Positions 1 to 64,000 of a stretch of DNA of 64,000 bases are shown here, piece after piece. The notes beneath the pieces were generated by a model. That model was not told where the DNA came from. It made no database searches and saw nothing but the letters and a program-made list of their open reading frames with translations. The translations under genes and the position numbers were made by a program. The DNA is from a virus. The stretch lies in IMG/VR virus record IMGVR_UViG_3300050015_000702. The stretch is one strand, 5' to 3'. Position 1 is the first letter of the stretch. Every line of letters starts with the position of its first letter.

Positions 1-158
1 CCTACACCAAAGTTTAAGTCGCCAAGAACTTGACCCTGAGTAGTTCCTAGAATCATTCTTATCTTTGCAATAATGCTTTCAATAGGATCAGAATGCGAAT
101 AAATTCCATAAATAAAATTCGGATCTCGTGGGCTTCTAATGTAAATGTCCTGAATCAT
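1..158 (-). CDS. gp25-like baseplate wedge protein, N-terminal part (runs off window)
   Basis: Manual translation MIQDIYIRSPRDPNFIYGIYSHSDPIESIIAKIRMILGTTQGQVLGDLNFGV; the IL.T..G.V.G...FG pattern is gp25-like; late-promoter motif at 172-180. Confidence 0.7.
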   Translation of the reverse strand, partial: MIQDIYIRSPRDPNFIYGIYSHSDPIESIIAKIRMILGTTQGQVLGDLNFGV

Positions 159-171
159 TCGACTTTTATTT

Positions 172-180
172 TATATATCT
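172..180 (-). promoter_or_regulatory. putative phage late promoter (AGATATATA)
   Basis: Recurrent RATAWATA motif 14 nt upstream of ATG; divergent partner at 207-215. Confidence 0.6.
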
Positions 181-206
181 CTGTTTAAATGGAACCTCCC
201 CCAAAA

Positions 207-215
207 AGATATATA
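207..215 (+). promoter_or_regulatory. putative phage late promoter (AGATATATA)
   Basis: Same motif, 15 nt upstream of ATG 231. Confidence 0.6.
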
Positions 216-230
216 AAGAAAACCCATGGC

Positions 231-1028
231 ATGCTAGTAAACGAATCTGTGTATTCCTTCCTAAATGAAGAATTTATAGCTCAGGAAACACTCAATGAAA
301 AATTCGACATCAATACCATCAAGGATAAAGCTAAAAAAATTGCTATCCTTGCCACAATGTTTTTGATGACAGCCAGTAATAAGGGATTTAAAGACCTTCC
401 TTCAAAGAAGGAACTCATGAATAATCCAACATTTGGGGTTCTTGCTAGCCAAAGAATTCTTACACCTAAAGAAATACAGCAAAAATTTGAAAATCTTTTT
501 GATCTTTATTTTGAAGATGGTCCAAAAATAAATTATGATATTTTGCAGGATCCAATGACTTTAAAAACAAGTCCGGAAGGAATGGTTTTCATTAAAGACC
601 ATGAAAAACTTAGATTAGATGCTTATACGATTGGGGATGGGATGATTACAGTAGGATGGGGTCATGCAGAACCTCAAGAATCATCTCAATGGAAAGAAGG
701 TCAAACAATTTCTGAAGCACAAGCTGCAAAATTATTCGGAGAAGATATAAAAACTATTGAAATTGGAATTAGGGATCTATTCAGACTATGGAAGAGCAGA
801 GGATTAGATATAAAAATATCTCAGAATATGTGGGATTCTATGGTTTCCATGGCATTTAATATGGGGGTAGACGGTCTAAGGGGATCTGAAATGATTTTAT
901 CTTTACGAGATAAAGATTATTTGCAGGCTGCGGATAGCATTTTAACTGCTAATGTAGATCCTAAGTTTCCGGGATTAGAACCCAGAAGAGAAGAAGAAAG
1001 AGAATTATTTTTAAAGGGTCTTATTTAA
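231..1028 (+). CDS. GH24 phage lysozyme with N-terminal extension
   Basis: C-terminal HEKLRLDAY..G....TVGWGH...SMAFNMG...GL..RR.EE motifs; start moved to 231 behind the promoter; leader has VNE/LNE sites. Confidence 0.85.
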   Translation: MLVNESVYSFLNEEFIAQETLNEKFDINTIKDKAKKIAILATMFLMTASNKGFKDLPSKKELMNNPTFGVLASQRILTPKEIQQKFENLFDLYFEDGPKINYDILQDPMTLKTSPEGMVFIKDHEKLRLDAYTIGDGMITVGWGHAEPQESSQWKEGQTISEAQAAKLFGEDIKTIEIGIRDLFRLWKSRGLDIKISQNMWDSMVSMAFNMGVDGLRGSEMILSLRDKDYLQAADSILTANVDPKFPGLEPRREEERELFLKGLI

Positions 1029-1524
1029 TTTCCTTTTTATAATATTTCATGAGCATATTTTTGGTTTCTTTATTCTTAGCATTTGAAACAAAGACTCCAA
1101 AATTTGTAGCTCTCATAGCTCTTTTGCCATCACTATCGTGAACACTTATATTTCTTGTTGAAAATTCACCTTTTAACTCAGAAGTCCCCTGATCAAGTTT
1201 AAGTATTTCTTCTCTAAAAAGATTGGGAATTGTAAGAACTGCTTTAACTGCTTGCATATTCCCATCCTGTATAGAAATCCAAAGCAATTCGTTATTGTTA
1301 TCAGAAGCATCTATTATATCTCCATTGACCCACTTCTTTCCATTCATGCCAACAATATATGGAAATACGAAGTCTTTCTTCTTTTTTAAAGCCCATTCCC
1401 ATACTTGATAAAAGTTTTCATAATCAAACACACTATCCTCAGCTTCCATCATTGTTTTAATCTTGGGCCCAAGACCAATCCCCAGTGCTTGTTTGGGGTC
1501 CATATCCCTTTGAAAGTGATTCAT
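1021..1524 (-). CDS. FERG-module protein, ankyrin-like segment
   Basis: Starts MNHFQRDMDPKQALGIG; start at 1524 lies directly behind a TACATTTG box. Confidence 0.6.
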   Translation of the reverse strand: MNHFQRDMDPKQALGIGLGPKIKTMMEAEDSVFDYENFYQVWEWALKKKKDFVFPYIVGMNGKKWVNGDIIDASDNNNELLWISIQDGNMQAVKAVLTIPNLFREEILKLDQGTSELKGEFSTRNISVHDSDGKRAMRATNFGVFVSNAKNKETKNMLMKYYKKEIK

Positions 1525-1528
1525 ACAG

Positions 1529-1536
1529 CAAATGTA
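1529..1536 (-). promoter_or_regulatory. Bacteroidota-type -7 promoter box TAnnTTTG (TACATTTG)
   Basis: Exact match 4 nt upstream of ATG 1524. Confidence 0.6.
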
Positions 1537-1575
1537 CAAAATACTTCCCAAGTAAAAAAATGTTTTGCAAATTAT

Positions 1576-2814
1576 TTATGCTCCAGAACCTTTGGATTTG
1601 AATTCTTCATATTCGGTGGCATTAAGAGTTCCCCTGGCGACAACTCTTACTTGTTCGAGAACCCACTCAAATTGCGAATTTACCTTTTTGGCTTTTAATA
1701 AGTAAGGTTCGAATAATTTTAAAATTTTGGCTCTGCCTTCGGGGTCTTGTTTAGGTTTCGGAAGAGTATATGACTCCCCAATACCAAATTTATCCTTTCC
1801 CCATATTCTTTGAAGGGTAATAAAGTCATAATCGTTAAAAGCGTCAACATCTTCCCATCCACCTGTATTTCCGGTTATTACTCCAACAGATTTAAGAGCA
1901 TTGATTATTGTTTGATGAATTGGTCCTTCCTGAGAGAAAGCAAGATATAAATCTCCATTGTTCATCACAACTCCTCTAACCCCTTTATCAAATCCTTCTA
2001 GGGTCTTAGGATTTTTATAAATTGGAACGTTTTTAACCTTTGTAATCGGTTTACCATATTTTTGAATAAAGTATTGTTTATCAAATTCTTCGTCTGGATC
2101 AGCTATTCCAAAATGCTGGGTCATATACTTATCTGCCACCCCTTCACTAGTAAGAGAAGCCATATTCCAAGCTCTCCTTTCCTGATATTTAGGATGTGTT
2201 GAACCCCATCCCTGGGGTACTTTCTTTTTCTTTAACATTGGAGATTTGGCATGTTCTTTACCCAATTCTTCTTCTGATCTGGTTCCCCCAAATTGATAAT
2301 CTTTAATTGGTATAAGTTTAGATTGAAATTGACCCTGATGTCTCCAAGGGCCGGAAAGCATAATACCATTATCATCTGTAACAATATCCGAATTGCCCGG
2401 TATAATTTCAACTTGCCATTCTGGATCATTTATAATTCGGTAATCATCATTTGGGTAATAATACTTGAGTTCATCGCCCATTTTCTTAACCATATCAAAG
2501 AATTCTTCTTTGTCAGGATATTCCCAGAAACTCATAATTTTATGATAAAACCATAGTCGGCCCGGAAACATGCCATCTTTTCTAGATACTCCATAAGGGT
2601 GTGTAGATTTTGCAGGACCAAATTGAAATTTTCCTTCTCCGTCTATCCAAAATGGATGAGCATCTTCGCTTTCATAGTCCAATTCAAAATTATCCCCCTC
2701 AACATCTTTGCCAGCATCAGAAGGATAACCATCTGGGTCATACTTTCCATTAAGAGATAGCCAGTCTGGACTCTCAAATAATTGGTCTAGCGATTCGCAA
2801 ACTAGTTTTTTCAT
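1576..2814 (-). CDS. hypothetical protein, probable head-packaged, two-domain
   Basis: 412-aa ORF; MKKLVCES...LFES leader and internal LTSE site. Confidence 0.55.
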   Translation of the reverse strand: MKKLVCESLDQLFESPDWLSLNGKYDPDGYPSDAGKDVEGDNFELDYESEDAHPFWIDGEGKFQFGPAKSTHPYGVSRKDGMFPGRLWFYHKIMSFWEYPDKEEFFDMVKKMGDELKYYYPNDDYRIINDPEWQVEIIPGNSDIVTDDNGIMLSGPWRHQGQFQSKLIPIKDYQFGGTRSEEELGKEHAKSPMLKKKKVPQGWGSTHPKYQERRAWNMASLTSEGVADKYMTQHFGIADPDEEFDKQYFIQKYGKPITKVKNVPIYKNPKTLEGFDKGVRGVVMNNGDLYLAFSQEGPIHQTIINALKSVGVITGNTGGWEDVDAFNDYDFITLQRIWGKDKFGIGESYTLPKPKQDPEGRAKILKLFEPYLLKAKKVNSQFEWVLEQVRVVARGTLNATEYEEFKSKGSGA

Positions 2815-3776
2815 TATTCTATATCTCCCATAGCATTGTACAATGCATCATTTATAACATCTGGTTCCCAGTCTCCCATCCATGCACTACCAGAAGGCAC
2901 AGTCCATTTTATTTTTTCATCACCAGTAGCAATACAATATGATAGAAGTTTTAATCCTTTTTTAGAAATTTCTCCTACGAGAATTTCTTTCTCATTATAT
3001 TCAGGTTTTTGAGTAAAATCAAAATGTTTCATAATAGCACTTTGAAGACTTTTTAGACATGCATCTTCATCTGCTACTGACTGTGTTTCTGAAAATGCTC
3101 GCTGAACAGCTTCTTTTAAAGTTTCCAGCTCTTCATTATCATTTATCTAGTTTAATAAATCGTCTAAGCTCGTAACATTTTCTGGGGATGCCCCCATTTC
3201 TATAGCAGTTGTCTTTAAATCTTCAAGAGCTGGGACATTTCCTTTTTCTACGGTTTTGCTTAAATACCAGCCGGATTGAGTAATATCTTCATACTCTTCC
3301 ATATCTCTTTCAAAATGTTCGTAAGAATCTTCCCCGCATAAAACATCTCCTATAAATTCTAAACTAACATCTCTACTCTGCGAATCAAAAAGATCTCTGA
3401 AATCAAGCCAAGCACCAAAATGAAGATAATATTTGTCCCCTTCTACTGTATAGCCAAAATCATTACCCATAATAGGAAGGTAAGGAATCCATTCGATATT
3501 ATTTTGCTTCAAGACATAATAAAGATTTTCATCAGCCTCTGTAGCATATTTTTTAGGCATGGTAATTAGAAATTGAGCCCACTTTTTACGAGTCTCTGTA
3601 TCTAATTCTAAATTTGAATTATCCAAAATATCATAAACCCAGGATCCCGGCTGTTCACCAGAATGTTCCTCCATAAACTCATTAATGGTTGCTTCAAGGC
3701 CAATTCCAAGAGTTTCTTTACTCATAGGTCCCCGTTCAAAATTTTGAACCTCTAATATTGATTCAGGAACTAGCAT
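2814..3776 (-). pseudogene. FERG-module protein interrupted by a single in-frame TAG (3147-3149); pseudogene, readthrough or sequencing error
   Basis: ORF 3147..3776 continues past TAG as INDNEELETLKEAVQRAFSETQSVADEDACLKSLQSAI in frame into ORF 2814..3032. Confidence 0.65.
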
Positions 3777-4219
3777 ATAATCATTTCTCCAACCTGACAA
3801 AGTTTTTGTATTTGTTCTTTAGTAAATTTGGTAGTATTTCTTTTGATGAAAAAGTTTCCATCAACACGTTTTGGACAGCCTTCCAGATCCTCGATTTTAT
3901 TACCATCAACCATAAAATCCCCATGAATAAAATACGGGCATCCTTTCATAGTTTTAAGATATTGGTCTCTGATTAAAAAATCTCCAAAACATTCATTGAA
4001 CTGAATAAATTCAGGTAACTCATACATAATGTTTGAACTCTTTGGCATAATAAAATCTCTTTTAAGATCCACAGTCCAGTCTGAATTGATTGTGTAAGAT
4101 ACAGAAGGGAGATGCTGTCTTAACCATGCATCCAATTCTTTTTTCTTACCCAATTTCAAAACATCAGAGGGGTTTTGGCCCCTCTGAAATTCCAATATTC
4201 TTTCTCGAACAATATTCAT
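3770..4219 (-). CDS. FERG-module protein with LRR-like (L..LKGCP..V.G.F) repeats
   Basis: IVRE..FQRGQNPSDVLKLG leader; LKTMKGCP and LEGCPKRVDGNF repeats. Confidence 0.65.
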   Translation of the reverse strand: MNIVRERILEFQRGQNPSDVLKLGKKKELDAWLRQHLPSVSYTINSDWTVDLKRDFIMPKSSNIMYELPEFIQFNECFGDFLIRDQYLKTMKGCPYFIHGDFMVDGNKIEDLEGCPKRVDGNFFIKRNTTKFTKEQIQKLCQVGEMIIC

Positions 4220-4235
4220 TTATCTAGATTATTTT

Positions 4236-5792
4236 CTAGAAGATCTCTTTGTACTTAGCGATAAATGCGTCGATACCTTTTTTGAATTTGTCTCTTCCCT
4301 CAACTTCACCTAACTCTTCGTGAATGTATGGGTGAATTTCGATCATCATCTTTAAACCACGGGTTGCAAGTGAAGCATTATCAAGTCTGATTAGGTACTC
4401 AACATAGTTTTCAAATTCCTTGGGAGTTAGGTCTCTTCCTCTTGTTGCTGTACAAACTAATGAAATAAGAGCATTTGCTTCTGACTGATCATATCCTGAA
4501 CCAGCTTTCTTAGGCATACGTGCTTTTCCTGGGTTAGTTAAAACTTCCTGTATGTCTTCTTTCTTAAATGTTTCAAGGAGTTTTAAGAATGTTGCAAATT
4601 CAGTTGCAATATCAACACCAACATCAGAACCAACTACGCCTGTAATATCTTTAATTGTAGGTCTGTAACCTTCATCTTTCGCATCTTGCATTAAAGCTGC
4701 AATGTTCTTTGAAGCTGCTTCCCATGAACGTGGGGATGCAAAGATACTCTTTTCTGGATCATCATCAAGTGTATAGAAATATTCCTGGTTGAATTCTAGG
4801 AAGTCAAGGATACGTGGGTCAACTTTATCAATAGCCCATTCTTTCCAACCTTTGAAATCAGGTATGTAGTTAACCTGGGAGAATCTGTTACCAAGAGCGG
4901 TAGAGAAGTTCTGAACACCTTCTGGATCGTCACCGGCTCTGTTAGAAGCTGATACGATTGCCCATTTGTCTCCAAGTTGTGCATCCCCAATAATTCTTTC
5001 ATCGATAAGTTTTAAACAAGTATTCTGAACTGAACCAGATGCTCTTGAGAGCTCATCTAAGAATAAGATTCCACCTGCACCAGCATTACATATTTCATTT
5101 CTACGTTTGTTTTCTTCTGGGTCATTGCTTTTTATAAAAACAGGTAACCAAGCTTTAGGAATATCTCTTGCTTTAATTTCTTCTGCAACAACGTAAGTTG
5201 CTGGTAATGACCAGTCATCTGGAGCCATTTTAGAGGTCTGAACATCAATTAGTCTCCCCTTTGAATTAGCTGATAGAACTGCCTTAACAATAGCGGTTTT
5301 ACCAATACCAGGTGCTCCCCAAATCATAAGAGGTTTAGAGGTTGGGTTTTTGATAGCCATTCTAATTCTTCTATAAAGATCTTTCTTGTCAACATTAAGA
5401 ACGTTCTTATCGGGGTGATCTAGAGTTATTCGAGCTTCATTAAGATTTTCATTAGTTTTATTAGTCTTATTGCCCGAATCCTCCCCACCTCTTTTTGACA
5501 TAATCTGTGCTTCAGTAAGAGAACTTAGTCCTGGTTCAAGATCTTTATCGGCTTGAGAAGGAAGATAGGAAACACCTTTATATAAGGATCCTGCCTTGGT
5601 TAAAATACCAACGTTTACCGGAGCTATAGCTTCTGTAACGGGTTTACCATTAAACATAAAGAAAAAGAACTTACCAAGTTTCTGGAAGAATTTCTTTACA
5701 GCTCCTATTGCTTTGCTAAATATAGCTTCGTTTAGATCCCCTTTTTTGATTTGATAATCTTGTAGGGTTTCGCATACTAATTGTTTCTTCAT
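4236..5792 (-). CDS. MoxR-like AAA+ ATPase
   Basis: Walker A GAPGIGKT, Walker B ILFLDE, sensor I SASN, ALGNRF, SPRSW; adjacent VWA gene. Confidence 0.9.
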   Translation of the reverse strand: MKKQLVCETLQDYQIKKGDLNEAIFSKAIGAVKKFFQKLGKFFFFMFNGKPVTEAIAPVNVGILTKAGSLYKGVSYLPSQADKDLEPGLSSLTEAQIMSKRGGEDSGNKTNKTNENLNEARITLDHPDKNVLNVDKKDLYRRIRMAIKNPTSKPLMIWGAPGIGKTAIVKAVLSANSKGRLIDVQTSKMAPDDWSLPATYVVAEEIKARDIPKAWLPVFIKSNDPEENKRRNEICNAGAGGILFLDELSRASGSVQNTCLKLIDERIIGDAQLGDKWAIVSASNRAGDDPEGVQNFSTALGNRFSQVNYIPDFKGWKEWAIDKVDPRILDFLEFNQEYFYTLDDDPEKSIFASPRSWEAASKNIAALMQDAKDEGYRPTIKDITGVVGSDVGVDIATEFATFLKLLETFKKEDIQEVLTNPGKARMPKKAGSGYDQSEANALISLVCTATRGRDLTPKEFENYVEYLIRLDNASLATRGLKMMIEIHPYIHEELGEVEGRDKFKKGIDAFIAKYKEIF

Positions 5793-5816
5793 CGTTGTCG
5801 TTATTTTTTATATTTA

Positions 5817-6536
5817 TCATTTGTTTTCATCTATTGATTTCTGAATTGATGCTCTTCTTGCCGAACTTATTTCTGTTCTTGGATTATTAAGAAGTAATTC
5901 GACCATTGGAATCCAGTTTGGGGCTTTAACCCCTACTTTATTCAATTTAGATACTGCACCTATTAAAGCTTGCGATGGGTTAACTCTAGGATCTTTTAAA
6001 AGTTCTTGAACGATTGCAAGATTATTTTCCAAAGCAGCTATTTTAATAATGTAATTAGGTACCTGCGTTTCATTAAACTGATTGTCTAATACCATTTTAG
6101 AATCGGCTGGATTAACTCTTGAGTCAGCTAATAAAACTTTAACAGCTTCTAAGTGATTTTTTTCGACGGCATTAGCTAAAGCTATGTTATGATGATCAGC
6201 TGGGTTAACTCTTGGATCCGATAAAAGTATTTGAATTATTTCAGCATTTCCTTCTTTAGAAGCAATATCTAAAAAATGATTTCTTCTTGCTGATGGATCC
6301 ACAGAAGGATCAGTAACTAAAAGTTTAACAATATCAGGTCTGCCAGCTTTGATAGCAGATTCCAATATCCAGGGCTTGTCTTCCATGGTTAGTTTCTTCG
6401 AAAAAGTATTCATTGTAGATTTTTTATTGTATTCTTCAATAAAATCTCCAATCAATTTTTCTCGACCAATTCCCATGGCAGCTTTAGGATCGCCACCACG
6501 AACAAAATGAGCAATATTTTCTTCTACTAGTTTCAT
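5817..6536 (-). CDS. ankyrin-repeat protein with FERG module
   Basis: Repeats D/NP..N.AL..A...G....V..LL.DPRV; leader LVEE..HFVRGGDPKAAMGIG. Confidence 0.8.
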   Translation of the reverse strand: MKLVEENIAHFVRGGDPKAAMGIGREKLIGDFIEEYNKKSTMNTFSKKLTMEDKPWILESAIKAGRPDIVKLLVTDPSVDPSARRNHFLDIASKEGNAEIIQILLSDPRVNPADHHNIALANAVEKNHLEAVKVLLADSRVNPADSKMVLDNQFNETQVPNYIIKIAALENNLAIVQELLKDPRVNPSQALIGAVSKLNKVGVKAPNWIPMVELLLNNPRTEISSARRASIQKSIDENK

Positions 6537-7477
6537 ACTTGACCAGATCTCCTTAGTTCATCGAATCTTTTTATATCAACGGGTTTCATATAATTTATTT
6601 TATCTCTTACCCTTTGATCTCTTACTAAAACTTTGCAAACTTCGATATGATGATTTGCTACTGCTTGAGCCAAAGCCCAATTATTTCTATATGATGGATC
6701 CACTCGTTTGTCTTTCATAAGAAGTTCTACAACTAAAGGAAATCCTTCTTTTGCAGCCTGTCTTACACAATATTGACGTTCATCATTTTTATATCGTTTA
6801 CCATCTATAGTAGTATCTGCTGGGTCCACTTCAGGATGGGTTAAAAGTAATCTTACTAATTCAAGCTGGCCTCTTCTAGAAGCTTGTTGAATAGCTTCAT
6901 TTGATCTTGTGTTTGCATTTGTACATCCATTCTCTAAAGCCCATTTTTGTAGTTTTGGAGAACCATACTCTGTGGATAAAACCATGCATCTATTAACTGT
7001 GAGCTGCTCTTTTGCTTTTTCAACTAAGGTATCTTCATCCATTTGACGCAATTCTATCCAAGTGTGTTCATTAATCCAAGTCTTTGGAGCATTCCATATT
7101 TCATCCATTCTATTAAATGTGAAAAATACTCTAACCCACCCGGCAGCATTGTGTTCTAATTTATTGGGATTCATTGAGGGGACTTTGTCCATGATTTTAG
7201 TCATCAAATCATACTTGACTGAATCTTTTGGAGTATTTCCATATTCATAAATGAATTTCCTCGTATCAATGATATACATCTTGTCTTGAGTAACTTCACC
7301 CATATTTGTTGGAAACATCGAAAAATCCCCCTTCTTTACCAATGAATCATATGCTATCTCTTTCAGCAGTTCCTGAAATACTGCAATTCTTCCAACTCCA
7401 ATTTGTTCAACTGGTGTTCCCTCACGAGTAAACCCCTGAGCTTCATTAAACCCTATCAAACTTTCCCTAACGATCAT
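6533..7477 (-). CDS. ankyrin-repeat protein with FERG module
   Basis: C-terminal ankyrin repeats (NEAIQQASRRGQLELVRLLL, NWALAQAVANHHIEVCKVL); leader IVRES...FTREGTPVEQIGVG. Confidence 0.8.
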   Translation of the reverse strand: MIVRESLIGFNEAQGFTREGTPVEQIGVGRIAVFQELLKEIAYDSLVKKGDFSMFPTNMGEVTQDKMYIIDTRKFIYEYGNTPKDSVKYDLMTKIMDKVPSMNPNKLEHNAAGWVRVFFTFNRMDEIWNAPKTWINEHTWIELRQMDEDTLVEKAKEQLTVNRCMVLSTEYGSPKLQKWALENGCTNANTRSNEAIQQASRRGQLELVRLLLTHPEVDPADTTIDGKRYKNDERQYCVRQAAKEGFPLVVELLMKDKRVDPSYRNNWALAQAVANHHIEVCKVLVRDQRVRDKINYMKPVDIKRFDELRRSGQV

Positions 7478-9087
7478 TAATTTACACTAATTTGCTTACC
7501 AAATGGTTGTTTGAATTGTGGATTGTCATAGATAACCCAAATGAATTTATTCCAGAATGGTGGTTTCTTAGGCATTGGAGCGAATCCATCTGTAAAATAA
7601 ATGCAGAGGGAAACCCTATCTTTTAAGTGTTCATGAATCCAATCAAGTGGTTTTTGGAATGATGTACCACCACCGCCAGAAACATTCTTAGGAATATAAG
7701 GTTTTCCCATTCTTTTAATAGTCTGAACACTCTTATCATCAACTCCATCATCAAAGAAAGCAACGGTAATTTTGTTGATCTTTTTAGAGAAAATGATTTG
7801 ATTGATTTCATTAAGAATCTTTTCAAGAGCTTCTTTACCCATTGAACCAGATACGTCCACCATTACAACAATATTTTCGATAGCATCCATTTTATGTTTT
7901 TCCCCATAACGAAGAAATTCTTTTCCTAAATGCTTTTTGTTTCCCAATCTTTGGTAAACTTCTGGAGATAATGCTGTAGCAACATATCTTCTGAATAGAT
8001 TTTGCCAGTTTACGTCTCCCTTATGTAAACGATATAATGCTTTGATTAAAGCGCTTCCTTTTCCTTGGCCTGCTTTCCCTGAAGATTTCTCAGCACGTTC
8101 GAGCATCTTAGCACCTTCAACTCTCCATTTATCCGTAGCATTTTCATCTGGACCCGATTCATCTTCACCATAACCGGATTTTTTAGCAAGTTTTTTACCT
8201 TGATCCTCTGTCATAACCCCACCTGTACCAGCTGGATCTTCATCCTCCATCTGTTTGTAGATTTCATCTTCGCCTGATTCACCAGCTCCACCTATAGGTT
8301 TTTCTCCTGGTTTACCGGGTTTTCCTTTACCTTTTCCTGGTTTTCCTGGCTGACCATCGCCTTCTCCTTCTCCTCCTTCTCCTTCGCCTTCTCCTTCCCC
8401 GCCTTCACCTGGATCTCCTTGATCTGGAGGACCGCCTTCACCCTTACTTGACCCCTGATTACCTTTACTATTTGGATTCTGAGGTGGTTTTTGAAATTTA
8501 GGATCCTTTTTAATTTGTTCGTAAATTGTTTCAACTGGCAAATTAAGAAATTGGGGATCATAAAGTCCGCCAAGAGCTTTAAGGAATGCTTCATTGAAGT
8601 CACTTAAAGTATCTATAATGATTGCGTTAATTTCATAGTCACCAGCATAATTGAAGATCTTTGGATTTCTTCCTTTGATCCTCTGCATGTGAAGAAGTAC
8701 ACAGTGCATAATTTCATGAATGATGACAAAGATTTTTTGTTCCCATGTTAATTTATTGGCAAACATTGGGTTAACAAATAAACGGGTACCATCTGTAGCC
8801 ATCGTAGGAACAAGCCAAGTATAAATTGGAGTAAATCTATGAACATAGGGAGCAAATAGAGGGGATTGAGAAACAATAGCTGTTTTAGCACTTTCCATTT
8901 CTCTTTTCAAGTGGCCCATATCTATTTTAGTACCATCTTTGGCATAAACATAAGCATAGTCCTCAATCTTATTAGATCTTGGTGTTGCTTCACCTTGCGG
9001 TCTTATCTGCGCAAATTTGTCTTCTGCAGTTGGAGCAGGACCTGCTTCATTTAAAAAATCCTCAAATTGTGGATAAAATCTTTCCAT
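7477..9087 (-). CDS. DUF2201-type HExxH metallopeptidase-like domain + VWA domain (MoxR partner)
   Basis: TMATDG, HEIMH, G/E/K-rich linker, MIDAS DVSGS...GGGGT...FTDG. Confidence 0.85.
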   Translation of the reverse strand: MERFYPQFEDFLNEAGPAPTAEDKFAQIRPQGEATPRSNKIEDYAYVYAKDGTKIDMGHLKREMESAKTAIVSQSPLFAPYVHRFTPIYTWLVPTMATDGTRLFVNPMFANKLTWEQKIFVIIHEIMHCVLLHMQRIKGRNPKIFNYAGDYEINAIIIDTLSDFNEAFLKALGGLYDPQFLNLPVETIYEQIKKDPKFQKPPQNPNSKGNQGSSKGEGGPPDQGDPGEGGEGEGEGEGGEGEGDGQPGKPGKGKGKPGKPGEKPIGGAGESGEDEIYKQMEDEDPAGTGGVMTEDQGKKLAKKSGYGEDESGPDENATDKWRVEGAKMLERAEKSSGKAGQGKGSALIKALYRLHKGDVNWQNLFRRYVATALSPEVYQRLGNKKHLGKEFLRYGEKHKMDAIENIVVMVDVSGSMGKEALEKILNEINQIIFSKKINKITVAFFDDGVDDKSVQTIKRMGKPYIPKNVSGGGGTSFQKPLDWIHEHLKDRVSLCIYFTDGFAPMPKKPPFWNKFIWVIYDNPQFKQPFGKQISVN

Positions 9088-9100
9088 TTGTTATATTTTT

Positions 9101-10273
9101 TTAATTATATAGATTACCTAAAACTTTGATTGTAGCTCTAATTTGCCAATCCTTCCATTTCTTTGGACCTCCGTAAATTGAAAAATCCCCGCGAACTTCT
9201 TTAGGAAATCCTCTTAAAGATTCAAAGCTATTATTTGCAGCATAAAAACCTCCTTTGACCAAATTAAAATTGATAAATTCGGGCAATTCAGATAATCCTT
9301 TTCCCACTATATTTATATCGTCAAAAGCATCGATAGTTTCATCAGGGTTAATCTTATATTCCGTTTCAGGTATTCCCATAGATTTAAACCAGCTTTTAAT
9401 CTGGTAATGTTCTCCAACTTCAAGTTTTTCAAGCGGTTCTGCATCTCTTTCAAAATTTACACCTTCATTTGTCTTTTTAGTATCTACCCAAATCGTTTTA
9501 GATAATACTTTGCAAACTTTTGTAACATCTCCTCTAGTAAAGTTACCGGGATTTTTATAAGCAATAAAATTTCCTTCAATAAGTTTTGGAGCATGTTCTA
9601 ATGTCATAAGTTCATTATCAAAACACTTAAAATTACCTTTATAATTAGCTGTTCCTTTAACTTTTATTGGACATCCTCGAAGAGTTGTAAGACGGTTTTT
9701 AGAAATATTAAATCCGCCCCAAACAACATTAAACTGAATATATGAGGGTAATTCGCCACCTTCAACTTTACCTTCTAGATTTACAACCGCACCATTCTTT
9801 TTATCCGAATAGTCAATAGTTAGATCTTCATTTAAATTATAAAAATAGAGTTCTTTTTCATGCAACCATTTTTCTATAAGAACTTTTTTGCCAATTCCTA
9901 GTGATGCTTTAGGATCTTCGTAACGTGTAAAATTTTGAGATTCATTAGTTTTAGCACGAACATTTAAATATCCGATTAACCCCCCAAGCGCATCTTTAGC
10001 ATTATCATAATAATCTGTTCGATAATCTGTCGTCACAGCAACCCATCTTTTTCCATCCCCATCTCCATCACTTTTTGATTTCAAAATTAATACTGGTTGT
10101 GATAAATCTCGTAAAATGCTAACAATATCGAAATTTTGTTCAATAATATCCAAAGGCAAATCCCATTCGGTTTCTTCCACTATTTTTTTGTCTAGAATTT
10201 TCTTCCCAATTCCCATAGAAGCTAAAGGTTCTTGACCACGTTCAAAATTAATATTTTCTTTCACGATTATCAT
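9101..10273 (-). CDS. three-module FERG protein (possible polyprotein), two LRR-like domains
   Basis: Modules begin IVKENINFERGQEP, TNESQNFTRYEDP and TNEGVNFERDAEP. Confidence 0.7.
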   Translation of the reverse strand: MIIVKENINFERGQEPLASMGIGKKILDKKIVEETEWDLPLDIIEQNFDIVSILRDLSQPVLILKSKSDGDGDGKRWVAVTTDYRTDYYDNAKDALGGLIGYLNVRAKTNESQNFTRYEDPKASLGIGKKVLIEKWLHEKELYFYNLNEDLTIDYSDKKNGAVVNLEGKVEGGELPSYIQFNVVWGGFNISKNRLTTLRGCPIKVKGTANYKGNFKCFDNELMTLEHAPKLIEGNFIAYKNPGNFTRGDVTKVCKVLSKTIWVDTKKTNEGVNFERDAEPLEKLEVGEHYQIKSWFKSMGIPETEYKINPDETIDAFDDINIVGKGLSELPEFINFNLVKGGFYAANNSFESLRGFPKEVRGDFSIYGGPKKWKDWQIRATIKVLGNLYN

Positions 10274-10276
10274 CTT

Positions 10277-10687
10277 TTATTCGTTTAATTCTTCTACTAT
10301 AACATATCCGCCAACTTCGCATACTTTTCTAATATCCTCTGCAGGGGGAGGGGGTAAGTTTACAACGCCGGGATAATATACGGTCAACTCTCTGCCAACA
10401 TAACTCGGAAATCCTTTTAATGCTAGTGGGGATCTAACGAAACATTTGAAGTCCATACGTATAGTTCCAAATTTAATATACTCTGGAAACGTATTGAATA
10501 AAGTTTCGCTCAAGTCTATATCTTCTGCATCTATCTTTAAATTTTTTGTAAGAATAGGCCCTATAATGTTATTAAATTGCCTCATTTCTGCAATCCATTT
10601 TAAGATAAGCGGTTTTCGACCAATCCCCATTGAAACTACCGGTTCCTGACCGCGTTCAAAATTATGTATGCTTTCTCGAACTATCAT
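10277..10687 (-). CDS. FERG-module protein, LRR-like
   Basis: MIVRESIHNFERGQEPVVSMGIG; FPEYIKFG...LKGFP.YVG. Confidence 0.65.
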   Translation of the reverse strand: MIVRESIHNFERGQEPVVSMGIGRKPLILKWIAEMRQFNNIIGPILTKNLKIDAEDIDLSETLFNTFPEYIKFGTIRMDFKCFVRSPLALKGFPSYVGRELTVYYPGVVNLPPPPAEDIRKVCEVGGYVIVEELNE

Positions 10688-11493
10688 TTTCTTTTAAATC
10701 TGTCAGGATCATAGACCCCCTTATTTCTTAATATCTTTAAAATTTTAATAAAACTATATTTGTTATCAAATGCTTTTTCAATCTTTCTAGACCCCATTCT
10801 TTTATTTACATACAAATCAACAATTAAATCTTCGTCTTCTTTCGAAACATCCTTGTATGCGGTATTATCTTTTCCATATCTTGGCGGACCAAAGTTTTGA
10901 GCAAAATGTTTACCCTGCAAAGATTTAGATATATTTTGTTTTCTTTCTTCTGTGTGTTTTACATCTAAAAGAGAATTTCGAATTTTGTCTTTTGTCTCTT
11001 GTTTTCTTGTTTTACCAGTATTAGATTTTGCACGTTTATTTTTTTCTTCTTCAGATTGTATTCTACCAATACCAATTCCCCTTCTCCCTATACTTTGTTT
11101 TTTCTTTATTTCTTTTGCTTTTTCTTCACCAAAGATTTCTTCAAATGTTTTTCCCTTTCGTATTCCTAAATTAGAAATAGTATAATTTCCCCCGCCTTTT
11201 GTCAAATTATATCCATCCGGTCTAATAGTATTATCTCGATCTATATAGAAAATTTCTCTTTCATTTAGAATTTGTATTAATTTTTCACTATTTTCATTTT
11301 TTCTTTCTTCTATAATTTCCCATTTAATATTGGATTCGCCATACTTTCTTATAGCATTATGAAAATATAAATTTGACCCACTTCTAACAGCAGCATAATG
11401 ACTATATTTTCTTTTTTTTAATCCTTGAATGGTTCTTCCATAATATTTTTTTCCTTCTGGAGAAGTAGCACAATAGATTATTCCTTTTATCAT
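10684..11493 (-). mobile_element. free-standing GIY-YIG homing endonuclease with NUMOD3-like repeats
   Basis: GIIY...KKYYGRT, GYNLT.GG, (H/Q)SEE/TEE repeats; start 11493 behind promoter 11508-11516. Confidence 0.85.
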
Positions 11494-11526
11494 AGATAAG
11501 TTTATTATATATATCACAAGGGGTAC

Positions 11527-12261
11527 CTACGAAAAGAGCGCGAACCAGTCTGGAGGATTATCCCCTTTGATCTTTTCTTTCAATGCTTCAATTTCTGTGG
11601 TTCCTTCTGTACGGATTTGTTCAAAATTTATAGTTACGTTTCCAATAAGCTGGAAATTAAAGGTTCCAAGTATACGAGCAAGAGATAGCTTTGCTTTTGC
11701 AATCATCCAATCAAGAACGATAGTATCTTCGTAAGCATCTTCTAGAGGAATATGATCTAAAGCTAATACCATTAAACTGCTAACAGGTGTACGACCTGTA
11801 ATAATCAATCTGTGAGTATTTGGGTTAAAATCGTGATTTATATCTTTAAGGTTAAATGCCCTTGCCAAATCCCAAAAACTCCACTGAATTGTACGATAAG
11901 TAATCTGGTCTGAAGATAATGGGGTAAGATAAAGATCTGAAGCCATTAATCTATCGAAGTTTAAGTCTGGGTCATTGATACCAAATACCCTATCACCGCC
12001 AGTCATTTCCACAACTTTTTTAATACCTTCTGTGCAAGGATTCATTTGGAATGTTCTGGTTGCTCTCCATTCGGGGGTCTGATAATATTGTTTATTGATA
12101 ATATAGATTTTATCCTGAATCAATTCACGATACTCCCTGAAAAGAAATCTCATCTCTTTATCAATGATACGGTCTATTTCCGCTGTTGGAATAGTATAGG
12201 GAATAGATGCTGATGCAGTTATTTCCCCTACAATTCTTTGAATAAATTCGGCTTTAGTCAT
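11527..12261 (-). CDS. neck protein, T4 gp13-like
   Basis: C-terminal AKAK..LARILG.F...L.G.VT.N...I..EG..E...LKE pattern. Confidence 0.7.
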   Translation of the reverse strand: MTKAEFIQRIVGEITASASIPYTIPTAEIDRIIDKEMRFLFREYRELIQDKIYIINKQYYQTPEWRATRTFQMNPCTEGIKKVVEMTGGDRVFGINDPDLNFDRLMASDLYLTPLSSDQITYRTIQWSFWDLARAFNLKDINHDFNPNTHRLIITGRTPVSSLMVLALDHIPLEDAYEDTIVLDWMIAKAKLSLARILGTFNFQLIGNVTINFEQIRTEGTTEIEALKEKIKGDNPPDWFALFS

Positions 12262-12267
12262 TATATT

Positions 12268-13701
12268 TTACCATTTAATTTTAAATTCATTTGCATATCC
12301 CTTGTCCTTCTTATTTGGAATAAGGTTTTTGAGCCAGTTATAATCTCTGATCTCTTTTACTGCGATTGCATCGTTTTTTTCAGGTTTGTTCTCTCTAGGG
12401 TTAACAACTAAACAATGTTCATCTAGTTTAGCTTCTTTACCTATTCCTGCGTTCTGTACGACACTTTCAAAAACTTTACAATTGATTATCTCACCAGAAT
12501 TAAAGATTGTGCTAGTGTGTATCTCATTGCCCCTATCCGCACGTGAGCGTAATAAATAACAATCGGCGATTTTATTTCCTTCTATAATTGTTGAATTTCG
12601 AATCTGAGAATTTTTAACAGTGCATTTCCAAAGTGCGCATTTTTCTACAATGCCTTGAACTTCCGAATTTACTATTTGTAAATTAGAAACTTTTATACCA
12701 GATAACTTAGCATCTTTTATTTGGAAGAGACCCTGTTCTGTATCCAAATTGAATTTTCCTTTTTTGAATCCACTCTCAAGCATTACCTTTGTAAGTGGCC
12801 CGCGAATTTTTTCCCAATAAGTCTTAATAATTTGATCTCCAGTTTTGAGGTCAACGCCAATTTGAATATCTTTGTATTCTTTAAGGAAGAATTCGGGATC
12901 GTAATAAGCTCTACGAATGGTTGAATATCCTTCAATAATTTTAGCCATCTCAGCTTCCATTACTGCAGAATAGCCAGGAACGTTTAGAACCTGATAAGTG
13001 GATATGATAAAGTAATTGAGAGCCTCATTTATTTCTTTTGCTTTGGCTTCATATCCCTTTCCCCCAATATAATTAAATTTAAGAATGCCATAAGTTTGAT
13101 CCGTAAAGTCAATTCCATAATAAGCAGCCATCGGCATTGCGAAAGAATTGTTTATATTTCTGAATGGATTGCTAATGTTCAAAAATTCATTCATCGGAAT
13201 AAGATGCTTAACACTCATGGAAAACGGAGAATCTCTTCTCTCTGGGAATTTTTTCCAGATATAATTCTCGTCCATTTTAAGAACCATCTTAGCAACATCC
13301 ATATTAGATATTGTCTGAGCAGTCTGAAGTTCCCTATTGTTAAAGGATAGGGAAACAGTCATACCAGTTGTTCTATCGGTTTTAGAAGTATTTTTTATCC
13401 ACTCAAGAACTCCATTAAGCATTGGACCCGTACTAAGATAATCTTGCGGACTTAATTTAAAGCTATAACGCGAATTTTTTCCTGCATATTCTCTTAAAAG
13501 AACAGGCGCAGTCCAAGTTGGAATCATTCTTGGGTCATTTGTAAGAGCCACACTTTTTGCTGTTGTGTTTGAAAGTTCTTCAACAATGAATTCTGCCTCT
13601 TTTGTTGAAAAGAATTCAAAGGTATATCCTACTTGAGCATTGTTGAAAACTTCTTGCACAGAATAGTCACGAAGGTGGTTGTATAAAGATACATTATCCA
13701 T
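12268..13701 (-). CDS. amidoligase-like fold (degenerate) + beta-helix C-terminus
   Basis: VGYTFEF and TTGMTVSLSF correspond to the GxEFE / GxH motifs; YYGIDF...L.F.YIGG..Y; C-terminal helix-type repeats. Confidence 0.5.
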   Translation of the reverse strand: MDNVSLYNHLRDYSVQEVFNNAQVGYTFEFFSTKEAEFIVEELSNTTAKSVALTNDPRMIPTWTAPVLLREYAGKNSRYSFKLSPQDYLSTGPMLNGVLEWIKNTSKTDRTTGMTVSLSFNNRELQTAQTISNMDVAKMVLKMDENYIWKKFPERRDSPFSMSVKHLIPMNEFLNISNPFRNINNSFAMPMAAYYGIDFTDQTYGILKFNYIGGKGYEAKAKEINEALNYFIISTYQVLNVPGYSAVMEAEMAKIIEGYSTIRRAYYDPEFFLKEYKDIQIGVDLKTGDQIIKTYWEKIRGPLTKVMLESGFKKGKFNLDTEQGLFQIKDAKLSGIKVSNLQIVNSEVQGIVEKCALWKCTVKNSQIRNSTIIEGNKIADCYLLRSRADRGNEIHTSTIFNSGEIINCKVFESVVQNAGIGKEAKLDEHCLVVNPRENKPEKNDAIAVKEIRDYNWLKNLIPNKKDKGYANEFKIKW

Positions 13702-13728
13702 TTAACGGGTTTTTCTTTATTTATTCAC

Positions 13729-13756
13729 AAAAAAGGAGCAGTTAATTCTGCTCCTT
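13729..13756 (-). terminator. intrinsic terminator after the S1 gene
   Basis: AAGGAGCAG-AATTAA-CTGCTCCTT followed by a U-run; late promoter GAATAAATA follows at 13718-13726. Confidence 0.8.
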
Positions 13757-13841
13757 CCTATTTCTATAATTAGATACCTTCTTCTCTTTCTCTCTGGACA
13801 CTCTTTTTATGAGTCCTACGAGGAAAGTTTTGATTTTTACG

Positions 13842-15080
13842 TTAATTTCTGGTTAATTCTTGAGGAATTGGTGAGTCCAACCCAAAAGTTAACTTATCAT
13901 CTTTGATTGATTGAAACTTAACTGTAATCTGATCTTTGTAAACTAAGTTCCTGGTCGAAATCTTTCGACTACGGAATTCTTTACTAGGAACAACCCCCGT
14001 TATGTCTCCGATATTAACGATGACCCCAAAATTCATAACTGCTGCAACTTCTGCTACAACGGCTTTGTCTTTATTGGCTTCAATAAAATCTTCGATTTTT
14101 TTCTTCTTTTCTGCTGGGCTTTCCTCGGTTAATATAATCCTATTGTCTTTAGCAACTTCGCTAATATAGAATTGTATTGGATCTCCTGGCTTGTATTCTC
14201 TTGCTCTGAATTTCAATAGAGTAGATTCTTTCATTTTGGAGTTATGAAGAAGGCCTGTAAAGATGTCTCCAAACTCAACGAATATTCCGTACTTGGAAGA
14301 ACCGGTAATAGATCCATGATATTCTACATTTAAATCTAACTCGGCAATTTTCTTTGGAAGAACGTGTTCAATATATTTCTTATGAGATACAATGAATGAG
14401 TTCATTTCCTGAAGGAAGTCTTCTACCATTACGATAACTTCTTTGCCTACAAGTGTTTGAAAGTCCATAATCTTATTTGGAGCAGCAAGAGATCCTGGCA
14501 TAAATGCTTCAACACCAGATACTTCAACGAAATATCCACCACGATTACAATTAAGAACTTTTGCAACGTAAGCTTTTGATGGTGACTGAACTTCTTTCAT
14601 GAATTCTTCTTTGGTCTTTTTGATGTGACCCTGCCAAAGAGATATTTTGAGGGATGGGCTGGATTCTATAACGTAAGCATAGAGACCCTGGGCGATGAAT
14701 TGTTTTCTTATTTCAGGATTTGAAAGTACTTCGCAGAAAGTTGCTGGACTATCATATCCATAAATTTGAATAAATCTTTTTTCTCGGTTAAGATCTATTT
14801 CCACTGCTAATCCACCTAACAATTCAATTGTCATTAAGTTCTTGTCAATCTTAGGTATGTCCACAATAGTAACACAATCGCCTTTGACGAGGTCCTTTTT
14901 AACTGTCTTCTGATCTGATTGATTGTATAGGTTAAACAATTCTTGAGCGTAAGGCTCGTGGGAAAATACCCTGGTTTTTAGATCTAATCCTCTAATCTGT
15001 TCGTTGGGAATAAGTCTTCGGCCACCTAAGTAACCTTTTTCGTATAATTCCCAGTTGAAGTCTTCTAAATTTTCAAACAT
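13842..15080 (-). CDS. phage-encoded ribosomal protein S1 (bS1) homolog
   Basis: Tandem S1 domains: NRGGYFVEVSGVEAFMPGS, KYGIFVEFG..TGLLH.S, NFGVIVNIG..TGVVP. Confidence 0.85.
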   Translation of the reverse strand: MFENLEDFNWELYEKGYLGGRRLIPNEQIRGLDLKTRVFSHEPYAQELFNLYNQSDQKTVKKDLVKGDCVTIVDIPKIDKNLMTIELLGGLAVEIDLNREKRFIQIYGYDSPATFCEVLSNPEIRKQFIAQGLYAYVIESSPSLKISLWQGHIKKTKEEFMKEVQSPSKAYVAKVLNCNRGGYFVEVSGVEAFMPGSLAAPNKIMDFQTLVGKEVIVMVEDFLQEMNSFIVSHKKYIEHVLPKKIAELDLNVEYHGSITGSSKYGIFVEFGDIFTGLLHNSKMKESTLLKFRAREYKPGDPIQFYISEVAKDNRIILTEESPAEKKKKIEDFIEANKDKAVVAEVAAVMNFGVIVNIGDITGVVPSKEFRSRKISTRNLVYKDQITVKFQSIKDDKLTFGLDSPIPQELTRN

Positions 15081-15153
15081 TTATTTTAGGTTTTAGTGCG
15101 TTTAACATATAGGTTATATATTATTCCTTTTTCCAGCTCTTTTTAATCTTAGC

Positions 15154-15162
15154 GGATATATA
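15154..15162 (+). promoter_or_regulatory. putative late promoter (GGATATATA) for the tail operon
   Basis: Recurrent motif 20 nt upstream of ATG 15183. Confidence 0.65.
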
Positions 15163-15182
15163 AAATAAAATATACACTTACT

Positions 15183-15578
15183 ATGTCTATACTTACATAC
15201 ACCGGAAAAATAGTTACGGCAAATGGGAAAATTGTTTTACATGTTGTCCCTCCCCCACCACCACAGAGTACAGTTTTTCTAAGTTATCTAGATCTTGCGA
15301 ATGATGTCGGATTAATAAAATCCCTTGACAGCGGAGTAAGTTTTAGCTATACCGATGCTTCAGCTTATCACTCTGGATACCCAATTGCCACCATAGTTCA
15401 CGATCCGAGTGGAGATGTTCTATTATGCGGAACTGTTGATGGCTGGTTATATACTTATAAAAATGGGGTATTTGATTCTAGTACTCACCTAATTCCTAAT
15501 GGATTTGGGGATATACAAGTAAGAGGAAATATAAGGGTTTGTTCTAATGGATATACAGGTGCTATAGTACCTTTTTAA
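15183..15578 (+). CDS. virion protein, partial beta-propeller (Asp-box)
   Basis: KSLDSGVSF Asp-box; Pro linker after a short N-terminal motif. Confidence 0.55.
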   Translation: MSILTYTGKIVTANGKIVLHVVPPPPPQSTVFLSYLDLANDVGLIKSLDSGVSFSYTDASAYHSGYPIATIVHDPSGDVLLCGTVDGWLYTYKNGVFDSSTHLIPNGFGDIQVRGNIRVCSNGYTGAIVPF

Positions 15579-15607
15579 ATAAAAACTAAAATTAAAAATA
15601 AAATATT

Positions 15608-16156
15608 ATGGGAATTTCAACATCTGTAAAAATATTCATCTACCCAGACGAAACAAAATTATTGTTGCTCAAAACTACAGGTTTATATCGTTCAAATCCC
15701 GATGGGAGTGGTCAAAGCTTCATTCACTCAGGGAATTATTATGTAAATTATGTGTATGATGAAGTTTCTGGCTTTATATATTTTATAAATCAGACTACCG
15801 GTAATGTATGGCGCAACACAACAGCTTTTGACTTTACAGCATTCACTGATTTAGGAAATTTCTTTCCTTCTTCTGCTATATCTACAGGGACCTTAATAAA
15901 AGTTAATAATGGGAGAATCATTTTTGGAGGGGGAAATTATCTTAAATATACAGACAATTTATTTGTATCTACTACTGATATATCTGGAATTATTACAAAT
16001 TTGGCATTTCTACTTTATGAAGGAGGCGATAATGTATTAGGAGTTTCCAATGTTGCGAATTATAATTATTATAGATCCACTGATAATGGGCTAACTTGGC
16101 CTTTAATATCTATCCCTTTAGGAAGGTACACAGTTTATGCAGGATATAAAGTTTAA
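15608..16156 (+). CDS. virion protein, partial beta-propeller (Asp-box)
   Basis: RSTDNGLTW Asp-box, YTDNLF. Confidence 0.55.
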   Translation: MGISTSVKIFIYPDETKLLLLKTTGLYRSNPDGSGQSFIHSGNYYVNYVYDEVSGFIYFINQTTGNVWRNTTAFDFTAFTDLGNFFPSSAISTGTLIKVNNGRIIFGGGNYLKYTDNLFVSTTDISGIITNLAFLLYEGGDNVLGVSNVANYNYYRSTDNGLTWPLISIPLGRYTVYAGYKV

Positions 16157-16409
16157 AATACCAGGATTTTGCAAAGGATGTGGAAAATGTTGCATGCTAG
16201 TATTGAAAAGGGAAACCCCCATTTATGAATTTCATACAGGGGATTCGAATTTGGAAATTTTAAATATCATTTATGGAAAATGCGAATATTTGGACGATAA
16301 AAATGAATGCATGATAAATGATAAAAAACCACAATGCTGCAAAGACTTAACAAGGGAAAGTATGCAATGTTTGGATTTTTTAAGAATGTACGAAGAAAAT
16401 AAATTATAA
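16137..16409 (+). CDS. CxxCxxCC (YkgJ/FliB-like) cysteine-cluster protein
   Basis: CKGCGKCC...CEYL....C.I...KP.CC. Confidence 0.8.
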   Translation: MQDIKFKIPGFCKGCGKCCMLVLKRETPIYEFHTGDSNLEILNIIYGKCEYLDDKNECMINDKKPQCCKDLTRESMQCLDFLRMYEENKL

Positions 16410-16425
16410 AATAAAAAATATCAAT

Positions 16426-18156
16426 ATGAATTTTGACATATTTTATGGGGATACCTTTATTCCCGAAATGCCTAAAATGCTAAATAAGAACTTTTCAGTA
16501 GTTCAAAAAGGCATGGATGTTTTCTATGATGCAAGTACAGGGGTTCTTTTAAAACCTCTTACAACCACTGGAAAAGTTCAGGGAGCAAATGGGCAATTTG
16601 TAACAATGGTAGTTGATAATCTTGTAGTTAAAAACCAGTTTACAAATCTCTATGACAATAATACTTCGGCAGATTATAATTTCTATAAGACCTTTATCTC
16701 TGCTAATTTTATTCCAAGAGATCCTTGTACAGCAGCAACTAACTGGCCTTATGAAGCATCTACTTATAAATTCATTGATGTAAATCAGCCATATTATAAA
16801 ATTGATAATCAAAATACAATTGTTTTAAACAATAATAACCTTTCTCAAGTGGTAGGAATTATATTTCCTCATCTTGATGCTAGTTATGGAACTGCTCCAT
16901 TTAGAATTGTACAAAATCCCAGCACAAATTCGGGCATCCCAAGTTTCTTTCAAATAGACTCTTCCATAGCACCAGATGCTTCGACTTATTTTTATATGGA
17001 ATTTATTATGACTGCTTTTGATCCATCATGGGGTCCAACTTGGTCACAATATAAATATGGCGCATCTGCTACTGGTGGAAGCGGTGGCGGTGGTGGCGGT
17101 GGTGGAACCGGATTCGTTGGGCCAGGAACTCCCCCTCATCTTGCGATGTTTGTTAGCGGAAATCAAGTTCAGGATTCCTCTGTTTATATGGTAGGAAGTA
17201 CTCTTACAACTTTTGATCTAAACGCTGATGGTTCAATTAGTCAAAACGGTCATGAAGTAACTAGATTCCTTCCAAACGTAGATCCTGGTTTAACTATGGG
17301 TTCTACTATTGGAGGTTTACCAGCGGGAACTCCTGCTTCGTCTTTACTTGGAAAAACCTATGAAGATATTTTAAATGCTATGCTATTTCCATTAGTAGCT
17401 CCTTATATTCCTACAATGAATTCATTATCTTTTACCGGATTCGCTCCTCAAACTGTAGAAGTAGGATCTGTTGTACCTAGTCCAGCAAATGTTTTAGCTA
17501 GTTTTAATCCGGGATTAATTAAGAATGGAAATAATTCCAATGGGCCAAATTTAGTTGGGGACCCAATTTTATATACATTTAGACGACCTGGAGGAATAAT
17601 CGATGGAACTGTTCCGGGGCCAACATATTCAGCAAACTGGACTTATACAACAATAAATGCTAGTTTAGGTGCAAATGTTTGGAATTCTTCCGTGACCTAT
17701 AATGCTGGTAGTGGTACCTATTATGATAATAAAGGAAACCCATCTACAAACTTAGATGCTTCAAGAATTGCAGGAACATCATTTGCAAATTCTGCTACTA
17801 TTACTGGGCTTTATTATGCTTGGAGATATTTAGGAAATCAATCAACTTCTCCTTCAACTTCGTCTGGTGTTAGAGCTTTACTTATTAAGAGTTTCTTAAG
17901 TGTTGCAAATACAGGAGCTTTTTCTATAAGCATTCCTGCATTTACTCAAGAAGTTTCATTCTATGTTCCTGCTGGAAAAATTATTAAAGTAAATTTTGTT
18001 GAATCCGCAAATGCTGATGTTACCAGATCATTCATAATGACCCCAATGACAGTTAACGATGCAGCAGGAAGCCCAGTTAATTATGAAAAATGGACAAGCT
18101 TTATTGGACTTGGGGGCTATCCTTCAATTGCCACTTATAATATTTCTATTACTTAA
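16426..18156 (+). CDS. tail/fibre-associated structural protein
   Basis: Gly-rich hinge, beta-rich S/T/N composition, position in structural operon. Confidence 0.6.
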   Translation: MNFDIFYGDTFIPEMPKMLNKNFSVVQKGMDVFYDASTGVLLKPLTTTGKVQGANGQFVTMVVDNLVVKNQFTNLYDNNTSADYNFYKTFISANFIPRDPCTAATNWPYEASTYKFIDVNQPYYKIDNQNTIVLNNNNLSQVVGIIFPHLDASYGTAPFRIVQNPSTNSGIPSFFQIDSSIAPDASTYFYMEFIMTAFDPSWGPTWSQYKYGASATGGSGGGGGGGGTGFVGPGTPPHLAMFVSGNQVQDSSVYMVGSTLTTFDLNADGSISQNGHEVTRFLPNVDPGLTMGSTIGGLPAGTPASSLLGKTYEDILNAMLFPLVAPYIPTMNSLSFTGFAPQTVEVGSVVPSPANVLASFNPGLIKNGNNSNGPNLVGDPILYTFRRPGGIIDGTVPGPTYSANWTYTTINASLGANVWNSSVTYNAGSGTYYDNKGNPSTNLDASRIAGTSFANSATITGLYYAWRYLGNQSTSPSTSSGVRALLIKSFLSVANTGAFSISIPAFTQEVSFYVPAGKIIKVNFVESANADVTRSFIMTPMTVNDAAGSPVNYEKWTSFIGLGGYPSIATYNISIT

Positions 18157-18175
18157 AAAATAAAATTATAAAAAT

Positions 18176-20650
18176 ATGCCAGGTTATTTCAATTTACCAT
18201 TCAGCGTAAGAATATCTAACAGCGATCCTATTGATGGAGATCGATATATTTCATCTGATGCATCTGCTAGAGATGCTTTAATTACTATTGGAAGGGCTCA
18301 CGTAGGACTTCAGTCATATGTTTTAAATGAATCCAAGCTTTACATACTTGACTCTTTAACTCCTCCCGTTTGGAAATTCTTACCAGATTCCTCTGATTTG
18401 AATCAAAGGGATGTTTCCATTGCTTGGTTACTTAATAACAAAGTAAACCGTGCTGGAGATACCATGACAGGAAATCTTACAATTAATGATGGGGGATTAG
18501 TAGTTACTGGGGATGTTTCTATCATAGGTGGGGATGCCGATTTTGCTCAGCATGTTCACGTTCATGGAAACTTAGAAGTAGATGGATCCATTATTTACAC
18601 AAATATAGATGCGATTGAAGTTTCAACAGCATTTATTTTACTTAATACAGGTTTAGTTGGTCCTCCTTCGGGAACTCTACAATCAGGCATAGTTGTAGAA
18701 AGAGGGTCATCAGATCCCTATGTATTTGTATATGATGAGGATGAACAGAATTTTAGAATAGGAATATCTCATTTAGATACTTCTTTCCATTATTCGGATA
18801 CATCTACCCAAGCTGTATCAACAAGGGAGGATTCCCCATTTTCATGGGCAATTCCTTTTTGGAATCCCAATGCTTTTAGATTCGATACTTCAGCAGGATT
18901 AGCATTTACAAACGGGGGAGGATTACTTTTGCCGATGGCTAACAATCAGCCACTAGAATTTAAAGCTCTTATGTGGAATGGAACTACTGTAGGTTCAAGA
19001 GATTTAAGTACTATGGCATTTGAAACATCAACAAATTATTATAGCAAACCTGAAGTGGATGCTATTATAGTTCCAATTAATGCTTCGATAGTTTTGTTAA
19101 GAGCAGAGGATTCTTCATTGGATGCTTCAATCGGATTTCTTTATAATTGGGATCTTTCTCAAGATGCTTCAATAGTAGCTCTTAGAGCCAAAGATGGTTC
19201 TCTGGATGCATCTTTGGGGTATTTAAATTCTCAAATACTTCAATTAAATGCTTCTACAGTTATTATAAATGCTTCCATAAATAAATTAAATTCTCAAGTA
19301 CTTCAATTAAATTCTTCAATAGTAAGAATTGATGCTTCCCTTAATGATACTGTTGACGGATATTCCATATTTTTTCCAAATGCTTCAATTGGGGCAGGAT
19401 TAGTTTGGGGTCCAACTCATTATTTAGATGTTTCAATTGTTTTAACAAATGTTTCTGGAAGTACAAACTTTATTCCCAAATTTAATGTATCTGGAAACAA
19501 TATCATAAATTCCAGTTTATATGCTGTTGGGAGTACTCTTTCGAATATTGGAGGAACTTTTACTCTTTCATCATCTGGGGATATTGTTTTGAAATCTACA
19601 AGAATGGATTCCGCCGGCAATGTTATCCTTTTACCATCTAATGCTGGTAACCCAAGCTTTGATGGTCAGATTTATATGGGGGATGATACATTTAGCTCTT
19701 ATGCCATTGATTTACAAGCTCGTTCATCTAATCCTAATATCGAATTAAGAATTTGGCAGAAAGGGGTTTCTCAATTAACTCTTGGAAATGCAGCAGGCCC
19801 AGTTTTATTAGACTCCCCAAATGTTTACCTAGCCAATACTTTAGCAGTAAATTATGGAAAAATCTATATGTATGGACTGGATTCTTCAGCTAGAACTAAG
19901 ATTTTAACTTTTAATCCTGATACCAGTACCGTTGGATTTGGAACTCCGGGAATTACTGTAAATGGATCAATAGGGGCTTTTACCATATTTGATGGAACAG
20001 GAAACAACATCCAGAATTCATTCTTTAAACAAAGTTCAAATCAATTCACAGTTGCCGATAATGTAAGTAATTTAGTAATAACTTCAGGAGCTAGCCAGGG
20101 AAATTTAATCTTAAAAACTACTAATAACGGATATTCCGACTTTATTCTTGATCCCCGAAATGGATATATCATGATAGGACAAAGTCAAACAACCGCTGAT
20201 ATTCGACTTACCGCTGGAGGGACTTTATCTGATGTAAATTTCAATATTCAGCCTGCGGGTGCCGGAAGAACTAAACTCTATGGTGGATTAGATTTTCCTT
20301 CAATTGCAGAAGTTTCTGCAAACAAAATTTTATATTACGATTCTTCTACTTATCATGTTACCTTTGGAAATGCTCCATTGGCGGTAACTACTCTTTCCGC
20401 TTTAACCGATGTTTCGATCTCAGGTTTAGCAGATCAAAATTTATTACAATATGATGTTGCTTCTGGAAAATGGAAAAATATTGCACCTCTTGATGCATCA
20501 GCTTATTTCCAGAAAAAAGTAGTTTATAATTCTATTCCTGGAAGTGTTACTACAGGATCGGCCGGAGACGTGGTTTATGATTCTTCATACTTATACGTAT
20601 GTACGAGTACAAATAAATGGGGAAGAGTATTACTAGATTACGCATTTTAA
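18176..20650 (+). CDS. long tail fibre-like protein
   Basis: GDTMTGNL, coiled-coil stretch, LSALTDVSIS...LLQYD...KWKN fibre motifs. Confidence 0.7.
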   Translation: MPGYFNLPFSVRISNSDPIDGDRYISSDASARDALITIGRAHVGLQSYVLNESKLYILDSLTPPVWKFLPDSSDLNQRDVSIAWLLNNKVNRAGDTMTGNLTINDGGLVVTGDVSIIGGDADFAQHVHVHGNLEVDGSIIYTNIDAIEVSTAFILLNTGLVGPPSGTLQSGIVVERGSSDPYVFVYDEDEQNFRIGISHLDTSFHYSDTSTQAVSTREDSPFSWAIPFWNPNAFRFDTSAGLAFTNGGGLLLPMANNQPLEFKALMWNGTTVGSRDLSTMAFETSTNYYSKPEVDAIIVPINASIVLLRAEDSSLDASIGFLYNWDLSQDASIVALRAKDGSLDASLGYLNSQILQLNASTVIINASINKLNSQVLQLNSSIVRIDASLNDTVDGYSIFFPNASIGAGLVWGPTHYLDVSIVLTNVSGSTNFIPKFNVSGNNIINSSLYAVGSTLSNIGGTFTLSSSGDIVLKSTRMDSAGNVILLPSNAGNPSFDGQIYMGDDTFSSYAIDLQARSSNPNIELRIWQKGVSQLTLGNAAGPVLLDSPNVYLANTLAVNYGKIYMYGLDSSARTKILTFNPDTSTVGFGTPGITVNGSIGAFTIFDGTGNNIQNSFFKQSSNQFTVADNVSNLVITSGASQGNLILKTTNNGYSDFILDPRNGYIMIGQSQTTADIRLTAGGTLSDVNFNIQPAGAGRTKLYGGLDFPSIAEVSANKILYYDSSTYHVTFGNAPLAVTTLSALTDVSISGLADQNLLQYDVASGKWKNIAPLDASAYFQKKVVYNSIPGSVTTGSAGDVVYDSSYLYVCTSTNKWGRVLLDYAF

Positions 20651-20667
20651 AAAATAAAATATAAGAT

Positions 20668-22212
20668 ATGCCTTCAAAGATACTATCTTGGAATAATATA
20701 CCAATTACCTATAATCATTTTCCAGTTCAATTTTCTATTCCTCGTATTGACGATATTTTAAGTAAATTTGATACGTGGTATAGTTCTTCTGCTCCGGTAG
20801 GAAACTTATCTATACATTTGCAAGGATTAAATAATTCATGGCCAACCAGCGGATATTATAATCCAAATATTCAAAATCTTTATGTTACATTTGGATTAGC
20901 AGGACAAGATGTATCCATAATTATTAATCTTCAACCTGTTAAATTTAATATTATTATTGATACTTCAATGTGGGTTAATTTAGGGGATTCCTCTATTGCT
21001 TATACAGGAGCATTTACTCCAGCTGATTTAACTTGGGGATTCTGGCCGGGAACAGCAAGATCTACTCCGGTTTATAATGGCAAATCTTATTGGTCCTGGG
21101 ACGGCGGAATTTATGCAAGTCCAACTGGAACTATGATCATTGATCTATCAACCCACAATGCTGAATTTTTAGCTAATGGATACAAAGTTATCAATGGGGA
21201 TTACTATGATGCAAATATCAACTGTATGTCAATGAATATTTCCGATCATGGATTCTTCTCTTCAATCTGCAGTATTGGAAGTTTAAGATCTTTCTGGAAA
21301 TATGATATTAGCACTAATACTGGACAAAATTTCAACAAATCCTATCCTTATATAGGTTACCCAATTGGAGATGACTATGCTCCTTATCCTGATGGGGTAA
21401 CTTTGGAACAAGGATGGTATCATGAAGGTGGAAATACTATGTATGTTTTATCATTCTTTAATGATTATCCTTCAGAAACAGCTTTACTTCAATACCATTA
21501 TGATTCAAGTACAATGTATCGATTCGATGAACTTGGATTCAGAAATGCTAGTACTGGTGTTCCAGTTCAGATAAATGGTATCCCATTACCAGCAGGAACT
21601 CCAGAAACCATCTTAAATGAAACACACGGAGGAAGACTATTTTTAACTTTTAACTCGAGTATCTGGATGTATAACATATCTTCAAGTACTGGATATTTTA
21701 TGAGTGAAACAGGTTTATTCGATGGTACTTCAACTATTAATTATGATTCTAGTTCTTTAATTCCTAATTTTTTATCTTCGAATTTATTAAGAAGTCATGA
21801 CCAATATCTTATTTTCGGAAGCGCAATTGGTAATGAAATTTGGAAATATGACGTTTCAAACAATAAATTTATTGAGAAAATAACAATAGGAGAAATTGTA
21901 AATGAAGCCAGCATAGCTCATAATTTTTCTGGGGATCCAATTGTAGGGGTTTTAAATGATTTCGAATATGACGTAATAAATCACAAATTATTCCTTACTA
22001 CGGATTCTTCTTGGAGAAGCTTCTATATGTTTAATCTTGATGAATGGACAATAACCCAAATCGATGCGTCTCATATAAGTAATGGAAATAGTGTAGACTT
22101 AATTGCAAATACAGCTCCAATGAGTTTGGATACTATAAATAAGAAAATGGTATTTAGTGCAGGGGGAAATACGGATCTATCAGATAAGAGCTTATATGAA
22201 ATTGCTTATTAA
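20668..22212 (+). CDS. beta-propeller-like receptor-binding candidate
   Basis: Repeated WKYD(I/V)S / WMYNIS blades. Confidence 0.5.
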   Translation: MPSKILSWNNIPITYNHFPVQFSIPRIDDILSKFDTWYSSSAPVGNLSIHLQGLNNSWPTSGYYNPNIQNLYVTFGLAGQDVSIIINLQPVKFNIIIDTSMWVNLGDSSIAYTGAFTPADLTWGFWPGTARSTPVYNGKSYWSWDGGIYASPTGTMIIDLSTHNAEFLANGYKVINGDYYDANINCMSMNISDHGFFSSICSIGSLRSFWKYDISTNTGQNFNKSYPYIGYPIGDDYAPYPDGVTLEQGWYHEGGNTMYVLSFFNDYPSETALLQYHYDSSTMYRFDELGFRNASTGVPVQINGIPLPAGTPETILNETHGGRLFLTFNSSIWMYNISSSTGYFMSETGLFDGTSTINYDSSSLIPNFLSSNLLRSHDQYLIFGSAIGNEIWKYDVSNNKFIEKITIGEIVNEASIAHNFSGDPIVGVLNDFEYDVINHKLFLTTDSSWRSFYMFNLDEWTITQIDASHISNGNSVDLIANTAPMSLDTINKKMVFSAGGNTDLSDKSLYEIAY

Positions 22213-22234
22213 AATCAACACTCTAATTAATTTG

Positions 22235-22243
22235 GAATATATA
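22235..22243 (+). promoter_or_regulatory. putative late promoter (GAATATATA)
   Basis: Motif 18 nt upstream of ATG 22262. Confidence 0.65.
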
Positions 22244-22261
22244 AAATAAAACTATAAAAAT

Positions 22262-24160
22262 ATGTCAAGAGTAACACCCTTTGTCAAAAGAATGCGAACC
22301 AATGGGGGAACTATTTATACTTTTAACTCTGCTGTTGAAGACATTGGTCTTAACATTAATGAGAGAAATAACGTTGTAAAAATTTCCAATTTTGCGCTCT
22401 TAAATATTCCTCGAATTGACTATCCGGAAATCCAGGATCAAAATGGAATTCTCGAGAATAGATTCAATCTTAAAGCTATTCCAGGGTCTCTTGAATATTG
22501 GAACTACCCAGGTATAAAAGATGGCCGAGTTCTTATTGCAGAAAGTTTTCAGAACTATGCTTTAAACTTAGAAGCTAATCTTCTGGATTCATCAACTTAT
22601 GATCAGTCACTTCAGAAAACCGTTGCTGAAAGGGTATTTTGGAAATGGTTAAAAGAAACTGGAGCTATTCGTTGGTCCCCAGATGGTTCAGGTAACTGGA
22701 TCGAAGAAACCGAAACTCAAGTAGATAGTTCTGTAGGGTATCAATCAGTTGTAAAATATGTTGGTCAAGTTACTGCAGGTAACGTTAGATCAGATTCCTT
22801 TGGAACTTACAATGAAACTTATATCCTAGTTCCTACGTCTCATGGCGAAGTCGAGGCACACTTTGAACAAGTTGAGGATACAAACTATGCTCATGGAATG
22901 GAAATCGGTAACTTAACCGAAAATATTCTTGGAAGAGAGGGATATACGAAGCCTCATCCCGATGGACTTTCTTATTTAGGATATTATGACTTTATAGAAG
23001 ATCCTTCCACAATTGTTCAAAACAATTATGCTTCTCCCTATCCTGTTTATAATCTTACATATAAGTATAATATTAATGACCCATCATCAGCATGGTATCC
23101 AGGATCATGGTTCACAGCCGAAGGAACAACTCCTATGTCAGCTAAAAACGCTTACTTGATCGATACTTCTGCTTACATTACAAATGGAAAATATAAAACA
23201 CAGTTAAGATATTCTGAAGCTCCTTCAGGATTAGATCCAATTGAATTTCAACGTTCAAACGTGGATTGTATACAGCTTATCTGGGATTTAAACAAACTAA
23301 AAATCATCTATAATGATCCAACTTTAACCTTTGATAAATTAGCTCAGCAAGGTCCAAGCGGATATAGCATTAATGATGCTTTTGAATTTAATGCAGCTTT
23401 AATTTATTACACAATTTATAACTCAGTTCAGGATACAGTTTTAGCTGTTAACCTATTAGGAATTTTATTTTTAGATGCTCCTTCAGGAAATAGCGCAAAT
23501 ATTGGTCTTGGTGCAGGAATAATTATTCCATCTCTTGAGAAGATTCAGAGTAATGCGGCCGGATTTGGAACTTCATATTCATTACGTTTAAACATCAGGA
23601 CCGATAATATGACCGATGATACTCAAGCGATTATTTATGATGAGTCAACTTCGAGCCAACTATATGCAGAAGATTGGAATGAAGCTTTCTTCCAGCTAGG
23701 ACAAGCAGTAAATATCCTTACACAAAATAACAGTACAATTAATTATATTTCAAATCAATACAATGAACTAGCAAATGCTCAGACTCAAATGGGTAATAGC
23801 TTAACAGCTTTGCAGCAACAAGTAAATACCATTAGTAGAGATATAATCGGAACTACAGGTGCAATAGCCATGTATACTGACGGAGCGGATCCAATTGGGG
23901 ATTCCTCAATATTCCAGATAAATGGAAATATTGGGATGTTTACAACGAATCCAACCTGGCCAGTTCAAATTGATGCAAGTCTTAAAACCAAAGACATCTA
24001 TGTTGAAAATTCAGTTAGAGATGTTTCCGGAAATATTTTAATTGGACAAGGATCGCCATTCCAAATGGGTGGTTGGGTTTTTGAACCATCCGGAAACAAT
24101 CTGATGCTTAAATTTGGAACAACTACATTTACATTCACTACTGATGGCAGCATAATTTAA
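22262..24160 (+). CDS. baseplate/tail structural protein
   Basis: 632 aa, C-terminal coiled coil then fibre-like end; structural operon context. Confidence 0.5.
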   Translation: MSRVTPFVKRMRTNGGTIYTFNSAVEDIGLNINERNNVVKISNFALLNIPRIDYPEIQDQNGILENRFNLKAIPGSLEYWNYPGIKDGRVLIAESFQNYALNLEANLLDSSTYDQSLQKTVAERVFWKWLKETGAIRWSPDGSGNWIEETETQVDSSVGYQSVVKYVGQVTAGNVRSDSFGTYNETYILVPTSHGEVEAHFEQVEDTNYAHGMEIGNLTENILGREGYTKPHPDGLSYLGYYDFIEDPSTIVQNNYASPYPVYNLTYKYNINDPSSAWYPGSWFTAEGTTPMSAKNAYLIDTSAYITNGKYKTQLRYSEAPSGLDPIEFQRSNVDCIQLIWDLNKLKIIYNDPTLTFDKLAQQGPSGYSINDAFEFNAALIYYTIYNSVQDTVLAVNLLGILFLDAPSGNSANIGLGAGIIIPSLEKIQSNAAGFGTSYSLRLNIRTDNMTDDTQAIIYDESTSSQLYAEDWNEAFFQLGQAVNILTQNNSTINYISNQYNELANAQTQMGNSLTALQQQVNTISRDIIGTTGAIAMYTDGADPIGDSSIFQINGNIGMFTTNPTWPVQIDASLKTKDIYVENSVRDVSGNILIGQGSPFQMGGWVFEPSGNNLMLKFGTTTFTFTTDGSII

Positions 24161-24165
24161 ATAAT

Positions 24166-24801
24166 ATGAATTTCTACGTTTATTTAATTCAAAATAACAT
24201 TACCAAGAAAAAATATATTGGTAGTAGAATGGCATATAAAGGGGAAGATCCTTTAAATGATAAGTATATGGGGTCTTCTAAACATTTAAATGAAGACTAC
24301 AAAGTATATGGTATTGAAAATTTCTCAAAAGAAATCTTACAGTCAAACTATACAGATAAAATTGAGATGATAAAAGGCGAATCCTTTTATATGAGACAAT
24401 ATAATACTTTTGAACCAAATGGATATAATAGATACGATCCAGCCGACAGAATAGGATTTCATGTGGGTGGATGTAAAAAAAGCGAACAATCAAAGGAAAA
24501 ACAAAGCAAATCCTCCGCAGGAAATTCTCCATGGAACAAAGGAAAAAAAGGTTTGCAACATCATTCCGAAAAAACTAAAGAACAAATATCTACTAATACT
24601 AAAGGAGAAAATAATCACAATTTTGGAAAAACTTTTGCACCAGAGAAAAATCCGATGTTTGGAAAAACTGGTGAAAATCATCCTTGTTTTGGAACAAAAA
24701 GAAAACGAGTAATCTGTGAATATTGTAAAAAAGAAATTCCAACAAATATATATTCTTTATGTCACGGAGACAAATGTAAATCTAAAAAAATCGCAATATA
24801 A
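24166..24801 (+). mobile_element. free-standing GIY-YIG homing endonuclease (NUMOD3, C-terminal Zn ribbon)
   Basis: FYVY...KKYIGSR, YMGSS, PNGYN, HSEKTKEQIS, CEYC...HGDKCK. Confidence 0.85.
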
Positions 24802-27116
24802 TGGCTCAAAACGTAAATTCATTCACCGAAACTGTAAAAACGCTTACCCAAAATGTAAACGTTGCTTTACAATCCATGGTTCAGATGAATAATTCAATGA
24901 CTACGCAATCGGATTTTGTAGTTATATCAGTGGTGGGAACCGACCCGATAACTGGCGACGCATCCACTTTTACCTATCATATTCCATCTTTCAATTCTCT
25001 ACTCACTCAAATGAATAGAGTAGTTAATACGGTGGACACTTTTGTATCTGGTAATGGAGTCGTTTTATTAAAGGATGGAACTTATCGCCAGGTAACTACA
25101 ATACCCGTAGCAAAATCTCCTGTAGCTATTACAACATTGGCTGCTCCAACAACATTCCAAACTCGTACAAACTGGTTTTTTGAGAATATGATGTTTCCCG
25201 AACTTATTGTTGAATTTGATCTTAAAGGATTAATCGATGATAGGTCAGATAGAGTTACAGTTAGAAGGGTTCTTTTTGATAACCCGGATGCCGAAGCTAC
25301 CCAATGGTTTAAAGATAATTTTCTTGGGGTTACTCGCGATTATCAGGAAACAATAGATTTCTTAAACGTAAATGCAAAAACCTATTTTATTGATGATGAA
25401 GTCTTAAATCTTCCTCTAAATCCAACACAGTATACCGGTAGCTTCTTAATTACAAATAGACAAGTTATAAATAACGTTGAATGGTTTTATCTTGATACAC
25501 TTAACTATGGTTTAACCTCAGATGGTACCGTTGTAAAGAATATCCAATTAAAAATTAACGATCAGCTTCGTTACGCTGATAGTTTATATGTAGTTAATTC
25601 TATTGATGTTACAGAAAAAAGGGTTCAGCTTACAGCCACAGTTGGTTTTGGAAAGCCTTCTATCAATGGTTCTTTCAATATTTACTCAACTCCATTTGCA
25701 ACTAAGCTAGTTGATATTCCAGTTGGATACGATGAATGCGATATTATTTTCTTCAAAGGAGTTAATGATGACTTTAATATTATCGCCGATGATTGGGGAA
25801 ATTCGGTAAACTTCTATACAAATGATTTAGTCCTGGTTGACAGCACAGTTACATTCCAGCAATACTATAATTCATTTGTTCAGGACTTTGGAAGACAGCT
25901 TGAAGGACAAGCTAGAGAAGGATTTATTCCAGCATTCTTTGGAGTTAATCCAGACGCTCCTGTTTTTGCAGCTACAAACTTCAATGTAACTCAGATCAAT
26001 ACTCAACTTAATGCAGCGATAGATGTTGCATCAGTTAAGCAGACACAAGCTCAGATTGAATCTTTAAAAACCATTATCAATAGTTTAAAGAATACAATCA
26101 GCAACCAGAAATCAGAATTGGTTCAATTAACCTCTTCTTCCGAACGTGCTGACTTACAATCAAAGATCAATAGCAACATTATATCTCTTTCTAATAATAC
26201 GGTTCAATATCAGTCATTAGTAAGATCTTTAGCAACTATAGCTTATGAAAATAATTCTGTTGCAGTTAGCCCTAAATATAGAATTCGCGGATTCTTTGAT
26301 ATTCCTTCCCCAAAACCAATCGAGTTAGGAAATAGTCCGCAGACTCAGCAAATTATACAATTTGAAACTGCTTATAGATATTTAAGACTGGATAATACAG
26401 GAAATCCTCTAAATACTATTACTTATGCTGATCCTTCAACTGGTCAGAATATTTCAGGAGTATTTTCAGATTGGACACTTAATCTTGGACCAGTTCTTCA
26501 GAAAACATTTGACACTAGTACAAACAAATACATCTGGAAACCGGAGACAATTGCTAATGGTGATGTAGTAAATATTAACCAGCTAGATGTTCCAATTCAA
26601 AAGGGAGAAAACGTTCAAATTAAAATCCGTTCTATCTCTGAAGCAGGATGGCCTTTGAACCCGCTTAAATCCGATTGGTCTCAGCCAGTTACTGTTACTT
26701 TCCCAGCAAATCTTTCAGGAACGGATCAGGTAGCTAATATTCTTACTGAAGCTGCTTCTGAAGAAGCTGCAATTCAATTGGATCAGACTTTAAGTTCTGC
26801 AGGTATTTATACCCACATGGACGACAGCATTCCTAACCCAGCTTCTGGCAGTGGATCTTATTTTAAACACCAAGCACAATTTTTAGAGTATACTGTTTCA
26901 ACAAAAGATCAAACAGGAAAAATTACTAAACAAAATTCTGTAGATATTCAGAGTACAATAGATAATCTACCAAATAATGCTTATGTTACTCTTACAAAAC
27001 CCACCGGAGCTACTTCCCCGCAACCTAATATTACGGGGACTTTACAATTATTTTTCCAGGCAATTGTAAATATGGATCCATCCATTTATGATGAATTTGA
27101 TACATTAATCGTATAA
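24801..27116 (+). CDS. structural protein with coiled coil and FN3-like domain
   Basis: 771 aa; central heptads; IRSISEAGWP...SDWS FN3-like end. Confidence 0.55.
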   Translation: MAQNVNSFTETVKTLTQNVNVALQSMVQMNNSMTTQSDFVVISVVGTDPITGDASTFTYHIPSFNSLLTQMNRVVNTVDTFVSGNGVVLLKDGTYRQVTTIPVAKSPVAITTLAAPTTFQTRTNWFFENMMFPELIVEFDLKGLIDDRSDRVTVRRVLFDNPDAEATQWFKDNFLGVTRDYQETIDFLNVNAKTYFIDDEVLNLPLNPTQYTGSFLITNRQVINNVEWFYLDTLNYGLTSDGTVVKNIQLKINDQLRYADSLYVVNSIDVTEKRVQLTATVGFGKPSINGSFNIYSTPFATKLVDIPVGYDECDIIFFKGVNDDFNIIADDWGNSVNFYTNDLVLVDSTVTFQQYYNSFVQDFGRQLEGQAREGFIPAFFGVNPDAPVFAATNFNVTQINTQLNAAIDVASVKQTQAQIESLKTIINSLKNTISNQKSELVQLTSSSERADLQSKINSNIISLSNNTVQYQSLVRSLATIAYENNSVAVSPKYRIRGFFDIPSPKPIELGNSPQTQQIIQFETAYRYLRLDNTGNPLNTITYADPSTGQNISGVFSDWTLNLGPVLQKTFDTSTNKYIWKPETIANGDVVNINQLDVPIQKGENVQIKIRSISEAGWPLNPLKSDWSQPVTVTFPANLSGTDQVANILTEAASEEAAIQLDQTLSSAGIYTHMDDSIPNPASGSGSYFKHQAQFLEYTVSTKDQTGKITKQNSVDIQSTIDNLPNNAYVTLTKPTGATSPQPNITGTLQLFFQAIVNMDPSIYDEFDTLIV

Positions 27117-27121
27117 TTAAG

Positions 27122-30100
27122 ATGATAAAACAGTTTACTGAAAACGCGATACTAACAACCCAGAACCCCGAATGCTTTTTAAATTTTGCTTATGAAGCAC
27201 CAGATCCAAGTTTATGGATTGTTCCAGAAGTTGTTACGGGATTAGGAAAATATCTCGTAAATGGGATTGATGTACAAAGTGCAAGTGTTGGATATGCTCT
27301 TCACTTAAGTGACCAAGATTTTAGAGCATCTTTTCTGATCTACACTTCTCATCTTGAAGACTTTGATTCAAGCTTGCATTTCAGAATTTATAACAATGCC
27401 GCTTGTACCACATTAGTTGACGTTAAATCAGTAAATATTTACAACCGTCAATTTCAAATTACTTCTGACCAAATTAATTCCTTGGTTAACCAGAATATTT
27501 TAATTGATGACGAAGCATCCTATCTTGTTTTAAGAACTAACCCAAAATTTTCAGGAAACATCAAGCTTATAGTTGATGTTAGTGAGAATCTTTTCCTTGA
27601 TACATTCCAAATTTCAGATATTCTAAATAATAAGAAATACAGGAAACAGCAAGTATCCGGAAATAGCGTTTACTCAGGGGATGTTCGTAATGTATTTAGC
27701 AGTCTTCCCAAAGGAGAACTTTATAGAGTATCTGTCAATGATGCTTTAAATATAGCTGTACCAAAAACAGATTTATTCAATCAGTATGATACAACATACA
27801 ATTATGGTGCTAGACTTCTTATGGATGATCTTTATACCGAAGATAATGGGGTACTTGCTCCCCTTTGGATAAATCAAACTCTACCAGATTTCTTTGCTTT
27901 ATTTAGATTGCCGGGAACTTTTAACCCTGAAACTTATGCAGTTACCCCCGATTTAACTAATCTTGCTTTCAAATATTTAGAAGAGTCGGAATTAATTAAA
28001 AGCTGGTCTTTAAAGAAGGGTTCTACTTTAGGAACTTATTTGGATCATCACTTAAGCGATATAACGAGTAATCCGGCCCCTGTATTCCTATCTCTACCAG
28101 ATACTTCAATTTTATTCGGAGATAGCGACCCAAATACATGGTATGGTGTTGCTATTGATAAGGGCATTGTTACAGGAAGATCCGAAACCCAATATTTCTT
28201 TGAACAAAACCAGCAAAATTTTGCACAGCTTAACCAATTCATATCCAGTGGATTTGAAAGAAATAATTTAGTATGTTCTAATCTTATAAATCTTCAATAC
28301 ATTTTTGATGACAATGATGTTAGTTTATATTCAATGAGCCGATATTTTGGATTCTACTTAACAGAGAACCCATTATACAAGTTTGCTTATTACATGGATA
28401 CATCTACGTCTGATCTTATGTTTCTTTCATTAGATGGAAAAGATAGCAGCTTATTTATAGATTCTAGCATTCTTTGGGATGCATCAGGAAATGTGACTGC
28501 CGAATTCAGCAATAGAATTTTCACCTTAAATGGAGGAGATAGTCTTATCAGAATTAAGAATATAAATCCTTTTATAACTGATGATGAAACTATTCAGGAT
28601 TTTATTAATAAGCCAGGAGTCAATTTATTCGACGTGGCTGTTAAAAAAGAAAAGATAAATCCTTTTGCTACAATTAAACTTAATACCCAACTACACGGTG
28701 GGGATCACATAAGAGTTCTCAATAAAACTACTGGAAAAATATGGGAAGCTTATGGAGCTCCAACAGATCCTTATAAATATGTTGCAAAACATACAACTCC
28801 CGAATACCCAATACTTTATCAAACTAGTTTTAATACAGCTTTGGATATAGAAGGTCAGATTCATTCATTATACGATGCATTTGATTTGTTCTCAAGTTAT
28901 CCAGATTGCCCATTCCATGTAGAAACCAGAGGTTCAGATTGGTTTTCAATTATTTTAAATGATGATGCAAGTTTTGGAGATGATTGGAAAATACAGAGAA
29001 TTACATCTCAGACTAGACAGCAGCCAAATGATGAGAACTCAGTATTTAATACTTCCGCATCTCCATCAGATGTAAATTTCTTTAGATTTTTTACTCCAGA
29101 TGCAAGCGATTTTTTAACTATTTCTTATGATGCTTCATATGGCCCCATTACATTTGAACTTTATGGAGATCGTAGATCAATTGAAGTAAATTTTGTCAAC
29201 TCAAGCGATAATATTCTTTGGTCTTTTGTAAGTGATGATAAAATCTTACAAAAATTTCAAAATTATATGCTTTATCAAGAAACTAATGGAAGATACCGAT
29301 TAATAAAAAAATTCGATATAAATTCTCATGAGTTTAATCTAGTCAGAGATCCTCTTACCCCCGATGATAGAGTTTTAATAATGACTCCGAGCGACATAGC
29401 TTTATTTCATGGAAATTGGAACGCCTATGCAGCTTTCCCAATGTATTTTTCACTTATGGGTATAAATCCTGTAAAAGATATTGATTACACCGTTTATGAT
29501 TCAAGTCTTGGAGCAGTAAGTGAATATGTTTATAAAAGAGAAGGAGATGCAAGCACATGGTTTGTAAATCTTGCTCCTAAAGAGACACATACAATCGACT
29601 TTAGAGGATCCTTTGAAGTTCTCAGCGGGGATGGATCCATTTTAACTAATGGACTTTTCATTCCTTATAATGCTTCAACTAAATTTAATACTTTCAATAA
29701 TGATAGAACGATTATTGCAAACAATCCAACAGTCCTTGGCTTCACAACTGTTCTTGACGGTTCGACAGTATTTACTTCATATGATCCATCTGTCAAAGAA
29801 GAAAACTTGGAAGACTACTACGTCAATAATAAATTACTCAAATATCCACTTACCACCCCAATAATTTCATCTTGGGTAGGATTGGGAACAGATTGCAGAA
29901 ATAATTTACTTAGATTTATTCTGGACGCTTCCATATTTGCACCGGATCCATCCGGAGTATCTAATTTTCTCCCAACAGTTAATAACTACATAGATGAAAT
30001 CTCATATCCTGTTTATAAATATTTAACCCCAGGAACTAGAAACTGGCAGGATTATGTATTCTATGATATTAATGATGCTGTGTTATCTCAAGACGGGTCA

Positions 30101-31816
30101 ACATATATCACCGTTAAGCAATTGATGTTTAATGAACCCTACTTAGATGTATTTTCCAAGTTGGTTTATTCAAATGATAATGTGGACGATACAAAAGTTC
30201 GTTCGACCATTCTTTATTACAACCAATACAAGAATAGCGTTGATACTATTTTCTTAGGATTAAATCTTTCGCTTAAGGTTAGAGATACCGCAAGAAACTC
30301 TCTTAATATCAAGAACTATGATAAATACAGGTTTTCATTTATCTCTACTGCTTCTAAAAACAGAGATAACAGTCGCCCAGTAGAAGTTATCATTAATGAA
30401 AATACCCAAACCATTTTAATGATTTGGTACCAGGGAAACGACATATTGAATTACTCGTATAGAAATTCCTCTATTCTTCCCGGAAAAGCTCTTTTAAATG
30501 ATTCTTCTGCAAATATCGATATGAAAGCATTTATGACGGGTAAAGATGTTTCCACCTATTCATTTGTAAAAACCCCTTTTATTGTTAATAATGCTGCTAC
30601 TAGTTTAGCTATCTTAAACTTATACAATCAGCATCCAGTAGGTGATTATCCTGCTAGCATGGCTAATCCGTATTCTCAGTTTAATTATAGCCCAACAATA
30701 TTTAGTACTGTTTGGAATGCATTTACAGATGGAAATACGATTTTATTTGATGTAATGTCAGTTCCAAGATCCTACAATACTTTTAATCAAGTAGTTAGCT
30801 ATGATTATGCCAGAAATGCTTTAACTTATGGTGAACATGTTATGAATTATGGCTATAAATATAACACAAATGAAAATTTCTACAGAAACGGAACTTGTAC
30901 ATACGAGGATTTAGTTTATTTCTTATCGGCAAATCACGATAAGGTATTCTACTATATTATTTCTGGGGATACAGTTCTGAACAATTATGACTTTAGAGTT
31001 CCTCCATTTACCGTTTTAATCAATGATCCTAGAAATTATAAGGGTCTTAAAACTTTCAATGGTTGGTTTAAACCAAAATTTGATAATATTCTTGGATTTA
31101 CAGTTGATGAACACAAGGATCTTATGGATATTGTTAAGACAGACTTCATGATGTGTAACACAAATCTTAGGGTTTCTAATAATATTGATCAACTATGGTA
31201 TAATAAAGTAGTTACTTCGGTTACCGACGCAGATGTTGTCAACGGAAATGCTATTCAGTTTAAGCCATCATTCAATACTTTTGAATCTCTTTGGGACGCA
31301 GGATATTATACTCTAGGCGATTCAACCCCTATTGATGGTTATAATTCAGGAACAGAACTTCCTTCATTCTTTGGATCGAAGCTAATTAAACTTCCGAATG
31401 AATTTCCAATCGATAGTTGGGATCCAACGGTAGCTTCATATACAGAAACAGATACAGAAATAAATTTTTCATTTAATCTAACTGTAGCTCTTCAGAATAT
31501 GTTCAAAGTTAATTATGATTTCATTCAGAATTGGAGTGCATTTTCAAATGCAGATGATGCTATCAATTCTTATGTGAAAAATATTATCTTGCAGTATTAC
31601 AATATTGGAATTGGAAAACTTGATACAACTTTGTATTCCAAACCATTTGATGGAACACTTTTACACTATACTAACAACGGAGATTTTACTCCTGATGAAG
31701 CTATAAATGTAGATGCTGTCATGTCAGTAGAGAATAATGAATACATTTATAACATTACAGTTAAGAAAACGGGAAATCTTTCCTACTATGCAAAATTTAT
31801 CCTTACGGAAAAGTAA
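27122..31816 (+). CDS. very large baseplate/tail structural protein
   Basis: 1564-aa ORF in the structural operon, D-x-S rich. Confidence 0.55.
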   Translation: MIKQFTENAILTTQNPECFLNFAYEAPDPSLWIVPEVVTGLGKYLVNGIDVQSASVGYALHLSDQDFRASFLIYTSHLEDFDSSLHFRIYNNAACTTLVDVKSVNIYNRQFQITSDQINSLVNQNILIDDEASYLVLRTNPKFSGNIKLIVDVSENLFLDTFQISDILNNKKYRKQQVSGNSVYSGDVRNVFSSLPKGELYRVSVNDALNIAVPKTDLFNQYDTTYNYGARLLMDDLYTEDNGVLAPLWINQTLPDFFALFRLPGTFNPETYAVTPDLTNLAFKYLEESELIKSWSLKKGSTLGTYLDHHLSDITSNPAPVFLSLPDTSILFGDSDPNTWYGVAIDKGIVTGRSETQYFFEQNQQNFAQLNQFISSGFERNNLVCSNLINLQYIFDDNDVSLYSMSRYFGFYLTENPLYKFAYYMDTSTSDLMFLSLDGKDSSLFIDSSILWDASGNVTAEFSNRIFTLNGGDSLIRIKNINPFITDDETIQDFINKPGVNLFDVAVKKEKINPFATIKLNTQLHGGDHIRVLNKTTGKIWEAYGAPTDPYKYVAKHTTPEYPILYQTSFNTALDIEGQIHSLYDAFDLFSSYPDCPFHVETRGSDWFSIILNDDASFGDDWKIQRITSQTRQQPNDENSVFNTSASPSDVNFFRFFTPDASDFLTISYDASYGPITFELYGDRRSIEVNFVNSSDNILWSFVSDDKILQKFQNYMLYQETNGRYRLIKKFDINSHEFNLVRDPLTPDDRVLIMTPSDIALFHGNWNAYAAFPMYFSLMGINPVKDIDYTVYDSSLGAVSEYVYKREGDASTWFVNLAPKETHTIDFRGSFEVLSGDGSILTNGLFIPYNASTKFNTFNNDRTIIANNPTVLGFTTVLDGSTVFTSYDPSVKEENLEDYYVNNKLLKYPLTTPIISSWVGLGTDCRNNLLRFILDASIFAPDPSGVSNFLPTVNNYIDEISYPVYKYLTPGTRNWQDYVFYDINDAVLSQDGSTYITVKQLMFNEPYLDVFSKLVYSNDNVDDTKVRSTILYYNQYKNSVDTIFLGLNLSLKVRDTARNSLNIKNYDKYRFSFISTASKNRDNSRPVEVIINENTQTILMIWYQGNDILNYSYRNSSILPGKALLNDSSANIDMKAFMTGKDVSTYSFVKTPFIVNNAATSLAILNLYNQHPVGDYPASMANPYSQFNYSPTIFSTVWNAFTDGNTILFDVMSVPRSYNTFNQVVSYDYARNALTYGEHVMNYGYKYNTNENFYRNGTCTYEDLVYFLSANHDKVFYYIISGDTVLNNYDFRVPPFTVLINDPRNYKGLKTFNGWFKPKFDNILGFTVDEHKDLMDIVKTDFMMCNTNLRVSNNIDQLWYNKVVTSVTDADVVNGNAIQFKPSFNTFESLWDAGYYTLGDSTPIDGYNSGTELPSFFGSKLIKLPNEFPIDSWDPTVASYTETDTEINFSFNLTVALQNMFKVNYDFIQNWSAFSNADDAINSYVKNIILQYYNIGIGKLDTTLYSKPFDGTLLHYTNNGDFTPDEAINVDAVMSVENNEYIYNITVKKTGNLSYYAKFILTEK

Positions 31817-31840
31817 TAATATATAAAGAAACACGGTTAT

Positions 31841-34783
31841 ATGGACAATTTTAAATACGCACCCGGTCAATCGGGATATGGAACTACAGGCGTTGATGGA
31901 TCTTCTGGTCTATCTGGACTTGCTGTTTATTTTACTACTTATGACGGCGATGGAACAGACACAACTACGATAAAAAATAAGATCGACAATAACCTTATTC
32001 TTTCCCCTGCTGTTCAAAAAATTCCTGGTTACCCAACAAGGGTTTACCAAAATGGTGACATATTTATAGACATTAATGGAAAAGCCTATGAAATTGATTT
32101 ATCAAATCCAAATAGATTTGCTTATACCGGTTACAATTTAAGTGGAACAAGTTTATTCATTCCTTCGGCTATCCCCGGATCTACAACTGATAGGTATTCC
32201 AATGCTTATCCTAACAAAATTATAGATACCGTAAATGCTGCAGTATTATCTTCAGATTTTTATACTGACTATCCATCTATCATTTATGGTATTAGTTCAA
32301 AAAAATTCGCGAGAATCGAATATTCCAATACTGACCCAGATAGCGCAGGCAGAAACCCATTTACCCTATTCATTGGCGCAGATACAACTCCTGGAGATAA
32401 TAAAGCTTTAGCTCTTGTTAGAGATATAGCTAGCAATACTTTCCGTTTAGGAAACCTTGATGATCTTGGAGCTTTAAGACAAACTAATTTGATATTTGAC
32501 GTACAATATCTTACTCAAAATAAACACAATAATGATTTTTCTAGAACAGAATCTGATGGAACGATCATTACAAATCATGAAGTGGATACAAATCTTTTAT
32601 TAAGTCCGGTTTTTATTTATAACCCGCCTTCTTTTATATCTTCTTCAAGTACCGGATTTATGCTAAACTTATCTTGGAATAAACAAGATTTTTTTCCAAC
32701 AGTTCCTGCTGGAAGTTTACCTACAGCTAATTTATATTTTACTCAAAAACAAGCATCTTATACAGGACAAGAATTCCTTTTTAATTATTTAGATCCTTCT
32801 ACTCGTCCAATGGTTTTTCCCGATATTGATCTTGTTGGAAGTATCGATGTTAGCGGACTTGTACATAATATGTTATACGAAGCATATATTTCATTTTTCG
32901 ATAGAGGATGGCAAAGAAATTCTATAAAATTAGGTCTTTCAACAGGAATAAATCTAATTATTCATAATCCAGCACCTGTATGTTATCCTGCAACAATAGA
33001 TTTAACAAACCCTGCTATTACAGCTGGATCTACACCAGGATTAGTTTATACTTACTGGAATGACGCAGGCGATACAAGCCCGGTTGCTAATCCAGCCGCA
33101 GTTCCAAACGGAACTTATTATATTAGAGGAACTTCTGGCGGTGCTACGAATCAGGGGCCTGTAACAGCTACTGTGGTTGCTTTACCTATTACTGCATTAA
33201 ACGCTCTTGATCCTACTACATTCTGTCTAGGAACTCTTGTTCACTTCTCAGTTACCGGAGGTGGTGCAGGTGCAACTTATCAATTTAGAGTAAATGGAAA
33301 CCCTGTTCAAACTAGTGCTTCCGCATTATTCCAGACTTCTTCTCTTACAAACGGTCAAATAGTTACTTGTTTAGTAACCAATTCAGCAGGATGTTCAGCT
33401 CTTGCAACAGGTTCTTATACAGTTTCAGTTAATGCTATTCCAACAGTTTCGATGACCGGACCTGCTACAGCATGTGTTAATTCAACAGGAAATGTTTACA
33501 GCACTCAGGGAGGTCAATCTAATTATGTTTGGAACGTAACTGGTGGAACAATTACAAGTGGTGGAAGTACAAGCGATAATACAGTTACAGTTACTTGGGG
33601 TTCTATTGGAGCTAAGACTGTTTCAGTTAATTATACAAATGGAAGCGGATGTTCCGCTGTAAGCCCAACTTCTTACCCAGTATCAGTTGTAGCTTTACCG
33701 GTTCCAACAATTAGTGGGCCAGCAGCTCCTTGCGTAGGTGTTGCCGGACAGGTTTACACAACGGAAGCTGGACAATCAGGTTATACATGGGCAGTTTCTG
33801 CTGGTGGAACTATCAATTCGGGTTCTGGAACTAATTCAATATCTGTTACCTGGACTACTACCGGAGCTAAGAACGTTACTGTTAACTATACTAGCCCAGG
33901 CGGATGTACAGCAGCAACTCCATCAATTTACAATCTTACCGTTAATGCTCTTCCAGTTGTAGCACTTACAGGAACAACTTCAGTATGCGCAGGTTCAACC
34001 GGAAACGTTTATACAACTGATGCAGGTATGAGTAATTATACTTGGGCTATATCTGGAGGTGTTATTACTGCCGGAGGTATTTCAGGAAGTAATACAGCTA
34101 CCGTTACTTGGAATGCTGCAGGAGCTGGATCTATATCAGTTAACTATACTAATGGAAACGGATGTACTGCATCTAGTGCAACTTCTCTAGGAGTTACTAT
34201 TAATGCTATACCAGTTCCAGTAGTTTCTGGAGATACTACAGCAATAATTAATACTGCGGGACATGTTTATCTTACAGCACCGGGTCAATATAGTTACGCT
34301 TGGTCAATTGTAGGAGGAACCATCGATAGTGGTCAAGGAACAAATTCGGTTTCAGTAACTTGGACTAGTCTTGGTGCTCAATCACTTTCAGTTAGTGCTA
34401 CAAGTGCTTCTGGATGTACTGGAAACTCAGCTTCATATGGAGTTTCAGTGAGCGGAGTACCTGCAACTTTGGACGTACAATCATTCATAGTATTTACATT
34501 AGGGGGAGCAATACACAATCCTCCAACAACAAGCAATGTTGTAAATATTACTAATGTTACCCCTCCTGGAAACTTCTGGACCGCAACACCTAATGCCAAC
34601 TGGATGGTTTTATTGCCATTTAGTAATTGTACATCGGGTACTGGTGGAACTGTTGTTTCGACAACTGGTGGACCAGGATCATTCCAGGTTTCTGTCGGCG
34701 CTACCGGATCTCCTAGAAGCTCCTCTATTACCGTTACATCATTAGCTCCAACTAAAACATGTCAAGTTAACCAGACAAGCTAA
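31841..34783 (+). CDS. adhesin/tail fibre with PKD/Ig-like repeats and a C-terminal BACON-like domain
   Basis: Four repeats of G...C....G.VY.T..G...Y.W...GG.I.SG..TN...VTW...G...(V/L)SV; end WTATPNANW...RSSSITVT. Confidence 0.75.
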   Translation: MDNFKYAPGQSGYGTTGVDGSSGLSGLAVYFTTYDGDGTDTTTIKNKIDNNLILSPAVQKIPGYPTRVYQNGDIFIDINGKAYEIDLSNPNRFAYTGYNLSGTSLFIPSAIPGSTTDRYSNAYPNKIIDTVNAAVLSSDFYTDYPSIIYGISSKKFARIEYSNTDPDSAGRNPFTLFIGADTTPGDNKALALVRDIASNTFRLGNLDDLGALRQTNLIFDVQYLTQNKHNNDFSRTESDGTIITNHEVDTNLLLSPVFIYNPPSFISSSSTGFMLNLSWNKQDFFPTVPAGSLPTANLYFTQKQASYTGQEFLFNYLDPSTRPMVFPDIDLVGSIDVSGLVHNMLYEAYISFFDRGWQRNSIKLGLSTGINLIIHNPAPVCYPATIDLTNPAITAGSTPGLVYTYWNDAGDTSPVANPAAVPNGTYYIRGTSGGATNQGPVTATVVALPITALNALDPTTFCLGTLVHFSVTGGGAGATYQFRVNGNPVQTSASALFQTSSLTNGQIVTCLVTNSAGCSALATGSYTVSVNAIPTVSMTGPATACVNSTGNVYSTQGGQSNYVWNVTGGTITSGGSTSDNTVTVTWGSIGAKTVSVNYTNGSGCSAVSPTSYPVSVVALPVPTISGPAAPCVGVAGQVYTTEAGQSGYTWAVSAGGTINSGSGTNSISVTWTTTGAKNVTVNYTSPGGCTAATPSIYNLTVNALPVVALTGTTSVCAGSTGNVYTTDAGMSNYTWAISGGVITAGGISGSNTATVTWNAAGAGSISVNYTNGNGCTASSATSLGVTINAIPVPVVSGDTTAIINTAGHVYLTAPGQYSYAWSIVGGTIDSGQGTNSVSVTWTSLGAQSLSVSATSASGCTGNSASYGVSVSGVPATLDVQSFIVFTLGGAIHNPPTTSNVVNITNVTPPGNFWTATPNANWMVLLPFSNCTSGTGGTVVSTTGGPGSFQVSVGATGSPRSSSITVTSLAPTKTCQVNQTS

Positions 34784-37782
34784 TGGGAGATAAATTAAAA
34801 TATGCACAATCTTTACCCGGATATGGATTCGGTGGGGCAAATGGCTCCACCGGTCTTCTTGGGTTCTCAATTTATTTTACATCTTATAATGGGGATATAG
34901 ATACTACCACTCTTGTGGATTTAATTGATCTGAATGTTCCTCTACTAGTAGGATCTCACTTCCCTCAATACTTAAATAGACCTTATCAAACGGGGGATGT
35001 ATTTGTTGATATTGGAGGAAAGGTTTTTCAAATAGATCTCTCTCTTCCTTCAAGATATTCTTATACCGGATATATTTTAAGTTCCAAAAATTTATTTGTA
35101 AATGCAAATATTCCTGGGATGCTTGGCGCGGAGGAAAGATGGTCAAATCAGTATCCGTTTAATATCATTGATACCGTAAACGCAAACACATTAACATCTT
35201 CATATTATACTGATTACCCGGATTCAATTTATGGAATTGATTCCAAACAATTTGCTAGAATAGAATATTCTAATAAAACAGAAGCAGGTGGAAGAAACGT
35301 ATTTTCTCTTTATATAGGGGCTGCTGCAGATGCAAGTGATAATTATGCTTTGGGTCTTATCAGAGATATAGCAAGTAATACATTTAGATTTGGCAATTTA
35401 GATGATGCAAATGATCTAAGAGATGTTGCTTTAAATTTTGATGTTAAGTCTTTAAAAGTTAATAAATTACCCTTTACAAGAAATTCTGTAGATGGAACCA
35501 TACTTTCAAATACAGAAATAGATACAAAAAATTTAATATGGCCGTTATTCAAATATGACCCCGCCTCTTTCACTTATGATTCCCCTCTTTCAACTTATGC
35601 TCATATTTATTGGGATAAAAGAGACTTTTTAAATACTAATGATTTAGGAATTGTAAATAGTATTCCAGCAACTTTATATTTTTATCAAAAAACAAATGCT
35701 TCTTATAATGGAAAAGATTTTAATTTTTTAGATGATTCTTCAATGAGGGAATTTTCTTTTCCAAATATTGATGTTTCTGGTATTATTAGAATTTCAGGTC
35801 TTCCGTCCGGATTTAAATTCGGAGCACATATTGCATTCGATGATAAAGGATGGGAAAGATGCTCAAAAATATTAAGTATTAATCCAGGAACAGATCCCGT
35901 ACATTTAATGATTCACAACCCAGCACCTATATGTTTTCCAAATACTGTGGATTTAACTAATCCTGCTATAACCGCAGGTTCAACTCCCGGCGGAATAACT
36001 CTTTCCTATTGGTCAGATTATCCTCCAACTACTCCATTATTGAATCCTACAGCTGTGGGAATAAACAGTAGCACTTATACAATTCAAGCTACCGATGGAA
36101 TTTCTATTGATGCTTCAACAGTATTAGTAATCGTTCATTTCGTTACTGCTGGCATTAGTGTATTGCCTGTTGGACCTTTCTGTTCGGGAACTTCTGTTAC
36201 ATTTACAGGAACCGGAGGAACTAACTATAATTTCCGAGTCGATAATATTAGTGTTCAAAATGGAGCTTCCTCAACTTATACAACCACAACACTTACAAGT
36301 GGTCAAGTTGTAGATGTTGTAGTTACTGATGCGATCACAGGATGTTCTGCAACTTCAGCAGGAATTATAAATACCGTTAGCCCATCTCCAACTGTAGTCA
36401 TTACGAACCCAACACCTGTTTGCTATCCAAATACCGTTGATTTAACTGCTCCAGCCGTAACAGCAGGCTCAACTGCCGGATTATCATATTCATATTGGTA
36501 CGATGCTTTAGCAACCAGCGGAATACCAAATCCAACTGCCGTTACTTCTGGTACTTACTATATCAAGGGAGATACCGGAACAGGATGTTTCAGAATTCAA
36601 CCTGTTGTTGCAGTTCAGAATGCTCTTCCAGTATTTAGTGTAGGAAATAATGGACCTGTATGCGTAGGTTCCCCATTATCCTTAACCGGACCCGCAGGAA
36701 TGGTTACTTATTCATGGACTGGACCTTTAGGATTTGTAGCTTCAACACAAAATCCTCTAGTATCTGCAGCAGCTACTTTAGGAATGGCAGGAGTTTATAC
36801 TCTTACAGCTTCAGATATACATGGATGCTCCAATATAGCAACCACAACTCCTGTAGTTAATTCTATACCATCTATTATAAGTACTATGGATTCTTCAAAA
36901 TGTGGAATGGGGACAGTAACTCTAGGAGCAACTGCTTCAGCAGGTACGATTAATTGGTATAATGCTCCTACTGGCGGAAGTTCTCTTGGAACGGGAACAT
37001 CCTTTACAACTCCAATTTTATCATCTACAACAACTTACTATGTGGATACAACTAATAATGGATGTACTTCTCCAAGATCAGCTGTTGTGGCAACTATAAA
37101 TTCAGTACCAACTGTGAACATAACTAACCCAGCTCCTGTAGAATTACCAGCAACTGTTAATTTAACAGCTCCAGCCGTAACTGCAGGTTCAACTCCAGGA
37201 TTAACATTTACTTACTGGCATGATTCCGGAGCAACAAGTCCTGTTGCAGACCCAGTACATGCAGCAGCGGGAACTTATTACATCAAGGGAACTGTTCCTG
37301 GAACAGGATGCTATAGTATTCACTCTGTTTTAGCAGTTCAGACATTCACCCCAGTAATTGGATTTGACGACTTAGGAAATATTAATGTTACTAATCTAGG
37401 CGGTAAAACAATTACACTTGATATTAGTTTAAATGCTCACGCATACGTATCAATGATTTCTGGCGGAAGTGGAAGAAGCTGTTATGCTTCAATTGGTTGC
37501 GGCGCAGGATCGGCTACCGCAAGTTGCTCGACCTCTACAGATTGTCAGGATGTTCAAACAGATCATGTTATCATTCCCGGAGTAACCAGCGGATCCGTTA
37601 TTTCTATCGTTTACGATATAAGTAATATCGAATGCGGATATGAATATGATGTAGGCGGAGATTGTACGGCTACTATGAGTGCTTTTGTAACTAACGGAGG
37701 TGGCGGAGTCGCTATCAACTATAATCAATTTCAGGCTTATAGTAACTGTTCCGGAATAGTAACCCAAAAAGGAAATGCTTAA
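34783..37782 (+). CDS. adhesin/tail fibre paralog with CHU-like Ig repeats
   Basis: N-terminal ~370 aa paralogous to the upstream gene; three NP.P.C.P.TVDLT.PA(I/V)TAGST repeats; WYNAPTGGS.LGTG..FTTP....TTTYYV. Confidence 0.75.
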   Translation: MGDKLKYAQSLPGYGFGGANGSTGLLGFSIYFTSYNGDIDTTTLVDLIDLNVPLLVGSHFPQYLNRPYQTGDVFVDIGGKVFQIDLSLPSRYSYTGYILSSKNLFVNANIPGMLGAEERWSNQYPFNIIDTVNANTLTSSYYTDYPDSIYGIDSKQFARIEYSNKTEAGGRNVFSLYIGAAADASDNYALGLIRDIASNTFRFGNLDDANDLRDVALNFDVKSLKVNKLPFTRNSVDGTILSNTEIDTKNLIWPLFKYDPASFTYDSPLSTYAHIYWDKRDFLNTNDLGIVNSIPATLYFYQKTNASYNGKDFNFLDDSSMREFSFPNIDVSGIIRISGLPSGFKFGAHIAFDDKGWERCSKILSINPGTDPVHLMIHNPAPICFPNTVDLTNPAITAGSTPGGITLSYWSDYPPTTPLLNPTAVGINSSTYTIQATDGISIDASTVLVIVHFVTAGISVLPVGPFCSGTSVTFTGTGGTNYNFRVDNISVQNGASSTYTTTTLTSGQVVDVVVTDAITGCSATSAGIINTVSPSPTVVITNPTPVCYPNTVDLTAPAVTAGSTAGLSYSYWYDALATSGIPNPTAVTSGTYYIKGDTGTGCFRIQPVVAVQNALPVFSVGNNGPVCVGSPLSLTGPAGMVTYSWTGPLGFVASTQNPLVSAAATLGMAGVYTLTASDIHGCSNIATTTPVVNSIPSIISTMDSSKCGMGTVTLGATASAGTINWYNAPTGGSSLGTGTSFTTPILSSTTTYYVDTTNNGCTSPRSAVVATINSVPTVNITNPAPVELPATVNLTAPAVTAGSTPGLTFTYWHDSGATSPVADPVHAAAGTYYIKGTVPGTGCYSIHSVLAVQTFTPVIGFDDLGNINVTNLGGKTITLDISLNAHAYVSMISGGSGRSCYASIGCGAGSATASCSTSTDCQDVQTDHVIIPGVTSGSVISIVYDISNIECGYEYDVGGDCTATMSAFVTNGGGGVAINYNQFQAYSNCSGIVTQKGNA

Positions 37783-37797
37783 TACTAAATAAAAAAT

Positions 37798-38628
37798 ATG
37801 ACAACTTTAACTAAAATTTTAAAGGCTATCTGGGGATTTGTTAATAGCAAATTCCTCGGATATGCTGTAGCAATAGTCTTAGTACTTATGCTAGCTCAAA
37901 CCTGCAAAAAGAATTCTGATCTGAAAAAAGAAAAAGCTCAGCAAGAACAAAATATGGCAGCAAAAAATGATACGCTTCATCAGCAGAAGCTTAAAACAGG
38001 CGAACTCCAATTTACAATTGATGGATATATTGCCAGTGTAAAAGATCTTAAAAATATCAATAAAGATCTTGCCGACGAAGTTGATAAACAAAAAGGAACC
38101 GTAGTTAACTTGAATAAAGTGGTAGTTCTTTTAATGCAGGATACAACTGACTTAAGGAAATATATTAACGAGATAAAATCTGCAAAAGAAAAACCAACAA
38201 AAGTAAACGATACAACTTATTCAGTTCCTTGGACATTAGCATATAGTTATGATTCCCTAAATTATGATTTATTCAAGGGGAGAACTAAAATTGGATTAAC
38301 CGTAAGAGATAAATCCCTTGCAAAATTTGATTTTTCAAATGTAAATGTTTTGAACGAAGGAAGCGAACTTCTAACGAGAATGACCCAGATGGAATTAGTT
38401 TATGGTCAGAAATATGTCAAAGGAAAATTGGTTGTATTCGCCAATAGTAAATACCCCGGATTTCACGTTGTAAACATGGAAGGATTTACTGTCCCTGATC
38501 CTCCAAAGAAACATTGGTTTACCGGATGGAATGTTCAGCTTGGAATAACCCCCACCTGGGATTTTGTTAATAAAAAACCGATTATCGTAGTTGGACCTTC
38601 AATTGGATGGTCAATTTACCAGTGGTAA
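37798..38628 (+). CDS. membrane-anchored coiled-coil protein, spanin-like candidate
   Basis: N-terminal TM (+Cys), coiled coil, C-terminal amphipathic beta hairpin ending in W. Confidence 0.5.
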   Translation: MTTLTKILKAIWGFVNSKFLGYAVAIVLVLMLAQTCKKNSDLKKEKAQQEQNMAAKNDTLHQQKLKTGELQFTIDGYIASVKDLKNINKDLADEVDKQKGTVVNLNKVVVLLMQDTTDLRKYINEIKSAKEKPTKVNDTTYSVPWTLAYSYDSLNYDLFKGRTKIGLTVRDKSLAKFDFSNVNVLNEGSELLTRMTQMELVYGQKYVKGKLVVFANSKYPGFHVVNMEGFTVPDPPKKHWFTGWNVQLGITPTWDFVNKKPIIVVGPSIGWSIYQW

Positions 38629-38666
38629 GATAGATTTCAAAATATGAGCAAGTAAAGTTTTTCTAT

Positions 38667-38675
38667 GAATATATA
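38667..38675 (+). promoter_or_regulatory. putative late promoter of the GIY-YIG gene
   Basis: GAATATATA 12 nt upstream of ATG 38688. Confidence 0.65.
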
Positions 38676-38687
38676 AATAAAAAATTC

Positions 38688-39338
38688 ATGGAAAAACTTT
38701 TTAATTTTGTTTATGTTACAACTAATTTAATAAATGGAATGAAGTATGTTGGCGAATATTCTACCAACGATATAAATTCATATGAATCCAGGACTTATCT
38801 AGGGAGTGGAAGACCATATTTTAAAAATGCTCTTAAATTTTATGGTAGAAATAATTTTTATAGGGAAATATTAGAATCTTTTCCTACAAAACAAGAAGCT
38901 TTTAATGCTCAAGAAAAATACATTATTCAATTCGATACTTTAAAACCCAATGGATATAATTTAAATCCAAAGGGGGGCAATCAATGTAAAAATACAGGGC
39001 CATGGTTAAATAAGAATTTATCCGAAAAGCATAAAGAAAATATTTCTAAATCCCTTATCGGAAAAAATACATGGAGTAAGGGATGCCATCAATCAAAAGA
39101 AACAAAAAATTTAATAAGTTTATCAGAAATGGGTAAAGAGATTTCGGATCAGACAAAATTATTAATGTCATTAGCATCCGAGGGGAAACCTAAATCGGAA
39201 GATCATGCGAAAAAATGCAGAATAGCTAGATTAGGAAAAACAGTTCCAAAAATATTTTGTAAATATTGTCAAAGAGATTACGCCAATTATATGTATACTC
39301 TTTATCATGGAGAAAAATGTAAAAAGAAGAATATATAA
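38688..39338 (+). mobile_element. free-standing GIY-YIG homing endonuclease
   Basis: FVYVTTNLINGMKYVG, YLGSG, PNGYN, SE.HK..IS repeats, CKYC...HGEKCK. Confidence 0.85.
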
Positions 39339-39350
39339 AATAAATCGAAT

Positions 39351-41144
39351 ATGACAAATATCAGTAAATACGTTCAACTTAATGACTTCCTCTTATTAGA
39401 GTATGAATTTAATAAGGATCAGTTTAATGTTACCCCATTAACTAACATTGGTTCTCTTTGCATTTCGACAAACATTGGAAGCTTCCAATATATTAATACG
39501 GGTGCTGATAGAGCTGTAACAAATAACGACTTTGGTTTAAACTCTCTTCCCGAAAATCCATCAAGAACTACTTGGTATTGTTATCCTCCGGATATTTCTA
39601 CAAATTATTCCAATTACTTTGCCCATTGCGATAGTTCGACTTTGGTTAACGTTCCTTCTTATGCTTTGGATACCATTAAGGTTCATATTATTTCAGGGTA
39701 TAACTTTGATGATGTTGCTGGGTTCTTACTTCAAATTAGAGCAAAAAACACAGGAGGAAACTTTGTTGACCTTGCAAACTTTACCTGGATCAATCAGATT
39801 CTTGAAGCTGGAAGTAATGTTATTAATTTTTCTACAAATGCTTTATATTTAGCAAATAGATTTTATGACAAATATGTTCAGTTTAGGATTCCTTCTATTC
39901 AAGTTCTTGGAGGGGATACTGTTACTCCGCTTGGTCTAGCTTTAAATATTAAACAGCTATCTGATGTTTTCATCACATATAGTACTATTCCTAATATTAA
40001 TGTTGACACGTATCTTATTCAGGAGCAAATTTCAGTTCAACTTCCTGTAACAAGTGTTGCAGATAATTTCAATTGCTTTATTGCTGAATCAACTGGTGGG
40101 GACTATATCGAATTCTATGCTACTTGGAACCAAATAATTATTGGGGAGTACATGGGAGACATTGAAAGCGGAAAAATCCGTTTATTCACTTCTAACAACC
40201 CCAATGATAATGCAATGGATTTTGCCGATACTTATGGTGCCGGAGCAGTGAAATGGGTAATTATGCATGAATTAGAAGTTTACGAATTAATTCCAGGAGG
40301 AACAACACTTCTAACTCAGAAGTATGTATTTACTCAGGAAGATAACTTTATGAATGCTAACTTCTTCCGTCCGGTTCTTAGGAATGCCGATATTGATTCA
40401 GCTTATCAAATAGATTATACTTGCCGATTAGTTAACCGAATGGACGGAACCCAGGTTATCAGAAAAGCTTCTTTCGCTTCAACAGATCCTAAAAAATATG
40501 GTTTGCAGTTTGATCGTTTAAATGTTGACAATTATATTCCTTACAAAGTTTTTAATAGAATTGAAGGGGAAGCTTTTGTTCAAAACATTACATCGGGAAC
40601 CCAACAATCCAAATTTGTCAAAGTATTTTACGATACAACGACTGTAGGTATGAATATGAATAATGAAATTCTTCCCCAGGGAACAGGTCCTTTATTCTTA
40701 AAAAGAGGAGATGGCGCTTATCTATTCCATTTTCAAAAAATCGATACAGCAAATGGGGATCAAGTTAATAATGTGGATCTTTCGGGAGCTTATAATTACG
40801 GTCTTTTGTTTATCATGGATGATCAGTCAAAGTTGGAAATATCCCCAACCTACAGCACCAATATGAATACTGTACTTGGACAACTTGAATTCAAAATTAT
40901 GGAAGGACAAGTTTCGAAACTTTTACAGCAAACAAATAACGCTTACTCGATTGTAGTTAAAAATCCGGATGGATCCCAATACACTTTCTATGAAGGAGTA
41001 TTCTTTAGCTATAGTAATATGGATCAGGTAATCACTCAATTTAATAATCTGGTGAATGTATCTGCTCTAAATACCCAAATAGCTTCATTACAAGAACAAG
41101 TTAAAACCTTAACTGATCAAAATACAGCTCTCAAAGCTAAGTAG
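39351..41144 (+). CDS. structural protein (baseplate/tail-associated), C-terminal coiled coil
   Basis: 597 aa; own late-promoter motif at 39329-39337. Confidence 0.5.
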   Translation: MTNISKYVQLNDFLLLEYEFNKDQFNVTPLTNIGSLCISTNIGSFQYINTGADRAVTNNDFGLNSLPENPSRTTWYCYPPDISTNYSNYFAHCDSSTLVNVPSYALDTIKVHIISGYNFDDVAGFLLQIRAKNTGGNFVDLANFTWINQILEAGSNVINFSTNALYLANRFYDKYVQFRIPSIQVLGGDTVTPLGLALNIKQLSDVFITYSTIPNINVDTYLIQEQISVQLPVTSVADNFNCFIAESTGGDYIEFYATWNQIIIGEYMGDIESGKIRLFTSNNPNDNAMDFADTYGAGAVKWVIMHELEVYELIPGGTTLLTQKYVFTQEDNFMNANFFRPVLRNADIDSAYQIDYTCRLVNRMDGTQVIRKASFASTDPKKYGLQFDRLNVDNYIPYKVFNRIEGEAFVQNITSGTQQSKFVKVFYDTTTVGMNMNNEILPQGTGPLFLKRGDGAYLFHFQKIDTANGDQVNNVDLSGAYNYGLLFIMDDQSKLEISPTYSTNMNTVLGQLEFKIMEGQVSKLLQQTNNAYSIVVKNPDGSQYTFYEGVFFSYSNMDQVITQFNNLVNVSALNTQIASLQEQVKTLTDQNTALKAK

Positions 41145-41157
41145 GCATAAAGACTTA

Positions 41158-41190
41158 AAGTACGACGTTAATCTTCAAGTACGACGTTAA
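41158..41190. repeat. 14-bp direct repeat AAGTACGACGTTAA x2 (19-bp period)
   Basis: Exact copies at 41158-41171 and 41177-41190. Confidence 0.85.
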
Positions 41191-41197
41191 CTTTCAC

Positions 41198-41228
41198 AAA
41201 AAACCTTCTAATTTCTTAGAAGGTTTTT
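41198..41228. terminator. bidirectional intrinsic terminator between convergent operons
   Basis: AAAAACCTTCTAA-TTTC-TTAGAAGGTTTTT. Confidence 0.85.
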
Positions 41229-41340
41229 GCTGGAGGTTGGTCCAAACATATGCTAGGGCATTTGTATTTCCCTTTAATAGTTACACTAAGCTTTTAAATA
41301 AAAATTGAGCAGCGAGCTCCTAACGCGGCCTAGCGTGAAG

Positions 41341-41859
41341 TTAAAATAGGCCCTTGATGGCTGCGAATAAATGCTGAATAATATCATATTTCAACACTAT
41401 CCAAGAAAGACCAGCAACTAAAATTCCTCTGGTAATAACATACTGAAGATTCAGTCTATCAAAGGCAAATCTATAGATTGCTCCATAAGTTAAAGTTGGT
41501 TCGTCTTCGTCATCAAAGAACTGATTAAATTCGGGAATTATGTTACCAGCAAATCCTAATTCTTCATCAAGATACTGGTGAACAGGAGCAAGAAGCTCCA
41601 TAAGTCGAAGTCGCTTAATATTCTCGGGCAAATTATAATCGGATTCAGGAAGAGATACAGGAGTATAAAGAACATAAAAATAATTATAGTCTATTTTATA
41701 CTTGTTCAATTTAGACTGAGGATTAGCTGCTTCCGCTTTAATTGTACGAATCCAGCTACGATAATTCTCAATGTCCCTCCAAACCCTAACAAAGGGGATT
41801 TTGGTCCATAAAGGCTGATGTCTAGCCTTCTTTTTAGTCATTCTCTGATTCTTCATCAT
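41341..41859 (-). CDS. hypothetical protein with C-terminal TM
   Basis: 172-aa ORF coupled to the sigma gene. Confidence 0.55.
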   Translation of the reverse strand: MMKNQRMTKKKARHQPLWTKIPFVRVWRDIENYRSWIRTIKAEAANPQSKLNKYKIDYNYFYVLYTPVSLPESDYNLPENIKRLRLMELLAPVHQYLDEELGFAGNIIPEFNQFFDDEDEPTLTYGAIYRFAFDRLNLQYVITRGILVAGLSWIVLKYDIIQHLFAAIKGLF

Positions 41860-42466
41860 AATATGCTTCGATAAGGTCTGGATGCCTTTCTTTTAATGTG
41901 TCAGCGACATCCTTTCTGGCTTTTCTTAATCTGGTTTTAACGGTATTAAGGTTCCAGTTAAGATCGGCTGCAATATCTTGCAGTCTTTTATTGTTAATCT
42001 CTCTTTCGAAGATAACAGTTCTATAAGGTTCTTCTAAGTTATCAATTGCTTCAATAACTTTATTATACAAGTTAGTCTTGAGTTCTTCACCGCTAGGTCC
42101 TATTACTTCGAGGTTAATTGAAACCATCGGAGTATAAAATTTAAGAACTTTTGAATGATTCTCATCAAGTCTTTCTCTGGAGACAGTTTTTGAACGAGAT
42201 CTAAGTTGTCCGAGGGCTTCATTTTTTGCTATCGCATAAACCCAAGTTGAGAAGTTAAAATCTCTGTTATACTGGTCCATTTTCTCCCATACAGCTATAA
42301 AAGTCTTGGAAACGACTTCTTTTGCTAAATCAGAATCCTTTACGTAACGATATACGAAAGAGTTTAGTCCGGGTTTTATCCTGTTAATAAGATATGTGAA
42401 TGTTTTGTTGTCTTTTTGTTCCAAAAAATCTATTGCTAGATTTTGAATTGAGATTTCTTTGTCCAT
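41834..42466 (-). CDS. ECF-type sigma-70 factor
   Basis: Region 2 (LAKEVVSKTFIAVW...Y..DFNFSTWVYAIAKN) and region 4 (LEEPYR...DIA..L....NTVKTRLRKAR); start set at MDKEIS. Confidence 0.9.
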   Translation of the reverse strand: MDKEISIQNLAIDFLEQKDNKTFTYLINRIKPGLNSFVYRYVKDSDLAKEVVSKTFIAVWEKMDQYNRDFNFSTWVYAIAKNEALGQLRSRSKTVSRERLDENHSKVLKFYTPMVSINLEVIGPSGEELKTNLYNKVIEAIDNLEEPYRTVIFEREINNKRLQDIAADLNWNLNTVKTRLRKARKDVADTLKERHPDLIEAYYDEESEND

Positions 42467-42467
42467 A

Positions 42468-43163
42468 TTAAGTATAGTGTCCATTAATAAATTTTTTACC
42501 TTTATTCCATGGGGTTGTTCCCCTTTTGGATTCACTCATATGAGTTTTAGCCTCCTTTGACTTCGGCTTTCTCATATGTTTTTTATGTTCTTCAGTTTTT
42601 GGTTTTCTCATTAATTCTTTGGTTTCTTCTGATAAAGAAACCCCATTACGAGAATTAAATAATGCTAACTTATGTTCCTCTGTTAATTCTTTTCCCCATC
42701 GATGATTTTTTTCACCCATGTGAGCATTGCTCATTTGCTGCCTTGTTTTTTCCGATGGGTGCTTTCCCCAGCTAGGATTTTTTTCTCCTTTTTTTGAATA
42801 AGCTATTTTTTCTTTTGTTTTTTCTGATCGGGTATAATGACATCCGCCTGTATGAAATCCTCTGTTTTTATTTGGCAGAAATCGATTATATCCATTTGGG
42901 GATAGGGTATTGTATTTTAAAATGTAATGGGTTTCCCCATCTAACAGATCCTCTACATTTTTATAATTATCTTGAAGTATCTGTTTTTTGAAATTTTCAA
43001 TACCATATATTTCATAATCTAGATCAAGATATTTAGAAGACCCCATATACCCATCTGTATTGGGGTCTTCTTTATAACATATTCGACTACCTACATATTG
43101 TTTATTCAAAACCAAATTGGTTATTAAATAAACATAGTAAAATCGAGGAGTTCTTAAAGACAT
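42468..43163 (-). mobile_element. free-standing GIY-YIG homing endonuclease
   Basis: YYVYLITN...KQYVGSR, YMGSS, PNGYN, multiple SE.TK NUMOD3 repeats. Confidence 0.85.
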
Positions 43164-43219
43164 ATAGTTTATTCTATATATCCAATTGAAATCTCTTTTT
43201 TTTGCGATAGTGAGGAATC

Positions 43220-43558
43220 TTATTCCTCAACTATCTGCTCAACATACTGATTGATGTTCTGAAGGATTCCGGCAACGACCTGATATGGGAAATTCCCAAG
43301 GACGTTTACAATCTGCTGGAATGTGTTGTGGTCAACAACATCTACCTGAATTGCATTCATGATACCTGCAATCTGGTTAAATGGGTACTGACCAATAGCT
43401 TTAAGAATAGCGGCTTTAAATTCAGGTTTGAGACGATAAGTGGGCACATACGGTGCAGTCTCGATTTTCTGATTTGGATCTACAGCTGCTTTTGGTGCTT
43501 CTGCTGTTTTTGCTTCTGGTATTAACTGAGCTTCAGTTGGTTGTGTGTTTTCTTCCAT
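43220..43558 (-). CDS. hypothetical protein with an internal duplicated (Y/F)P(F/Y)NQ/QV helix motif
   Basis: 112-aa ORF behind promoter 43588-43596. Confidence 0.55.
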   Translation of the reverse strand: MEENTQPTEAQLIPEAKTAEAPKAAVDPNQKIETAPYVPTYRLKPEFKAAILKAIGQYPFNQIAGIMNAIQVDVVDHNTFQQIVNVLGNFPYQVVAGILQNINQYVEQIVEE

Positions 43559-43668
43559 GACTTAATTGGTTTAAATAATTATTTTTTTATATATTCACTG
43601 GTTTGTAAGATTCTTATCAATATAATGTAAAAATTGCGTTCTGATTTGTCAAAATTGTCAGATTTCGG

Positions 43669-43932
43669 TTAATTTTTTACATATCCATCATTAGTATAGA
43701 TTTCAATGAATCTTTTTAGATCGGGTTCAATGACCATTGATTCATGAACAATCTCTCCCGATTTGGTCTTATACTGAACTAGAGTAATAAGATAGCCATC
43801 CGGCGGTTCAGGATAAAATGCTACTGTCAACGGGGATTTTGGTTTACTCATTACCAGCATGCATTCTCTATTTTTGAATAGAGAAATATTCTCTGGAGCT
43901 TTTTTTGCGGGAACGTAAGGTTTATATGCCAT
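43669..43932 (-). CDS. hypothetical protein
   Basis: Tightly packed ORF in operon. Confidence 0.5.
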   Translation of the reverse strand: MAYKPYVPAKKAPENISLFKNRECMLVMSKPKSPLTVAFYPEPPDGYLITLVQYKTKSGEIVHESMVIEPDLKRFIEIYTNDGYVKN

Positions 43933-43934
43933 TT

Positions 43935-44348
43935 TTATTCTTTTACTGCGTGATATTTAGCGTATCGAGCTATAAAATCCTTAGTGGATTCTCTAGGGAC
44001 ATCTATGTCGTGTTCATCTACTTTATCTGCAATTTGATTAATAACTTTTGCCTGAGATTCCATCCACTCTAAAACTACATCTTCATTTTTTGGAGTTATA
44101 GCTAAGGGATCTATGGGTCTTGTTAGATGACAATGTCTGCAAAATTCTTCGCTCTTATCCAATTCATTGACATAAGTGTTTGGATCAATCCATTCATGTT
44201 CACAATTTGCTTGTTGAAGCAAAGGTTCGAGCATATCACGAATACGATATTTTGTATTGTAATCGAGAGATAGTAAAAAACTATCTACTTTTTTCTGAGA
44301 TTGAGTTACTTCTTCGGGGGATAGGATTCTCATAAAATTAGCATTCAT
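43935..44348 (-). CDS. hypothetical protein with CxH...CxxC Zn motif
   Basis: CEHEW...CRHC. Confidence 0.5.
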   Translation of the reverse strand: MNANFMRILSPEEVTQSQKKVDSFLLSLDYNTKYRIRDMLEPLLQQANCEHEWIDPNTYVNELDKSEEFCRHCHLTRPIDPLAITPKNEDVVLEWMESQAKVINQIADKVDEHDIDVPRESTKDFIARYAKYHAVKE

Positions 44349-45082
44349 TATTCAGGTTTATTAAGTAAAAGAGGTCTGTCAAATAAAATATAATCAATAA
44401 GAGGCTGATATGAGTCAAAAAGCTCTTCAGGGGTAAAAACTATCCATTCATTAGTTGGGCCAACAGGAATTGCACATTTAATAATTTTGCAATTGAGAGC
44501 TTCCGACATTGAATCAATATAGTTAAAGTTTACTCTTTTTTGAAATTCAAAATCAGCTTCATGAATATCTTGTTTACCTTGAAGATAACTTCTGTCTTCG
44601 CCTTCTCGATTAGCTGTAATTCTCTTTTGAGAAACTTCCGAAGGGACATCAAAAAATATATTTAAATCGGGATACGGTAGATTTAAGAAATCAAATTCAA
44701 AATCTAATATCCATTTTTTTATATTAAAGGACTCTACAGATCCGGTAGGATATTTAGCTGCTTGATAAGCTACATTAGAATAAACATATCGATCCAAAAG
44801 AACAACATCATTTTCATCTAATGCTTCCTGAAGTTCCGGCTTAAACATAAATCTGTCCATTCCATAGATATTGGCTACAAAATAAGGTGAAACCTCATCA
44901 ATGCCACCGAATTCTCCACGAAGAAATTTAGCAATTACATTACTAAATTCATTGTGTTCATACATTGGAAAGTGAAAGAAGGCAAACTTGAGACCTTTGT
45001 CTTCGAAATATTTTTTTATAAGTTTTACTTGCGTACTTTTACCTGCACCATCTGCGCCCTCTATACAAATTAATTTACCCAT
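44348..45082 (-). CDS. tmk: thymidylate kinase
   Basis: IEGADGAGKST P-loop, LLDRYVYSNVAYQ, PDLNIFFDV, DIHE. Confidence 0.92.
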   Translation of the reverse strand: MGKLICIEGADGAGKSTQVKLIKKYFEDKGLKFAFFHFPMYEHNEFSNVIAKFLRGEFGGIDEVSPYFVANIYGMDRFMFKPELQEALDENDVVLLDRYVYSNVAYQAAKYPTGSVESFNIKKWILDFEFDFLNLPYPDLNIFFDVPSEVSQKRITANREGEDRSYLQGKQDIHEADFEFQKRVNFNYIDSMSEALNCKIIKCAIPVGPTNEWIVFTPEELFDSYQPLIDYILFDRPLLLNKPE

Positions 45083-45963
45083 ATATTGAATTTTTCTTTA
45101 TATCTTTCTGTGAATTGAAGACATTTATTATCAACTAATCTTTTTATGTCTAAATATGACAAAAGTTTTGAGGAATAGGTTAATTTATAAATGAATCCAT
45201 TTTTCTTACAAAATTCCATAGCAGCTTCTTTTTTTAATTGAACGATTTTGGATTTGTGTAATTTTTTTGGTTTTATTTCAACTAGATATTTTTCATTTAT
45301 AATAAAATCCGCAACATAAGTACGCTTTTCTTTATTAAATCCAATATATGGAATTTTTAGTTCCTTTTTTTCAGCACTTTCCCATTTAAACCCAAATCTT
45401 TCAATAGCATTTATCATATATGAAAGTTCGTGTAAACTTCGAAAATACCATCCTTTATACCATCCGGACCATCCATTACCCGAACCTATTGGTGATGGTT
45501 TTCCATACATTGGATTATTTTCTCCTGAAGAATGAATGGATATTTTGTCTTTTATTTTTTGGGATTTTTCTTTTCCATATCTTTTATCAAAAGATAAACC
45601 TTTCCCATCAATAGCATATTGAATTATTCCAGAGCATTGATTGTTTCTTCCATACATAGGGTTGTCCGAACCAGATAAAGAAACGGATATATTATTTCGT
45701 ATTTTATTTCCCTTCTCATTCCCAAATATTTCTTCATATGTTTTTCCTTGAGTTCTTTTTATGGATGATTTCCCCGCATTAATGTATTGTTTTTGACGTC
45801 GGCAGGACAAACATAAATCTATACCATATTTTTCTTTACCTTCTGCATAAGTATAATATCTAGGAAAAATATGATCTAAATGACATTGATCACAATTAAT
45901 AATTACTTTTTGACGAATAATTGGAAATCCCGTTTTGTTCAATTTAATAGTAGATAATATCAT
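45070..45963 (-). mobile_element. free-standing PD-(D/E)xK (TnsA-like) endonuclease with Zn finger and NUMOD-like repeats
   Basis: FRSLHE...YVADF...LVEIKP; G.NNPMYG repeats; start 45963 behind promoter 45969-45977. Confidence 0.8.
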
Positions 45964-46019
45964 ATAACTATATATCCGGAAAATAATTCCGGATATGTCG
46001 GTTCCTTCAAAAACAGGGA

Positions 46020-46361
46020 TCAATTGAAAAGTTTTGAGTTCTTAATAAGATTAAGAACTTCATATACCATAACGCCAACTCCGAGGATTCCCCAGAATTT
46101 CCATTGTGTAGAAAATATAGCTTTTAAGCCTACGCCGAATAGCATAGACATTCCTAGAGTTTCGATTGTATTCAATAGACTACCAACAAAAACCATGCCC
46201 GGACGAGGTTGATACTCAATTTCTTGAGTTAAAGTTTCGTCAATCTTTGGTTCCTCTTTTTTAAAATATACCTCCTCAATGGGTGGTGTAGGAATTGCCG
46301 CCCCCTCCTTAACCGCATTGAGTCTATTTGCTAATGCGTCGTCCTTGATCATTTTATCCAT
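46020..46361 (-). CDS. hypothetical membrane protein
   Basis: Two hydrophobic segments at the C-terminus. Confidence 0.55.
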   Translation of the reverse strand: MDKMIKDDALANRLNAVKEGAAIPTPPIEEVYFKKEEPKIDETLTQEIEYQPRPGMVFVGSLLNTIETLGMSMLFGVGLKAIFSTQWKFWGILGVGVMVYEVLNLIKNSKLFN

Positions 46362-46649
46362 TTAAATTAATTCAGCAATGTAGTGTGCATCATTATGTCC
46401 ATCGGGTCTTACTAAGAAAGTAGCCGTCTCATCTTCTTCTACTTTACCAACGAAAAAGGTTTTGCTAAGAGAAAAATCATTTCCCCAATCGCTCAACATA
46501 TCCTCGTAAAGTGGGAAAGTAACAACTGGTAATAAGTTTAAAATGGATTCAAGCATTGGGTTAACCTCGATATGCTTGATATAATTGAGTTCGTTCAATG
46601 CAGGTTTGCTACTCATAGGAAGATTTGAAAGGTATTTAATACCATCCAT
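46362..46649 (-). CDS. hypothetical protein
   Basis: Abuts the downstream ORF. Confidence 0.45.
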   Translation of the reverse strand: MDGIKYLSNLPMSSKPALNELNYIKHIEVNPMLESILNLLPVVTFPLYEDMLSDWGNDFSLSKTFFVGKVEEDETATFLVRPDGHNDAHYIAELI

Positions 46650-46669
46650 ATTTAAAGTAGCACTTTCAT

Positions 46670-47329
46670 TTACAGACTCTTTAAGTTTTTTTTGAATTTG
46701 TCTTCCTTTTTGAAGTCATTTCCTTTTCCGGCAGCAGGTTTAAATCCTTTTTTAGCTTTTGCTTCCATCTTATCTTCTTCTTCGTCTTCGTCTCCTTTTT
46801 CATTAACCTCAACATCAGTTACAACAGCAGGCTCTTTCTTTCCAAATTTCTTTTTTGGAGCTTCTGATTCGCCATTTTTATCTGGTGCTGTATCAATTGG
46901 TCCTTTTCCTGGCTTTGCTGCAGATCCTTGAGCAACAGAGCCACCATCAGTTCCGGGTTCTACTTTAGAACCTTTGCCTTCATTGTCACCGGTTTTAACA
47001 TCGCCAAACATACCTGGTTTGAAATCTTTAACAGATTTAAGATCGGTCTGAAGATCATATCCTGGGGTGAATTTGGATCCCCCCATTTTCATTTCGACTT
47101 TTACTTCAGTCTTACCTTTGACGTACTCTTTCTTGAGCCATCCGAATACTTTTTTATTCTCTTCTGGTATAATAAGACCTTCGCCTGGTCCACCTGCAGC
47201 TTTTGTTACAGGAGCACCTTTACCGCCTTTTTCCTTAGCACCTTTTTCAGAAGTTTCTTGTTCTTTTGCTTCTGCAGCTTCGGTAAGTCTTTCGATATAG
47301 TCATTAAAGTTAAAAGATCCAGCTTTCAT
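46670..47329 (-). CDS. low-complexity K/E/G-rich protein, probable head-internal
   Basis: FNDYIERLTE leader; late promoter 47347-47355. Confidence 0.55.
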   Translation of the reverse strand: MKAGSFNFNDYIERLTEAAEAKEQETSEKGAKEKGGKGAPVTKAAGGPGEGLIIPEENKKVFGWLKKEYVKGKTEVKVEMKMGGSKFTPGYDLQTDLKSVKDFKPGMFGDVKTGDNEGKGSKVEPGTDGGSVAQGSAAKPGKGPIDTAPDKNGESEAPKKKFGKKEPAVVTDVEVNEKGDEDEEEDKMEAKAKKGFKPAAGKGNDFKKEDKFKKNLKSL

Positions 47330-47364
47330 ATGTTATGGTTTTATTTTATATATCCGCGTTAAAA

Positions 47365-47637
47365 TTAATTGTTCATCTCTCTATTTATCCAAATCTGCAT
47401 TTCGTTCCAATCAGGATTATCCCAATGATATGATTCAACATCGTTATTCCTTGCAATGTTATTTCCAAGTTCTTCATCGGAATCTTTGGGTTCCCATACA
47501 ATTTCGGAAACATGTTCAAAATTATTGGAATAGTAAGTATCCTGCAATATTTTGTTGTCTAAAATCTGTCGACCAACGCCCATTGTTCTAATAGGATCTC
47601 CGCTTCTTTCGAAATTTATTTTTTCGGATACTATCAT
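47365..47637 (-). CDS. small FERG-module protein
   Basis: MIVSEKINFERSGDPIRTMGVGRQILDNKI, similar to module 1 of 9101..10273. Confidence 0.6.
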   Translation of the reverse strand: MIVSEKINFERSGDPIRTMGVGRQILDNKILQDTYYSNNFEHVSEIVWEPKDSDEELGNNIARNNDVESYHWDNPDWNEMQIWINREMNN

Positions 47638-48872
47638 TTTATTCTTCTATCATTTCTTTCAATATCATTCACGATATTTTTATATCTGTAAATATGTTTT
47701 CCGATGAATCCTTTTACTTCACCAGAAACCCCTTCTTCCTCCCAAATTTCCTTTTTAATTTCTTCCAAATCCTCTAAAGCTTCCTTTAAAGGTTTACGAA
47801 TTTTATCACACCATTTTGGATCAATTAAATTATCTCTTTTAAAATTAACTGTATAAGGGCTAAAGTCTTTCATGAATGCCCATCCAATTCTAAAAGGACC
47901 CTCCTTTTTAGTTTGAAAATTAGGATCCCCTTCTCCATCTATAGTCCAGAAACACGAAGCAACACCGCCCCAATGATCAGCTAATCTGTAAATAGCTTTA
48001 TCTGAAATCCAGTATTGGCTTCCGCCGCGGCTCTTAAAATTAGTTCCTTTGTCAGATAAAGTGCTCCATAGATGATGTATGTTTTCAAAATGACTTGTGA
48101 GATGAATTTCTTTATAATCTGCCTGAGTTGAAATATGAAAATTATTTCGGGTAACCTCTTTTACAACCGAACGAAAGGGAACCATTGGAACAGGATTAAT
48201 TTTATTATCTATAGGATCTGTTATTTTCCTAAGTTGTTTCATAATAACTTGATCCGATGATAAAGATTTAGAAACAGGTTTTTCTTTTAAAGAAACAAAA
48301 ATAGTTTCATCTAAATCTGGAACCCCATCATTTTGAATTTCTAGCCCCATCGAATTTACCAGAGGTTTATATTTAGGCCAAGTTGTAACTAATTCATGGA
48401 ATCCATCAAAAAGTCTATCACTTGTGATAATATCTTGTCCAACATTCATAAATCCGGGATCTATTAGTAAGTTTGAATTCTCAATAACTTTTAAAAAATC
48501 AATTACAAGGGGTTTAAATCTATTTTCCCCAATACCCAATTTATCTAGTGGGGTTCCCTCTCGTTCGAAATGCTGTTTTTCCGTTAAGGAAACATCTTTA
48601 TGTTTAAATGCTGCTCCAAGATCTGTTTTAAGGGAAGGAACATAGTGATAATCAGGATTTTGTTCTTTGATATACTTCATTAGTTTGGATCCATATCCCA
48701 ATCTTCTAAATTCAGGACGAACAAAGATATGACTTATGGAGAGTTCATCTTCAAATAAAACATATTGAACTAGGCCGACAATCTCATCATTAGCATAAAC
48801 CCCCGCTTCACAATTAGTTTGGCCTGAGTATGAATCGACAACTTCATTTGTATAAGTAATCTTCTTATCCAT
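47634..48872 (-). CDS. GNAT acetyltransferase domain fused to an internal FERG module and an unknown domain
   Basis: ISHIFVRPEFRRLGYGSKLM acetyl-CoA motif A; LTEKQHFEREGTPLDKLGIG. Confidence 0.7.
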   Translation of the reverse strand: MDKKITYTNEVVDSYSGQTNCEAGVYANDEIVGLVQYVLFEDELSISHIFVRPEFRRLGYGSKLMKYIKEQNPDYHYVPSLKTDLGAAFKHKDVSLTEKQHFEREGTPLDKLGIGENRFKPLVIDFLKVIENSNLLIDPGFMNVGQDIITSDRLFDGFHELVTTWPKYKPLVNSMGLEIQNDGVPDLDETIFVSLKEKPVSKSLSSDQVIMKQLRKITDPIDNKINPVPMVPFRSVVKEVTRNNFHISTQADYKEIHLTSHFENIHHLWSTLSDKGTNFKSRGGSQYWISDKAIYRLADHWGGVASCFWTIDGEGDPNFQTKKEGPFRIGWAFMKDFSPYTVNFKRDNLIDPKWCDKIRKPLKEALEDLEEIKKEIWEEEGVSGEVKGFIGKHIYRYKNIVNDIERNDRRIK

Positions 48873-48889
48873 TTCTTTATTTATCCCAC

Positions 48890-48916
48890 AAAAAAACCCA
48901 CACTTTCGCTGTGGGT
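48890..48916 (-). terminator. intrinsic terminator ending the tmRNA coding piece
   Basis: ACCCACAGCGAAAGTGTGGGT followed by a U-run. Confidence 0.8.
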
Positions 48917-49182
48917 AAGTCTCGTGAAAAATGGTGCTTCTTAAGCTGCCATTCTCATTTCGTTAACAGTTTCGCCGTTTACTTGCGTTACTGGAATAAT
49001 CGTTATCTCCCTCAATATGCAGTCAAAGCCAGGTCAGCCCCGATTTGTGCGGATCGAAAATAAGTTTGTCTAAACTCACCGCACTTAGTTTAAGATAATC
49101 GGCAATCGATTGTGGAGCTGCCGCGAATCGAACGCGGGTGTTGCATATCTACTCTATAATTAGCTCTTTCGAGCACTCCCAA
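48890..49182 (-). ncRNA. ssrA: circularly permuted (two-piece) tmRNA
   Basis: Acceptor piece (T-arm CCGCG-TTCGATT-CGCGG, CAGCTCCA, ends 49113) precedes coding piece (GGGGCTGACCTGGCTTTGAC from 49041); G3.U70 pair; TGCATAT/ATATGCA helix; tag 48976-48941 = GETVNEMRMAA* with the stop in a hairpin loop. Confidence 0.9.
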
Positions 49183-49907
49183 TATCTTTTTCCTATTTTA
49201 ATAATAGGACTTGTATCTTCAAAAAATAATTTTTCAATTTGATTAAAATCAATAAATTCCCTTTCATCTATTCTAATTAATCTGTATCCATTCTCGATAC
49301 ACCACTCTTCAAGCAATTTATCTTTGAATCGTTTTGTTTCTAATTGATGATGTATATCCTTAAAATGCCAAATACCATCATATTCAAAACAAATTTTTAA
49401 AATATCCGAATATAAATCCCTTCCTATCCCCGTTTCCTTATATCTTAAATTCCCTCCTGATTTCCAATTATATTGAGGATAATGAGCTTTAAAATATTTA
49501 ACAATTTCCCTTTCTTTTGATGAAGAAAATTTTATATTTGTACTCTGTTTTTGTTGATAAGTTTCGGTATAATATATTCCATTTTTCCAGGCTTCTTTTA
49601 TAGCATTGCTGCTTCGAATTTTTCCTTCTTCTGTATGAATTATTTTTGTATTAGCACAGGATTTACAACAAAATCTCCTTTTAATACCTCCTTTTCGATA
49701 TTTGATGTGAATTATATTATTGCATAATTCTGCTTCACATTTAATATCCTCTTCTATATATTTTCCGAATCTTTTTTCGTTCGTTTTTAAGGCTTCTTTT
49801 GAAAGTTTTTCACCTAATTTTGAATTATCTCTATGCTGCCATCTTACATGATTTGCCTTCGCTTGAAAGGTTCCAAATTCTTCTTTACATTCTCCGCAGA
49901 CATACAT
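49149..49907 (-). mobile_element. free-standing Zn-finger + Vsr/DUF559-like endonuclease
   Basis: C2H2 finger, FCCKSC, RDLY...ICFEYDGIWH...D......GYRLIRI; 3' end overlaps the tmRNA. Confidence 0.8.
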
Positions 49908-49965
49908 AGTTTTATTCTATATATCCGTATGGAGCTGGTAAGTTTCGAACTCTACCGTTAAAGTT

Positions 49966-50370
49966 TTAATACTGGCTTCTTTGCAGTGGTTCAAAATACC
50001 ATTCCCATTTATCTAAAGTTCCCCAAGTATGAAAATTAGAAGGTGATTTTCCATTACTCAATTGAACAATAGCTGTTCCATTTTGCAGCTCTTTTGCATG
50101 TTCTAAACTCCCCGCTCTTTCTAAATGCATTCCTATAGGATTCGACATAATAACATTATAAGCCCAGAAGTAAGTATCTGCTGGATAATGATCTCCAAGA
50201 ACATAATCGGGTCCTATTTCTCCATTAATCTTTTTAACACTAAAATCTATTTTAGACTTAATTATATCCCCAGACTTAACACTAGCCATGGTTTTTAAGC
50301 CAATATCTAGAGCTTTATAGGGTTCCTGATGTTGTTTAAATATTTTTTCGTTTACAAATTCAGCTTTCAT
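49966..50370 (-). CDS. FERG-variant module protein
   Basis: FVNEKIFKQHQEPYKALDIG then ..KSGDII, homologous to the modules in the upstream gene. Confidence 0.6.
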   Translation of the reverse strand: MKAEFVNEKIFKQHQEPYKALDIGLKTMASVKSGDIIKSKIDFSVKKINGEIGPDYVLGDHYPADTYFWAYNVIMSNPIGMHLERAGSLEHAKELQNGTAIVQLSNGKSPSNFHTWGTLDKWEWYFEPLQRSQY

Positions 50371-50372
50371 GC

Positions 50373-51215
50373 TTATGTAGTTTCATATTCTTCATCATAT
50401 TCACTTGGCTGAATGATCTTAAACCATTCATTCCATGCTTCAATAGGTTTAACAGACCAACAAGTTCTTATATTTGGGAGAATTCCTTCTTTTACTTCAT
50501 TTGAAATATTCCAGGCACGTCTAAATACAGAGCCGCTTTGATACAAAGTAATGGACCAATCGTCATCTATTTTTGAGGATTCTTTAACTATAAAATATCT
50601 TCCTGGATTGTCATCATCGGTCATATCTTCATTATCTGAAAAATATAATCTCTGATCTGTTGAGGAAGCTCTATAAACTCTTTTTATATTTCTTATTATA
50701 TCTCCGGGTTTTAATTTCTCCCAAGTAGTAATACCGATGTCCAATTTCTTAAGTGGACTTCCACCGCGATCAAAAGCTAATGATTCTCTCAAATTTTTAG
50801 GACTAACTACTTTAAAAAATTCCATCCATACACTAGGACTTTTTATTCCAGTTACTGTAGCAAATATTTTTCCAAAATCGGGATTTTTTTGAATCTTTTC
50901 TGCTGTTTCTTCAATATCTTTATCCAAATTTTCCATTCCTATTAATTCAATAGACAATTTGTTATCTTGAAGAATCGCATCTCTCTTGAGTATTCCAAAA
51001 TCTCCAACTCTCCAATAATACCCAAAGCTCCTATTTTCGGGAGTATAAAAAATTAGGTCTTCTTTTTCACTTACCCAAGCTTCTTTAATACACCTAAGAA
51101 CATCACCCCTTTTAAGATCATCAAAGCCACGCATACCAACATCCATTCTACGTAAAGGTTTTCCTCCACGTTCAAAATGTTGTTGTATCGCTTCTCTAAT
51201 TAAAAGTGCTTTCAT
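50373..51215 (-). CDS. two-module FERG protein
   Basis: IREAIQQHFERGGKPLRRMDVG and LRESLAFDRGGSPLKKLDIG, each followed by LK.GD(V/I). Confidence 0.65.
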   Translation of the reverse strand: MKALLIREAIQQHFERGGKPLRRMDVGMRGFDDLKRGDVLRCIKEAWVSEKEDLIFYTPENRSFGYYWRVGDFGILKRDAILQDNKLSIELIGMENLDKDIEETAEKIQKNPDFGKIFATVTGIKSPSVWMEFFKVVSPKNLRESLAFDRGGSPLKKLDIGITTWEKLKPGDIIRNIKRVYRASSTDQRLYFSDNEDMTDDDNPGRYFIVKESSKIDDDWSITLYQSGSVFRRAWNISNEVKEGILPNIRTCWSVKPIEAWNEWFKIIQPSEYDEEYETT

Positions 51216-51218
51216 CCG

Positions 51219-51226
51219 CAAATATA
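51219..51226 (-). promoter_or_regulatory. Bacteroidota-type -7 box TAnnTTTG (TATATTTG)
   Basis: 3 nt upstream of ATG 51215. Confidence 0.6.
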
Positions 51227-51227
51227 C

Positions 51228-51268
51228 AAAAAATTCCTGATATAGAATATCTATTCAGGAATTTTTTT
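51228..51268. terminator. inverted repeat / intrinsic terminator
   Basis: AAAAATTCCTGA...TCAGGAATTTTT with A/T tails on both sides. Confidence 0.7.
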
Positions 51269-51284
51269 CAAGGTATTTTTTAAT

Positions 51285-51539
51285 TTAGGCAATCGGAGGG
51301 GTTATGGTTTTTTGAGGGAATAGTTTTTCCAAACCAAATAGTTTCCAAAAAATGTAGTAAACTAGAAGACAAAATAACCAAAGACCTACGATAGTCTGAA
51401 CAAATGGCTTTGCATCCAAAGCATTATAACCAATGAATACAACAAGTATATTCACAATCTGCATCCAACTCTTTTTGAGCCAAGGTAGAGCAGTTTTTAC
51501 AGCCCATGCCTTAATTTTTTCAATCAATTTTTTCCACAT
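51285..51539 (-). CDS. small two-TM membrane protein (holin-like candidate)
   Basis: Basic N-terminus, two hydrophobic helices. Confidence 0.5.
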   Translation of the reverse strand: MWKKLIEKIKAWAVKTALPWLKKSWMQIVNILVVFIGYNALDAKPFVQTIVGLWLFCLLVYYIFWKLFGLEKLFPQKTITPPIA

Positions 51540-51544
51540 AATTT

Positions 51545-51658
51545 TTATTTATTTAATTTTTTCTCTGGTAATGCCAGGGTAACGATAATAGCACCTATGA
51601 TCAATAATATTGGCCATATTTGCTGTGCAACTTCTCCCAACTGTTTTAAAAGTTCCAT
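51545..51658 (-). CDS. 37-aa single-TM peptide (not in ORF track)
   Basis: MELLKQLGEVAQQIWPILLIIGAIIVTLALPEKKLNK fills the gap between two co-oriented genes. Confidence 0.55.
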   Translation of the reverse strand: MELLKQLGEVAQQIWPILLIIGAIIVTLALPEKKLNK

Positions 51659-51673
51659 AGTATTGATTTTTAA

Positions 51674-51949
51674 TTAAAGTATCTCTTGTGTAACTAATAT
51701 TCCATCATCTGTAAGAGGTTCTCCGTCCCATCTATCCCCTTCTCCAATCTCTTCAATTATTTGTCCGATTAATTCAGCTTGTTCTTCGTCATCGGCTTGT
51801 ATAACCATAAAATTAGAATAAGCATCAAATTTAAAATGAATTTTATTCTTTCTTAATTCGGGAATAATAGTTTGAAGCATATCCAAACCATTGGCCATGG
51901 TATAATATCCAAAACCGTTTCCTTCTAAACTTTCTTTCACTAATTTCAT
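51674..51949 (-). CDS. small acidic protein with LVKES leader
   Basis: MKLVKESLE; directly downstream of the portal. Confidence 0.55.
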   Translation of the reverse strand: MKLVKESLEGNGFGYYTMANGLDMLQTIIPELRKNKIHFKFDAYSNFMVIQADDEEQAELIGQIIEEIGEGDRWDGEPLTDDGILVTQEIL

Positions 51950-51953
51950 ATTG

Positions 51954-53780
51954 TTATACTCCTAATTCTTCTTCACCCCCTGCTGCTGGTTCTTCTGCTC
52001 CGCCTTCACCACCAAGTTCTCCACCACCGCCTAAGTCTCCAAGTCCCCCACCAAGTTCTCCACCGCCGCCTAAGCCGCCGCCACCTTCACCGCCGAAACC
52101 ACCTCCGCCGCCAAGTTCTCCACCGCCACCTTCACCACCAGGCTGTTGACCTGTTGCTGCGTTGAGACGTGCATAAGCTTGAGCAAGTTTACGAACTTCT
52201 TCTTCTCTTTCTTTCTTATATTTAGCGTTGAGCTTAATATCTGCTTCTGTAAATTCCATGAACTTCTCAACCAAAAATTTAGGGTCAAAATAGTTCTTTT
52301 CTCCTGGAGTTCCATCTGGATTAACAGTAGGTTCTTTAATTCCAGCAATACTTGTAATTGTAGCGGATCCCTTTTCTGCAAGAGATCTTTCTTTCATTTT
52401 CTTGAATAAGTTTTCTTCAATGAAATCAAGACCAACAGATCCCTGAAGTACTCTGTCTTCTTTAAATTCTGGATGTTTTAAAAGGAATTGAATCCAAAGA
52501 GGTTTAAGAAGGATTTCCTGGAAAGTAGAACGAATTCTAATAATGAAATTAGAAAATCTCATTTCCTCTCTAGCAACACCTTCACCGCCATCACCCCAAC
52601 TTCCGCCATTACCGCCTTCTGAAGATTCAGCGGAATTATTAAATCGGGAACTAGGTACTTTGGTTTCGATAATGAATCTCTGCCAGAAATATTTAAGAGA
52701 TTCTGTATTAGATAAGTCGTATCCTTGTGGTTGGAATCCATCGATTTCTGTCTGAGCTCCATCACGGGTAGGAATAACGAATGTCTTGGCGAAATTGAAC
52801 TGAGCGGAACCATTGTAGGTTACTTCTCCGGATTCATCCGAGATGTTTAACTCTTCCTTGTACATACCACGTAATTCTGATAGTCTTGTACGAGCTTTAG
52901 CATCTGATTGGGATCCAATCGGAACTAAGATTTTAACCCTCATCTGAGCGTTCCAAACGTTCCAAATAATACGTGAGTTTTCAAGTGTTCTCATCATGTT
53001 AAATGAACGAACTAATCTCTCAACATATGAAAGTCTTCCAATAAAGTTACCTCGTGCCCAGGATATGTAAATAAGGTTAGAGTCAACTAATTCTCTTTGT
53101 TTTCTTGCATCACCACGATACTGAATCCAAACACGATATTCCTCGCCATCATTATTAATACGAACTTCTGGTTCAAGTGATATTGGGTCAAGTTCCTTTA
53201 GAGCAATAATGTTCTTAGCATTCTCTTCGCCTTCACCATCATAAATGATTTCAAATGCGAGGAATCCATCAATAAGGAATTTCTTTAAATAATGCCAGCC
53301 ATCGTGACCCTGATTGAATTTGAAAGCAAAATAGATTTTTCTGAAGCATTCATTTAAATCTTCTACAATTTCTTTTGCTTTATCTTGTTTTAAGACAGAT
53401 TTAAGGTTCTTTGTTGCTGGGTAAGCAAAATAGTTCTGATCGTCATAGATGATCGTTTCGTCTGCAATAATTTCAATAACGTTTTCTATTTCACCATTCA
53501 TTGCAAACTTACGAAGGAAGTCTCTACGTGTAGGATATTCCTTATCATAGAATGCGATAAATTCTTTTTGACCATAGTCAGTGCCAGCATAGTTTCCCTG
53601 GTAGTAGAGTCCATACATGGAATCTAACTGAGCTTCAGCTATACCAACGGACTTAGACTGTTTTATAACTTTTTCGTCCCATTTCATGCCCAGGGAACTC
53701 AAATTGCGTATATTTCTCTGAAGTTGTCCGACAAGACCCATTCGTCTGCCGTCCACATTTTTCATTGTGAATCCAGCCAT
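51954..53780 (-). CDS. portal protein, T4 gp20-like, Gly/Glu-rich tail
   Basis: KKFLIDG, ELDP, SYVERLVRSFN.MR.LE.SRIIW, YF......TKVP.SRF, REE.RF..FI.R.R..F. Confidence 0.9.
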   Translation of the reverse strand: MAGFTMKNVDGRRMGLVGQLQRNIRNLSSLGMKWDEKVIKQSKSVGIAEAQLDSMYGLYYQGNYAGTDYGQKEFIAFYDKEYPTRRDFLRKFAMNGEIENVIEIIADETIIYDDQNYFAYPATKNLKSVLKQDKAKEIVEDLNECFRKIYFAFKFNQGHDGWHYLKKFLIDGFLAFEIIYDGEGEENAKNIIALKELDPISLEPEVRINNDGEEYRVWIQYRGDARKQRELVDSNLIYISWARGNFIGRLSYVERLVRSFNMMRTLENSRIIWNVWNAQMRVKILVPIGSQSDAKARTRLSELRGMYKEELNISDESGEVTYNGSAQFNFAKTFVIPTRDGAQTEIDGFQPQGYDLSNTESLKYFWQRFIIETKVPSSRFNNSAESSEGGNGGSWGDGGEGVAREEMRFSNFIIRIRSTFQEILLKPLWIQFLLKHPEFKEDRVLQGSVGLDFIEENLFKKMKERSLAEKGSATITSIAGIKEPTVNPDGTPGEKNYFDPKFLVEKFMEFTEADIKLNAKYKKEREEEVRKLAQAYARLNAATGQQPGGEGGGGELGGGGGFGGEGGGGLGGGGELGGGLGDLGGGGELGGEGGAEEPAAGGEEELGV

Positions 53781-53796
53781 AGTTGTTTTCTTTTAT

Positions 53797-54594
53797 TTAT
53801 ATATTCTCTTTACATTTATCCCCATGCCATCTATTATAATTCCCAGGATCCATCATTTTATGACAATGGGGACATTCTTTTTTGTCATATATTTGACCCA
53901 TTCTGCCTTTGCTGATATTTTTGCATGTGGTTTCGCTAGCTTTTTTGCCGACTCGAGTTTTGCTCATTTTATCTTTCATTAATGAAAGTTTTTTATCAGC
54001 TTCTTCTTTACCAAATTTTTCTTCCCATATCTCAAAAACAGTTTTTTGAAACATTGGATTTTCTTCTCCAACTCTTTCACTAGCACGTTTACTCATTTTT
54101 TCAATGGTCTCTTTAGAAAATATTCCGGTTTTCCCTTTACACCAACAATTCTGCCCAATATGAGATTTGCTTATATTTTGACAATGCTCATTTGTAAATT
54201 TCCTTCCACTTAATCCTTTACTAATGTTCGTTTTCCATTCTGCTGTTCGAGGAACTTTACTGAATGATTCTCGAAATTTATCGATGGATGCTTTTGTCCT
54301 TCTTCCTGGTATTTCTCCATTTCCCCCATTTGGATGAATGTTATACCCAATCGGAATAAGTGTTTTATATTTTATTATATTGGGTTCTTCGAGTTTTCTA
54401 GCTTCATGTAAGGTTTCGCATTTCTGTAATATTTCCTTTTTAAAAGATTCCTTACCATATTTCTTTATGGATCTTCTAATTAAATTACCACTGCCTAAAT
54501 ATCCATCGTCTATATTATTGGTAGTATGAGCTCCGACATATTGTTTTCCATTGACGATATTAGTTGTTAAATAAACATAGTGAATATTTCCCAT
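53797..54594 (-). mobile_element. free-standing GIY-YIG homing endonuclease
   Basis: YVYLTTNIVNGKQYVG, YLGSG, GYNI, NUMOD-like repeats, CPHC...WHGDKCK. Confidence 0.85.
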
Positions 54595-54643
54595 AAATCC
54601 CTTTTATTTATATATTCGGAATTTATCCCACTTAATTGCTTAT

Positions 54644-55348
54644 TTAAGTTTTGTCTCCTATTGATACGATTCCTTTTGAACCCAGGTCATAAATCTTATA
54701 TAATTGAGCCTGATTCATCTTTCGGAATGCATTTTTAGGTTCATAAAATGGTATAAATTTCCATTCTGAATATTCCACCATTCTGAATTTGGTTACTTTT
54801 GGGAAAGAATATTTTCTATAAGCGAAATTAAAATTGGCGGCATTCTTACTATTGAATAATTTGATCATTGTCTGACCCCCGCCGCTCTTCATGTAATCTA
54901 CAAATCGTTTATTTATGGCTTCCTTATTATTCTCTGTAAGATTTTCTACCTTGTCAAAAAAGTCTTTAAAAGTAAGAAAGAATGAATCCAAAAATTTAAG
55001 ACGAACATCTGGAGGAAGTAAATTTAGATTGATACCGGAAAATGTTCCTCTGTCCTGATTCATACAAAAAGTTAAGGGAACAAAGTCTGTATATTCCTTG
55101 TTTCCTTTTTGTAATTCAATTAGAACATTTGGGCCTTGGTAAATGAAAGTATAAACAAATCCGGGAATAGGATACCCGCCATTCTTAGAACCAATAACAC
55201 TTTCCTGATCCGTTGAATCGATTTCAGTGAGTTTAGCATCCCCTTTTAGATTTTGGACAATATATTTTTCGAATAAGATTGAGTATGCCTGGTCAGAGAT
55301 TCCATTGACCCTTTGCATAATCTTATATTCATCGGCAGGAGCTAACAT
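54644..55348 (-). CDS. DNA end protector, T4 gp2-like
   Basis: G.VYTF.Y...D..PL.F......F.GINL..LPP..R..FL; FA.RKY. Confidence 0.7.
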   Translation of the reverse strand: MLAPADEYKIMQRVNGISDQAYSILFEKYIVQNLKGDAKLTEIDSTDQESVIGSKNGGYPIPGFVYTFIYQGPNVLIELQKGNKEYTDFVPLTFCMNQDRGTFSGINLNLLPPDVRLKFLDSFFLTFKDFFDKVENLTENNKEAINKRFVDYMKSGGGQTMIKLFNSKNAANFNFAYRKYSFPKVTKFRMVEYSEWKFIPFYEPKNAFRKMNQAQLYKIYDLGSKGIVSIGDKT

Positions 55349-55923
55349 TTTACTAAATTTTTTGTTCGATTATTATTTCCCATTCTAGATTTGCTCATAT
55401 TTCGCTTAGTTTGTTCAGACATCGGAGGCCTATTTTTGGCGGCTTCCTGCATATTCTTTTTATGCTCTTCCGAAAAATCCCCATTTCCATTATTTCTCCT
55501 TGTGTCCCAAATTGCTTTTTTACTTTCAGCGGTATGTTTGGGCTTACTCATTTTTTGTTTAGTTATTTCGGATCTTTTTATACCCAATAAACTATTTTTA
55601 ATTTTTTCTTTACTTTCTTCAGAAAAACATTCAACAACTCCAACCCCTCCTTTTGGACTTAAATTATATCCATTTGGTTTTAATGTATTATGCTCTTTAA
55701 TATATTTTTCTTGAGCATCAAAGGAAGATTGTTTAGATGGAAAAAACTTTAGAATTTCCTTTTTGAAATTCTCCTTTCCGTATTTCTTTTTAGCATTATT
55801 AAAATAAGGGCGTCCACTACCAATATAATGATCATCCAAATTATTGGTTGAGTGATCTCCGACATATTTTTTGCCATTGATTAAATTTGTCGTCAAATAA
55901 ACATAATTGAACTCTTTTTCCAT
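55342..55923 (-). mobile_element. free-standing GIY-YIG homing endonuclease
   Basis: YVYLTTNLINGKKYVG, YIGSG, PNGYN, SEE.K repeats; similar to 38688..39338. Confidence 0.85.
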
Positions 55924-56325
55924 CTAGAGTTTTAATCCATATATCTTTTCAACATTTGCTATACTTAATACTGTCTCGCTAGAGAAAAGTTCTTTGGGAG
56001 CTAACTGATTACCCATAAATGGGATTCTTGTCCACTTCCAAAATACCCAAGGTTTCCAGAATCCGTGTGTAAATACTCTTACCGAATCCTTTGGAACATT
56101 TGGATGCTGAACAAATCGAATCTGAAATCTTTTAGTGAATGTTTCATAACGAAAACACTCTTCAATTTTAAAACGATGATTGAATTCTCTAAAAGTATTT
56201 GAGCCATCTTCAGCAGAAGGAACCCAGTTCTTATTATACTTAACAATCTGGGTGTTATCTAATTCGATAACTGTTTGATACGAATTTATTTTTTCCATGA
56301 TATTGAGTTTAAAATCTTCCACCAA
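55924..56325 (-). CDS. hypothetical protein
   Basis: ORF between gp4 and the endonuclease. Confidence 0.5.
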   Translation of the reverse strand: MVEDFKLNIMEKINSYQTVIELDNTQIVKYNKNWVPSAEDGSNTFREFNHRFKIEECFRYETFTKRFQIRFVQHPNVPKDSVRVFTHGFWKPWVFWKWTRIPFMGNQLAPKELFSSETVLSIANVEKIYGLKL

Positions 56326-56926
56326 TTATGCCAAATTTTCTCATTTGGTCTTCGGTGAAGATATAGAATTTGCTATTGTGACGTACTGCCCATTCATTCA
56401 TGGCAGCAAACTTTGCTTCATTAATAAGATATTCCTTGACCTGGATATTATATCTTTTTATATCTTTTAGGGGTGCATCGGGAGGAAGCATTTTAGGCTT
56501 TCCTAATTTATGGGATGGCTTAATTTCGATGAACCATTTTTCAATAACTCCATCAGCTTTCTTAACTTCAACCCAGAAGTCTACATTATAGAATTTAGTA
56601 ATCCAGTTCTTTGGGTTGTTAGGATCCAATCCTAGTTTCTTATTGGCGTCAAGTTTAGAAACCCTATCATAATAAGGAACTCGAATAGGTTCGGAACTCC
56701 ATCGAACTATGGAAGGAGAACAATCGCACCATTTGCAGAACGATAATTCCCATCCACTACGGTAGATGATTAATTTTGGATTGCCAATATATTTCTGCGG
56801 AGCATTTAAAGTATATTTTTCATGAAGATAACCCTGGCGAGTTGTCCCTTTCTTCAAGTTCCCTTCAGCAGTAAGTACCTCTTTTTGAGGTTTATGCCAA
56901 ATCTTATACTTTTCATTATTAGCCAT
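56309..56926 (-). CDS. head completion nuclease, T4 gp4-like
   Basis: KYIGNP..IIYRSGWE..FC.WCD..P.I.RWSSE...VPY; DF.V...IEIKP; N.AK..A. Confidence 0.88.
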   Translation of the reverse strand: MANNEKYKIWHKPQKEVLTAEGNLKKGTTRQGYLHEKYTLNAPQKYIGNPKLIIYRSGWELSFCKWCDCSPSIVRWSSEPIRVPYYDRVSKLDANKKLGLDPNNPKNWITKFYNVDFWVEVKKADGVIEKWFIEIKPSHKLGKPKMLPPDAPLKDIKRYNIQVKEYLINEAKFAAMNEWAVRHNSKFYIFTEDQMRKFGIIGGRF

Positions 56927-57273
56927 TAGATTGAATATATTTTATTCTGACTAATTGAAATCTTTTTACTCTTGGGCATGTTACCATAAAGTTTACGCCA
57001 TCCTTTTGCAAAGCCATTCTTTATTATCTGGGTAACATAAGCGAATGCATTTGCACTCTTTTCTGGGTTATATCCTCTCCAATATTGGAAACAGTCCATT
57101 ATTGCAAACGAAATACAATCCTCTCGGTCCTCATTATAGACGTATTTAAACTTCGTTGAGAACTTATTAGCCATTAAAATAAACATGTCCAAACATTCTT
57201 TGGTGAGTTTATCCTGTGCTTTAGATTTGATTAGTTCTTCTCTAAGATCTTTATTTTTAACGTGGATGGCCAT
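56926..57273 (-). CDS. late-transcription sigma factor, T4 gp55-like (short)
   Basis: HVKNKDL, F.Y...DREDCI..A..DC, YNPEKS.NAFAY.TQI..N.F. Confidence 0.85.
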   Translation of the reverse strand: MAIHVKNKDLREELIKSKAQDKLTKECLDMFILMANKFSTKFKYVYNEDREDCISFAIMDCFQYWRGYNPEKSANAFAYVTQIIKNGFAKGWRKLYGNMPKSKKISISQNKIYSI

Positions 57274-57379
57274 AATTAACAGTTATTTAACGTTTAGATT
57301 AAAAAATTTTTATTAAATTTGGGGTGAACCACAAGCCCCCACACCCTCAAATTTAACGGGTTATTAACTTCTATTATAC

Positions 57380-57410
57380 AAAAAAAGGCACAACAAGTTT
57401 TCGTTGTACC
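57380..57410 (-). terminator. intrinsic terminator upstream of the gp55-like gene
   Basis: GGTACAAC-GAAAACTT-GTTGTGCC-T7. Confidence 0.7.
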
Positions 57411-57431
57411 TATGGAGATATAGAGAGGAAA

Positions 57432-57719
57432 TTACTTGGGAATTGTAGTAGCTTTTGATAGAGAAACTTTCAAACTATCAATATCCTGAGTTTGATTGTT
57501 TATCTGATTGGCTTGTATCTTTAGGGTCGAATCGATCTCTGGAATTTTCCTATCTAGGAATTTAGATAATTGTCTATATTCGGTCTTTACACTATCCACC
57601 TGAACTTTAATTTCGGGATTAGTTTTGAACGAATCTATTCCCATATAAAGAAATAGAACAAAGATAATCGCCATAATGAGCAATGCTTGCGGATTTCTCC
57701 ACTTCTTTTTATTTTCCAT
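57432..57719 (-). CDS. TM + coiled-coil protein
   Basis: N-terminal TM, heptads. Confidence 0.55.
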   Translation of the reverse strand: MENKKKWRNPQALLIMAIIFVLFLYMGIDSFKTNPEIKVQVDSVKTEYRQLSKFLDRKIPEIDSTLKIQANQINNQTQDIDSLKVSLSKATTIPK

Positions 57720-57729
57720 TTTGCTACTT

Positions 57730-58236
57730 TTAATGTTGCGTTGTATCGTTTACCCTTTTAACTACGATACGGGGGATAGGGTCTCTCATTTTATCACCAT
57801 TTAAATTTGGTGCTTCAATGTCTGTCTTGTATGCTTTCTGTAATTTTTCAAAAGATTCATTTAAAAGCATTATCTTTTCGATAACTTGATTTGCATTTTT
57901 ACCTCCTGCACTAAGAATCATGTCTAATTTTCGATTTGTGTTGACATTTAATTCCTGAACTAGAGAATGTAAGTTATTTAAATAAGTAAGAATTTCTTTA
58001 TTATAAGCATCCTGTTCCCTTCTAAAATCTTCAAAATTACCAATAAGAGTATAAGTAGCATCGATGCCCTTTTTCATTGTAGCAATTTCCCTAATACTGT
58101 TATCCTTTGCATTTTTAGACACTAAGAAATAAGAGACTGTTAAGAATATTACAAAGACAAGAACATATTTAAGAGCGGTTGGCGTTTTTTCCCAAAACTT
58201 ATTAATATCTACAGGTTTTGTCTGAACTGCTGGCAT
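57730..58236 (-). CDS. TM + coiled-coil protein
   Basis: N-terminal TM, heptads. Confidence 0.55.
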   Translation of the reverse strand: MPAVQTKPVDINKFWEKTPTALKYVLVFVIFLTVSYFLVSKNAKDNSIREIATMKKGIDATYTLIGNFEDFRREQDAYNKEILTYLNNLHSLVQELNVNTNRKLDMILSAGGKNANQVIEKIMLLNESFEKLQKAYKTDIEAPNLNGDKMRDPIPRIVVKRVNDTTQH

Positions 58237-58251
58237 AAAATTTGTTTTATG

Positions 58252-59058
58252 TTAAACTGAGAGAGTTCTCACTCTGCTTCTTGGTAGTGTTTCCATTCTT
58301 GGTTCCTGATTCTCCGATCCAAAAATACATCTGCATGAATCAGCATCTCCTACGGCCTGTGAATAATCTCCTGCATGTACAAGGCAATTACCTGTGGCTT
58401 CTTCTGTTTCTTCGTCAACTGTAACTCCAGGAACATAATCTTGCGGATTAGCAAAGTCATTAGGATTTTCAAATAACCTAATCTGTTCTTTTGGAAGAAT
58501 CTGCATATCTCCTTCAACTAAAACATTTACAGTTGGAGAATCGGCAAGCATATCTGAATATTTGACGTAGCAATGAGTAGTTTTTATAGGTACAGTGTTA
58601 TAGAATATTCCGCAATGAACATATTGTTCAAAAAGAAGTTTCTGAGTTTTATCATCAAACTTCATAGGAGGTTTCATTGCACCTTTTTGAGCAAGTCCTT
58701 TAAGAACTTTTAATTGGCTGTCTTTAGCTACTTTAGTGGAATATTGAATCTGAACAATCCAAGAACCATCTGACATTTGGCCAATAACATATCCTTGCTC
58801 TTTTCCAAAAGCTACCTTGTCCCCTATTTGAGCTTCATTTAGAGGTTTTAATTCTGATTCTTTTTTTGATTCTTTCATAACCGGAAATTCTTTATTAATT
58901 AAATCTGCAACTAAATACATGAGAGTGTCCCTCTCTGAAGGATTCAACGGAGTTGTTCCGATCTCGCGATTAGCTTTGATCAGAACGTTTCCATTGTTAT
59001 CACATATTTGTCCGCTTATAACTTGGACTGGAAGCTTGAGACTTTTAATTGAAGTCAT
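58252..59058 (-). CDS. hypothetical protein, probable head-associated
   Basis: Internal MKES/LNEA/LFE sites; coupled to the upstream gene. Confidence 0.5.
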   Translation of the reverse strand: MTSIKSLKLPVQVISGQICDNNGNVLIKANREIGTTPLNPSERDTLMYLVADLINKEFPVMKESKKESELKPLNEAQIGDKVAFGKEQGYVIGQMSDGSWIVQIQYSTKVAKDSQLKVLKGLAQKGAMKPPMKFDDKTQKLLFEQYVHCGIFYNTVPIKTTHCYVKYSDMLADSPTVNVLVEGDMQILPKEQIRLFENPNDFANPQDYVPGVTVDEETEEATGNCLVHAGDYSQAVGDADSCRCIFGSENQEPRMETLPRSRVRTLSV

Positions 59059-61103
59059 TATGCAATGGTTTTCTTTTTCTTTAGAAATACCCTACGTTTC
59101 TTAGGAGCTTCTGGTTCTAATTCTGTTTGAGCATCAGTAGCTTCATCCTTTGGTTTTTCTTCGTCTTCTTCCTCTGGTTTCTTTTCGGGTTTTTCTTCAA
59201 CGTTAACATCGTCAGTTGGTTCATCAACATCGGCTTCGGTGTTAGTTTCGATCTTGTCTTCTTCACCACCTGCAAGGTCTGGAGATTCGGTACCATCACC
59301 GTTTTCTTCTTCTCCATCTTCAGTTCCAGCTTCTGCTTCTGCCTCTTTATCGGCTTCTGCTTTGTCTGCTTCTGCACCAACTTCATCTGAACCCATAGAT
59401 ACACTATCAGTAGAAATTGTTGGGGTATCACCTAACATTTCGGTTTTGTCATCGTCAAAAGTTACTGCTGAAGCAGGCTCTTTTTCCATATCTTCTTTAC
59501 CAACTTCTGATCCGGCTTCGCCTTCTGCACTGCCCTGACCACCATCGGCTGGAATAGGTACAGTAAATTTCTTTCCATCAACATCTACAGTGATTGTAAT
59601 AGATTCGCCAAGTGGACGAACGTATTTTTCAGCAACGTTTAGATAGTCTTTGTAATCATTTCTAACTTCGGTAAGTTCTTCATCCAAAGCTTCAAGAACT
59701 TTAACAACGGTTGGGGTTGCATATTCGCCTTTGAACTGAGATATTTTAGTTTCAAGAGCTGCAATATAGTCAGTATATTCTTTTTTAGTATCAGCTATTT
59801 CTTCAAGGATTTTTTCCTGTTCTGGAAGTAAACCTTCGAATAGACGAGAAACGTCATATCTTAGGTGTTCCATCATGATGCCCTTAGCTTGAATAGGGTT
59901 AACGTTACGATAGAAAGTACTCTTGCCATCTGTAGCATTATGGGTGGCAATGAAAATGTTGCCACGGAGTTTAAACACATCAGCAGCGTGATTTAAATCC
60001 TCTTTTAGGAATACCCGTTTTGCAAAGTCAATTTCTGCGATTTCGTCGAAGTTCTTTTTGAACATTTCAACTAAACCAAGCAATTTACCTTTACCAGTCC
60101 ACTGTGCTATTGATGCACTTTCAGCGAATGCTTTTGAATCCAATTCCTTTTCATTAAGGATAACTTTATCAGCTGTGATAATAGCTTTGTCGTTTCCTTC
60201 ATAAATGGTAATATTCTTACCGTTGATAATAACGTTTGGATTGTTAATAGCTTCACAAAGCTGAACGAAGTCTCTATCGAGTCTTGCAACTTCTTTTTCG
60301 CCAATACGAGCCACAATATTACCTTTCTTAACATAGAACATTCCACGAACTCCGAATACGGCTTCGTTTTCGCCTAAGTATATGATTGGAGAATATATTT
60401 TCTCAATATCGCAAGTAGCATTTGCATGTTCAAGCTGAAGTTCGGTAGCGTCTAAGGTTACCAAATTGATAATATCACGGATGAAAGGATCGTATGACCA
60501 TTTCATAAGAGATTCTTTAAGGATATGTTTTGTCTGCTCGTTTTTGTTCTCAAGATAATTATTAAGAACGTCTTCGATATACTCAACAAGATAGCGGCTC
60601 TTTGTTTCTTTCATTGTCTCAACAATTTTCTTGAGATCAACATCACTTTTATAGCTGGCTACATTGTCCTGAATATCTTTGATTGCATTTCCTATTCTTG
60701 GGAAATAGTTAAATGCTTGCATAGCAGTCAAGTAAGATTCATATATCGTTACTTCTGGTACCCCATGTTCAAGATGATCCCTATAATATAGAAGAGTTTG
60801 CTTTAGACCTTCGTTCTCATTGGCTTCTTCTCTCATAAGATTCTGAATCGATTCTCTTACTCCAAGATATTTAACAGCCCATGCTCTCTTTTGGTTAGAA
60901 AGCCATGTCTGAACTTCTGGGTCATTTATTTTAGCTAATCCTTCGAATAGGTTTTTAACCTGTACTTTTTCAATTTCATGCTGTGCTTCTGCGGGTACAG
61001 AATTATACATAGCTGAACTTAAGCCAGATATTGCATTTTCGCAAAGGGCTACTACTGCCGCTGATTTGGACTTAGCTTTTAATTGGTTGATTTTTTCTAT
61101 CAT
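59058..61103 (-). CDS. large helical protein with acidic C-terminal tail (prohead core/scaffold-like candidate)
   Basis: 681 aa; many xxE(S/N/A) sites; D/E-rich tail; late promoter 61140-61148. Confidence 0.45.
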   Translation of the reverse strand: MIEKINQLKAKSKSAAVVALCENAISGLSSAMYNSVPAEAQHEIEKVQVKNLFEGLAKINDPEVQTWLSNQKRAWAVKYLGVRESIQNLMREEANENEGLKQTLLYYRDHLEHGVPEVTIYESYLTAMQAFNYFPRIGNAIKDIQDNVASYKSDVDLKKIVETMKETKSRYLVEYIEDVLNNYLENKNEQTKHILKESLMKWSYDPFIRDIINLVTLDATELQLEHANATCDIEKIYSPIIYLGENEAVFGVRGMFYVKKGNIVARIGEKEVARLDRDFVQLCEAINNPNVIINGKNITIYEGNDKAIITADKVILNEKELDSKAFAESASIAQWTGKGKLLGLVEMFKKNFDEIAEIDFAKRVFLKEDLNHAADVFKLRGNIFIATHNATDGKSTFYRNVNPIQAKGIMMEHLRYDVSRLFEGLLPEQEKILEEIADTKKEYTDYIAALETKISQFKGEYATPTVVKVLEALDEELTEVRNDYKDYLNVAEKYVRPLGESITITVDVDGKKFTVPIPADGGQGSAEGEAGSEVGKEDMEKEPASAVTFDDDKTEMLGDTPTISTDSVSMGSDEVGAEADKAEADKEAEAEAGTEDGEEENGDGTESPDLAGGEEDKIETNTEADVDEPTDDVNVEEKPEKKPEEEDEEKPKDEATDAQTELEPEAPKKRRVFLKKKKTIA

Positions 61104-61182
61104 TGCGTTTAGTTATTTGATAAAAACTATGTTTTTCTTTATATATTTAACGAAATCTTAAAATTTTTTCTATTTTTCAAGG

Positions 61183-61752
61183 CTACCAATCAGCCCAGTA
61201 ATGAACATTCGGGGAACCTAATATTTCAACTCCTGCTGGTATATCTTTTTCTGTAAGACCCGATTTATTATTACAAGCAAAATCCCCTCCAATAAATTTG
61301 GCTATGCCGTCAAAAGATTCAATATGAGGATTTAAACTGCAAGCATAATGGCTCTTAACAAATTCAGGACCTCCTACCAAATTCTTTAAATTGTTTCGGG
61401 AACAGCCAAATTCACCATTAACTATTCTGGGGCATCCTCTTAATGAAGTCATTTGGTTTTTATCACCGGTATTCCTTCTAACATCTCCCATAATATTGAA
61501 GTTACAGTTAGCTTCATTAAATTGAATATAATCTGGAAAATTTCCCGGCCAATCTGTAGTAAAAAATCCCTCAAGAATATCAATAGTAAGATCATCATTA
61601 ATTCTAAAGAGACTAGATTTTGTAGCATTTGAAATATTGAACCAATATTCCATCAACCATTCTCGAATTTTTACTCTCATTCCAACCCCCAGGGTCTTTT
61701 TAGGGTCTCCGCCTCTTTCAAAATTTACTGCTATGGATTCTCGAACAATCAT
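61183..61752 (-). CDS. FERG-module protein with LRR-like repeats
   Basis: MIVRESIAVNFERGGDPKKTLGVG; MTSLRGCPRIVNGEF. Confidence 0.65.
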   Translation of the reverse strand: MIVRESIAVNFERGGDPKKTLGVGMRVKIREWLMEYWFNISNATKSSLFRINDDLTIDILEGFFTTDWPGNFPDYIQFNEANCNFNIMGDVRRNTGDKNQMTSLRGCPRIVNGEFGCSRNNLKNLVGGPEFVKSHYACSLNPHIESFDGIAKFIGGDFACNNKSGLTEKDIPAGVEILGSPNVHYWADW

Positions 61753-63089
61753 TAGACAATAGTTAGATGATTTACAATTCCAAAGTTTCTTTCTGGAAAA
61801 TTACTATTGGCAACGTGAATATCAATAATTTTGGATTCGATAGGTCCGCCTGGGAATACAATTCCCGCAGAGGTATGAATAGAAGGATCCAAATAGTTAT
61901 TCGTAATAGTTGCCCATATACTTCCATCTCCGGTATAAGTAATTTGACCAGTTAAACGATTCTTCATTTCCAGCTGCAAATTAATAGAAGCATTTATTTG
62001 CGAATAGAAATAGCCAGGATCCAATACTTTAAAAGAAGAACTGCTTATAATATTTGTAGATAAGTCGGGAATAATCTTAATAAAAGGAGGTCTCGAAACA
62101 GCCACATTATCATTAAATTCGGGTTTTTCTCTGTTTTCCCAGATTATAGTGGGTTCTTGATAAGTAGTAAAGTCCTCAGGAATATTCCAAATATAATATT
62201 CGTGATTAGGTTGAAGTTTATCAATAGAAAAACGTTCGTTGGTATTTGTATAAAGCCAGAATATATCTACTTTTGGAATAACATAAAGCTCTCTTGTAAA
62301 ATCCCATTGAACCCAAAGCGGAATTCCCTTAGGAATAACTGCACCTTCAAGCGGAGTTGTAATTACAATATTGCCTGGCTCCTTTGGAACTCCGCCTTTT
62401 TGAATATCATAATTTATACCTTTGATCTTTGTGGTTGCTTTCATCTCAGTTGTTTTGTCAAAAACTGGCTGATAAGTTTCGATCTCAAGTTCAAAATTAA
62501 GTTTGATTGGGTTGTTTACTTCAAATGAATACTGAATATTCTTTTCAATAGCAAGATCTTCCGGAAATCCAACAGTACAACCAACACGCATTCCTTTGTA
62601 ATAAGTATAGTAGGTAAGAGTTTTGTAGAATGTTTCTCTAATTTCCTGTTCGATTTTTAAAGCACTTATTTGACGATCGATCCACATTTCACATGCTATT
62701 CGAACTTTAAGTGGCATTGAATACAAGAATGAAACATAACTTTCCAATTTACCATCTACTTCTTTTACATATCGTCCCTGTACATAACGGGAAGTAATAC
62801 GTTGAGCATCAATGGTGGAACCTGTATAAGTTACAATGCCTCTAGGAATCATGTCGAAATTACCATCAACTGGTCGAGGTGCAAGACAATCTCCATAGTG
62901 GGTATAGAAATCCTGCATGAAACGTTCGTCTCCAGATTGATTGTAATACCATGGAACATTTATTTGTTCTACATCATCATTTGACCAAACTTGGTTATAT
63001 TGAATATGATTAGTAAGAACGTCAAGAAGACCCGCGATCACACCACGAATTAATATGTCTTCTGAGTTATACTTCTGATACAATGCCAT
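61752..63089 (-). CDS. tail terminator/sheath stabiliser, T4 gp15-like, with C-terminal Ig-like extension
   Basis: I.VP.YY....ERF, IPRG....G..ID..R, P......E......AL.I.Q.I; C-terminal Ig-like domain. Confidence 0.7.
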   Translation of the reverse strand: MALYQKYNSEDILIRGVIAGLLDVLTNHIQYNQVWSNDDVEQINVPWYYNQSGDERFMQDFYTHYGDCLAPRPVDGNFDMIPRGIVTYTGSTIDAQRITSRYVQGRYVKEVDGKLESYVSFLYSMPLKVRIACEMWIDRQISALKIEQEIRETFYKTLTYYTYYKGMRVGCTVGFPEDLAIEKNIQYSFEVNNPIKLNFELEIETYQPVFDKTTEMKATTKIKGINYDIQKGGVPKEPGNIVITTPLEGAVIPKGIPLWVQWDFTRELYVIPKVDIFWLYTNTNERFSIDKLQPNHEYYIWNIPEDFTTYQEPTIIWENREKPEFNDNVAVSRPPFIKIIPDLSTNIISSSSFKVLDPGYFYSQINASINLQLEMKNRLTGQITYTGDGSIWATITNNYLDPSIHTSAGIVFPGGPIESKIIDIHVANSNFPERNFGIVNHLTIV

Positions 63090-64000
63090 TTTGCAGAATA
63101 TTATAATTTTTATCTATAATTATAGTATATTTATATCCATTATTTAAAACAGCTTTTTCTTTTTCTAAAATCATATTTTTATCTCGTTTTAAATAGTAAG
63201 AACTTTTTATTTCAATAATTAAATTTAGAGAAGGTATAAAAAAATCAGAAAGATAGATTCTTTCTTTACCCAAATAATTATATTTAAATGATAACCCTCT
63301 TTGAATATCTGGAAATTTATCATAATATTTTTCTAAAAAATCAAGTTCATAAGAACCCTGATACCAGATGTTTGAATCTCTAAATGGTTTTATTTTTATT
63401 TGAGTTTTAAAGATTTTTTCTGATAATTCCTTACTTTGCATGCTATATTTAACATCATATCTTTTTAGCATTGTTTTTATAGCTTTTTCATGCACGGTAT
63501 CATTTTGCAAACTGCATGGAAATCCATATCTTTCCGTATTTGTATTTCTTTTTTTATTTGATATTTCATTTTTTTCTTCTTTGGAGAAACCCTTCCATAA
63601 ATGAACCATGTCCTTTTTATGATTTACTGACCCCATATAGCTAGAAGCCCCATATCTTTCTTTACATGTTTTTTCAACTTTAATACTATTTAAGCCATGA
63701 GCGGAATTCTTATGTCCATATTTTTTTAATCTAATAGCTTCACTTTTAGTAATTATACTTTCTCTATTGATAATTATTTCATCCCCGTATTTTTCTTTAA
63801 AGACTTCTTTAATTCTATCAAATCTGAAAATATTAGCACATTCTTTTTTACATGTATCCCTATATCCCCTTTGAAAACTATAAAATTCAGTTTTCCCTCC
63901 ACATATTTTACAAATATCTTCCCCCTCCTTTTTTATCCATTTATCATAATAATCTTTTATGCACAATTGATGCTTATGCAAAATATGATTGTTTAATCCT
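63067..64000 (-). mobile_element. free-standing PD-(D/E)xK endonuclease with Zn finger and ERYG repeats (5' end beyond window)
   Basis: Frame is open to the window edge (GLNNHILHKH); YQGSYELDF...YLSDF.IP...LIIEIKS; T..ERYG repeats. Confidence 0.8.

Follow-up and report, generated by a model that had tools for sequence, protein, structure and literature searches.

A conserved FERG..GIG peptide module heads diverse small proteins and polyproteins of uncultured large T4-like phages

Introduction

Why would a phage put one short peptide in front of proteins that are otherwise so different? The stretch of viral DNA analysed here (IMG/VR record IMGVR_UViG_3300050015_000702; the window, 64,000 nucleotides) raises this question. 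A sequence-only reading of the window had listed 15 copies of a motif on 12 diverse genes, preceded by an [ILVT]-x-E tripeptide like that cut by the prohead protease of T4, and had proposed that the motif is a shared tag on proteins carried in the virion. How well defined is this motif and how far does it extend, what does it precede, and which phage machinery might recognise it?

Copies of the module and their distribution

The count of 15 copies on 12 genes is borne out both by a strict pattern and by a profile HMM. The HMM, whose source is a set of 92 modules, finds these copies on the minus strand alone, with E-values from 6e-16 to 6e-6 over six frames of the 64-kb window, and in the same six frames it matches nothing else below E 2.7. 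The pattern F-x-R-x3-P-x3-[LMIV]-x-[IVL]-G matches 13 times, again only on the minus strand, versus 0-1 matches (mean ~0.04) in each of 50 shuffled controls; two copies are variants, one with an additional residue (3147-3776) and one with F-K-Q (49966-50370). The 20-residue consensus is [LIV]-[NK]-E-S-h-N-F-E-R-G-x-D-P-K-x-[AS]-M-x-I-G, and the genes that carry it, hereafter FERG genes, are as follows.

1021..1524, minus strand: one module, nt 1474-1524 (E 8e-10); the protein begins MNHFQRDMDPKQALGIG, with no upstream leader
3147..3776, minus strand: one variant module, nt 3696-3758, one residue longer, NFERGPMSKETLGIG (E 1e-12)
3770..4219, minus strand: one module, nt 4148-4207, then an LRR-like solenoid (weak LRR matches)
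5817..6536, minus strand: one module, nt 6465-6524, then ankyrin repeats (Ank_2, E 1.8e-12)
6533..7477, minus strand: one module, nt 7391-7450 (E 6e-6), with a longer spacer behind the leader MIVRES, then ankyrin repeats
9101..10273, minus strand: polyprotein with three modules, nt 10205-10264, 9890-9949 and 9413-9472 (residues 4-23, 109-128 and 268-287)
10277..10687, minus strand: one module, nt 10619-10678, then an LRR-like domain; elsewhere the last unit of a four-module protein
47365..47637, minus strand: 90 residues, one module, nt 47572-47631
47634..48872, minus strand: GNAT domain (residues ~24-75), internal module nt 48528-48587 with its F at residue 102, then ~290 residues of no recognised fold
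49966..50370, minus strand: variant module FKQHQEPYKALDIG, nt 50299-50358 (E 2e-8), then possibly an SH3-like domain
50373..51215, minus strand: two modules, nt 51135-51194 and 50733-50792; three genes after the portal gene
61183..61752, minus strand: one module, nt 61681-61740, then an LRR-like domain

Some of these gene boundaries merit comment. The first gene likely starts at the M at 1524, and its orthologues in two relatives (L006 and L011) start MNFVRGADPKQALGIG; the second likely starts at the M at 3776. Where the sequence-only reading had listed a gene as 2814/3147, the copy lies in 3147-3776, and the ORF 2814-3032 carries none. The start of 61183-61752 overlaps the stop of an upstream 445-residue gene. 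Two further proteins have a leader and lack part of the motif.

1576..2814, minus strand: 412 residues, degenerate module, leader MKKLVCESLDQLFESPD, without GIG
51674..51949, minus strand: 91 residues, directly after the portal gene, leader MKLVKESL, without the FERG core

Within the former, an internal MASLTSEG stretch is the counterpart of MASLTSES-MNFERG in a relative, and a 197-residue protein of the relative L009 begins MKIVKESLKIFESPD.

Beyond the window, 2,130 metagenomic protein clusters match the module, with up to 12 copies per protein and a regular distance between internal copies (median 118 residues, interquartile range 109-134). One 132-kb fragment has 38 copies, versus 15 in 64 kb here; were all of these expressed as distinct proteins, they would, to our knowledge, make more cargo species than are known for any phage head. 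Searches of Pfam, PHROGs, NCBIfam and PDB (the last by profile) did not return the module, nor did searches of GenBank phages and of four huge-phage genomes. The proteins that bear it belong to a clade of uncultured large T4-like phages. We read the module as a short linear motif of composite make-up, placed at the head of each ~120-residue unit in a huge and rapidly changing family of small phage proteins and polyproteins.

A predicted disordered peptide ahead of varied domains

Is the motif simply part of one shared domain? AlphaFold2 models place it outside any common fold, in low-confidence linkers flanked by confident domains, so that a result that would have counted against the sequence-only reading, a motif integral to one shared domain, is not what the models show. 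For example, in the three-module polyprotein (pTM 0.42) the residues with pLDDT below 50 are 1-16, 18-22, 70-72, 110-127, 265-271 and 277-286, all within modules except the short segment 70-72. In the single-module protein 3770-4219, whose mean pLDDT is 85, residues 1-9 fall below 50 and residues 11-20 lie near 57. In these models, then, the module is apparently an unfolded peptide.

What follows the peptide differs from gene to gene, as had been claimed. Pfam recognises ankyrin repeats in 5817-6536 and 6533-7477 and a GNAT domain in 47634-48872, whose relatives (P0043, P0039 and P0059) have a GNAT domain followed by several modules; the LRR-like solenoid draws on AlphaFold2, weak Foldseek matches and ESM Atlas rows. 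The SH3-like assignment for 49966-50370 is a lead from ESM Atlas structural rows (TM 0.4-0.55); the cargo units of the neighbouring 50373-51215 are paralogous to this protein. Taken together, 92 non-redundant units from the window and from IMG/VR loci fall into 54 BLAST clusters, and among 89 FERG proteins Pfam finds ankyrin repeats in six and GNAT in two, with no embedded peptidase domain. The units also undergo fusion and fission, occurring both as genes of their own and within polyproteins. The last unit of P0046 (residues 376-506) shares 66% identity with the protein encoded by 10277-10687, and some phages have arrays of MNFERG genes where others have polyproteins.

A putative cut site and the head genes of the lineage

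The [LIV]-x-E tripeptide ahead of the motif is real and position-specific, and many stand-alone MNFERG genes lack it. Counting from the F of FERG, 500 internal copies have E at -4 in 98%, L/I/V/M/T/F at -6 in 94% and S/A/G/N/T at -3 in 95%; from -7 upstream there is no conservation. This pattern fits a protease cut site. The N-terminal copies are bimodal, with either a bare MNFERG start (20 of 59) or a full leader, i.e. M plus three to six residues ending in E. The FERG..GIG core is thus retained even where there is nothing to cut off, which makes it more than a protease recognition site.

Which protease might do the cutting? The premise of a T4-type protease holds for this lineage. A near-identical 169-kb contig encodes an S77 (gp21 family) protease (P0174, 788 residues, PF03420) with GELDHP and SSR motifs for the catalytic His and Ser. 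The protease is fused to a scaffold-like tail in which [LIVM][NK]E is abundant, and its gene adjoins a Gp23-family capsid gene. The tripeptide class is over-represented in this protein ([LIVM][NK]E, 10 versus 3.5 expected) and in its orthologue in G001 ([LIVM]NE, 8 versus 1.0 expected). The gp23-like capsid protein has HALNE|ADMGG in its N-terminal region, which resembles the start of mature T4 gp23, and LNE|A is likely to be its maturation site. The lineage has, in addition, a diverged prohead-protease paralogue beside DnaB, and the window itself encodes the portal.

51954..53780, minus strand: T4-type portal protein (gp20 family; Portal_T4, E 1.7e-53)

The FERG genes share the orientation of the neck (gp13-like) and portal genes, with tiny gaps or overlaps, and a FERG gene is found downstream of the portal gene both in the window (50373-51215) and, at the same position, in IMG/VR record G004. 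Their set varies even among near-identical genomes (the window versus L030).

A possible mechanism and its alternatives

We hypothesize, while putting the chance at a little under even, that a cut after the Glu releases capsid-loaded units that keep FERG..GIG as a docking handle. In this scheme, the prohead protease that the phage itself encodes (gp21 family, S77) would recognise [LIV]-[NK]-E-S and cleave after its Glu, and FERG-x-DPK-x-[AS]-M-x-I-G would remain as the new N-terminus, a handle for a shared partner; candidates are the core of the scaffold, the inner wall of the capsid and the DNA. Proteins and polyproteins with the tag would become part of the prohead, be cut there to single units of ~14 kDa, and later exit with the DNA like the internal proteins of T4. 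Cleavage, packaging, ejection and the choice of partner are what we infer from the motif and its genomic setting. There are also observations that count against this reading. For example, the copy numbers given above are very high for cargo of a phage head; none of the RNA runs listed contains the stretch; in three relatives the protease and capsid genes have no FERG gene within 10 kb; across the whole window proteome [LIVM]NE is enriched modestly (33 observed versus 19.4 expected, ~3 sd); and the synteny of the following two genes, which lie inside a block of FERG genes, offers another possible protease or partner.

4236..5792, minus strand: MoxR-type AAA+ ATPase (AAA_5), with a 119-residue N-terminal extension and leader MKKQLVCETL
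7477..9087, minus strand: putative Zn-metallopeptidase domain (DUF2201_N, HEIMH) plus VWA domain (metal-site motif DVSGS), with FLNE-A at residues 11-15

The order FERG genes, DUF2201_N/VWA, FERG-ankyrin, MoxR, FERG genes, lysozyme is kept in the window, L009, G001/G003 and G006, although the proteins are only ~50-65% identical. The order without the lysozyme gene is shared by at least three diverged phages, and this makes the MoxR ATPase and the VWA/Zn-peptidase a serious alternative partner of the FERG genes. In this main rival reading, the FERG proteins would be clients or interchangeable adaptors of these two proteins, acting in the infected cell by a logic akin to that of F-box substrate receptor families; the conserved acidic residues at E+1 and D+5 would dock on the VWA metal site, and the Zn-peptidase would cut the polyproteins or act on host proteins through the ankyrin, LRR-like or SH3-like target-binding parts. 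Such a role would agree with the retention of DVSGS and HEIMH, with the fact that the recognisable cargo folds are protein-binding modules, and with a motif that is predicted to be disordered yet is conserved far beyond the needs of a protease site. We nevertheless regard it as unlikely, as it accounts neither for an [LIV]-x-E-S that is kept only where something lies upstream nor for the match of that tripeptide to the S77-type sites that the scaffold tail and the capsid protein carry, and most FERG genes are far from the MoxR block. Moreover, the MoxR protein has LNE-A at residues 20-23 and 117-120 (kept in the L009 orthologue, beside a variable linker) and the VWA protein has its FLNE-A, so both could equally be co-packaged.

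Could FERG..GIG be a universal plug that fits interchangeable binding domains (ankyrin, LRR-like, SH3-like and many of no recognised fold) into one phage machine, with the prohead protease merely separating the units? The machine might be the MoxR/VWA/Zn-peptidase complex, in which case the family would resemble substrate receptors that direct a protease or a remodelling machine against the defence proteins of the host. Alternatively it might be the HK97-fold capsid protein, with the peptide seated in a pocket on its inner face as in encapsulins. We think this quite unlikely, but, if true, a widespread clade of large uncultured phages would possess a new, programmable means of addressing proteins.

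It is more doubtful still that no cleavage occurs and that the units are beads on a string, with the motif serving as a conserved flexible linker or docking peptide that fastens variable binding domains to a hub protein of the host or to a structure on the virion surface, such as the neck, the baseplate or a decoration of the capsid. Interchangeable receptor-binding proteins of some other phages do share N-terminal anchor peptides, the modules here do sit in linkers between independently folding domains, and the copy in 61183-61752 lies among unidentified genes upstream of the portal. A pure linker or docking peptide, however, would not predict a Glu that is nearly invariant at -4 in internal copies and missing from many N-terminal ones; ankyrin repeats and a GNAT enzyme typically act inside cells; and the profile HMM finds no copy in the plus-strand block 15183-41144, taken to hold the tail and baseplate genes (one PHROG match, function unassigned).

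Finally, it is highly improbable that the core is a small DNA-binding helix-hairpin-helix-like element by which units ride on DNA, packaged or not: h-x-I-G followed by an amphipathic helix does resemble a GhG hairpin, AlphaFold2 shows a short helix (DPKxx) separated from a longer one by a break at GIG, and T4 IPI* is thought to exit bound to DNA (PMC3012670), but there is no Pfam HHH match at E <=0.01 and no match in the PDB profile search, the first Gly of the hairpin is just 43% conserved, and the single-module model has one continuous helix there, with low confidence over the motif.

Comparison with known systems

Several known systems invite comparison with the FERG proteins. The polyvalent proteins of Iyer et al. 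2017 have reportedly been proposed to pass into the host along with the DNA and be cleaved into pieces, and are said to have anti-restriction, DNA-modification and peptidase domains. They are alike in placing many effector-like domains on single polypeptides of mobile elements (phages and conjugative elements; PMC5512222), whereas in the FERG proteins each unit has a repeated linear tag in front of it. We do not assign the FERG proteins to this class; they do have several units per protein (up to 12), but in the 89 proteins Pfam gives ankyrin and GNAT alone and no peptidase.

In encapsulin cargo-loading peptides, a Gly flanked by two hydrophobic residues forms the core (consensus DGSLGIGSLKG), which fits into a pocket on the inside of an HK97-fold shell (PMC7925596). 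The module described here is likewise a short, predicted disordered peptide on unrelated cargo, and it ends in [ML]-x-I-G, often MGIG, a likeness that spans four residues; in contrast, encapsulin peptides are mostly C-terminal and the module is N-terminal or internal, with the central Gly present in just 43%. At the level of sequence this resemblance is a lead, and we make no claim of membership.

In the giant phages phiKZ, 201phi2-1 and SPN3US, ejection and inner-body proteins comprise many head-internal paralogues that are cut after Glu and share conserved N-termini, and a diverged prohead-protease paralogue is present (PMC5694885, PMC9026906), comparable to the one beside DnaB here; their gp21 homologues, too, cleave after Glu behind a short motif (PMC9026906). 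Their propeptides, however, are mostly longer than 100 residues and are removed, and neither a repeated 20-residue tag nor a polyprotein array with a regular 118-residue period has been reported for these proteins.

The comparison with T4 is the most detailed. The T4 capsid-targeting sequence (CTS) has no sequence similarity to the FERG module; its 10 residues precede the cut and are removed, whereas here a 14-residue core (F0 to G13) follows the putative cut and would be kept, so that a targeting role for the core is conjecture. The part before the cut is here only five to nine residues or absent, and the units, of which a genome has dozens, also come as polyproteins with up to 12 of them. 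We do not class the module as a T4-type removable targeting peptide, given that its core lies after the sole conserved Glu site and that the 20 bare MNFERG starts have nothing to remove. What the two systems share is nonetheless substantial. As with IPI, IPII, IPIII and Alt of T4, small, unrelated, fast-changing proteins have in common only a short peptide, N-terminal in T4, with a gp21-type site [LI]-x-E (PMC3012670, PMC9026906); in FERG proteins the hydrophobic-x-Glu site is a feature of the sequence, and the S77 protease with its catalytic residues is encoded on the near-identical 169-kb contig. Both lineages have a T4-type portal, a gp23-like capsid protein and an S77 protease, and in both the loci vary between close relatives.

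Copies of the FERG module in the window

A strict pattern (F-x-R-x3-P-x3-[LMIV]-x-[IVL]-G) for the FERG module, the motif of ~20 residues that heads units of ~120 residues, has 13 matches in the six-frame translation of the window, without exception on the minus strand, and looser copies lie in 3147-3776 (NFERGPMSKETLGIG) and 49966-50370 (FKQHQEPYKALDIG). A profile HMM built from 92 modules finds exactly 15 copies in the window (E 6e-16 to 6e-6; next match, E 2.7) and confirms the 15 copies of the sequence-only reading; the copy entered there under 2814/3147 lies in 3147-3776, and ORF 2814-3032 carries no module. Chance or low complexity is ruled out by this gap in E value and by shuffled controls, which gave 0 or 1 strict match each (mean ~0.04, n=50). 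A DNA-level repeat or recombination site is ruled out as well: the same codon is used in 46.6% of identical-residue pairs versus 44.7% expected from codon usage, and thus selection acts on the protein, not on the DNA.

Motif anatomy and predicted structure

The consensus drawn from 500 internal copies reads [LIV]-[NK]-E-S-h-N-F-E-R-G-x-D-P-K-x-[AS]-M-x-I-G, with no conservation upstream of position -6 (counting from F = 0 of the FERG core).

Residue conservation in 500 internal copies
-6: L/I/V/M/T/F, 94%
-4: E, 98%
-3: S, 77%
0: F, 100% (required by the search)
+2: R, 99% (R/Q/K permitted in the search)
+6: P, 98% (P/S permitted in the search)
+13: G, 100% (required by the search)

Copies follow one another at a median spacing of 118 aa (interquartile range 109-134). 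Among 59 N-terminal copies, 20 begin MNFERG with nothing upstream, and the remainder open with a leader, of which MIVRE, MKLVKE and MKAKxVxE are examples. The leader also occurs without the FERG core on four proteins, namely a 91-aa post-portal protein, a 412-aa protein (1576-2814), the MoxR ATPase (4236-5792) and a lysozyme; in the related locus L009 it recurs on the orthologues of MoxR and of the lysozyme, and a 197-aa L009 protein similar to the start of 1576-2814 likewise has it. The lysozyme gene (189-1028, plus strand) has its probable start at M231 (MLVNESVY...), in agreement with the L009 orthologue (MIIYESVY), and [LV]-N-E occurs three times in the N-terminal 120 aa, which also include a hydrophobic stretch.

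What follows the motif differs from gene to gene, as the sequence-only reading had it: Pfam finds ankyrin repeats in two window FERG genes, in 3770-4219 and its paralogues the motif leads into an LRR-like solenoid (Foldseek with the 3770-4219 model gave weak LRR-type matches, none at E <=0.001), and the post-portal units look SH3-like by Atlas structural matches, which are a lead only. The GNAT domain of 47634-48872 is likewise found by Pfam, but it lies upstream of the motif, not after it.

AlphaFold2 places the motif outside any shared fold, rather than as an integral part of one shared domain. In the model of 3770-4219 (mean pLDDT 85), residues 1-9 fall below 50 and residues 11-20 average ~57, and a helix runs from the motif Pro into the solenoid. 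In the three-module protein (9101-10273), whose modules occupy residues 4-23, 109-128 and 268-287, pLDDT is below 50 at 1-16, 18-22, 70-72, 110-127, 265-271 and 277-286, segments that match the modules except for 70-72; its pTM is 0.42, and therefore its domains have no fixed relative placement. In these models, then, the module behaves as a disordered linear motif ahead of each domain.

Portability and distribution

The units are both portable and variable. For example, 10277-10687 encodes a single free-standing unit of 136 aa that shares 66% identity with the final unit of a four-module protein, proteins elsewhere that combine GNAT with the module carry several further modules, and arrays of separate MNFERG genes in some phages stand where others have polyproteins. 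The 92 units fall into 54 BLAST clusters, and across 89 multi-module proteins just two Pfam families recur, ankyrin (in 6) and GNAT (in 2), with three further families giving one marginal match each. The region that separates the gp13-like gene from the VWA gene is hyperplastic; the near-identical genome L030 has another set of FERG genes there. Opposite 9101-11517, L030:7028-11485 holds five different genes (a 425-aa gene without the module and four FERG genes), and the window's three-module protein is present in L030 in a four-module version.

No model in Pfam, PHROGs or NCBIfam covers the module, and neither a PDB profile search with it nor a literature search on motif strings gave a match. 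GenBank phages yielded no tblastn match to a 30-residue module consensus and no blastn match to 4 kb of the window; the HMM has no match in four huge-phage genomes (LR756500-504), though an empty result from that search carries little weight. In bacterial genomes a degenerate DNA pattern gave no multi-copy locus, only single scattered matches, mostly in high-GC actinobacteria. In IMG/VR a search of this kind gave 21 loci with >100 copies in total. The module HMM was also run on four IMG/VR fragments (66-137 kb), which contain 38, 20, 25 and 18 copies, and among 1.84 billion representative proteins it gave 2,130 matches at E <=0.001 (98 at <=1e-30), each a protein cluster at 50% identity, with up to 12 copies per protein (in 1,511 aa). 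Ten clusters that we looked up are all metagenomic, with 'hypothetical protein' as the best name. The FERG module is a new, very common, unannotated family. The stretch is present in full in three peat metagenome runs, which may be its source; no RNA run is listed as containing it.

Head genes and the prohead protease

The window encodes a T4-type portal (51954-53780), a gp13-like neck protein, a gp2-like DNA end protector, many homing endonucleases and a sigma factor. Its closest GenBank phages are huge phages, which share 22-28% identity with it in one protein encoded beside the gp13-like gene.

Further features of the window (homing endonucleases: GIY-YIG/NUMOD3 or TnsA-like, n=6)
10684-11517, homing endonuclease
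13842-15080, minus strand, protein with three S1 RNA-binding repeats
41834-42535, minus strand, sigma-70 family factor, regions 2 and 4
42468-43163, homing endonuclease
45070-46023, homing endonuclease
53797-54594, homing endonuclease
55342-55923, homing endonuclease
56309-56926, homing endonuclease

The six homing-endonuclease genes are interspersed with head and neck genes, and their presence varies relative to near-identical contigs. Among the post-portal FERG genes lies a permuted tmRNA (48850-49203, minus strand; ARAGORN), whose tag peptide, GETVNEMRMAA, contains V-N-E, of the tripeptide class of the putative protease sites, which may be coincidence. The product of 46670-47329 (minus strand; 219 aa, Lys/Glu/Gly-rich), just downstream of FERG genes, is ruled out as the prohead protease, being of low complexity with no PDB or family match; it may serve as filler in the manner of a scaffold or internal protein.

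Genome context beyond the window was read from near-identical ENA contigs. One, of 169 kb, encodes a protein of 788 aa (P0174) in which an S77/S80 protease domain (about residues 1-230; GELDHP and SSR motifs) is joined to a long scaffold-like tail; directly 3' of it are a Gp23-family capsid gene and a glycosyltransferase cluster. This fusion has 5,484 homologues. This protease-scaffold/capsid layout is repeated on 376- and 405-kb contigs, and so the clade includes huge phages. In L050 (4275-8466), L051 and L052, the protease with its scaffold-like tail of ~550 aa is followed by the gp23-like gene (L050:6712-8466) and a glycosyltransferase/methyltransferase cluster, with a patatin-like gene 5' of the protease in L050 and L052. 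No FERG copy lies within 10 kb of the protease and capsid genes in three relatives. A second S77-like protein adjoins DnaB ~19 kb past the window end (L035:2-745, near-identical contig); having LGCLGYP and FRSRG in place of the GELDHP and SSR of the active protease, it is probably a pseudo-protease, with an intact-looking IGELNHPDR ~70 residues upstream. SPN3US also has a diverged prohead protease paralogue (PMC5694885).

Proposed cleavage and packaging, and candidate partners

What might the module do? Its [LIV]-x-E-S may be a cut site of the S77 prohead protease, with cleavage after E(-4); gp21 and its giant-phage homologues cleave after Glu behind a short motif (PMC9026906). [LIV]-x-E-S is nearly invariant where there is sequence upstream and dispensable at true N-termini; that is, it is kept just where a cut site would be needed. 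The protease-scaffold protein has 10 [LIVM][NK]E tripeptides versus 3.5 expected, and its orthologue in the related record G001 has 8 [LIVM]NE versus 1.0 expected. The N-terminal region of the gp23-like capsid protein reads HALNE/ADMGG (slash, putative cut), which we take to resemble the start of mature T4 gp23; we infer that LNE/A is the capsid maturation site, although alignment to the mature chain starts further downstream. The S77 protease of T4 is active inside the prohead, and substrates of such a protease, putatively including the FERG proteins, would therefore need to be packaged.

The 14-residue core, in turn, presumably binds a partner and is more than a cut site, because it is kept even in proteins that begin MNFERG and is conserved far beyond the need of a protease site. 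That partner could be the scaffold core, the inner capsid wall, DNA or the pair formed by MoxR and the VWA-Zn-peptidase (7477-9087). This pair has the best support among them: its genes lie within a block of FERG genes that is conserved in at least three diverged phages, and both proteins have N-terminal LNE-A or FLNE-A motifs. The capsid wall is a candidate by analogy with encapsulin, whose cargo peptide has the core LGI (PMC7925596). DNA is a candidate through a helix-hairpin-helix resemblance that neither Pfam nor PDB profiles support.

Significance and comparison with known systems

Packaging, cleavage and a retained handle, as the sequence-only reading proposed, are the best available mechanism and are circumstantially supported. 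If this is true, one 20-residue peptide marks all proteins loaded into the capsid, and probably injected, across a large group of uncultured peat and freshwater phages, some on 376-405 kb contigs; sequence alone would yield a list, thousands long, of proteins that are candidates for injected effectors or anti-defence functions, almost all with an unknown fold; and nature would offer a polyprotein-and-tag design for putting foreign proteins into T4-like heads. Even without packaging, the linear motif is widespread (2,130 clusters at 50% identity), strongly conserved and completely unannotated, and the partner that it binds deserves a search. Among known systems the nearest is that of the T4 capsid-targeting sequence (CTS) and its internal proteins (PMC3012670), which likewise places a tag on diverse proteins; in contrast to the CTS, the FERG tag appears to be retained, its units form polyprotein arrays, and the system is much larger in scale.

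Follow-up and report, generated by a model that had tools for sequence, protein, structure and literature searches.

Endonuclease genes and upstream mimics

The window, a 64,000-nt stretch of DNA from a T4-like peat phage, contains five free-standing endonuclease genes (three GIY-YIG, one TnsA-like PD-(D/E)xK, and one probable DUF559-like).

E1: 38688..39338, + strand, GIY-YIG/NUMOD3 homing endonuclease (Pfam, PHROG)
E2: 42468..43163, - strand, GIY-YIG/NUMOD3 homing endonuclease (Pfam, PHROG)
E3: 45070..45963, - strand, TnsA-like PD-(D/E)xK + NUMOD3 endonuclease (Pfam, PHROG)
E4: 49149..49907, - strand, probable zinc-finger + DUF559-like nuclease (PHROG, protein atlas)
E5: 53797..54594, - strand, GIY-YIG/NUMOD3 homing endonuclease (Pfam, PHROG)

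E1, E2, and E5 each form their own ORF between genes and match PF01541 and/or PF19835 together with PF07460, plus phrog_314; by domain content and position, these three are classified as free-standing GIY-YIG homing endonucleases (Seg-like). The Pfam and PHROG assignments also bear out the proposal of a first-pass annotation of this DNA that two unrelated nuclease folds are involved. E4 is a probable nuclease, and not more than that, because it has a weak PHROG match and DUF559/C2H2 neighbors in the protein atlas only. Searches with E4 in Pfam and among the sequences of solved structures returned nothing significant, a pattern scan of viral contigs for E4 relatives found none, and its one orthologue, in the related phage L089, is frameshifted. 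A megablast search of positions 38000-56000 against deposited phages gave zero matches. Three ORFs in the window have exactly 412 aa and are mutually unrelated.

A late-promoter-like motif (GRATATATARAATAAA) precedes each of E1 to E5 and lies 0-12 nt downstream of a short piece (hereafter mimic) that the first-pass annotation had matched to a site in the next gene. All five sequence pairs were found beside the endonuclease genes where that annotation had placed them, and their distance to the motif was confirmed by reading and by motif scan. E1 is followed by a gene without a known family, E2 by a sigma factor, E3 by tmk, E4 by a permuted tmRNA, and E5 by a T4-type portal gene.

Mimic 1: 38634..38665, + strand, probable decayed copy of D1 codons ~4-15 (gapped alignment to the L040 allele)
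E1 late-promoter-like motif: 38667..38682, + strand (motif scan)
D1 promoter motif: 39329-39344, + strand, inside the last E1 codons (motif scan, motif at 39331)
D1: 39351..41144, + strand, 597-aa gene of no known family, with its first ~15 codons as the counterpart of mimic 1
Mimic 2: 43184..43205, - strand, probable decayed copy of the sigma-factor start region and codons 1-8, abutting the E2 promoter
E2 late-promoter-like motif: 43168..43183, - strand (motif scan)
D2: 41834..42466, - strand, sigma-70-family factor
Mimic 3: 45988..46014, - strand, probable decayed copy of tmk codons ~6-14 (P-loop as far as the Gly before the Lys)
Inverted repeat: 45972..45996, - strand, 10-bp perfect, joining the end of mimic 3 to the start of the E3 promoter motif
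tmk: 44348..45082, - strand, thymidylate kinase, resident endonuclease-linked allele
Mimic 4: 49928..49955, - strand, probable copy of the bulged T-arm and acceptor 3' strand (CAGCTCCA) of the tmRNA acceptor piece
tmRNA: 48941..49170, - strand, circularly permuted (two-piece) (ARAGORN, Rfam RF04321)
Mimic 5 region: 54616..54643, - strand, portal similarity not above chance, within the block that differs from an E5-less variant
E5 block: 53691..54640, - strand, comprising the mimic 5 region, promoter, E5, portal promoter, and first 90 portal nt
Portal gene: 51954..53780, - strand, T4 gp20 type (Pfam PF07230)

Similarity to resident and foreign alleles

The first-pass annotation had claimed that each mimic resembles a site in the gene that follows. 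When only the resident genes are considered, the matches are weak. In the four protein-gene pairs, the DNA identity between the mimic and resident gene is 12/21, 13/15, 12/27, and 12/18, and in the nucleotide comparison pair 2 alone stands out, weakly (p~0.06). At the peptide level, comparisons of these four pairs gave p=0.12-0.30 against the whole resident gene and p=0.01, 0.16, 0.04, and 0.04 against its first 50 codons; in the latter comparison, the top match for E3 differs from the one originally claimed. For E2 and E3, rival chance peptide matches score equal to or higher than the claimed ones, and local alignments of the upstream regions to the resident genes (ungapped as well as gapped) were not decisive. 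These patterns are what would be expected if the resemblance were a chance one, picked by eye from AT-rich non-coding DNA.

The comparison with foreign alleles gave a different picture. For these tests, the 5' 180 nt of the same genes from related phages were used, and ungapped (200 shuffles) and gapped (100 shuffles) scores were obtained. Mimic 1 scores 13.0 (0/200 shuffles ungapped, 0/100 gapped) as compared with 7.5 for the resident allele, and mimic 2 scores 14.5 (0/200 ungapped, p=0.02 gapped) as compared with 10. Mimic 3 scores 13.0 (p=0.01-0.02; resident 6.5) and has a 13-nt exact match to the L050/L051 allele. In a control matrix of 11 promoter-upstream regions and six allele sets (66 cells), the top three values are the three cognate cells. 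Thus, with foreign alleles, mimics 1-3 beat shuffles, non-cognate genes, and the promoters of non-endonuclease genes that the first-pass annotation had named as a control (p<=0.02 each). Pair 4 has 17/25 identical bases in the in-register alignment; shuffling gave p=0.0085, and among 3120 natural 41-mers, 52 score at least as well. The score of mimic 5 against foreign alleles is 9.5 (p=0.4-0.5), which is at chance level. The combined Fisher p is 2e-5, for tests picked after the data had been seen.

Because of these foreign-allele, matrix, and shuffle results, pairs 1-4 are judged by sequence to exceed chance, whereas pair 5 is indistinguishable from chance and its status as a relic is not established. 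The claimed resemblance therefore stands for pairs 1-3 (p<=0.02 each) and pair 4 (p~0.01), as does the outcome of the shuffle test that had been called for, and neither extends to pair 5. Chance is very improbable as an explanation of the whole set, also in view of independent replication in other phages; it is already refuted for pairs 1-4 and is the default for pair 5. The related expectation that a mimic should be closer to foreign alleles than to the resident one was borne out in pairs 1-3. It does not apply to pair 4, because mimic 4 and the resident tmRNA have a window-specific acceptor sequence in common.

Probable displaced gene starts in the window and their counterparts in related phages

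Upstream of mimic 1 is the stop codon of gene 37798-38628, and downstream of it is the E1 promoter. Its gapped alignment to the L040 allele (38634-38665) scores 13.5 (0/100 shuffles), and for Ser it has the codon TCA, which most foreign alleles share, whereas the resident D1 has AGT. The identity of D1 to L082 rises from 73% over codons 2-11 to 97% over the next 30 nt. Mimic 2 shares 19/22 bases with the L038 allele, the start-codon region included. It extends from this region to codon 8 and ends at the promoter edge, where the resident D2 turns from divergent to 90% identical; the first four codons of D2 diverge from those of the closest relatives, and the identity is 90% from codon 5 on. In both D1 and D2, such switches of identity against relatives are short only. 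The E2 stop ends 1 nt ahead of the sigma-factor start codon. In a variant contig of ~97% identity, 3 of the 13 substitutions sit in the 15-nt core of mimic 2 (Poisson p=0.008), and none of those listed hits the E2 promoter motif. A further joint in this part of the window (X5, 39838/42803) is unexplained and possibly chimeric.

For pair 3, seven of the nine mimic residues agree with the L007-type allele, as compared with four of nine for the resident tmk, the start of which is overlapped by the 3' end of E3. Homologous pieces lie upstream of E3 orthologues in L039, L093, L020, L046, and L133. The L093 piece consists of the start codon and 12 further codons, one base past the stop of the upstream gene, and the L133 piece matches a tmk allele of another type (L060) in 11/12 bases. 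In the six tmk-linked E3 cassettes, the 3' boundary is the same and immediately precedes the Lys codon of GK[ST], and the 5' extent varies. The inverted repeat at E3 has a weaker form in L039. A metagenome scan for close E3 relatives found none with >53% identity, and the joint X4 (44937/46018), which would represent an E3-less relative, has 28 letters on one side, too few for use. The Thr codon of the tmk P-loop was also tried as a marker of the sensitive allele (0/8 endonuclease-linked versus 6/23 endonuclease-less, Fisher p=0.30) and was dropped.

E3-family endonucleases adjoin Walker-A genes about 30 times more often than expected by chance. Where E3 relatives stand beside non-orthologous P-loop genes, they are accompanied by long copies of those genes' own starts. 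In L099, such a copy comprises the start codon and 17 codons with 44/59 nt identical, and the differences leave the peptide largely unaltered; the copies in L139, L160, and L185 resemble this case. These findings indicate that one PD-(D/E)xK family, represented by E3, is specialized on P-loop genes.

Mimic 4 begins directly past the stop of gene 49966-50370, and the last codons of E4 overlap the 5' end of the tmRNA gene. The tmRNA matches RF04321 with 49.8 bits (cut-off 47) and is reported by ARAGORN as permuted, with a tag peptide. A permuted tmRNA above the RF04321 cut-off was found in 4/4 relatives searched.

For E5, a natural variant is available in which 112 other letters replace the whole 950-nt E5 block, the sequence being near-identical otherwise. 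A 978-nt contig of run X6 spans the joint (53690/54641); its 473 portal nt are free of differences and its 393 nt beyond the joint have 7, and the depth of contigs from other samples is low (about 4). The differing segment ends at 53690, the first base of the portal site that had been paired with mimic 5. Over portal nt 1-90 the variant has another sequence, and identity starts at nt 91, which fits a replacement of the 5' end. Of the two exchange points, one coincides with the upstream stop codon and the other falls at portal nt 90/91, both outside mimic 5. An exact 40-mer scan of viral contigs for the E5-less variant found nothing, and the portal N-terminus used as a protein query gave no match above 85% identity.

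An endonuclease gene between two copies of a gene terminus is found in window pairs 1-4 and also in L012, L021, L059, L093, L099, L139, and L160. The outer copy is collinear with the native terminus and is full, with the start included, in L093, L099, L139, L160, and L012. In the first four of these, the element at the mimic position is the start codon plus 11-18 codons of the displaced gene, and in L012 the portal promoter plus 15 nt stands upstream of the endonuclease (score 24, 0/100 shuffles). In L021, a duplicate of the 3' end of a gp2-like gene lies downstream of the endonuclease gene, with no promoter under its control. In L059, the endonuclease is inserted in a terminator and the tmRNA terminator hairpin is duplicated (31/34), with no promoter controlled. 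At the same sites in L014, L040, and L089, endonucleases are present with no space for, or no trace of, a mimic. Among the endonuclease-less relatives, mimics are absent at the corresponding junctions, which led to the rejection of ancestral intergenic DNA as their origin.

The explanation that best fits these patterns, with a probability of about 0.72, is that the mimics are decayed native 5' ends of the downstream genes, displaced by the insertion of endonuclease cassettes. The first-pass annotation had mentioned insertion scars in the 5' end as its alternative, and it is this alternative that is favored by the fuller gene starts in relatives, the closeness of mimics 1-3 to foreign alleles, the 3'-side duplicates, and the natural presence/absence variant. 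In such a cassette, a dedicated late promoter would be followed by the endonuclease gene and then by a substitute 5' end of the downstream gene; in the D1 and portal cases, the substitute would also carry the promoter of that gene, built into the last endonuclease codons. At first entry, the cassette may have inserted into the target gene in its 5' part, on or close to the nuclease cut site, and the native gene start would have been pushed upstream and lost its function. The entire block, relic included, would afterwards spread through ordinary homing, with the relic being trimmed and mutated. We infer cutting at the junction, an illegitimate first insertion, and a donor origin of the resident 5' ends. 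The relics would look recoded relative to the resident genes because the two copies stem from alleles that diverged under protein-level selection.

The relics of the window are remnants of 22-32 nt in the gap that separates the endonuclease promoter from the upstream stop codon. Relic 2 alone reaches the start region, and relics 1, 3, and 4 are 5'-truncated. The native promoters and first codons have been lost, and the relics start 2-9 nt past the upstream stop, which counts against a plain scar, since an extra deletion would be required each time. Retention for a function would also explain the constant survival of the promoter-proximal part.

Possible functions, known systems, and likely targets

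The function proposed in the first-pass annotation was that of an operator: the nuclease would bind the upstream copy of its target and thereby block its own late promoter, as I-TevI does. The pieces of pairs 1-4, although not that of pair 5, do resemble the presumed target region (itself predicted) at 0-12 nt from the promoter motif, and the promoter-proximal part survives in every window case and in the six tmk-linked E3 cassettes. At E3, the 10-bp inverted repeat links the piece to the promoter, and a relic could have been co-opted. However, the pieces flank the motif rather than lie over it, with only the E3 repeat reaching in, and in relatives they stretch over 30-60 nt, as far as the displaced gene's start codon or promoter. 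L021 and L059 have such duplications at places that lack a promoter to control. Selective retention with the nuclease is not apparent either, as the same-site endonucleases of L014, L040, and L089 have no such piece and mimic 2 is a hot spot of change in the ~97% identical variant (3/15 positions, with no listed change in the promoter motif). The E3 set is also without excess conservation; its pairwise identity of ~59% compares with ~50% at third and 62-71% at first/second endonuclease codon positions, which is no clear signal either way. An operator role is thus quite improbable.

Alternatively, the relics may be retained as homing aids. The homology would end at the break in a naive genome, such that the DNA end on the left could prime cassette copying without long resection, and the relic would behave like the upstream exon of an intron-borne endonuclease. 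Such a role would account for the survival of the break-proximal part, for the common 3' boundary and variable 5' extent of the six tmk-linked cassettes, and for the L133 relic, which looks as if it had been refreshed from a recipient with the L060 allele type. The same idea was proposed for the gene fragments in ICP1 endonuclease islands (PMC10055350). Nevertheless, pieces of 15-30 nt at 60-85% identity would serve poorly as recombination substrates, both exchange points of the E5-less variant lie outside the mimic, several cassettes have no relic, and the conservation shows no clear excess. We therefore regard this role as unlikely. A broader and tentative proposal, also rather unlikely, is that the break-side relic is kept for the endonuclease, to which it would offer a left homology arm, a decoy, or an operator, and that the E3 family hops between unrelated P-loop kinase genes, making chimeric kinases. 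If so, E3 would cut Walker-A coding DNA and bring its own N-terminal strand and P-loop.

Insertion with displacement of the native gene start, which remains the preferred explanation, has parallels in several known systems. In the intronless homing of T4, free-standing Seg and Mob endonucleases cut the neighboring gene of a naive phage, and flanking markers are co-converted. The free-standing GIY-YIG genes between conserved genes and the E5 presence/absence variant fit this scheme. To our knowledge, no duplicated target piece is left in the classical Seg/Mob cases. The closest layout is that of fungal mitochondrial mORFs (Allomyces atp6; Glomus atp6, atp9, cox2, and nad3), in which an endonuclease lies between two copies of a gene terminus, the incoming copy is fused to the gene, and the native copy is a relic closer to the alleles of relatives (PMC3630166). 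Here too, two terminus copies surround the endonuclease, and the outer native copy is nearer to relatives in pairs 1-3. In contrast to the mORFs, the 5' rather than the 3' end is duplicated (with L021 as the counterpart of the fungal arrangement), the endonuclease is not fused in frame and comes with a phage late promoter of its own, the relics are far shorter, and the setting is a T4-like phage in which a tmRNA gene is among the targets.

In phage T4, the operator of the intron-located I-TevI overlaps its promoter, with demonstrated binding and repression (Edgell et al., 2004; review PMC2988022). The likeness lies in the presence of target-like sequence at the late promoter of a nuclease gene; the pieces described here are beside the promoter and collinear with a gene start that was displaced, some same-site endonucleases lack them, and no conservation is apparent. 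In the endonuclease islands of Vibrio phage ICP1, fragments of essential genes beside homing endonucleases were suggested to be recombination substrates (Barth et al., 2023, PMC10055350). Those islands likewise combine small fragments with adjacent full-length homologous essential genes, but involve other nuclease families and another phage lineage, and the fragments of the present set are tied to 5' ends, foreign alleles, and a promoter-bearing cassette boundary. Finally, pair 4 recalls the integrase islands in tRNA/tmRNA genes, as duplicates of the T-arm and acceptor 3' end flank the insert. It differs from these in having no integrase or att sites, an insert that is a single nuclease gene, and a permuted tmRNA.

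Target-like sequence next to a nuclease promoter is, by itself, not evidence of an operator. The mimics offer no evidence of a role as control sites, yet most likely reveal the gene site that each endonuclease attacks. As the relics would mark the entry points of cassettes, the likely targets of uncharacterized homing endonucleases may therefore be read from genome comparison. The proposal that target sites can be read straight from the genome accordingly holds in part: pairs 1-4 point to a target region, and for E5 the natural variant takes the place of a relic. The comparisons also indicate that essential phage genes have their first 5-30 codons rewritten by the cassettes. The likely target regions are D1 codons ~4-15 for E1, sigma-factor codons 1-8 for E2, the Walker-A codons of tmk for E3, the acceptor end of the permuted tmRNA for E4, and the surroundings of portal nt 90 for E5.

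Five promoter-linked endonuclease genes

The window belongs to a T4-like phage with about 34% G+C, whose genes include a gp20-type portal, a gp2-like end protector, its own sigma factor, and a permuted tmRNA. DNA near-identical to the window is present in peat metagenome runs, and no near match was found among deposited phages. Five free-standing endonuclease genes (E1–E5) lie between 38 and 55 kb, each behind the motif GRATATATARAATAAA, which occurs 12 times in the window and looks like the late promoter of this phage. With two further genes, the 64 kb hold seven endonuclease-like genes in total:

38688-39338 (+): E1, GIY-YIG/NUMOD3, upstream of D1 (no known family)
42468-43163 (-): E2, GIY-YIG/NUMOD3, upstream of the sigma factor gene
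45070-45963 (-): E3, TnsA-like PD-(D/E)xK plus NUMOD3, upstream of tmk
49149-49907 (-): E4, weak PHROG match only, upstream of the permuted tmRNA
53797-54594 (-): E5, GIY-YIG/NUMOD3, upstream of the portal gene
24166-24801 (+): GIY-YIG/NUMOD3, without its own promoter motif, packed directly against the upstream gene
55342-55923 (-): GIY-YIG/NUMOD3, likewise without its own motif and packed directly against the upstream gene

E4 is graded as a probable nuclease: beyond the weak PHROG match, it has viral DUF559 and C2H2 zinc-finger proteins as neighbors in the protein atlas. Within the last codons of E1 and E5 are the promoter motifs of D1 (39329-39344 (+)) and the portal gene (53791-53806 (-)), respectively, so each of these nuclease ORFs extends across the promoter of its downstream gene. 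The E1 and E5 proteins also have similar Cys-Lys-rich C-terminal tails.

Upstream pieces compared with resident and foreign alleles

The first-pass annotation paired a short piece upstream of each of these promoters (mimics 1–5) with a site in the downstream gene, and all five pairs were confirmed at their given coordinates. Compared only with the resident genes (the window's own copies), the pairs are unimpressive. DNA identity is 12/21, 13/15, 12/27, and 12/18 for pairs 1, 2, 3, and 5; nucleotide scores are inside the dinucleotide-shuffle range (lowest p~0.06, pair 2); peptide-level comparison with the whole resident gene gives p=0.12-0.30; and for E2 and E3, unclaimed matches elsewhere score equal to or higher than the claimed ones. 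Foreign alleles of the same genes were taken from relatives in IMG/VR and metagenomes, each set comprising the first 150 nt of the downstream gene and 30 nt upstream. The scores were as follows:

Mimic 1 (38634-38654): 13.0 against foreign alleles, reached by 0/200 shuffles; 7.5 against the resident
Mimic 2 (43184-43198): 14.5 against foreign alleles, reached by 0/200 shuffles ungapped, p=0.02 gapped; 10 against the resident
Mimic 3 (45988-46014): 13.0 against foreign alleles (13-nt exact match), p=0.01-0.02; 6.5 against the resident
Mimic 5 (54622-54639): 9.5 against foreign alleles, p=0.4-0.5; 7.5 against the resident

Mimics 1–3 are thus closer to foreign than to resident alleles, as the first-pass annotation had predicted. 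In a control matrix, eleven promoter motifs (five from endonuclease genes, six from others) had their upstream 40 nt scored against six allele sets, and the three cognate cells rank highest among the 66. For pair 4 (mimic at 49930-49955), 17/25 bases are identical in register, covering the T-loop and then the eight-base acceptor strand (shuffle p 0.0085; equalled by 1.7% of natural 41-mers from the window). When all five tests, chosen after the data had been seen, are combined by Fisher's method, p is 2e-5. Pairs 1–4 are real: pairs 1–3 exceed both the shuffles and the non-endonuclease promoters, and pair 4 exceeds the shuffles. Pair 5 is at chance level, with no match above shuffles in the foreign portal allele set.

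The prediction of greater similarity to foreign alleles fails for pair 4. Mimic 4 consists of a singly bulged T-arm and, after it, an acceptor strand matching that of the resident tmRNA. This strand is phage-specific, with G in the window where relatives have C or T, so the piece derives from the tmRNA of its own lineage or from a compatible allele. The functional tmRNA gene is two-piece, and its 5' end is overlapped by the last codons of E4 (49149-49203 (-)). The closest relative (L090:1724-1774) has only the last 17 E4 codons (94% identity) ahead of its tmRNA, which indicates that a deletion removed the nuclease gene there.

Probable insertion relics and the alternatives

The best explanation for the mimics is the alternative that the first-pass annotation had itself named, scars of insertion into gene 5' ends; they would be relics of target gene ends carried along with endonuclease cassettes. 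Displaced gene starts that retain a start codon or promoter are found in relatives. In L010 and L012, a GIY-YIG gene upstream of the portal gene follows the native portal promoter and 15 nt from the native gene start, both identical to those of endonuclease-less relatives, while the functional downstream copy is served by another promoter and begins with altered codons. In L021, copies of the final ~25 codons of the gp2-like gene flank an endonuclease on both sides. In L059, L090, and a second L012 site, a GIY-YIG gene is inside the tmRNA terminator with a hairpin copy on either side (31/34 bases identical in L059). This gene encodes 166 aa (L059:310-960, L090, L012:8700-9330), and the window has no endonuclease at the corresponding place (48873-48940). 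Endonuclease-less relatives have ordinary junctions lacking the mimics.

The first-pass annotation favored a different role, in which each mimic is a retained operator for autorepression. What survives, throughout the window cases and the full set of six tmk-linked cassettes, is the part next to the promoter, with the 5' part trimmed back to the upstream stop codon. At E3, a perfect 10-bp inverted repeat with a 5-nt spacer (45972-45996 (-)) bridges the relic of tmk, at its end, and the opening bases of the promoter motif; it may serve as a protein site or form a hairpin in read-through RNA. A weaker form of it occurs in L039. However, full-length versions extend to the start codon or promoter of the displaced gene, and the same duplications are found where no promoter exists to regulate. 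At the same sites, the endonucleases of L014 and L040, like the L089 orthologue of E4 (frameshifted, with a hairpin in place of the T-arm copy), leave no space for a mimic or show no trace of one, and systematic scoring identified significant relics in only some cassettes. There is also no sign of constraint, as E3 relics share ~59% pairwise identity, a value between those of the third (~50%) and the first-plus-second (62-71%) codon positions of the endonuclease. A contig spanning 43123-43599 at ~97% identity has 3/13 of its substitutions within the 15-nt mimic 2 core (0.4 expected, p=0.008; depth only about 4), with further changes in the rest of the spacer and, among the changes listed, 0 in the 16-nt promoter motif. 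Given the promoter-proximal survival and the inverted repeat, co-option of relics as operators is improbable rather than negligible, and a role as homology arm for homing, which has been proposed for the gene fragments of ICP1 endonuclease islands (PMC10055350), is only slightly less so.

The closest mechanistic match to the proposed insertion relics is a fungal mitochondrial mobile ORF, in which an endonuclease gene inserts at the end of a gene and supplies a foreign copy of this end, while the native copy stays behind as a relic that resembles relatives more closely (PMC3630166). The window arrangement differs in involving the 5' end, as a mirror image, and in having a phage late promoter. 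With the I-TevI operator (PMC2988022), the window pieces have only target resemblance in common; when tested, they showed neither promoter overlap nor conservation.

P-loop genes and presence/absence variants

E3 orthologues (48-54% identity) are upstream of tmk in L039, L093, L020, L046, and L133, and all five have a homologous piece directly before the promoter that ends ahead of the P-loop Lys codon. The L093 piece, 12 codons long, begins at the tmk start codon, 1 base past the stop of the upstream gene. In a close relative, L034, an S-adenosylhomocysteine-hydrolase-like ORF (L034:1125-2530; called by eye from the translation) occupies the gap between the U3 homologue and tmk, the place of E3 in the window. 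More distant E3 relatives adjoin other P-loop genes, with long copies of those genes' own starts. The L099 relic comprises a start codon plus 17 codons, with 44/59 bases identical to the functional copy and differences that leave the peptide largely unchanged; L139, L160, and L185 have similar relics. What the first-pass annotation read as recoding is two alleles, diverged under protein selection, now side by side.

A Walker-A motif is present within -60 to +130 nt of the stop codon at 23/65 distinct E3-family 3' ends, compared with 58/5000 random windows (1.2%; binomial p~4e-28). The genes immediately downstream of these endonuclease genes (E3 itself at window 45070-45963, the others in loci L092-L209) encode Tmk and several non-orthologous kinase-like proteins. 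Taken together, these patterns make the E3 family appear specialized on P-loop coding DNA located right at gene starts. The relics further suggest that with each jump the recipient protein had its first strand and P-loop replaced, swapping N-termini. A literature search found no paper describing a P-loop-targeting endonuclease family with N-terminus replacement.

Target regions of the endonucleases can be read from relics and also from presence/absence variants, in line with the first-pass expectation that they be readable from the genome. A 978-nt contig lacking the E5 block was found in run X6, from another peat sample. Along 473 nt of the portal gene (53218-53690) its sequence matches the window exactly, and along 393 nt of the upstream gene (54641-55033) almost exactly, with 112 other letters replacing the intervening 950 nt. 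Their length fits an ordinary junction (about 25 nt) followed by 90 nt from the start of an unalignably different portal allele, so the two forms differ by a whole block comprising the mimic region, promoter, E5, portal promoter, and portal codons 1-30. Its right-hand boundary, 53690, is the first base of the portal site paired with mimic 5, which fits homing with co-conversion up to a putative break near this position. The variant bears on the block as a whole, not on mimic 5 being a relic. It rules out that the mimic 5 region is ancestral intergenic DNA. In a contig of run X4, 16 other letters separate 51663 from 51954; this natural variant therefore lacks the 91-aa ORF at 51674-51949, which in the window lies just downstream of the portal gene.

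Follow-up and report, generated by a model that had tools for sequence, protein, structure and literature searches.

The closest described systems come from phage T4 and its relatives and from fungal mitochondria. In T4, homing can proceed with homology on one side only, and the event is then completed by illegitimate joining at microhomology (PMC2988022). Expression of I-TevI, I-TevII, I-TevIII, segB and mobE of Aeh1 is controlled by a hairpin that silences read-through transcripts, while transcripts from an internal late promoter are translated (PMC2988022). I-TevI, in addition, is an autorepressor that acts at a sequence resembling its homing site, over its own late promoter; operators that share 15/20 nt with the homing site overlie the promoters of I-TevI and probably of I-TevII and I-TevIII (PMC2988022). 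In fungal mitochondria, C-terminal duplicates of atp6 and cob are found beside homing-endonuclease ORFs (PMC6279837).

The locus analysed here lies in a viral DNA of 64,000 nucleotides (IMG/VR record IMGVR_UViG_3300050015_000702), the whole of which is called the window. On its plus strand, a 276-aa gene with no family match (37798..38628) forms the left border of an insertion slot, and in most related loci a homologue of it stands ahead of the 597-aa gene. It is followed by a 59-nt leader (38629..38687, +), by a 216-aa ORF (38688..39338, +) and by a conserved gene of 597 aa (39351..41144, +), the presumed homing target. Judged by its domains, the 216-aa ORF is a free-standing GIY-YIG homing endonuclease. 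Its GIY-YIG domain scores 26.7 bits against PF01541 (cut-off 22.6), phrog_314 (homing endonuclease) is matched with E = 1.9e-28, and residues 108-144 form a NUMOD3 repeat (PF07460, 27 bits, cut-off 20.4), a separate DNA-binding module. In about 160 related loci, the distance that separates the 597-aa gene from its upstream neighbour was measured. Most of them, including the endonuclease-free relatives, have an A-rich spacer of 13-27 nt, and the two genes are separated by 21 nt in P0002 (84% identical, the closest relative) and in L004 (82%). Elsewhere the same slot is occupied by GIY-YIG genes of several lineages (P0004, 77% identical, and L085, L007, L102, L010/L109, L141, L036, L167, L171 and L173). 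The distribution of the endonuclease is sporadic even among close relatives, since it is absent in those of 84% and 82% identity and present in that of 77%. The closest endonuclease, in P0122, is 85% identical, has the same length of 216 aa, lies behind a gap of 59 nt and occupies the same slot; the 597-aa homologue beside it is only 65% identical to that of the window, so that the two phylogenies are incongruent. This pattern of presence and absence, together with an endonuclease of 85% identity beside a target of 65%, indicates that the slot is a homing hot spot and that the endonuclease is mobile. Loss of the endonuclease has left scars. In L099, a 65-nt spacer keeps only the last endonuclease codons; in L008, a 158-nt spacer contains NUMOD3-like debris; and in L013, the 5′ part of the endonuclease is deleted and the upstream ORF is fused to its middle. 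A 46-nt spacer in the same slot of L086/L087 was also counted as an endonuclease-loss scar.

Hundreds of metagenomic phage contigs encode homologues of the protein of the presumed target gene, and distant relatives occur in Flavobacterium phages and Lak megaphages. The N-terminus of this protein is nearly invariant across 120 homologues, and the first 22 residues are almost unchanged. Searches of Pfam and PHROG with the 597-aa sequence gave no match. The structure model consists of multiple beta-sandwich domains and a C-terminal helix (pLDDT 68), and its comparison with solved chains gave TM-scores of at most 0.17, with no specific fold match and no function assigned. The gene probably encodes a virion protein. 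Downstream of it, at 41150-41235 (+), a sequence of about 15 nt is repeated almost perfectly in direct orientation, with the two copies about 20 nt apart, and a terminator-like inverted repeat with a T-run follows.

The 59-nt leader of the endonuclease gene contains a short echo of the start of the 597-aa gene. Positions 38634-38654 read ATT TCA AAA TAT GAG CAA GTA (ISKYEQV), and codons 4-10 of the resident gene, counted from its ATG at 39351 and found at 39360-39380, read ATC AGT AAA TAC GTT CAA CTT (ISKYVQL). A re-reading of both segments bore out the figures of an earlier, sequence-only reading, in which five of the seven residues but only 12 of the 21 nt are identical and Ser is encoded by TCA in one and by AGT in the other. 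The stretch sits in the same frame as the GIY-YIG ORF (ATG at 38688), is directly preceded by a TAG codon (38631-38633) and lacks a start codon, and the similarity extends to 38663 (ISKYEQVKFF versus ISKYVQLNDF).

Taken without comparison to other phages, the match is weak. When the spacer was shuffled by dinucleotides, 13 of 3000 shuffles agreed with the first 20 residues at 5/7 (p ~0.004), and 30 of 300 did so somewhere in the whole 597-aa protein (p ~0.1). At the DNA level, local alignment of the leader with its own downstream gene was not significant (324 of 500 shuffles were as good), and its best hit fell in another, out-of-frame register. The one-in-ten frequency of such peptide matches and the failure of the DNA alignment are what a chance resemblance in an A/T-rich spacer has in its favour. 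This explanation is nevertheless very improbable, because the match falls on the very start of the adjacent gene, because the site is the top profile match in the spacer, because clearer versions stand at the equivalent place in four homologous leaders and because two loci have unmistakable pseudo-starts. The profile was a position matrix built from 80 independent homologous 5′ ends of the gene, with the window excluded. It ranked the site at 38634 best in the spacer (shuffle p ~0.01), and an equally high score was reached at only 9-11 of about 128,000 window positions. When compared with individual alleles of the 597-aa gene family, the segment agrees at up to 18/21 nt, and at up to 23/30 nt over its longer extent. 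It shares 16/21 nt with the endonuclease-free relative L004, against 12/21 nt with the resident gene. The proposal of the sequence-only reading that the copy represents a different allele, and did not arise by recent duplication of the resident one, is thus upheld, since the segment is far nearer to other alleles than to the resident one. A resemblance to the end of an adjacent gene has therefore been found that exceeds chance and is repeated in independent loci. Taken together, the sequence comparisons make it likely that 38634..38663 (+) is a decayed copy of the beginning of the 597-aa coding sequence, from codon 4 to about codon 13, which derives from a different allele and is carried in the leader of a mobile cassette. 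Today this relic has no coding role. An N-terminal extension of the endonuclease was considered and rejected, as there is no in-frame ATG, GTG or TTG upstream of 38688 and other leaders have stops in that frame. A mini-ORF at 38644-38655 (four codons including the stop) was also discarded; it is kept in L141 only and is absent elsewhere.

The leaders of four other endonuclease genes, those of L141, L171, L172 and L174, align with that of the window and share two blocks with it. One of them corresponds to window positions 38634-38645 and the second adjoins the endonuclease start codon. In the frame of the 597-aa gene, the first block and the letters that follow it read ISKNVQV in L141, NISKYIKV in L171 and ISKYAHFNYF in L172, and in the last of these the codons at the V, Q, L and D positions are each one nucleotide away from those of the gene. 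At the equivalent sites the matrix gave p values of ≤ 0.001 for L141 and L171 and ≤ 0.004 for L172, with scores above that of the window. The genes upstream of these leaders are of three kinds, the 276-aa family, a 128-aa gene and an ankyrin-like gene. Since the same relic follows three different upstream genes, it is part of the cassette and no feature of the surrounding genome. Scans of IMG/VR for the leader, with exact and gapped patterns, returned first no hit and then 92; a GIY-YIG start followed none of the 92, so that all were regarded as chance A/T-rich matches. A scan of the genome contigs with the 85%-identical endonuclease found no match.

Two loci preserve a less decayed state. Further upstream of its endonuclease, L141 has an intact 30-nt pseudo-start with an ATG (MPTNISKYVQ), and L036 has a pseudo-start with an ATG (MNNISK, about 20 nt), which is followed by a stop and preceded by the gene's usual A/T motif. 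By contrast, the matrix test detected no significant relic in five endonuclease lineages of the same slot (L085, L007, L102, L010 and L167), which implies either that a relic is not obligatory on insertion or that the relics there have decayed away. The relics of the window, L171, L172 and L174 have no ATG and abut the preceding stop codon, so that a simple insertion model needs later deletions. Behind the stop codon, the sequence of the window agrees with that of L004 for 7 nt before the two part, a short tract at the place where illegitimate repair would be expected to leave a junction at microhomology.

These observations can be arranged into a history of invasion, stranding and carriage. 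The cassette would consist of the leader, the endonuclease gene, a promoter-like motif and an intact gene 5′ end that is supplied to the target gene. Repair of a double-strand break, homologous on the side of the gene and illegitimate on the other, would bring the cassette into the 5′ end of the target gene. The old 5′ end of the recipient's gene would thereby be stranded upstream, in the state seen in L141 and L036. Later, the stranded 5′ end would lose its start codon, which would give the state seen in the window, and the relic would then be copied together with the endonuclease from phage to phage. As a whole, with the repair pathway proposed from its products, this explanation is probably right. 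In L141, three gene starts stand in a row at about 2950-3060, an intact pseudo-start, an older relic and the real gene, and between the pseudo-start and the relic lie the apparent last codons (KNNI, stop) of another endonuclease. That locus may have been invaded several times in succession.

An alternative role for the relic is that of a short homology arm on the left, which would let the cassette home despite a differing upstream neighbour gene. It would fit with the position of the relic, which bounds the common cassette sequence on the left in three contexts (the window with L172, L171, and L141), and with the documented one-sided repair at microhomology in T4 intron homing (PMC2988022). 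Recombination at the relic, however, should keep the spacer of the recipient, its ATG and its first codons, and these are missing in the window, L171, L172 and L174. Moreover, the pseudo-start and the older relic of L141 lie side by side and are not merged, and a relic of 12-30 nt is short for homologous recombination in phages. A homology-arm function is therefore improbable.

The different Ser codons had led the sequence-only reading to another proposal, according to which the resident gene has been synonymously recoded (Ser TCA to AGT, and others) against its own endonuclease and the intergenic copy represents the sensitive allele. A survey of alleles gave no support to it, since Ser is encoded by AGY in 4 of 11 endonuclease-bearing and in 16 of 44 endonuclease-free alleles (Fisher p = 1.0), that is, the class of the Ser codon is unrelated to the presence of the endonuclease. 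The accompanying expectation that endonuclease-free phages would use ATT TCA AAA TAT held in part: the endonuclease-free L004 has a TCN codon for Ser (ATT TCC AAA TAC), in agreement with recoding. Two further differences are weak hints of immunity. Endonuclease-bearing alleles have on average 7.2 mismatches, versus 5.5 in endonuclease-free ones, to a relic-like consensus over 21-33 nt (p ~0.015), and Gln at codon 10 is missing in 5 of 11 endonuclease-bearing versus 7 of 44 endonuclease-free alleles (p = 0.049); the consensus, however, is dominated by endonuclease-free alleles, and both tests ignore phylogeny and multiplicity. Other data speak against the idea. The P0122 endonuclease, 85% identical, in the same slot and with the same 59-nt leader length, stands beside an allele with Ser TCG. 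The displaced, and presumably invaded, 5′ end in L141 reads AGT AAA TAC GTT CAA, which is the resident version of the window except for Ile (ATT versus ATC). Finally, over codons 1-30 the window has a synonymous divergence of 0.40 from L004, the same level as over the whole gene. Immunity by recoding has accordingly little probability, about as little as a homology-arm function. A co-conversion tract was sought by a sliding comparison of the window with L004 and was rejected, as there was no local excess of synonymous change. In a nearest-neighbour scan, L004 came 47th over the first 20 codons; the ranking was just as noisy in other conserved stretches, and the scan was judged uninformative.

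The leader also contains the elements of a putative control region. A predicted RNA hairpin at 38654..38700 (+) is formed by a 17-bp stem, with its 5′ arm at 38654-38670 and its 3′ arm at 38684-38700, and a 13-nt loop (38671-38683); an outer helix pairs 38643-38652 with 38706-38715. The fold has a free energy of -21.6 kcal/mol (z = -5.56), and none of 200 shuffles was as stable. The 3′ arm holds the endonuclease AUG (38688-38690) and codons 2-4, and the relic runs into the 5′ arm just 3′ of the 21 nt that encode ISKYEQV. Hairpins that bury the AUG are also predicted in the same register in L174 (z = -4.2) and L172 (z = -2.5) and, from a different sequence, in L036 (z = -4.1); the leaders of L141 and L171 form at most a weak one. 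Across the leaders, the sequence of both arms is conserved, and they display little covariation. A 14-nt promoter-like A/T motif containing TATAAATA lies at 38669..38682 (+), with 38669-38670 in the end of the 5′ arm and 38671-38682 in the loop. Motifs of this type occur 20 times in the window, where 7.7 are expected, and most stand 5-29 nt ahead of a gene start, on the strand of that gene. Copies with TATAAATA-like cores were located by motif search at 15156, 22237, 31819, 38669 and 39331 on the plus strand and at 9099, 13711, 43581, 45092, 47340, 53791, 54602 and 61133 on the minus strand. The copy at 39331..39344 (+) overlaps the stop codon of the endonuclease and would serve the 597-aa gene, and a similar layout is found at the 3′ ends of the endonuclease genes in L085, L102 and L141. 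The motif, which resembles the T4 late promoter, is probably the promoter that the phage uses for these genes. With the AUG in the stem and the motif in the loop, read-through transcripts would be silent and internally started ones translatable. That is, in transcripts that come from upstream, the endonuclease AUG would be buried, and transcripts presumed to begin inside the hairpin would have no 5′ arm and could be translated.

The neighbourhood of relic and promoter-like motif raises the question of whether the relic acts as a functional mimic of the target, in which case the endonuclease would bind the leader as an operator and repress its own gene without cutting. Such a function is compatible with an origin as a relic and has a precedent in the known I-TevI-type operators, which have 15/20-nt identity (PMC2988022). 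In the window, the relic is just upstream of the motif. The 12-nt block that the leaders share is identical at 11-12 of its 12 positions between the window and L141, L171 and L172, compared with only 57-62% identity at the third-codon positions of the endonuclease, although this excess of conservation is mild and was chosen post hoc, 11/12 matches at 0.6 identity per site having a chance of ~0.02. Also in its favour, a second endonuclease of the window has a verified look-alike that abuts a promoter-like motif. On the other side, part of the block is lost in L174, there is no detectable mimic in the five same-slot endonuclease lineages, and in the window the block lies 23 nt from the motif and not over it. 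An operator function is thus tentative, a reading with perhaps a modest chance of being correct; from the sequences, a regulatory role for relics in general is possible.

The second endonuclease gene (42468-43163, -) provides a parallel within the window. Its leader (43164-43219, -) contains a 13/15-nt copy of codons 3-7 of the downstream sigma-factor gene (start region at 42430-42466, -), which is placed directly before the promoter-like motif of this endonuclease; 8 of 500 shuffles were as good. A 10-bp hairpin in the same leader pairs the motif with the AUG region. The sigma-factor ORF was listed as 41834-42535 (-), from a GTG at 42535 (233 aa), and in this form it overlaps the second endonuclease gene. 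Its relatives have lengths of 209-212 aa, so that translation of the sigma factor probably begins at the ATG at 42466-42464, directly behind the stop codon of the endonuclease gene. Further GIY-YIG homologues are located at 24166-24801 (+), 53797-54594 (-) and 55342-55923 (-), and a fragment lies near 11185-11367 (-). Together with the gene at 42468-43163, there are at least four further homologues and a fragment, with identities of 30-44%, a heavy load for 64 kb. Another leader in the window (49908-49970, -), that of the gene at 49149-49907, forms a hairpin that includes the start region (z = -3.1). In a quick alignment, this leader had no significant similarity to the end of the adjacent RNA gene (68 of 500 shuffles), and the gene itself was not matched in the window search for GIY-YIG endonuclease homologues.

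A more general idea is that insertion relics are the raw material for the control regions of endonuclease genes. Several GIY-YIG genes of this phage would keep a look-alike of a neighbour's start by the motif and an AUG-burying hairpin, and each enzyme might repress itself there. This generalisation is speculative and somewhat less probable than the operator function of the single relic. If true, it would explain the origin of I-TevI-type operators. The main interest of the locus is this link between insertion relics and endonuclease control regions, which is a variant of known homing-endonuclease biology, and the relics suggest a testable origin for the homing-site look-alikes at T4 endonuclease promoters. 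The relic itself is a tidy and fairly ordinary trace of the invasion by a selfish gene. It is also a handle, obtained from sequence only, on the entry point of the cassette in the target gene. At a single site in uncultivated large Bacteroidota-type phages, all stages of the homing cycle can be found, as empty sites, several endonuclease lineages, scars and relics of displaced ends. For annotation, the locus carries the warning that short peptide-level echoes of a gene beside an endonuclease are insertion relics, and neither recoding nor a new coding feature.

In comparison with known systems, the endonuclease resembles the T4-like Seg family in its GIY-YIG domain and NUMOD3 repeats, in its intergenic position beside a conserved gene and in its sporadic presence among close relatives, and its nearest homologue occupies the same site in a distant genome. 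It differs in its host, a large Bacteroidota-type phage related to Flavobacterium and Lak phages, and in the relic of the target-gene 5′ end in the cassette leader, which is not described for Seg genes in the review PMC2988022. The predicted hairpin is similar to those of I-TevI, segB and mobE in that a stable structure covers the translation start and contains a promoter-like motif with TATAAATA; in contrast to them, the AUG and codons 2-4 are paired here instead of the Shine-Dalgarno sequence, and the promoter is putative. As with the I-TevI operator, a look-alike of the presumed target lies immediately upstream of the endonuclease gene and near the promoter-like motif. Here, however, it is a visibly decayed copy of the coding start of the neighbouring gene, its role as an operator is putative, and it stands beside the motif, whereas that of I-TevI lies over the promoter. 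The fungal atp6 and cob duplications share with the history proposed for this locus the arrival of a replacement host-gene end together with the endonuclease and the persistence of the displaced end as a fragment. The window would represent their mirror image in a phage, with the 5′ end of the gene replaced and a relic of only about 30 nt left upstream.
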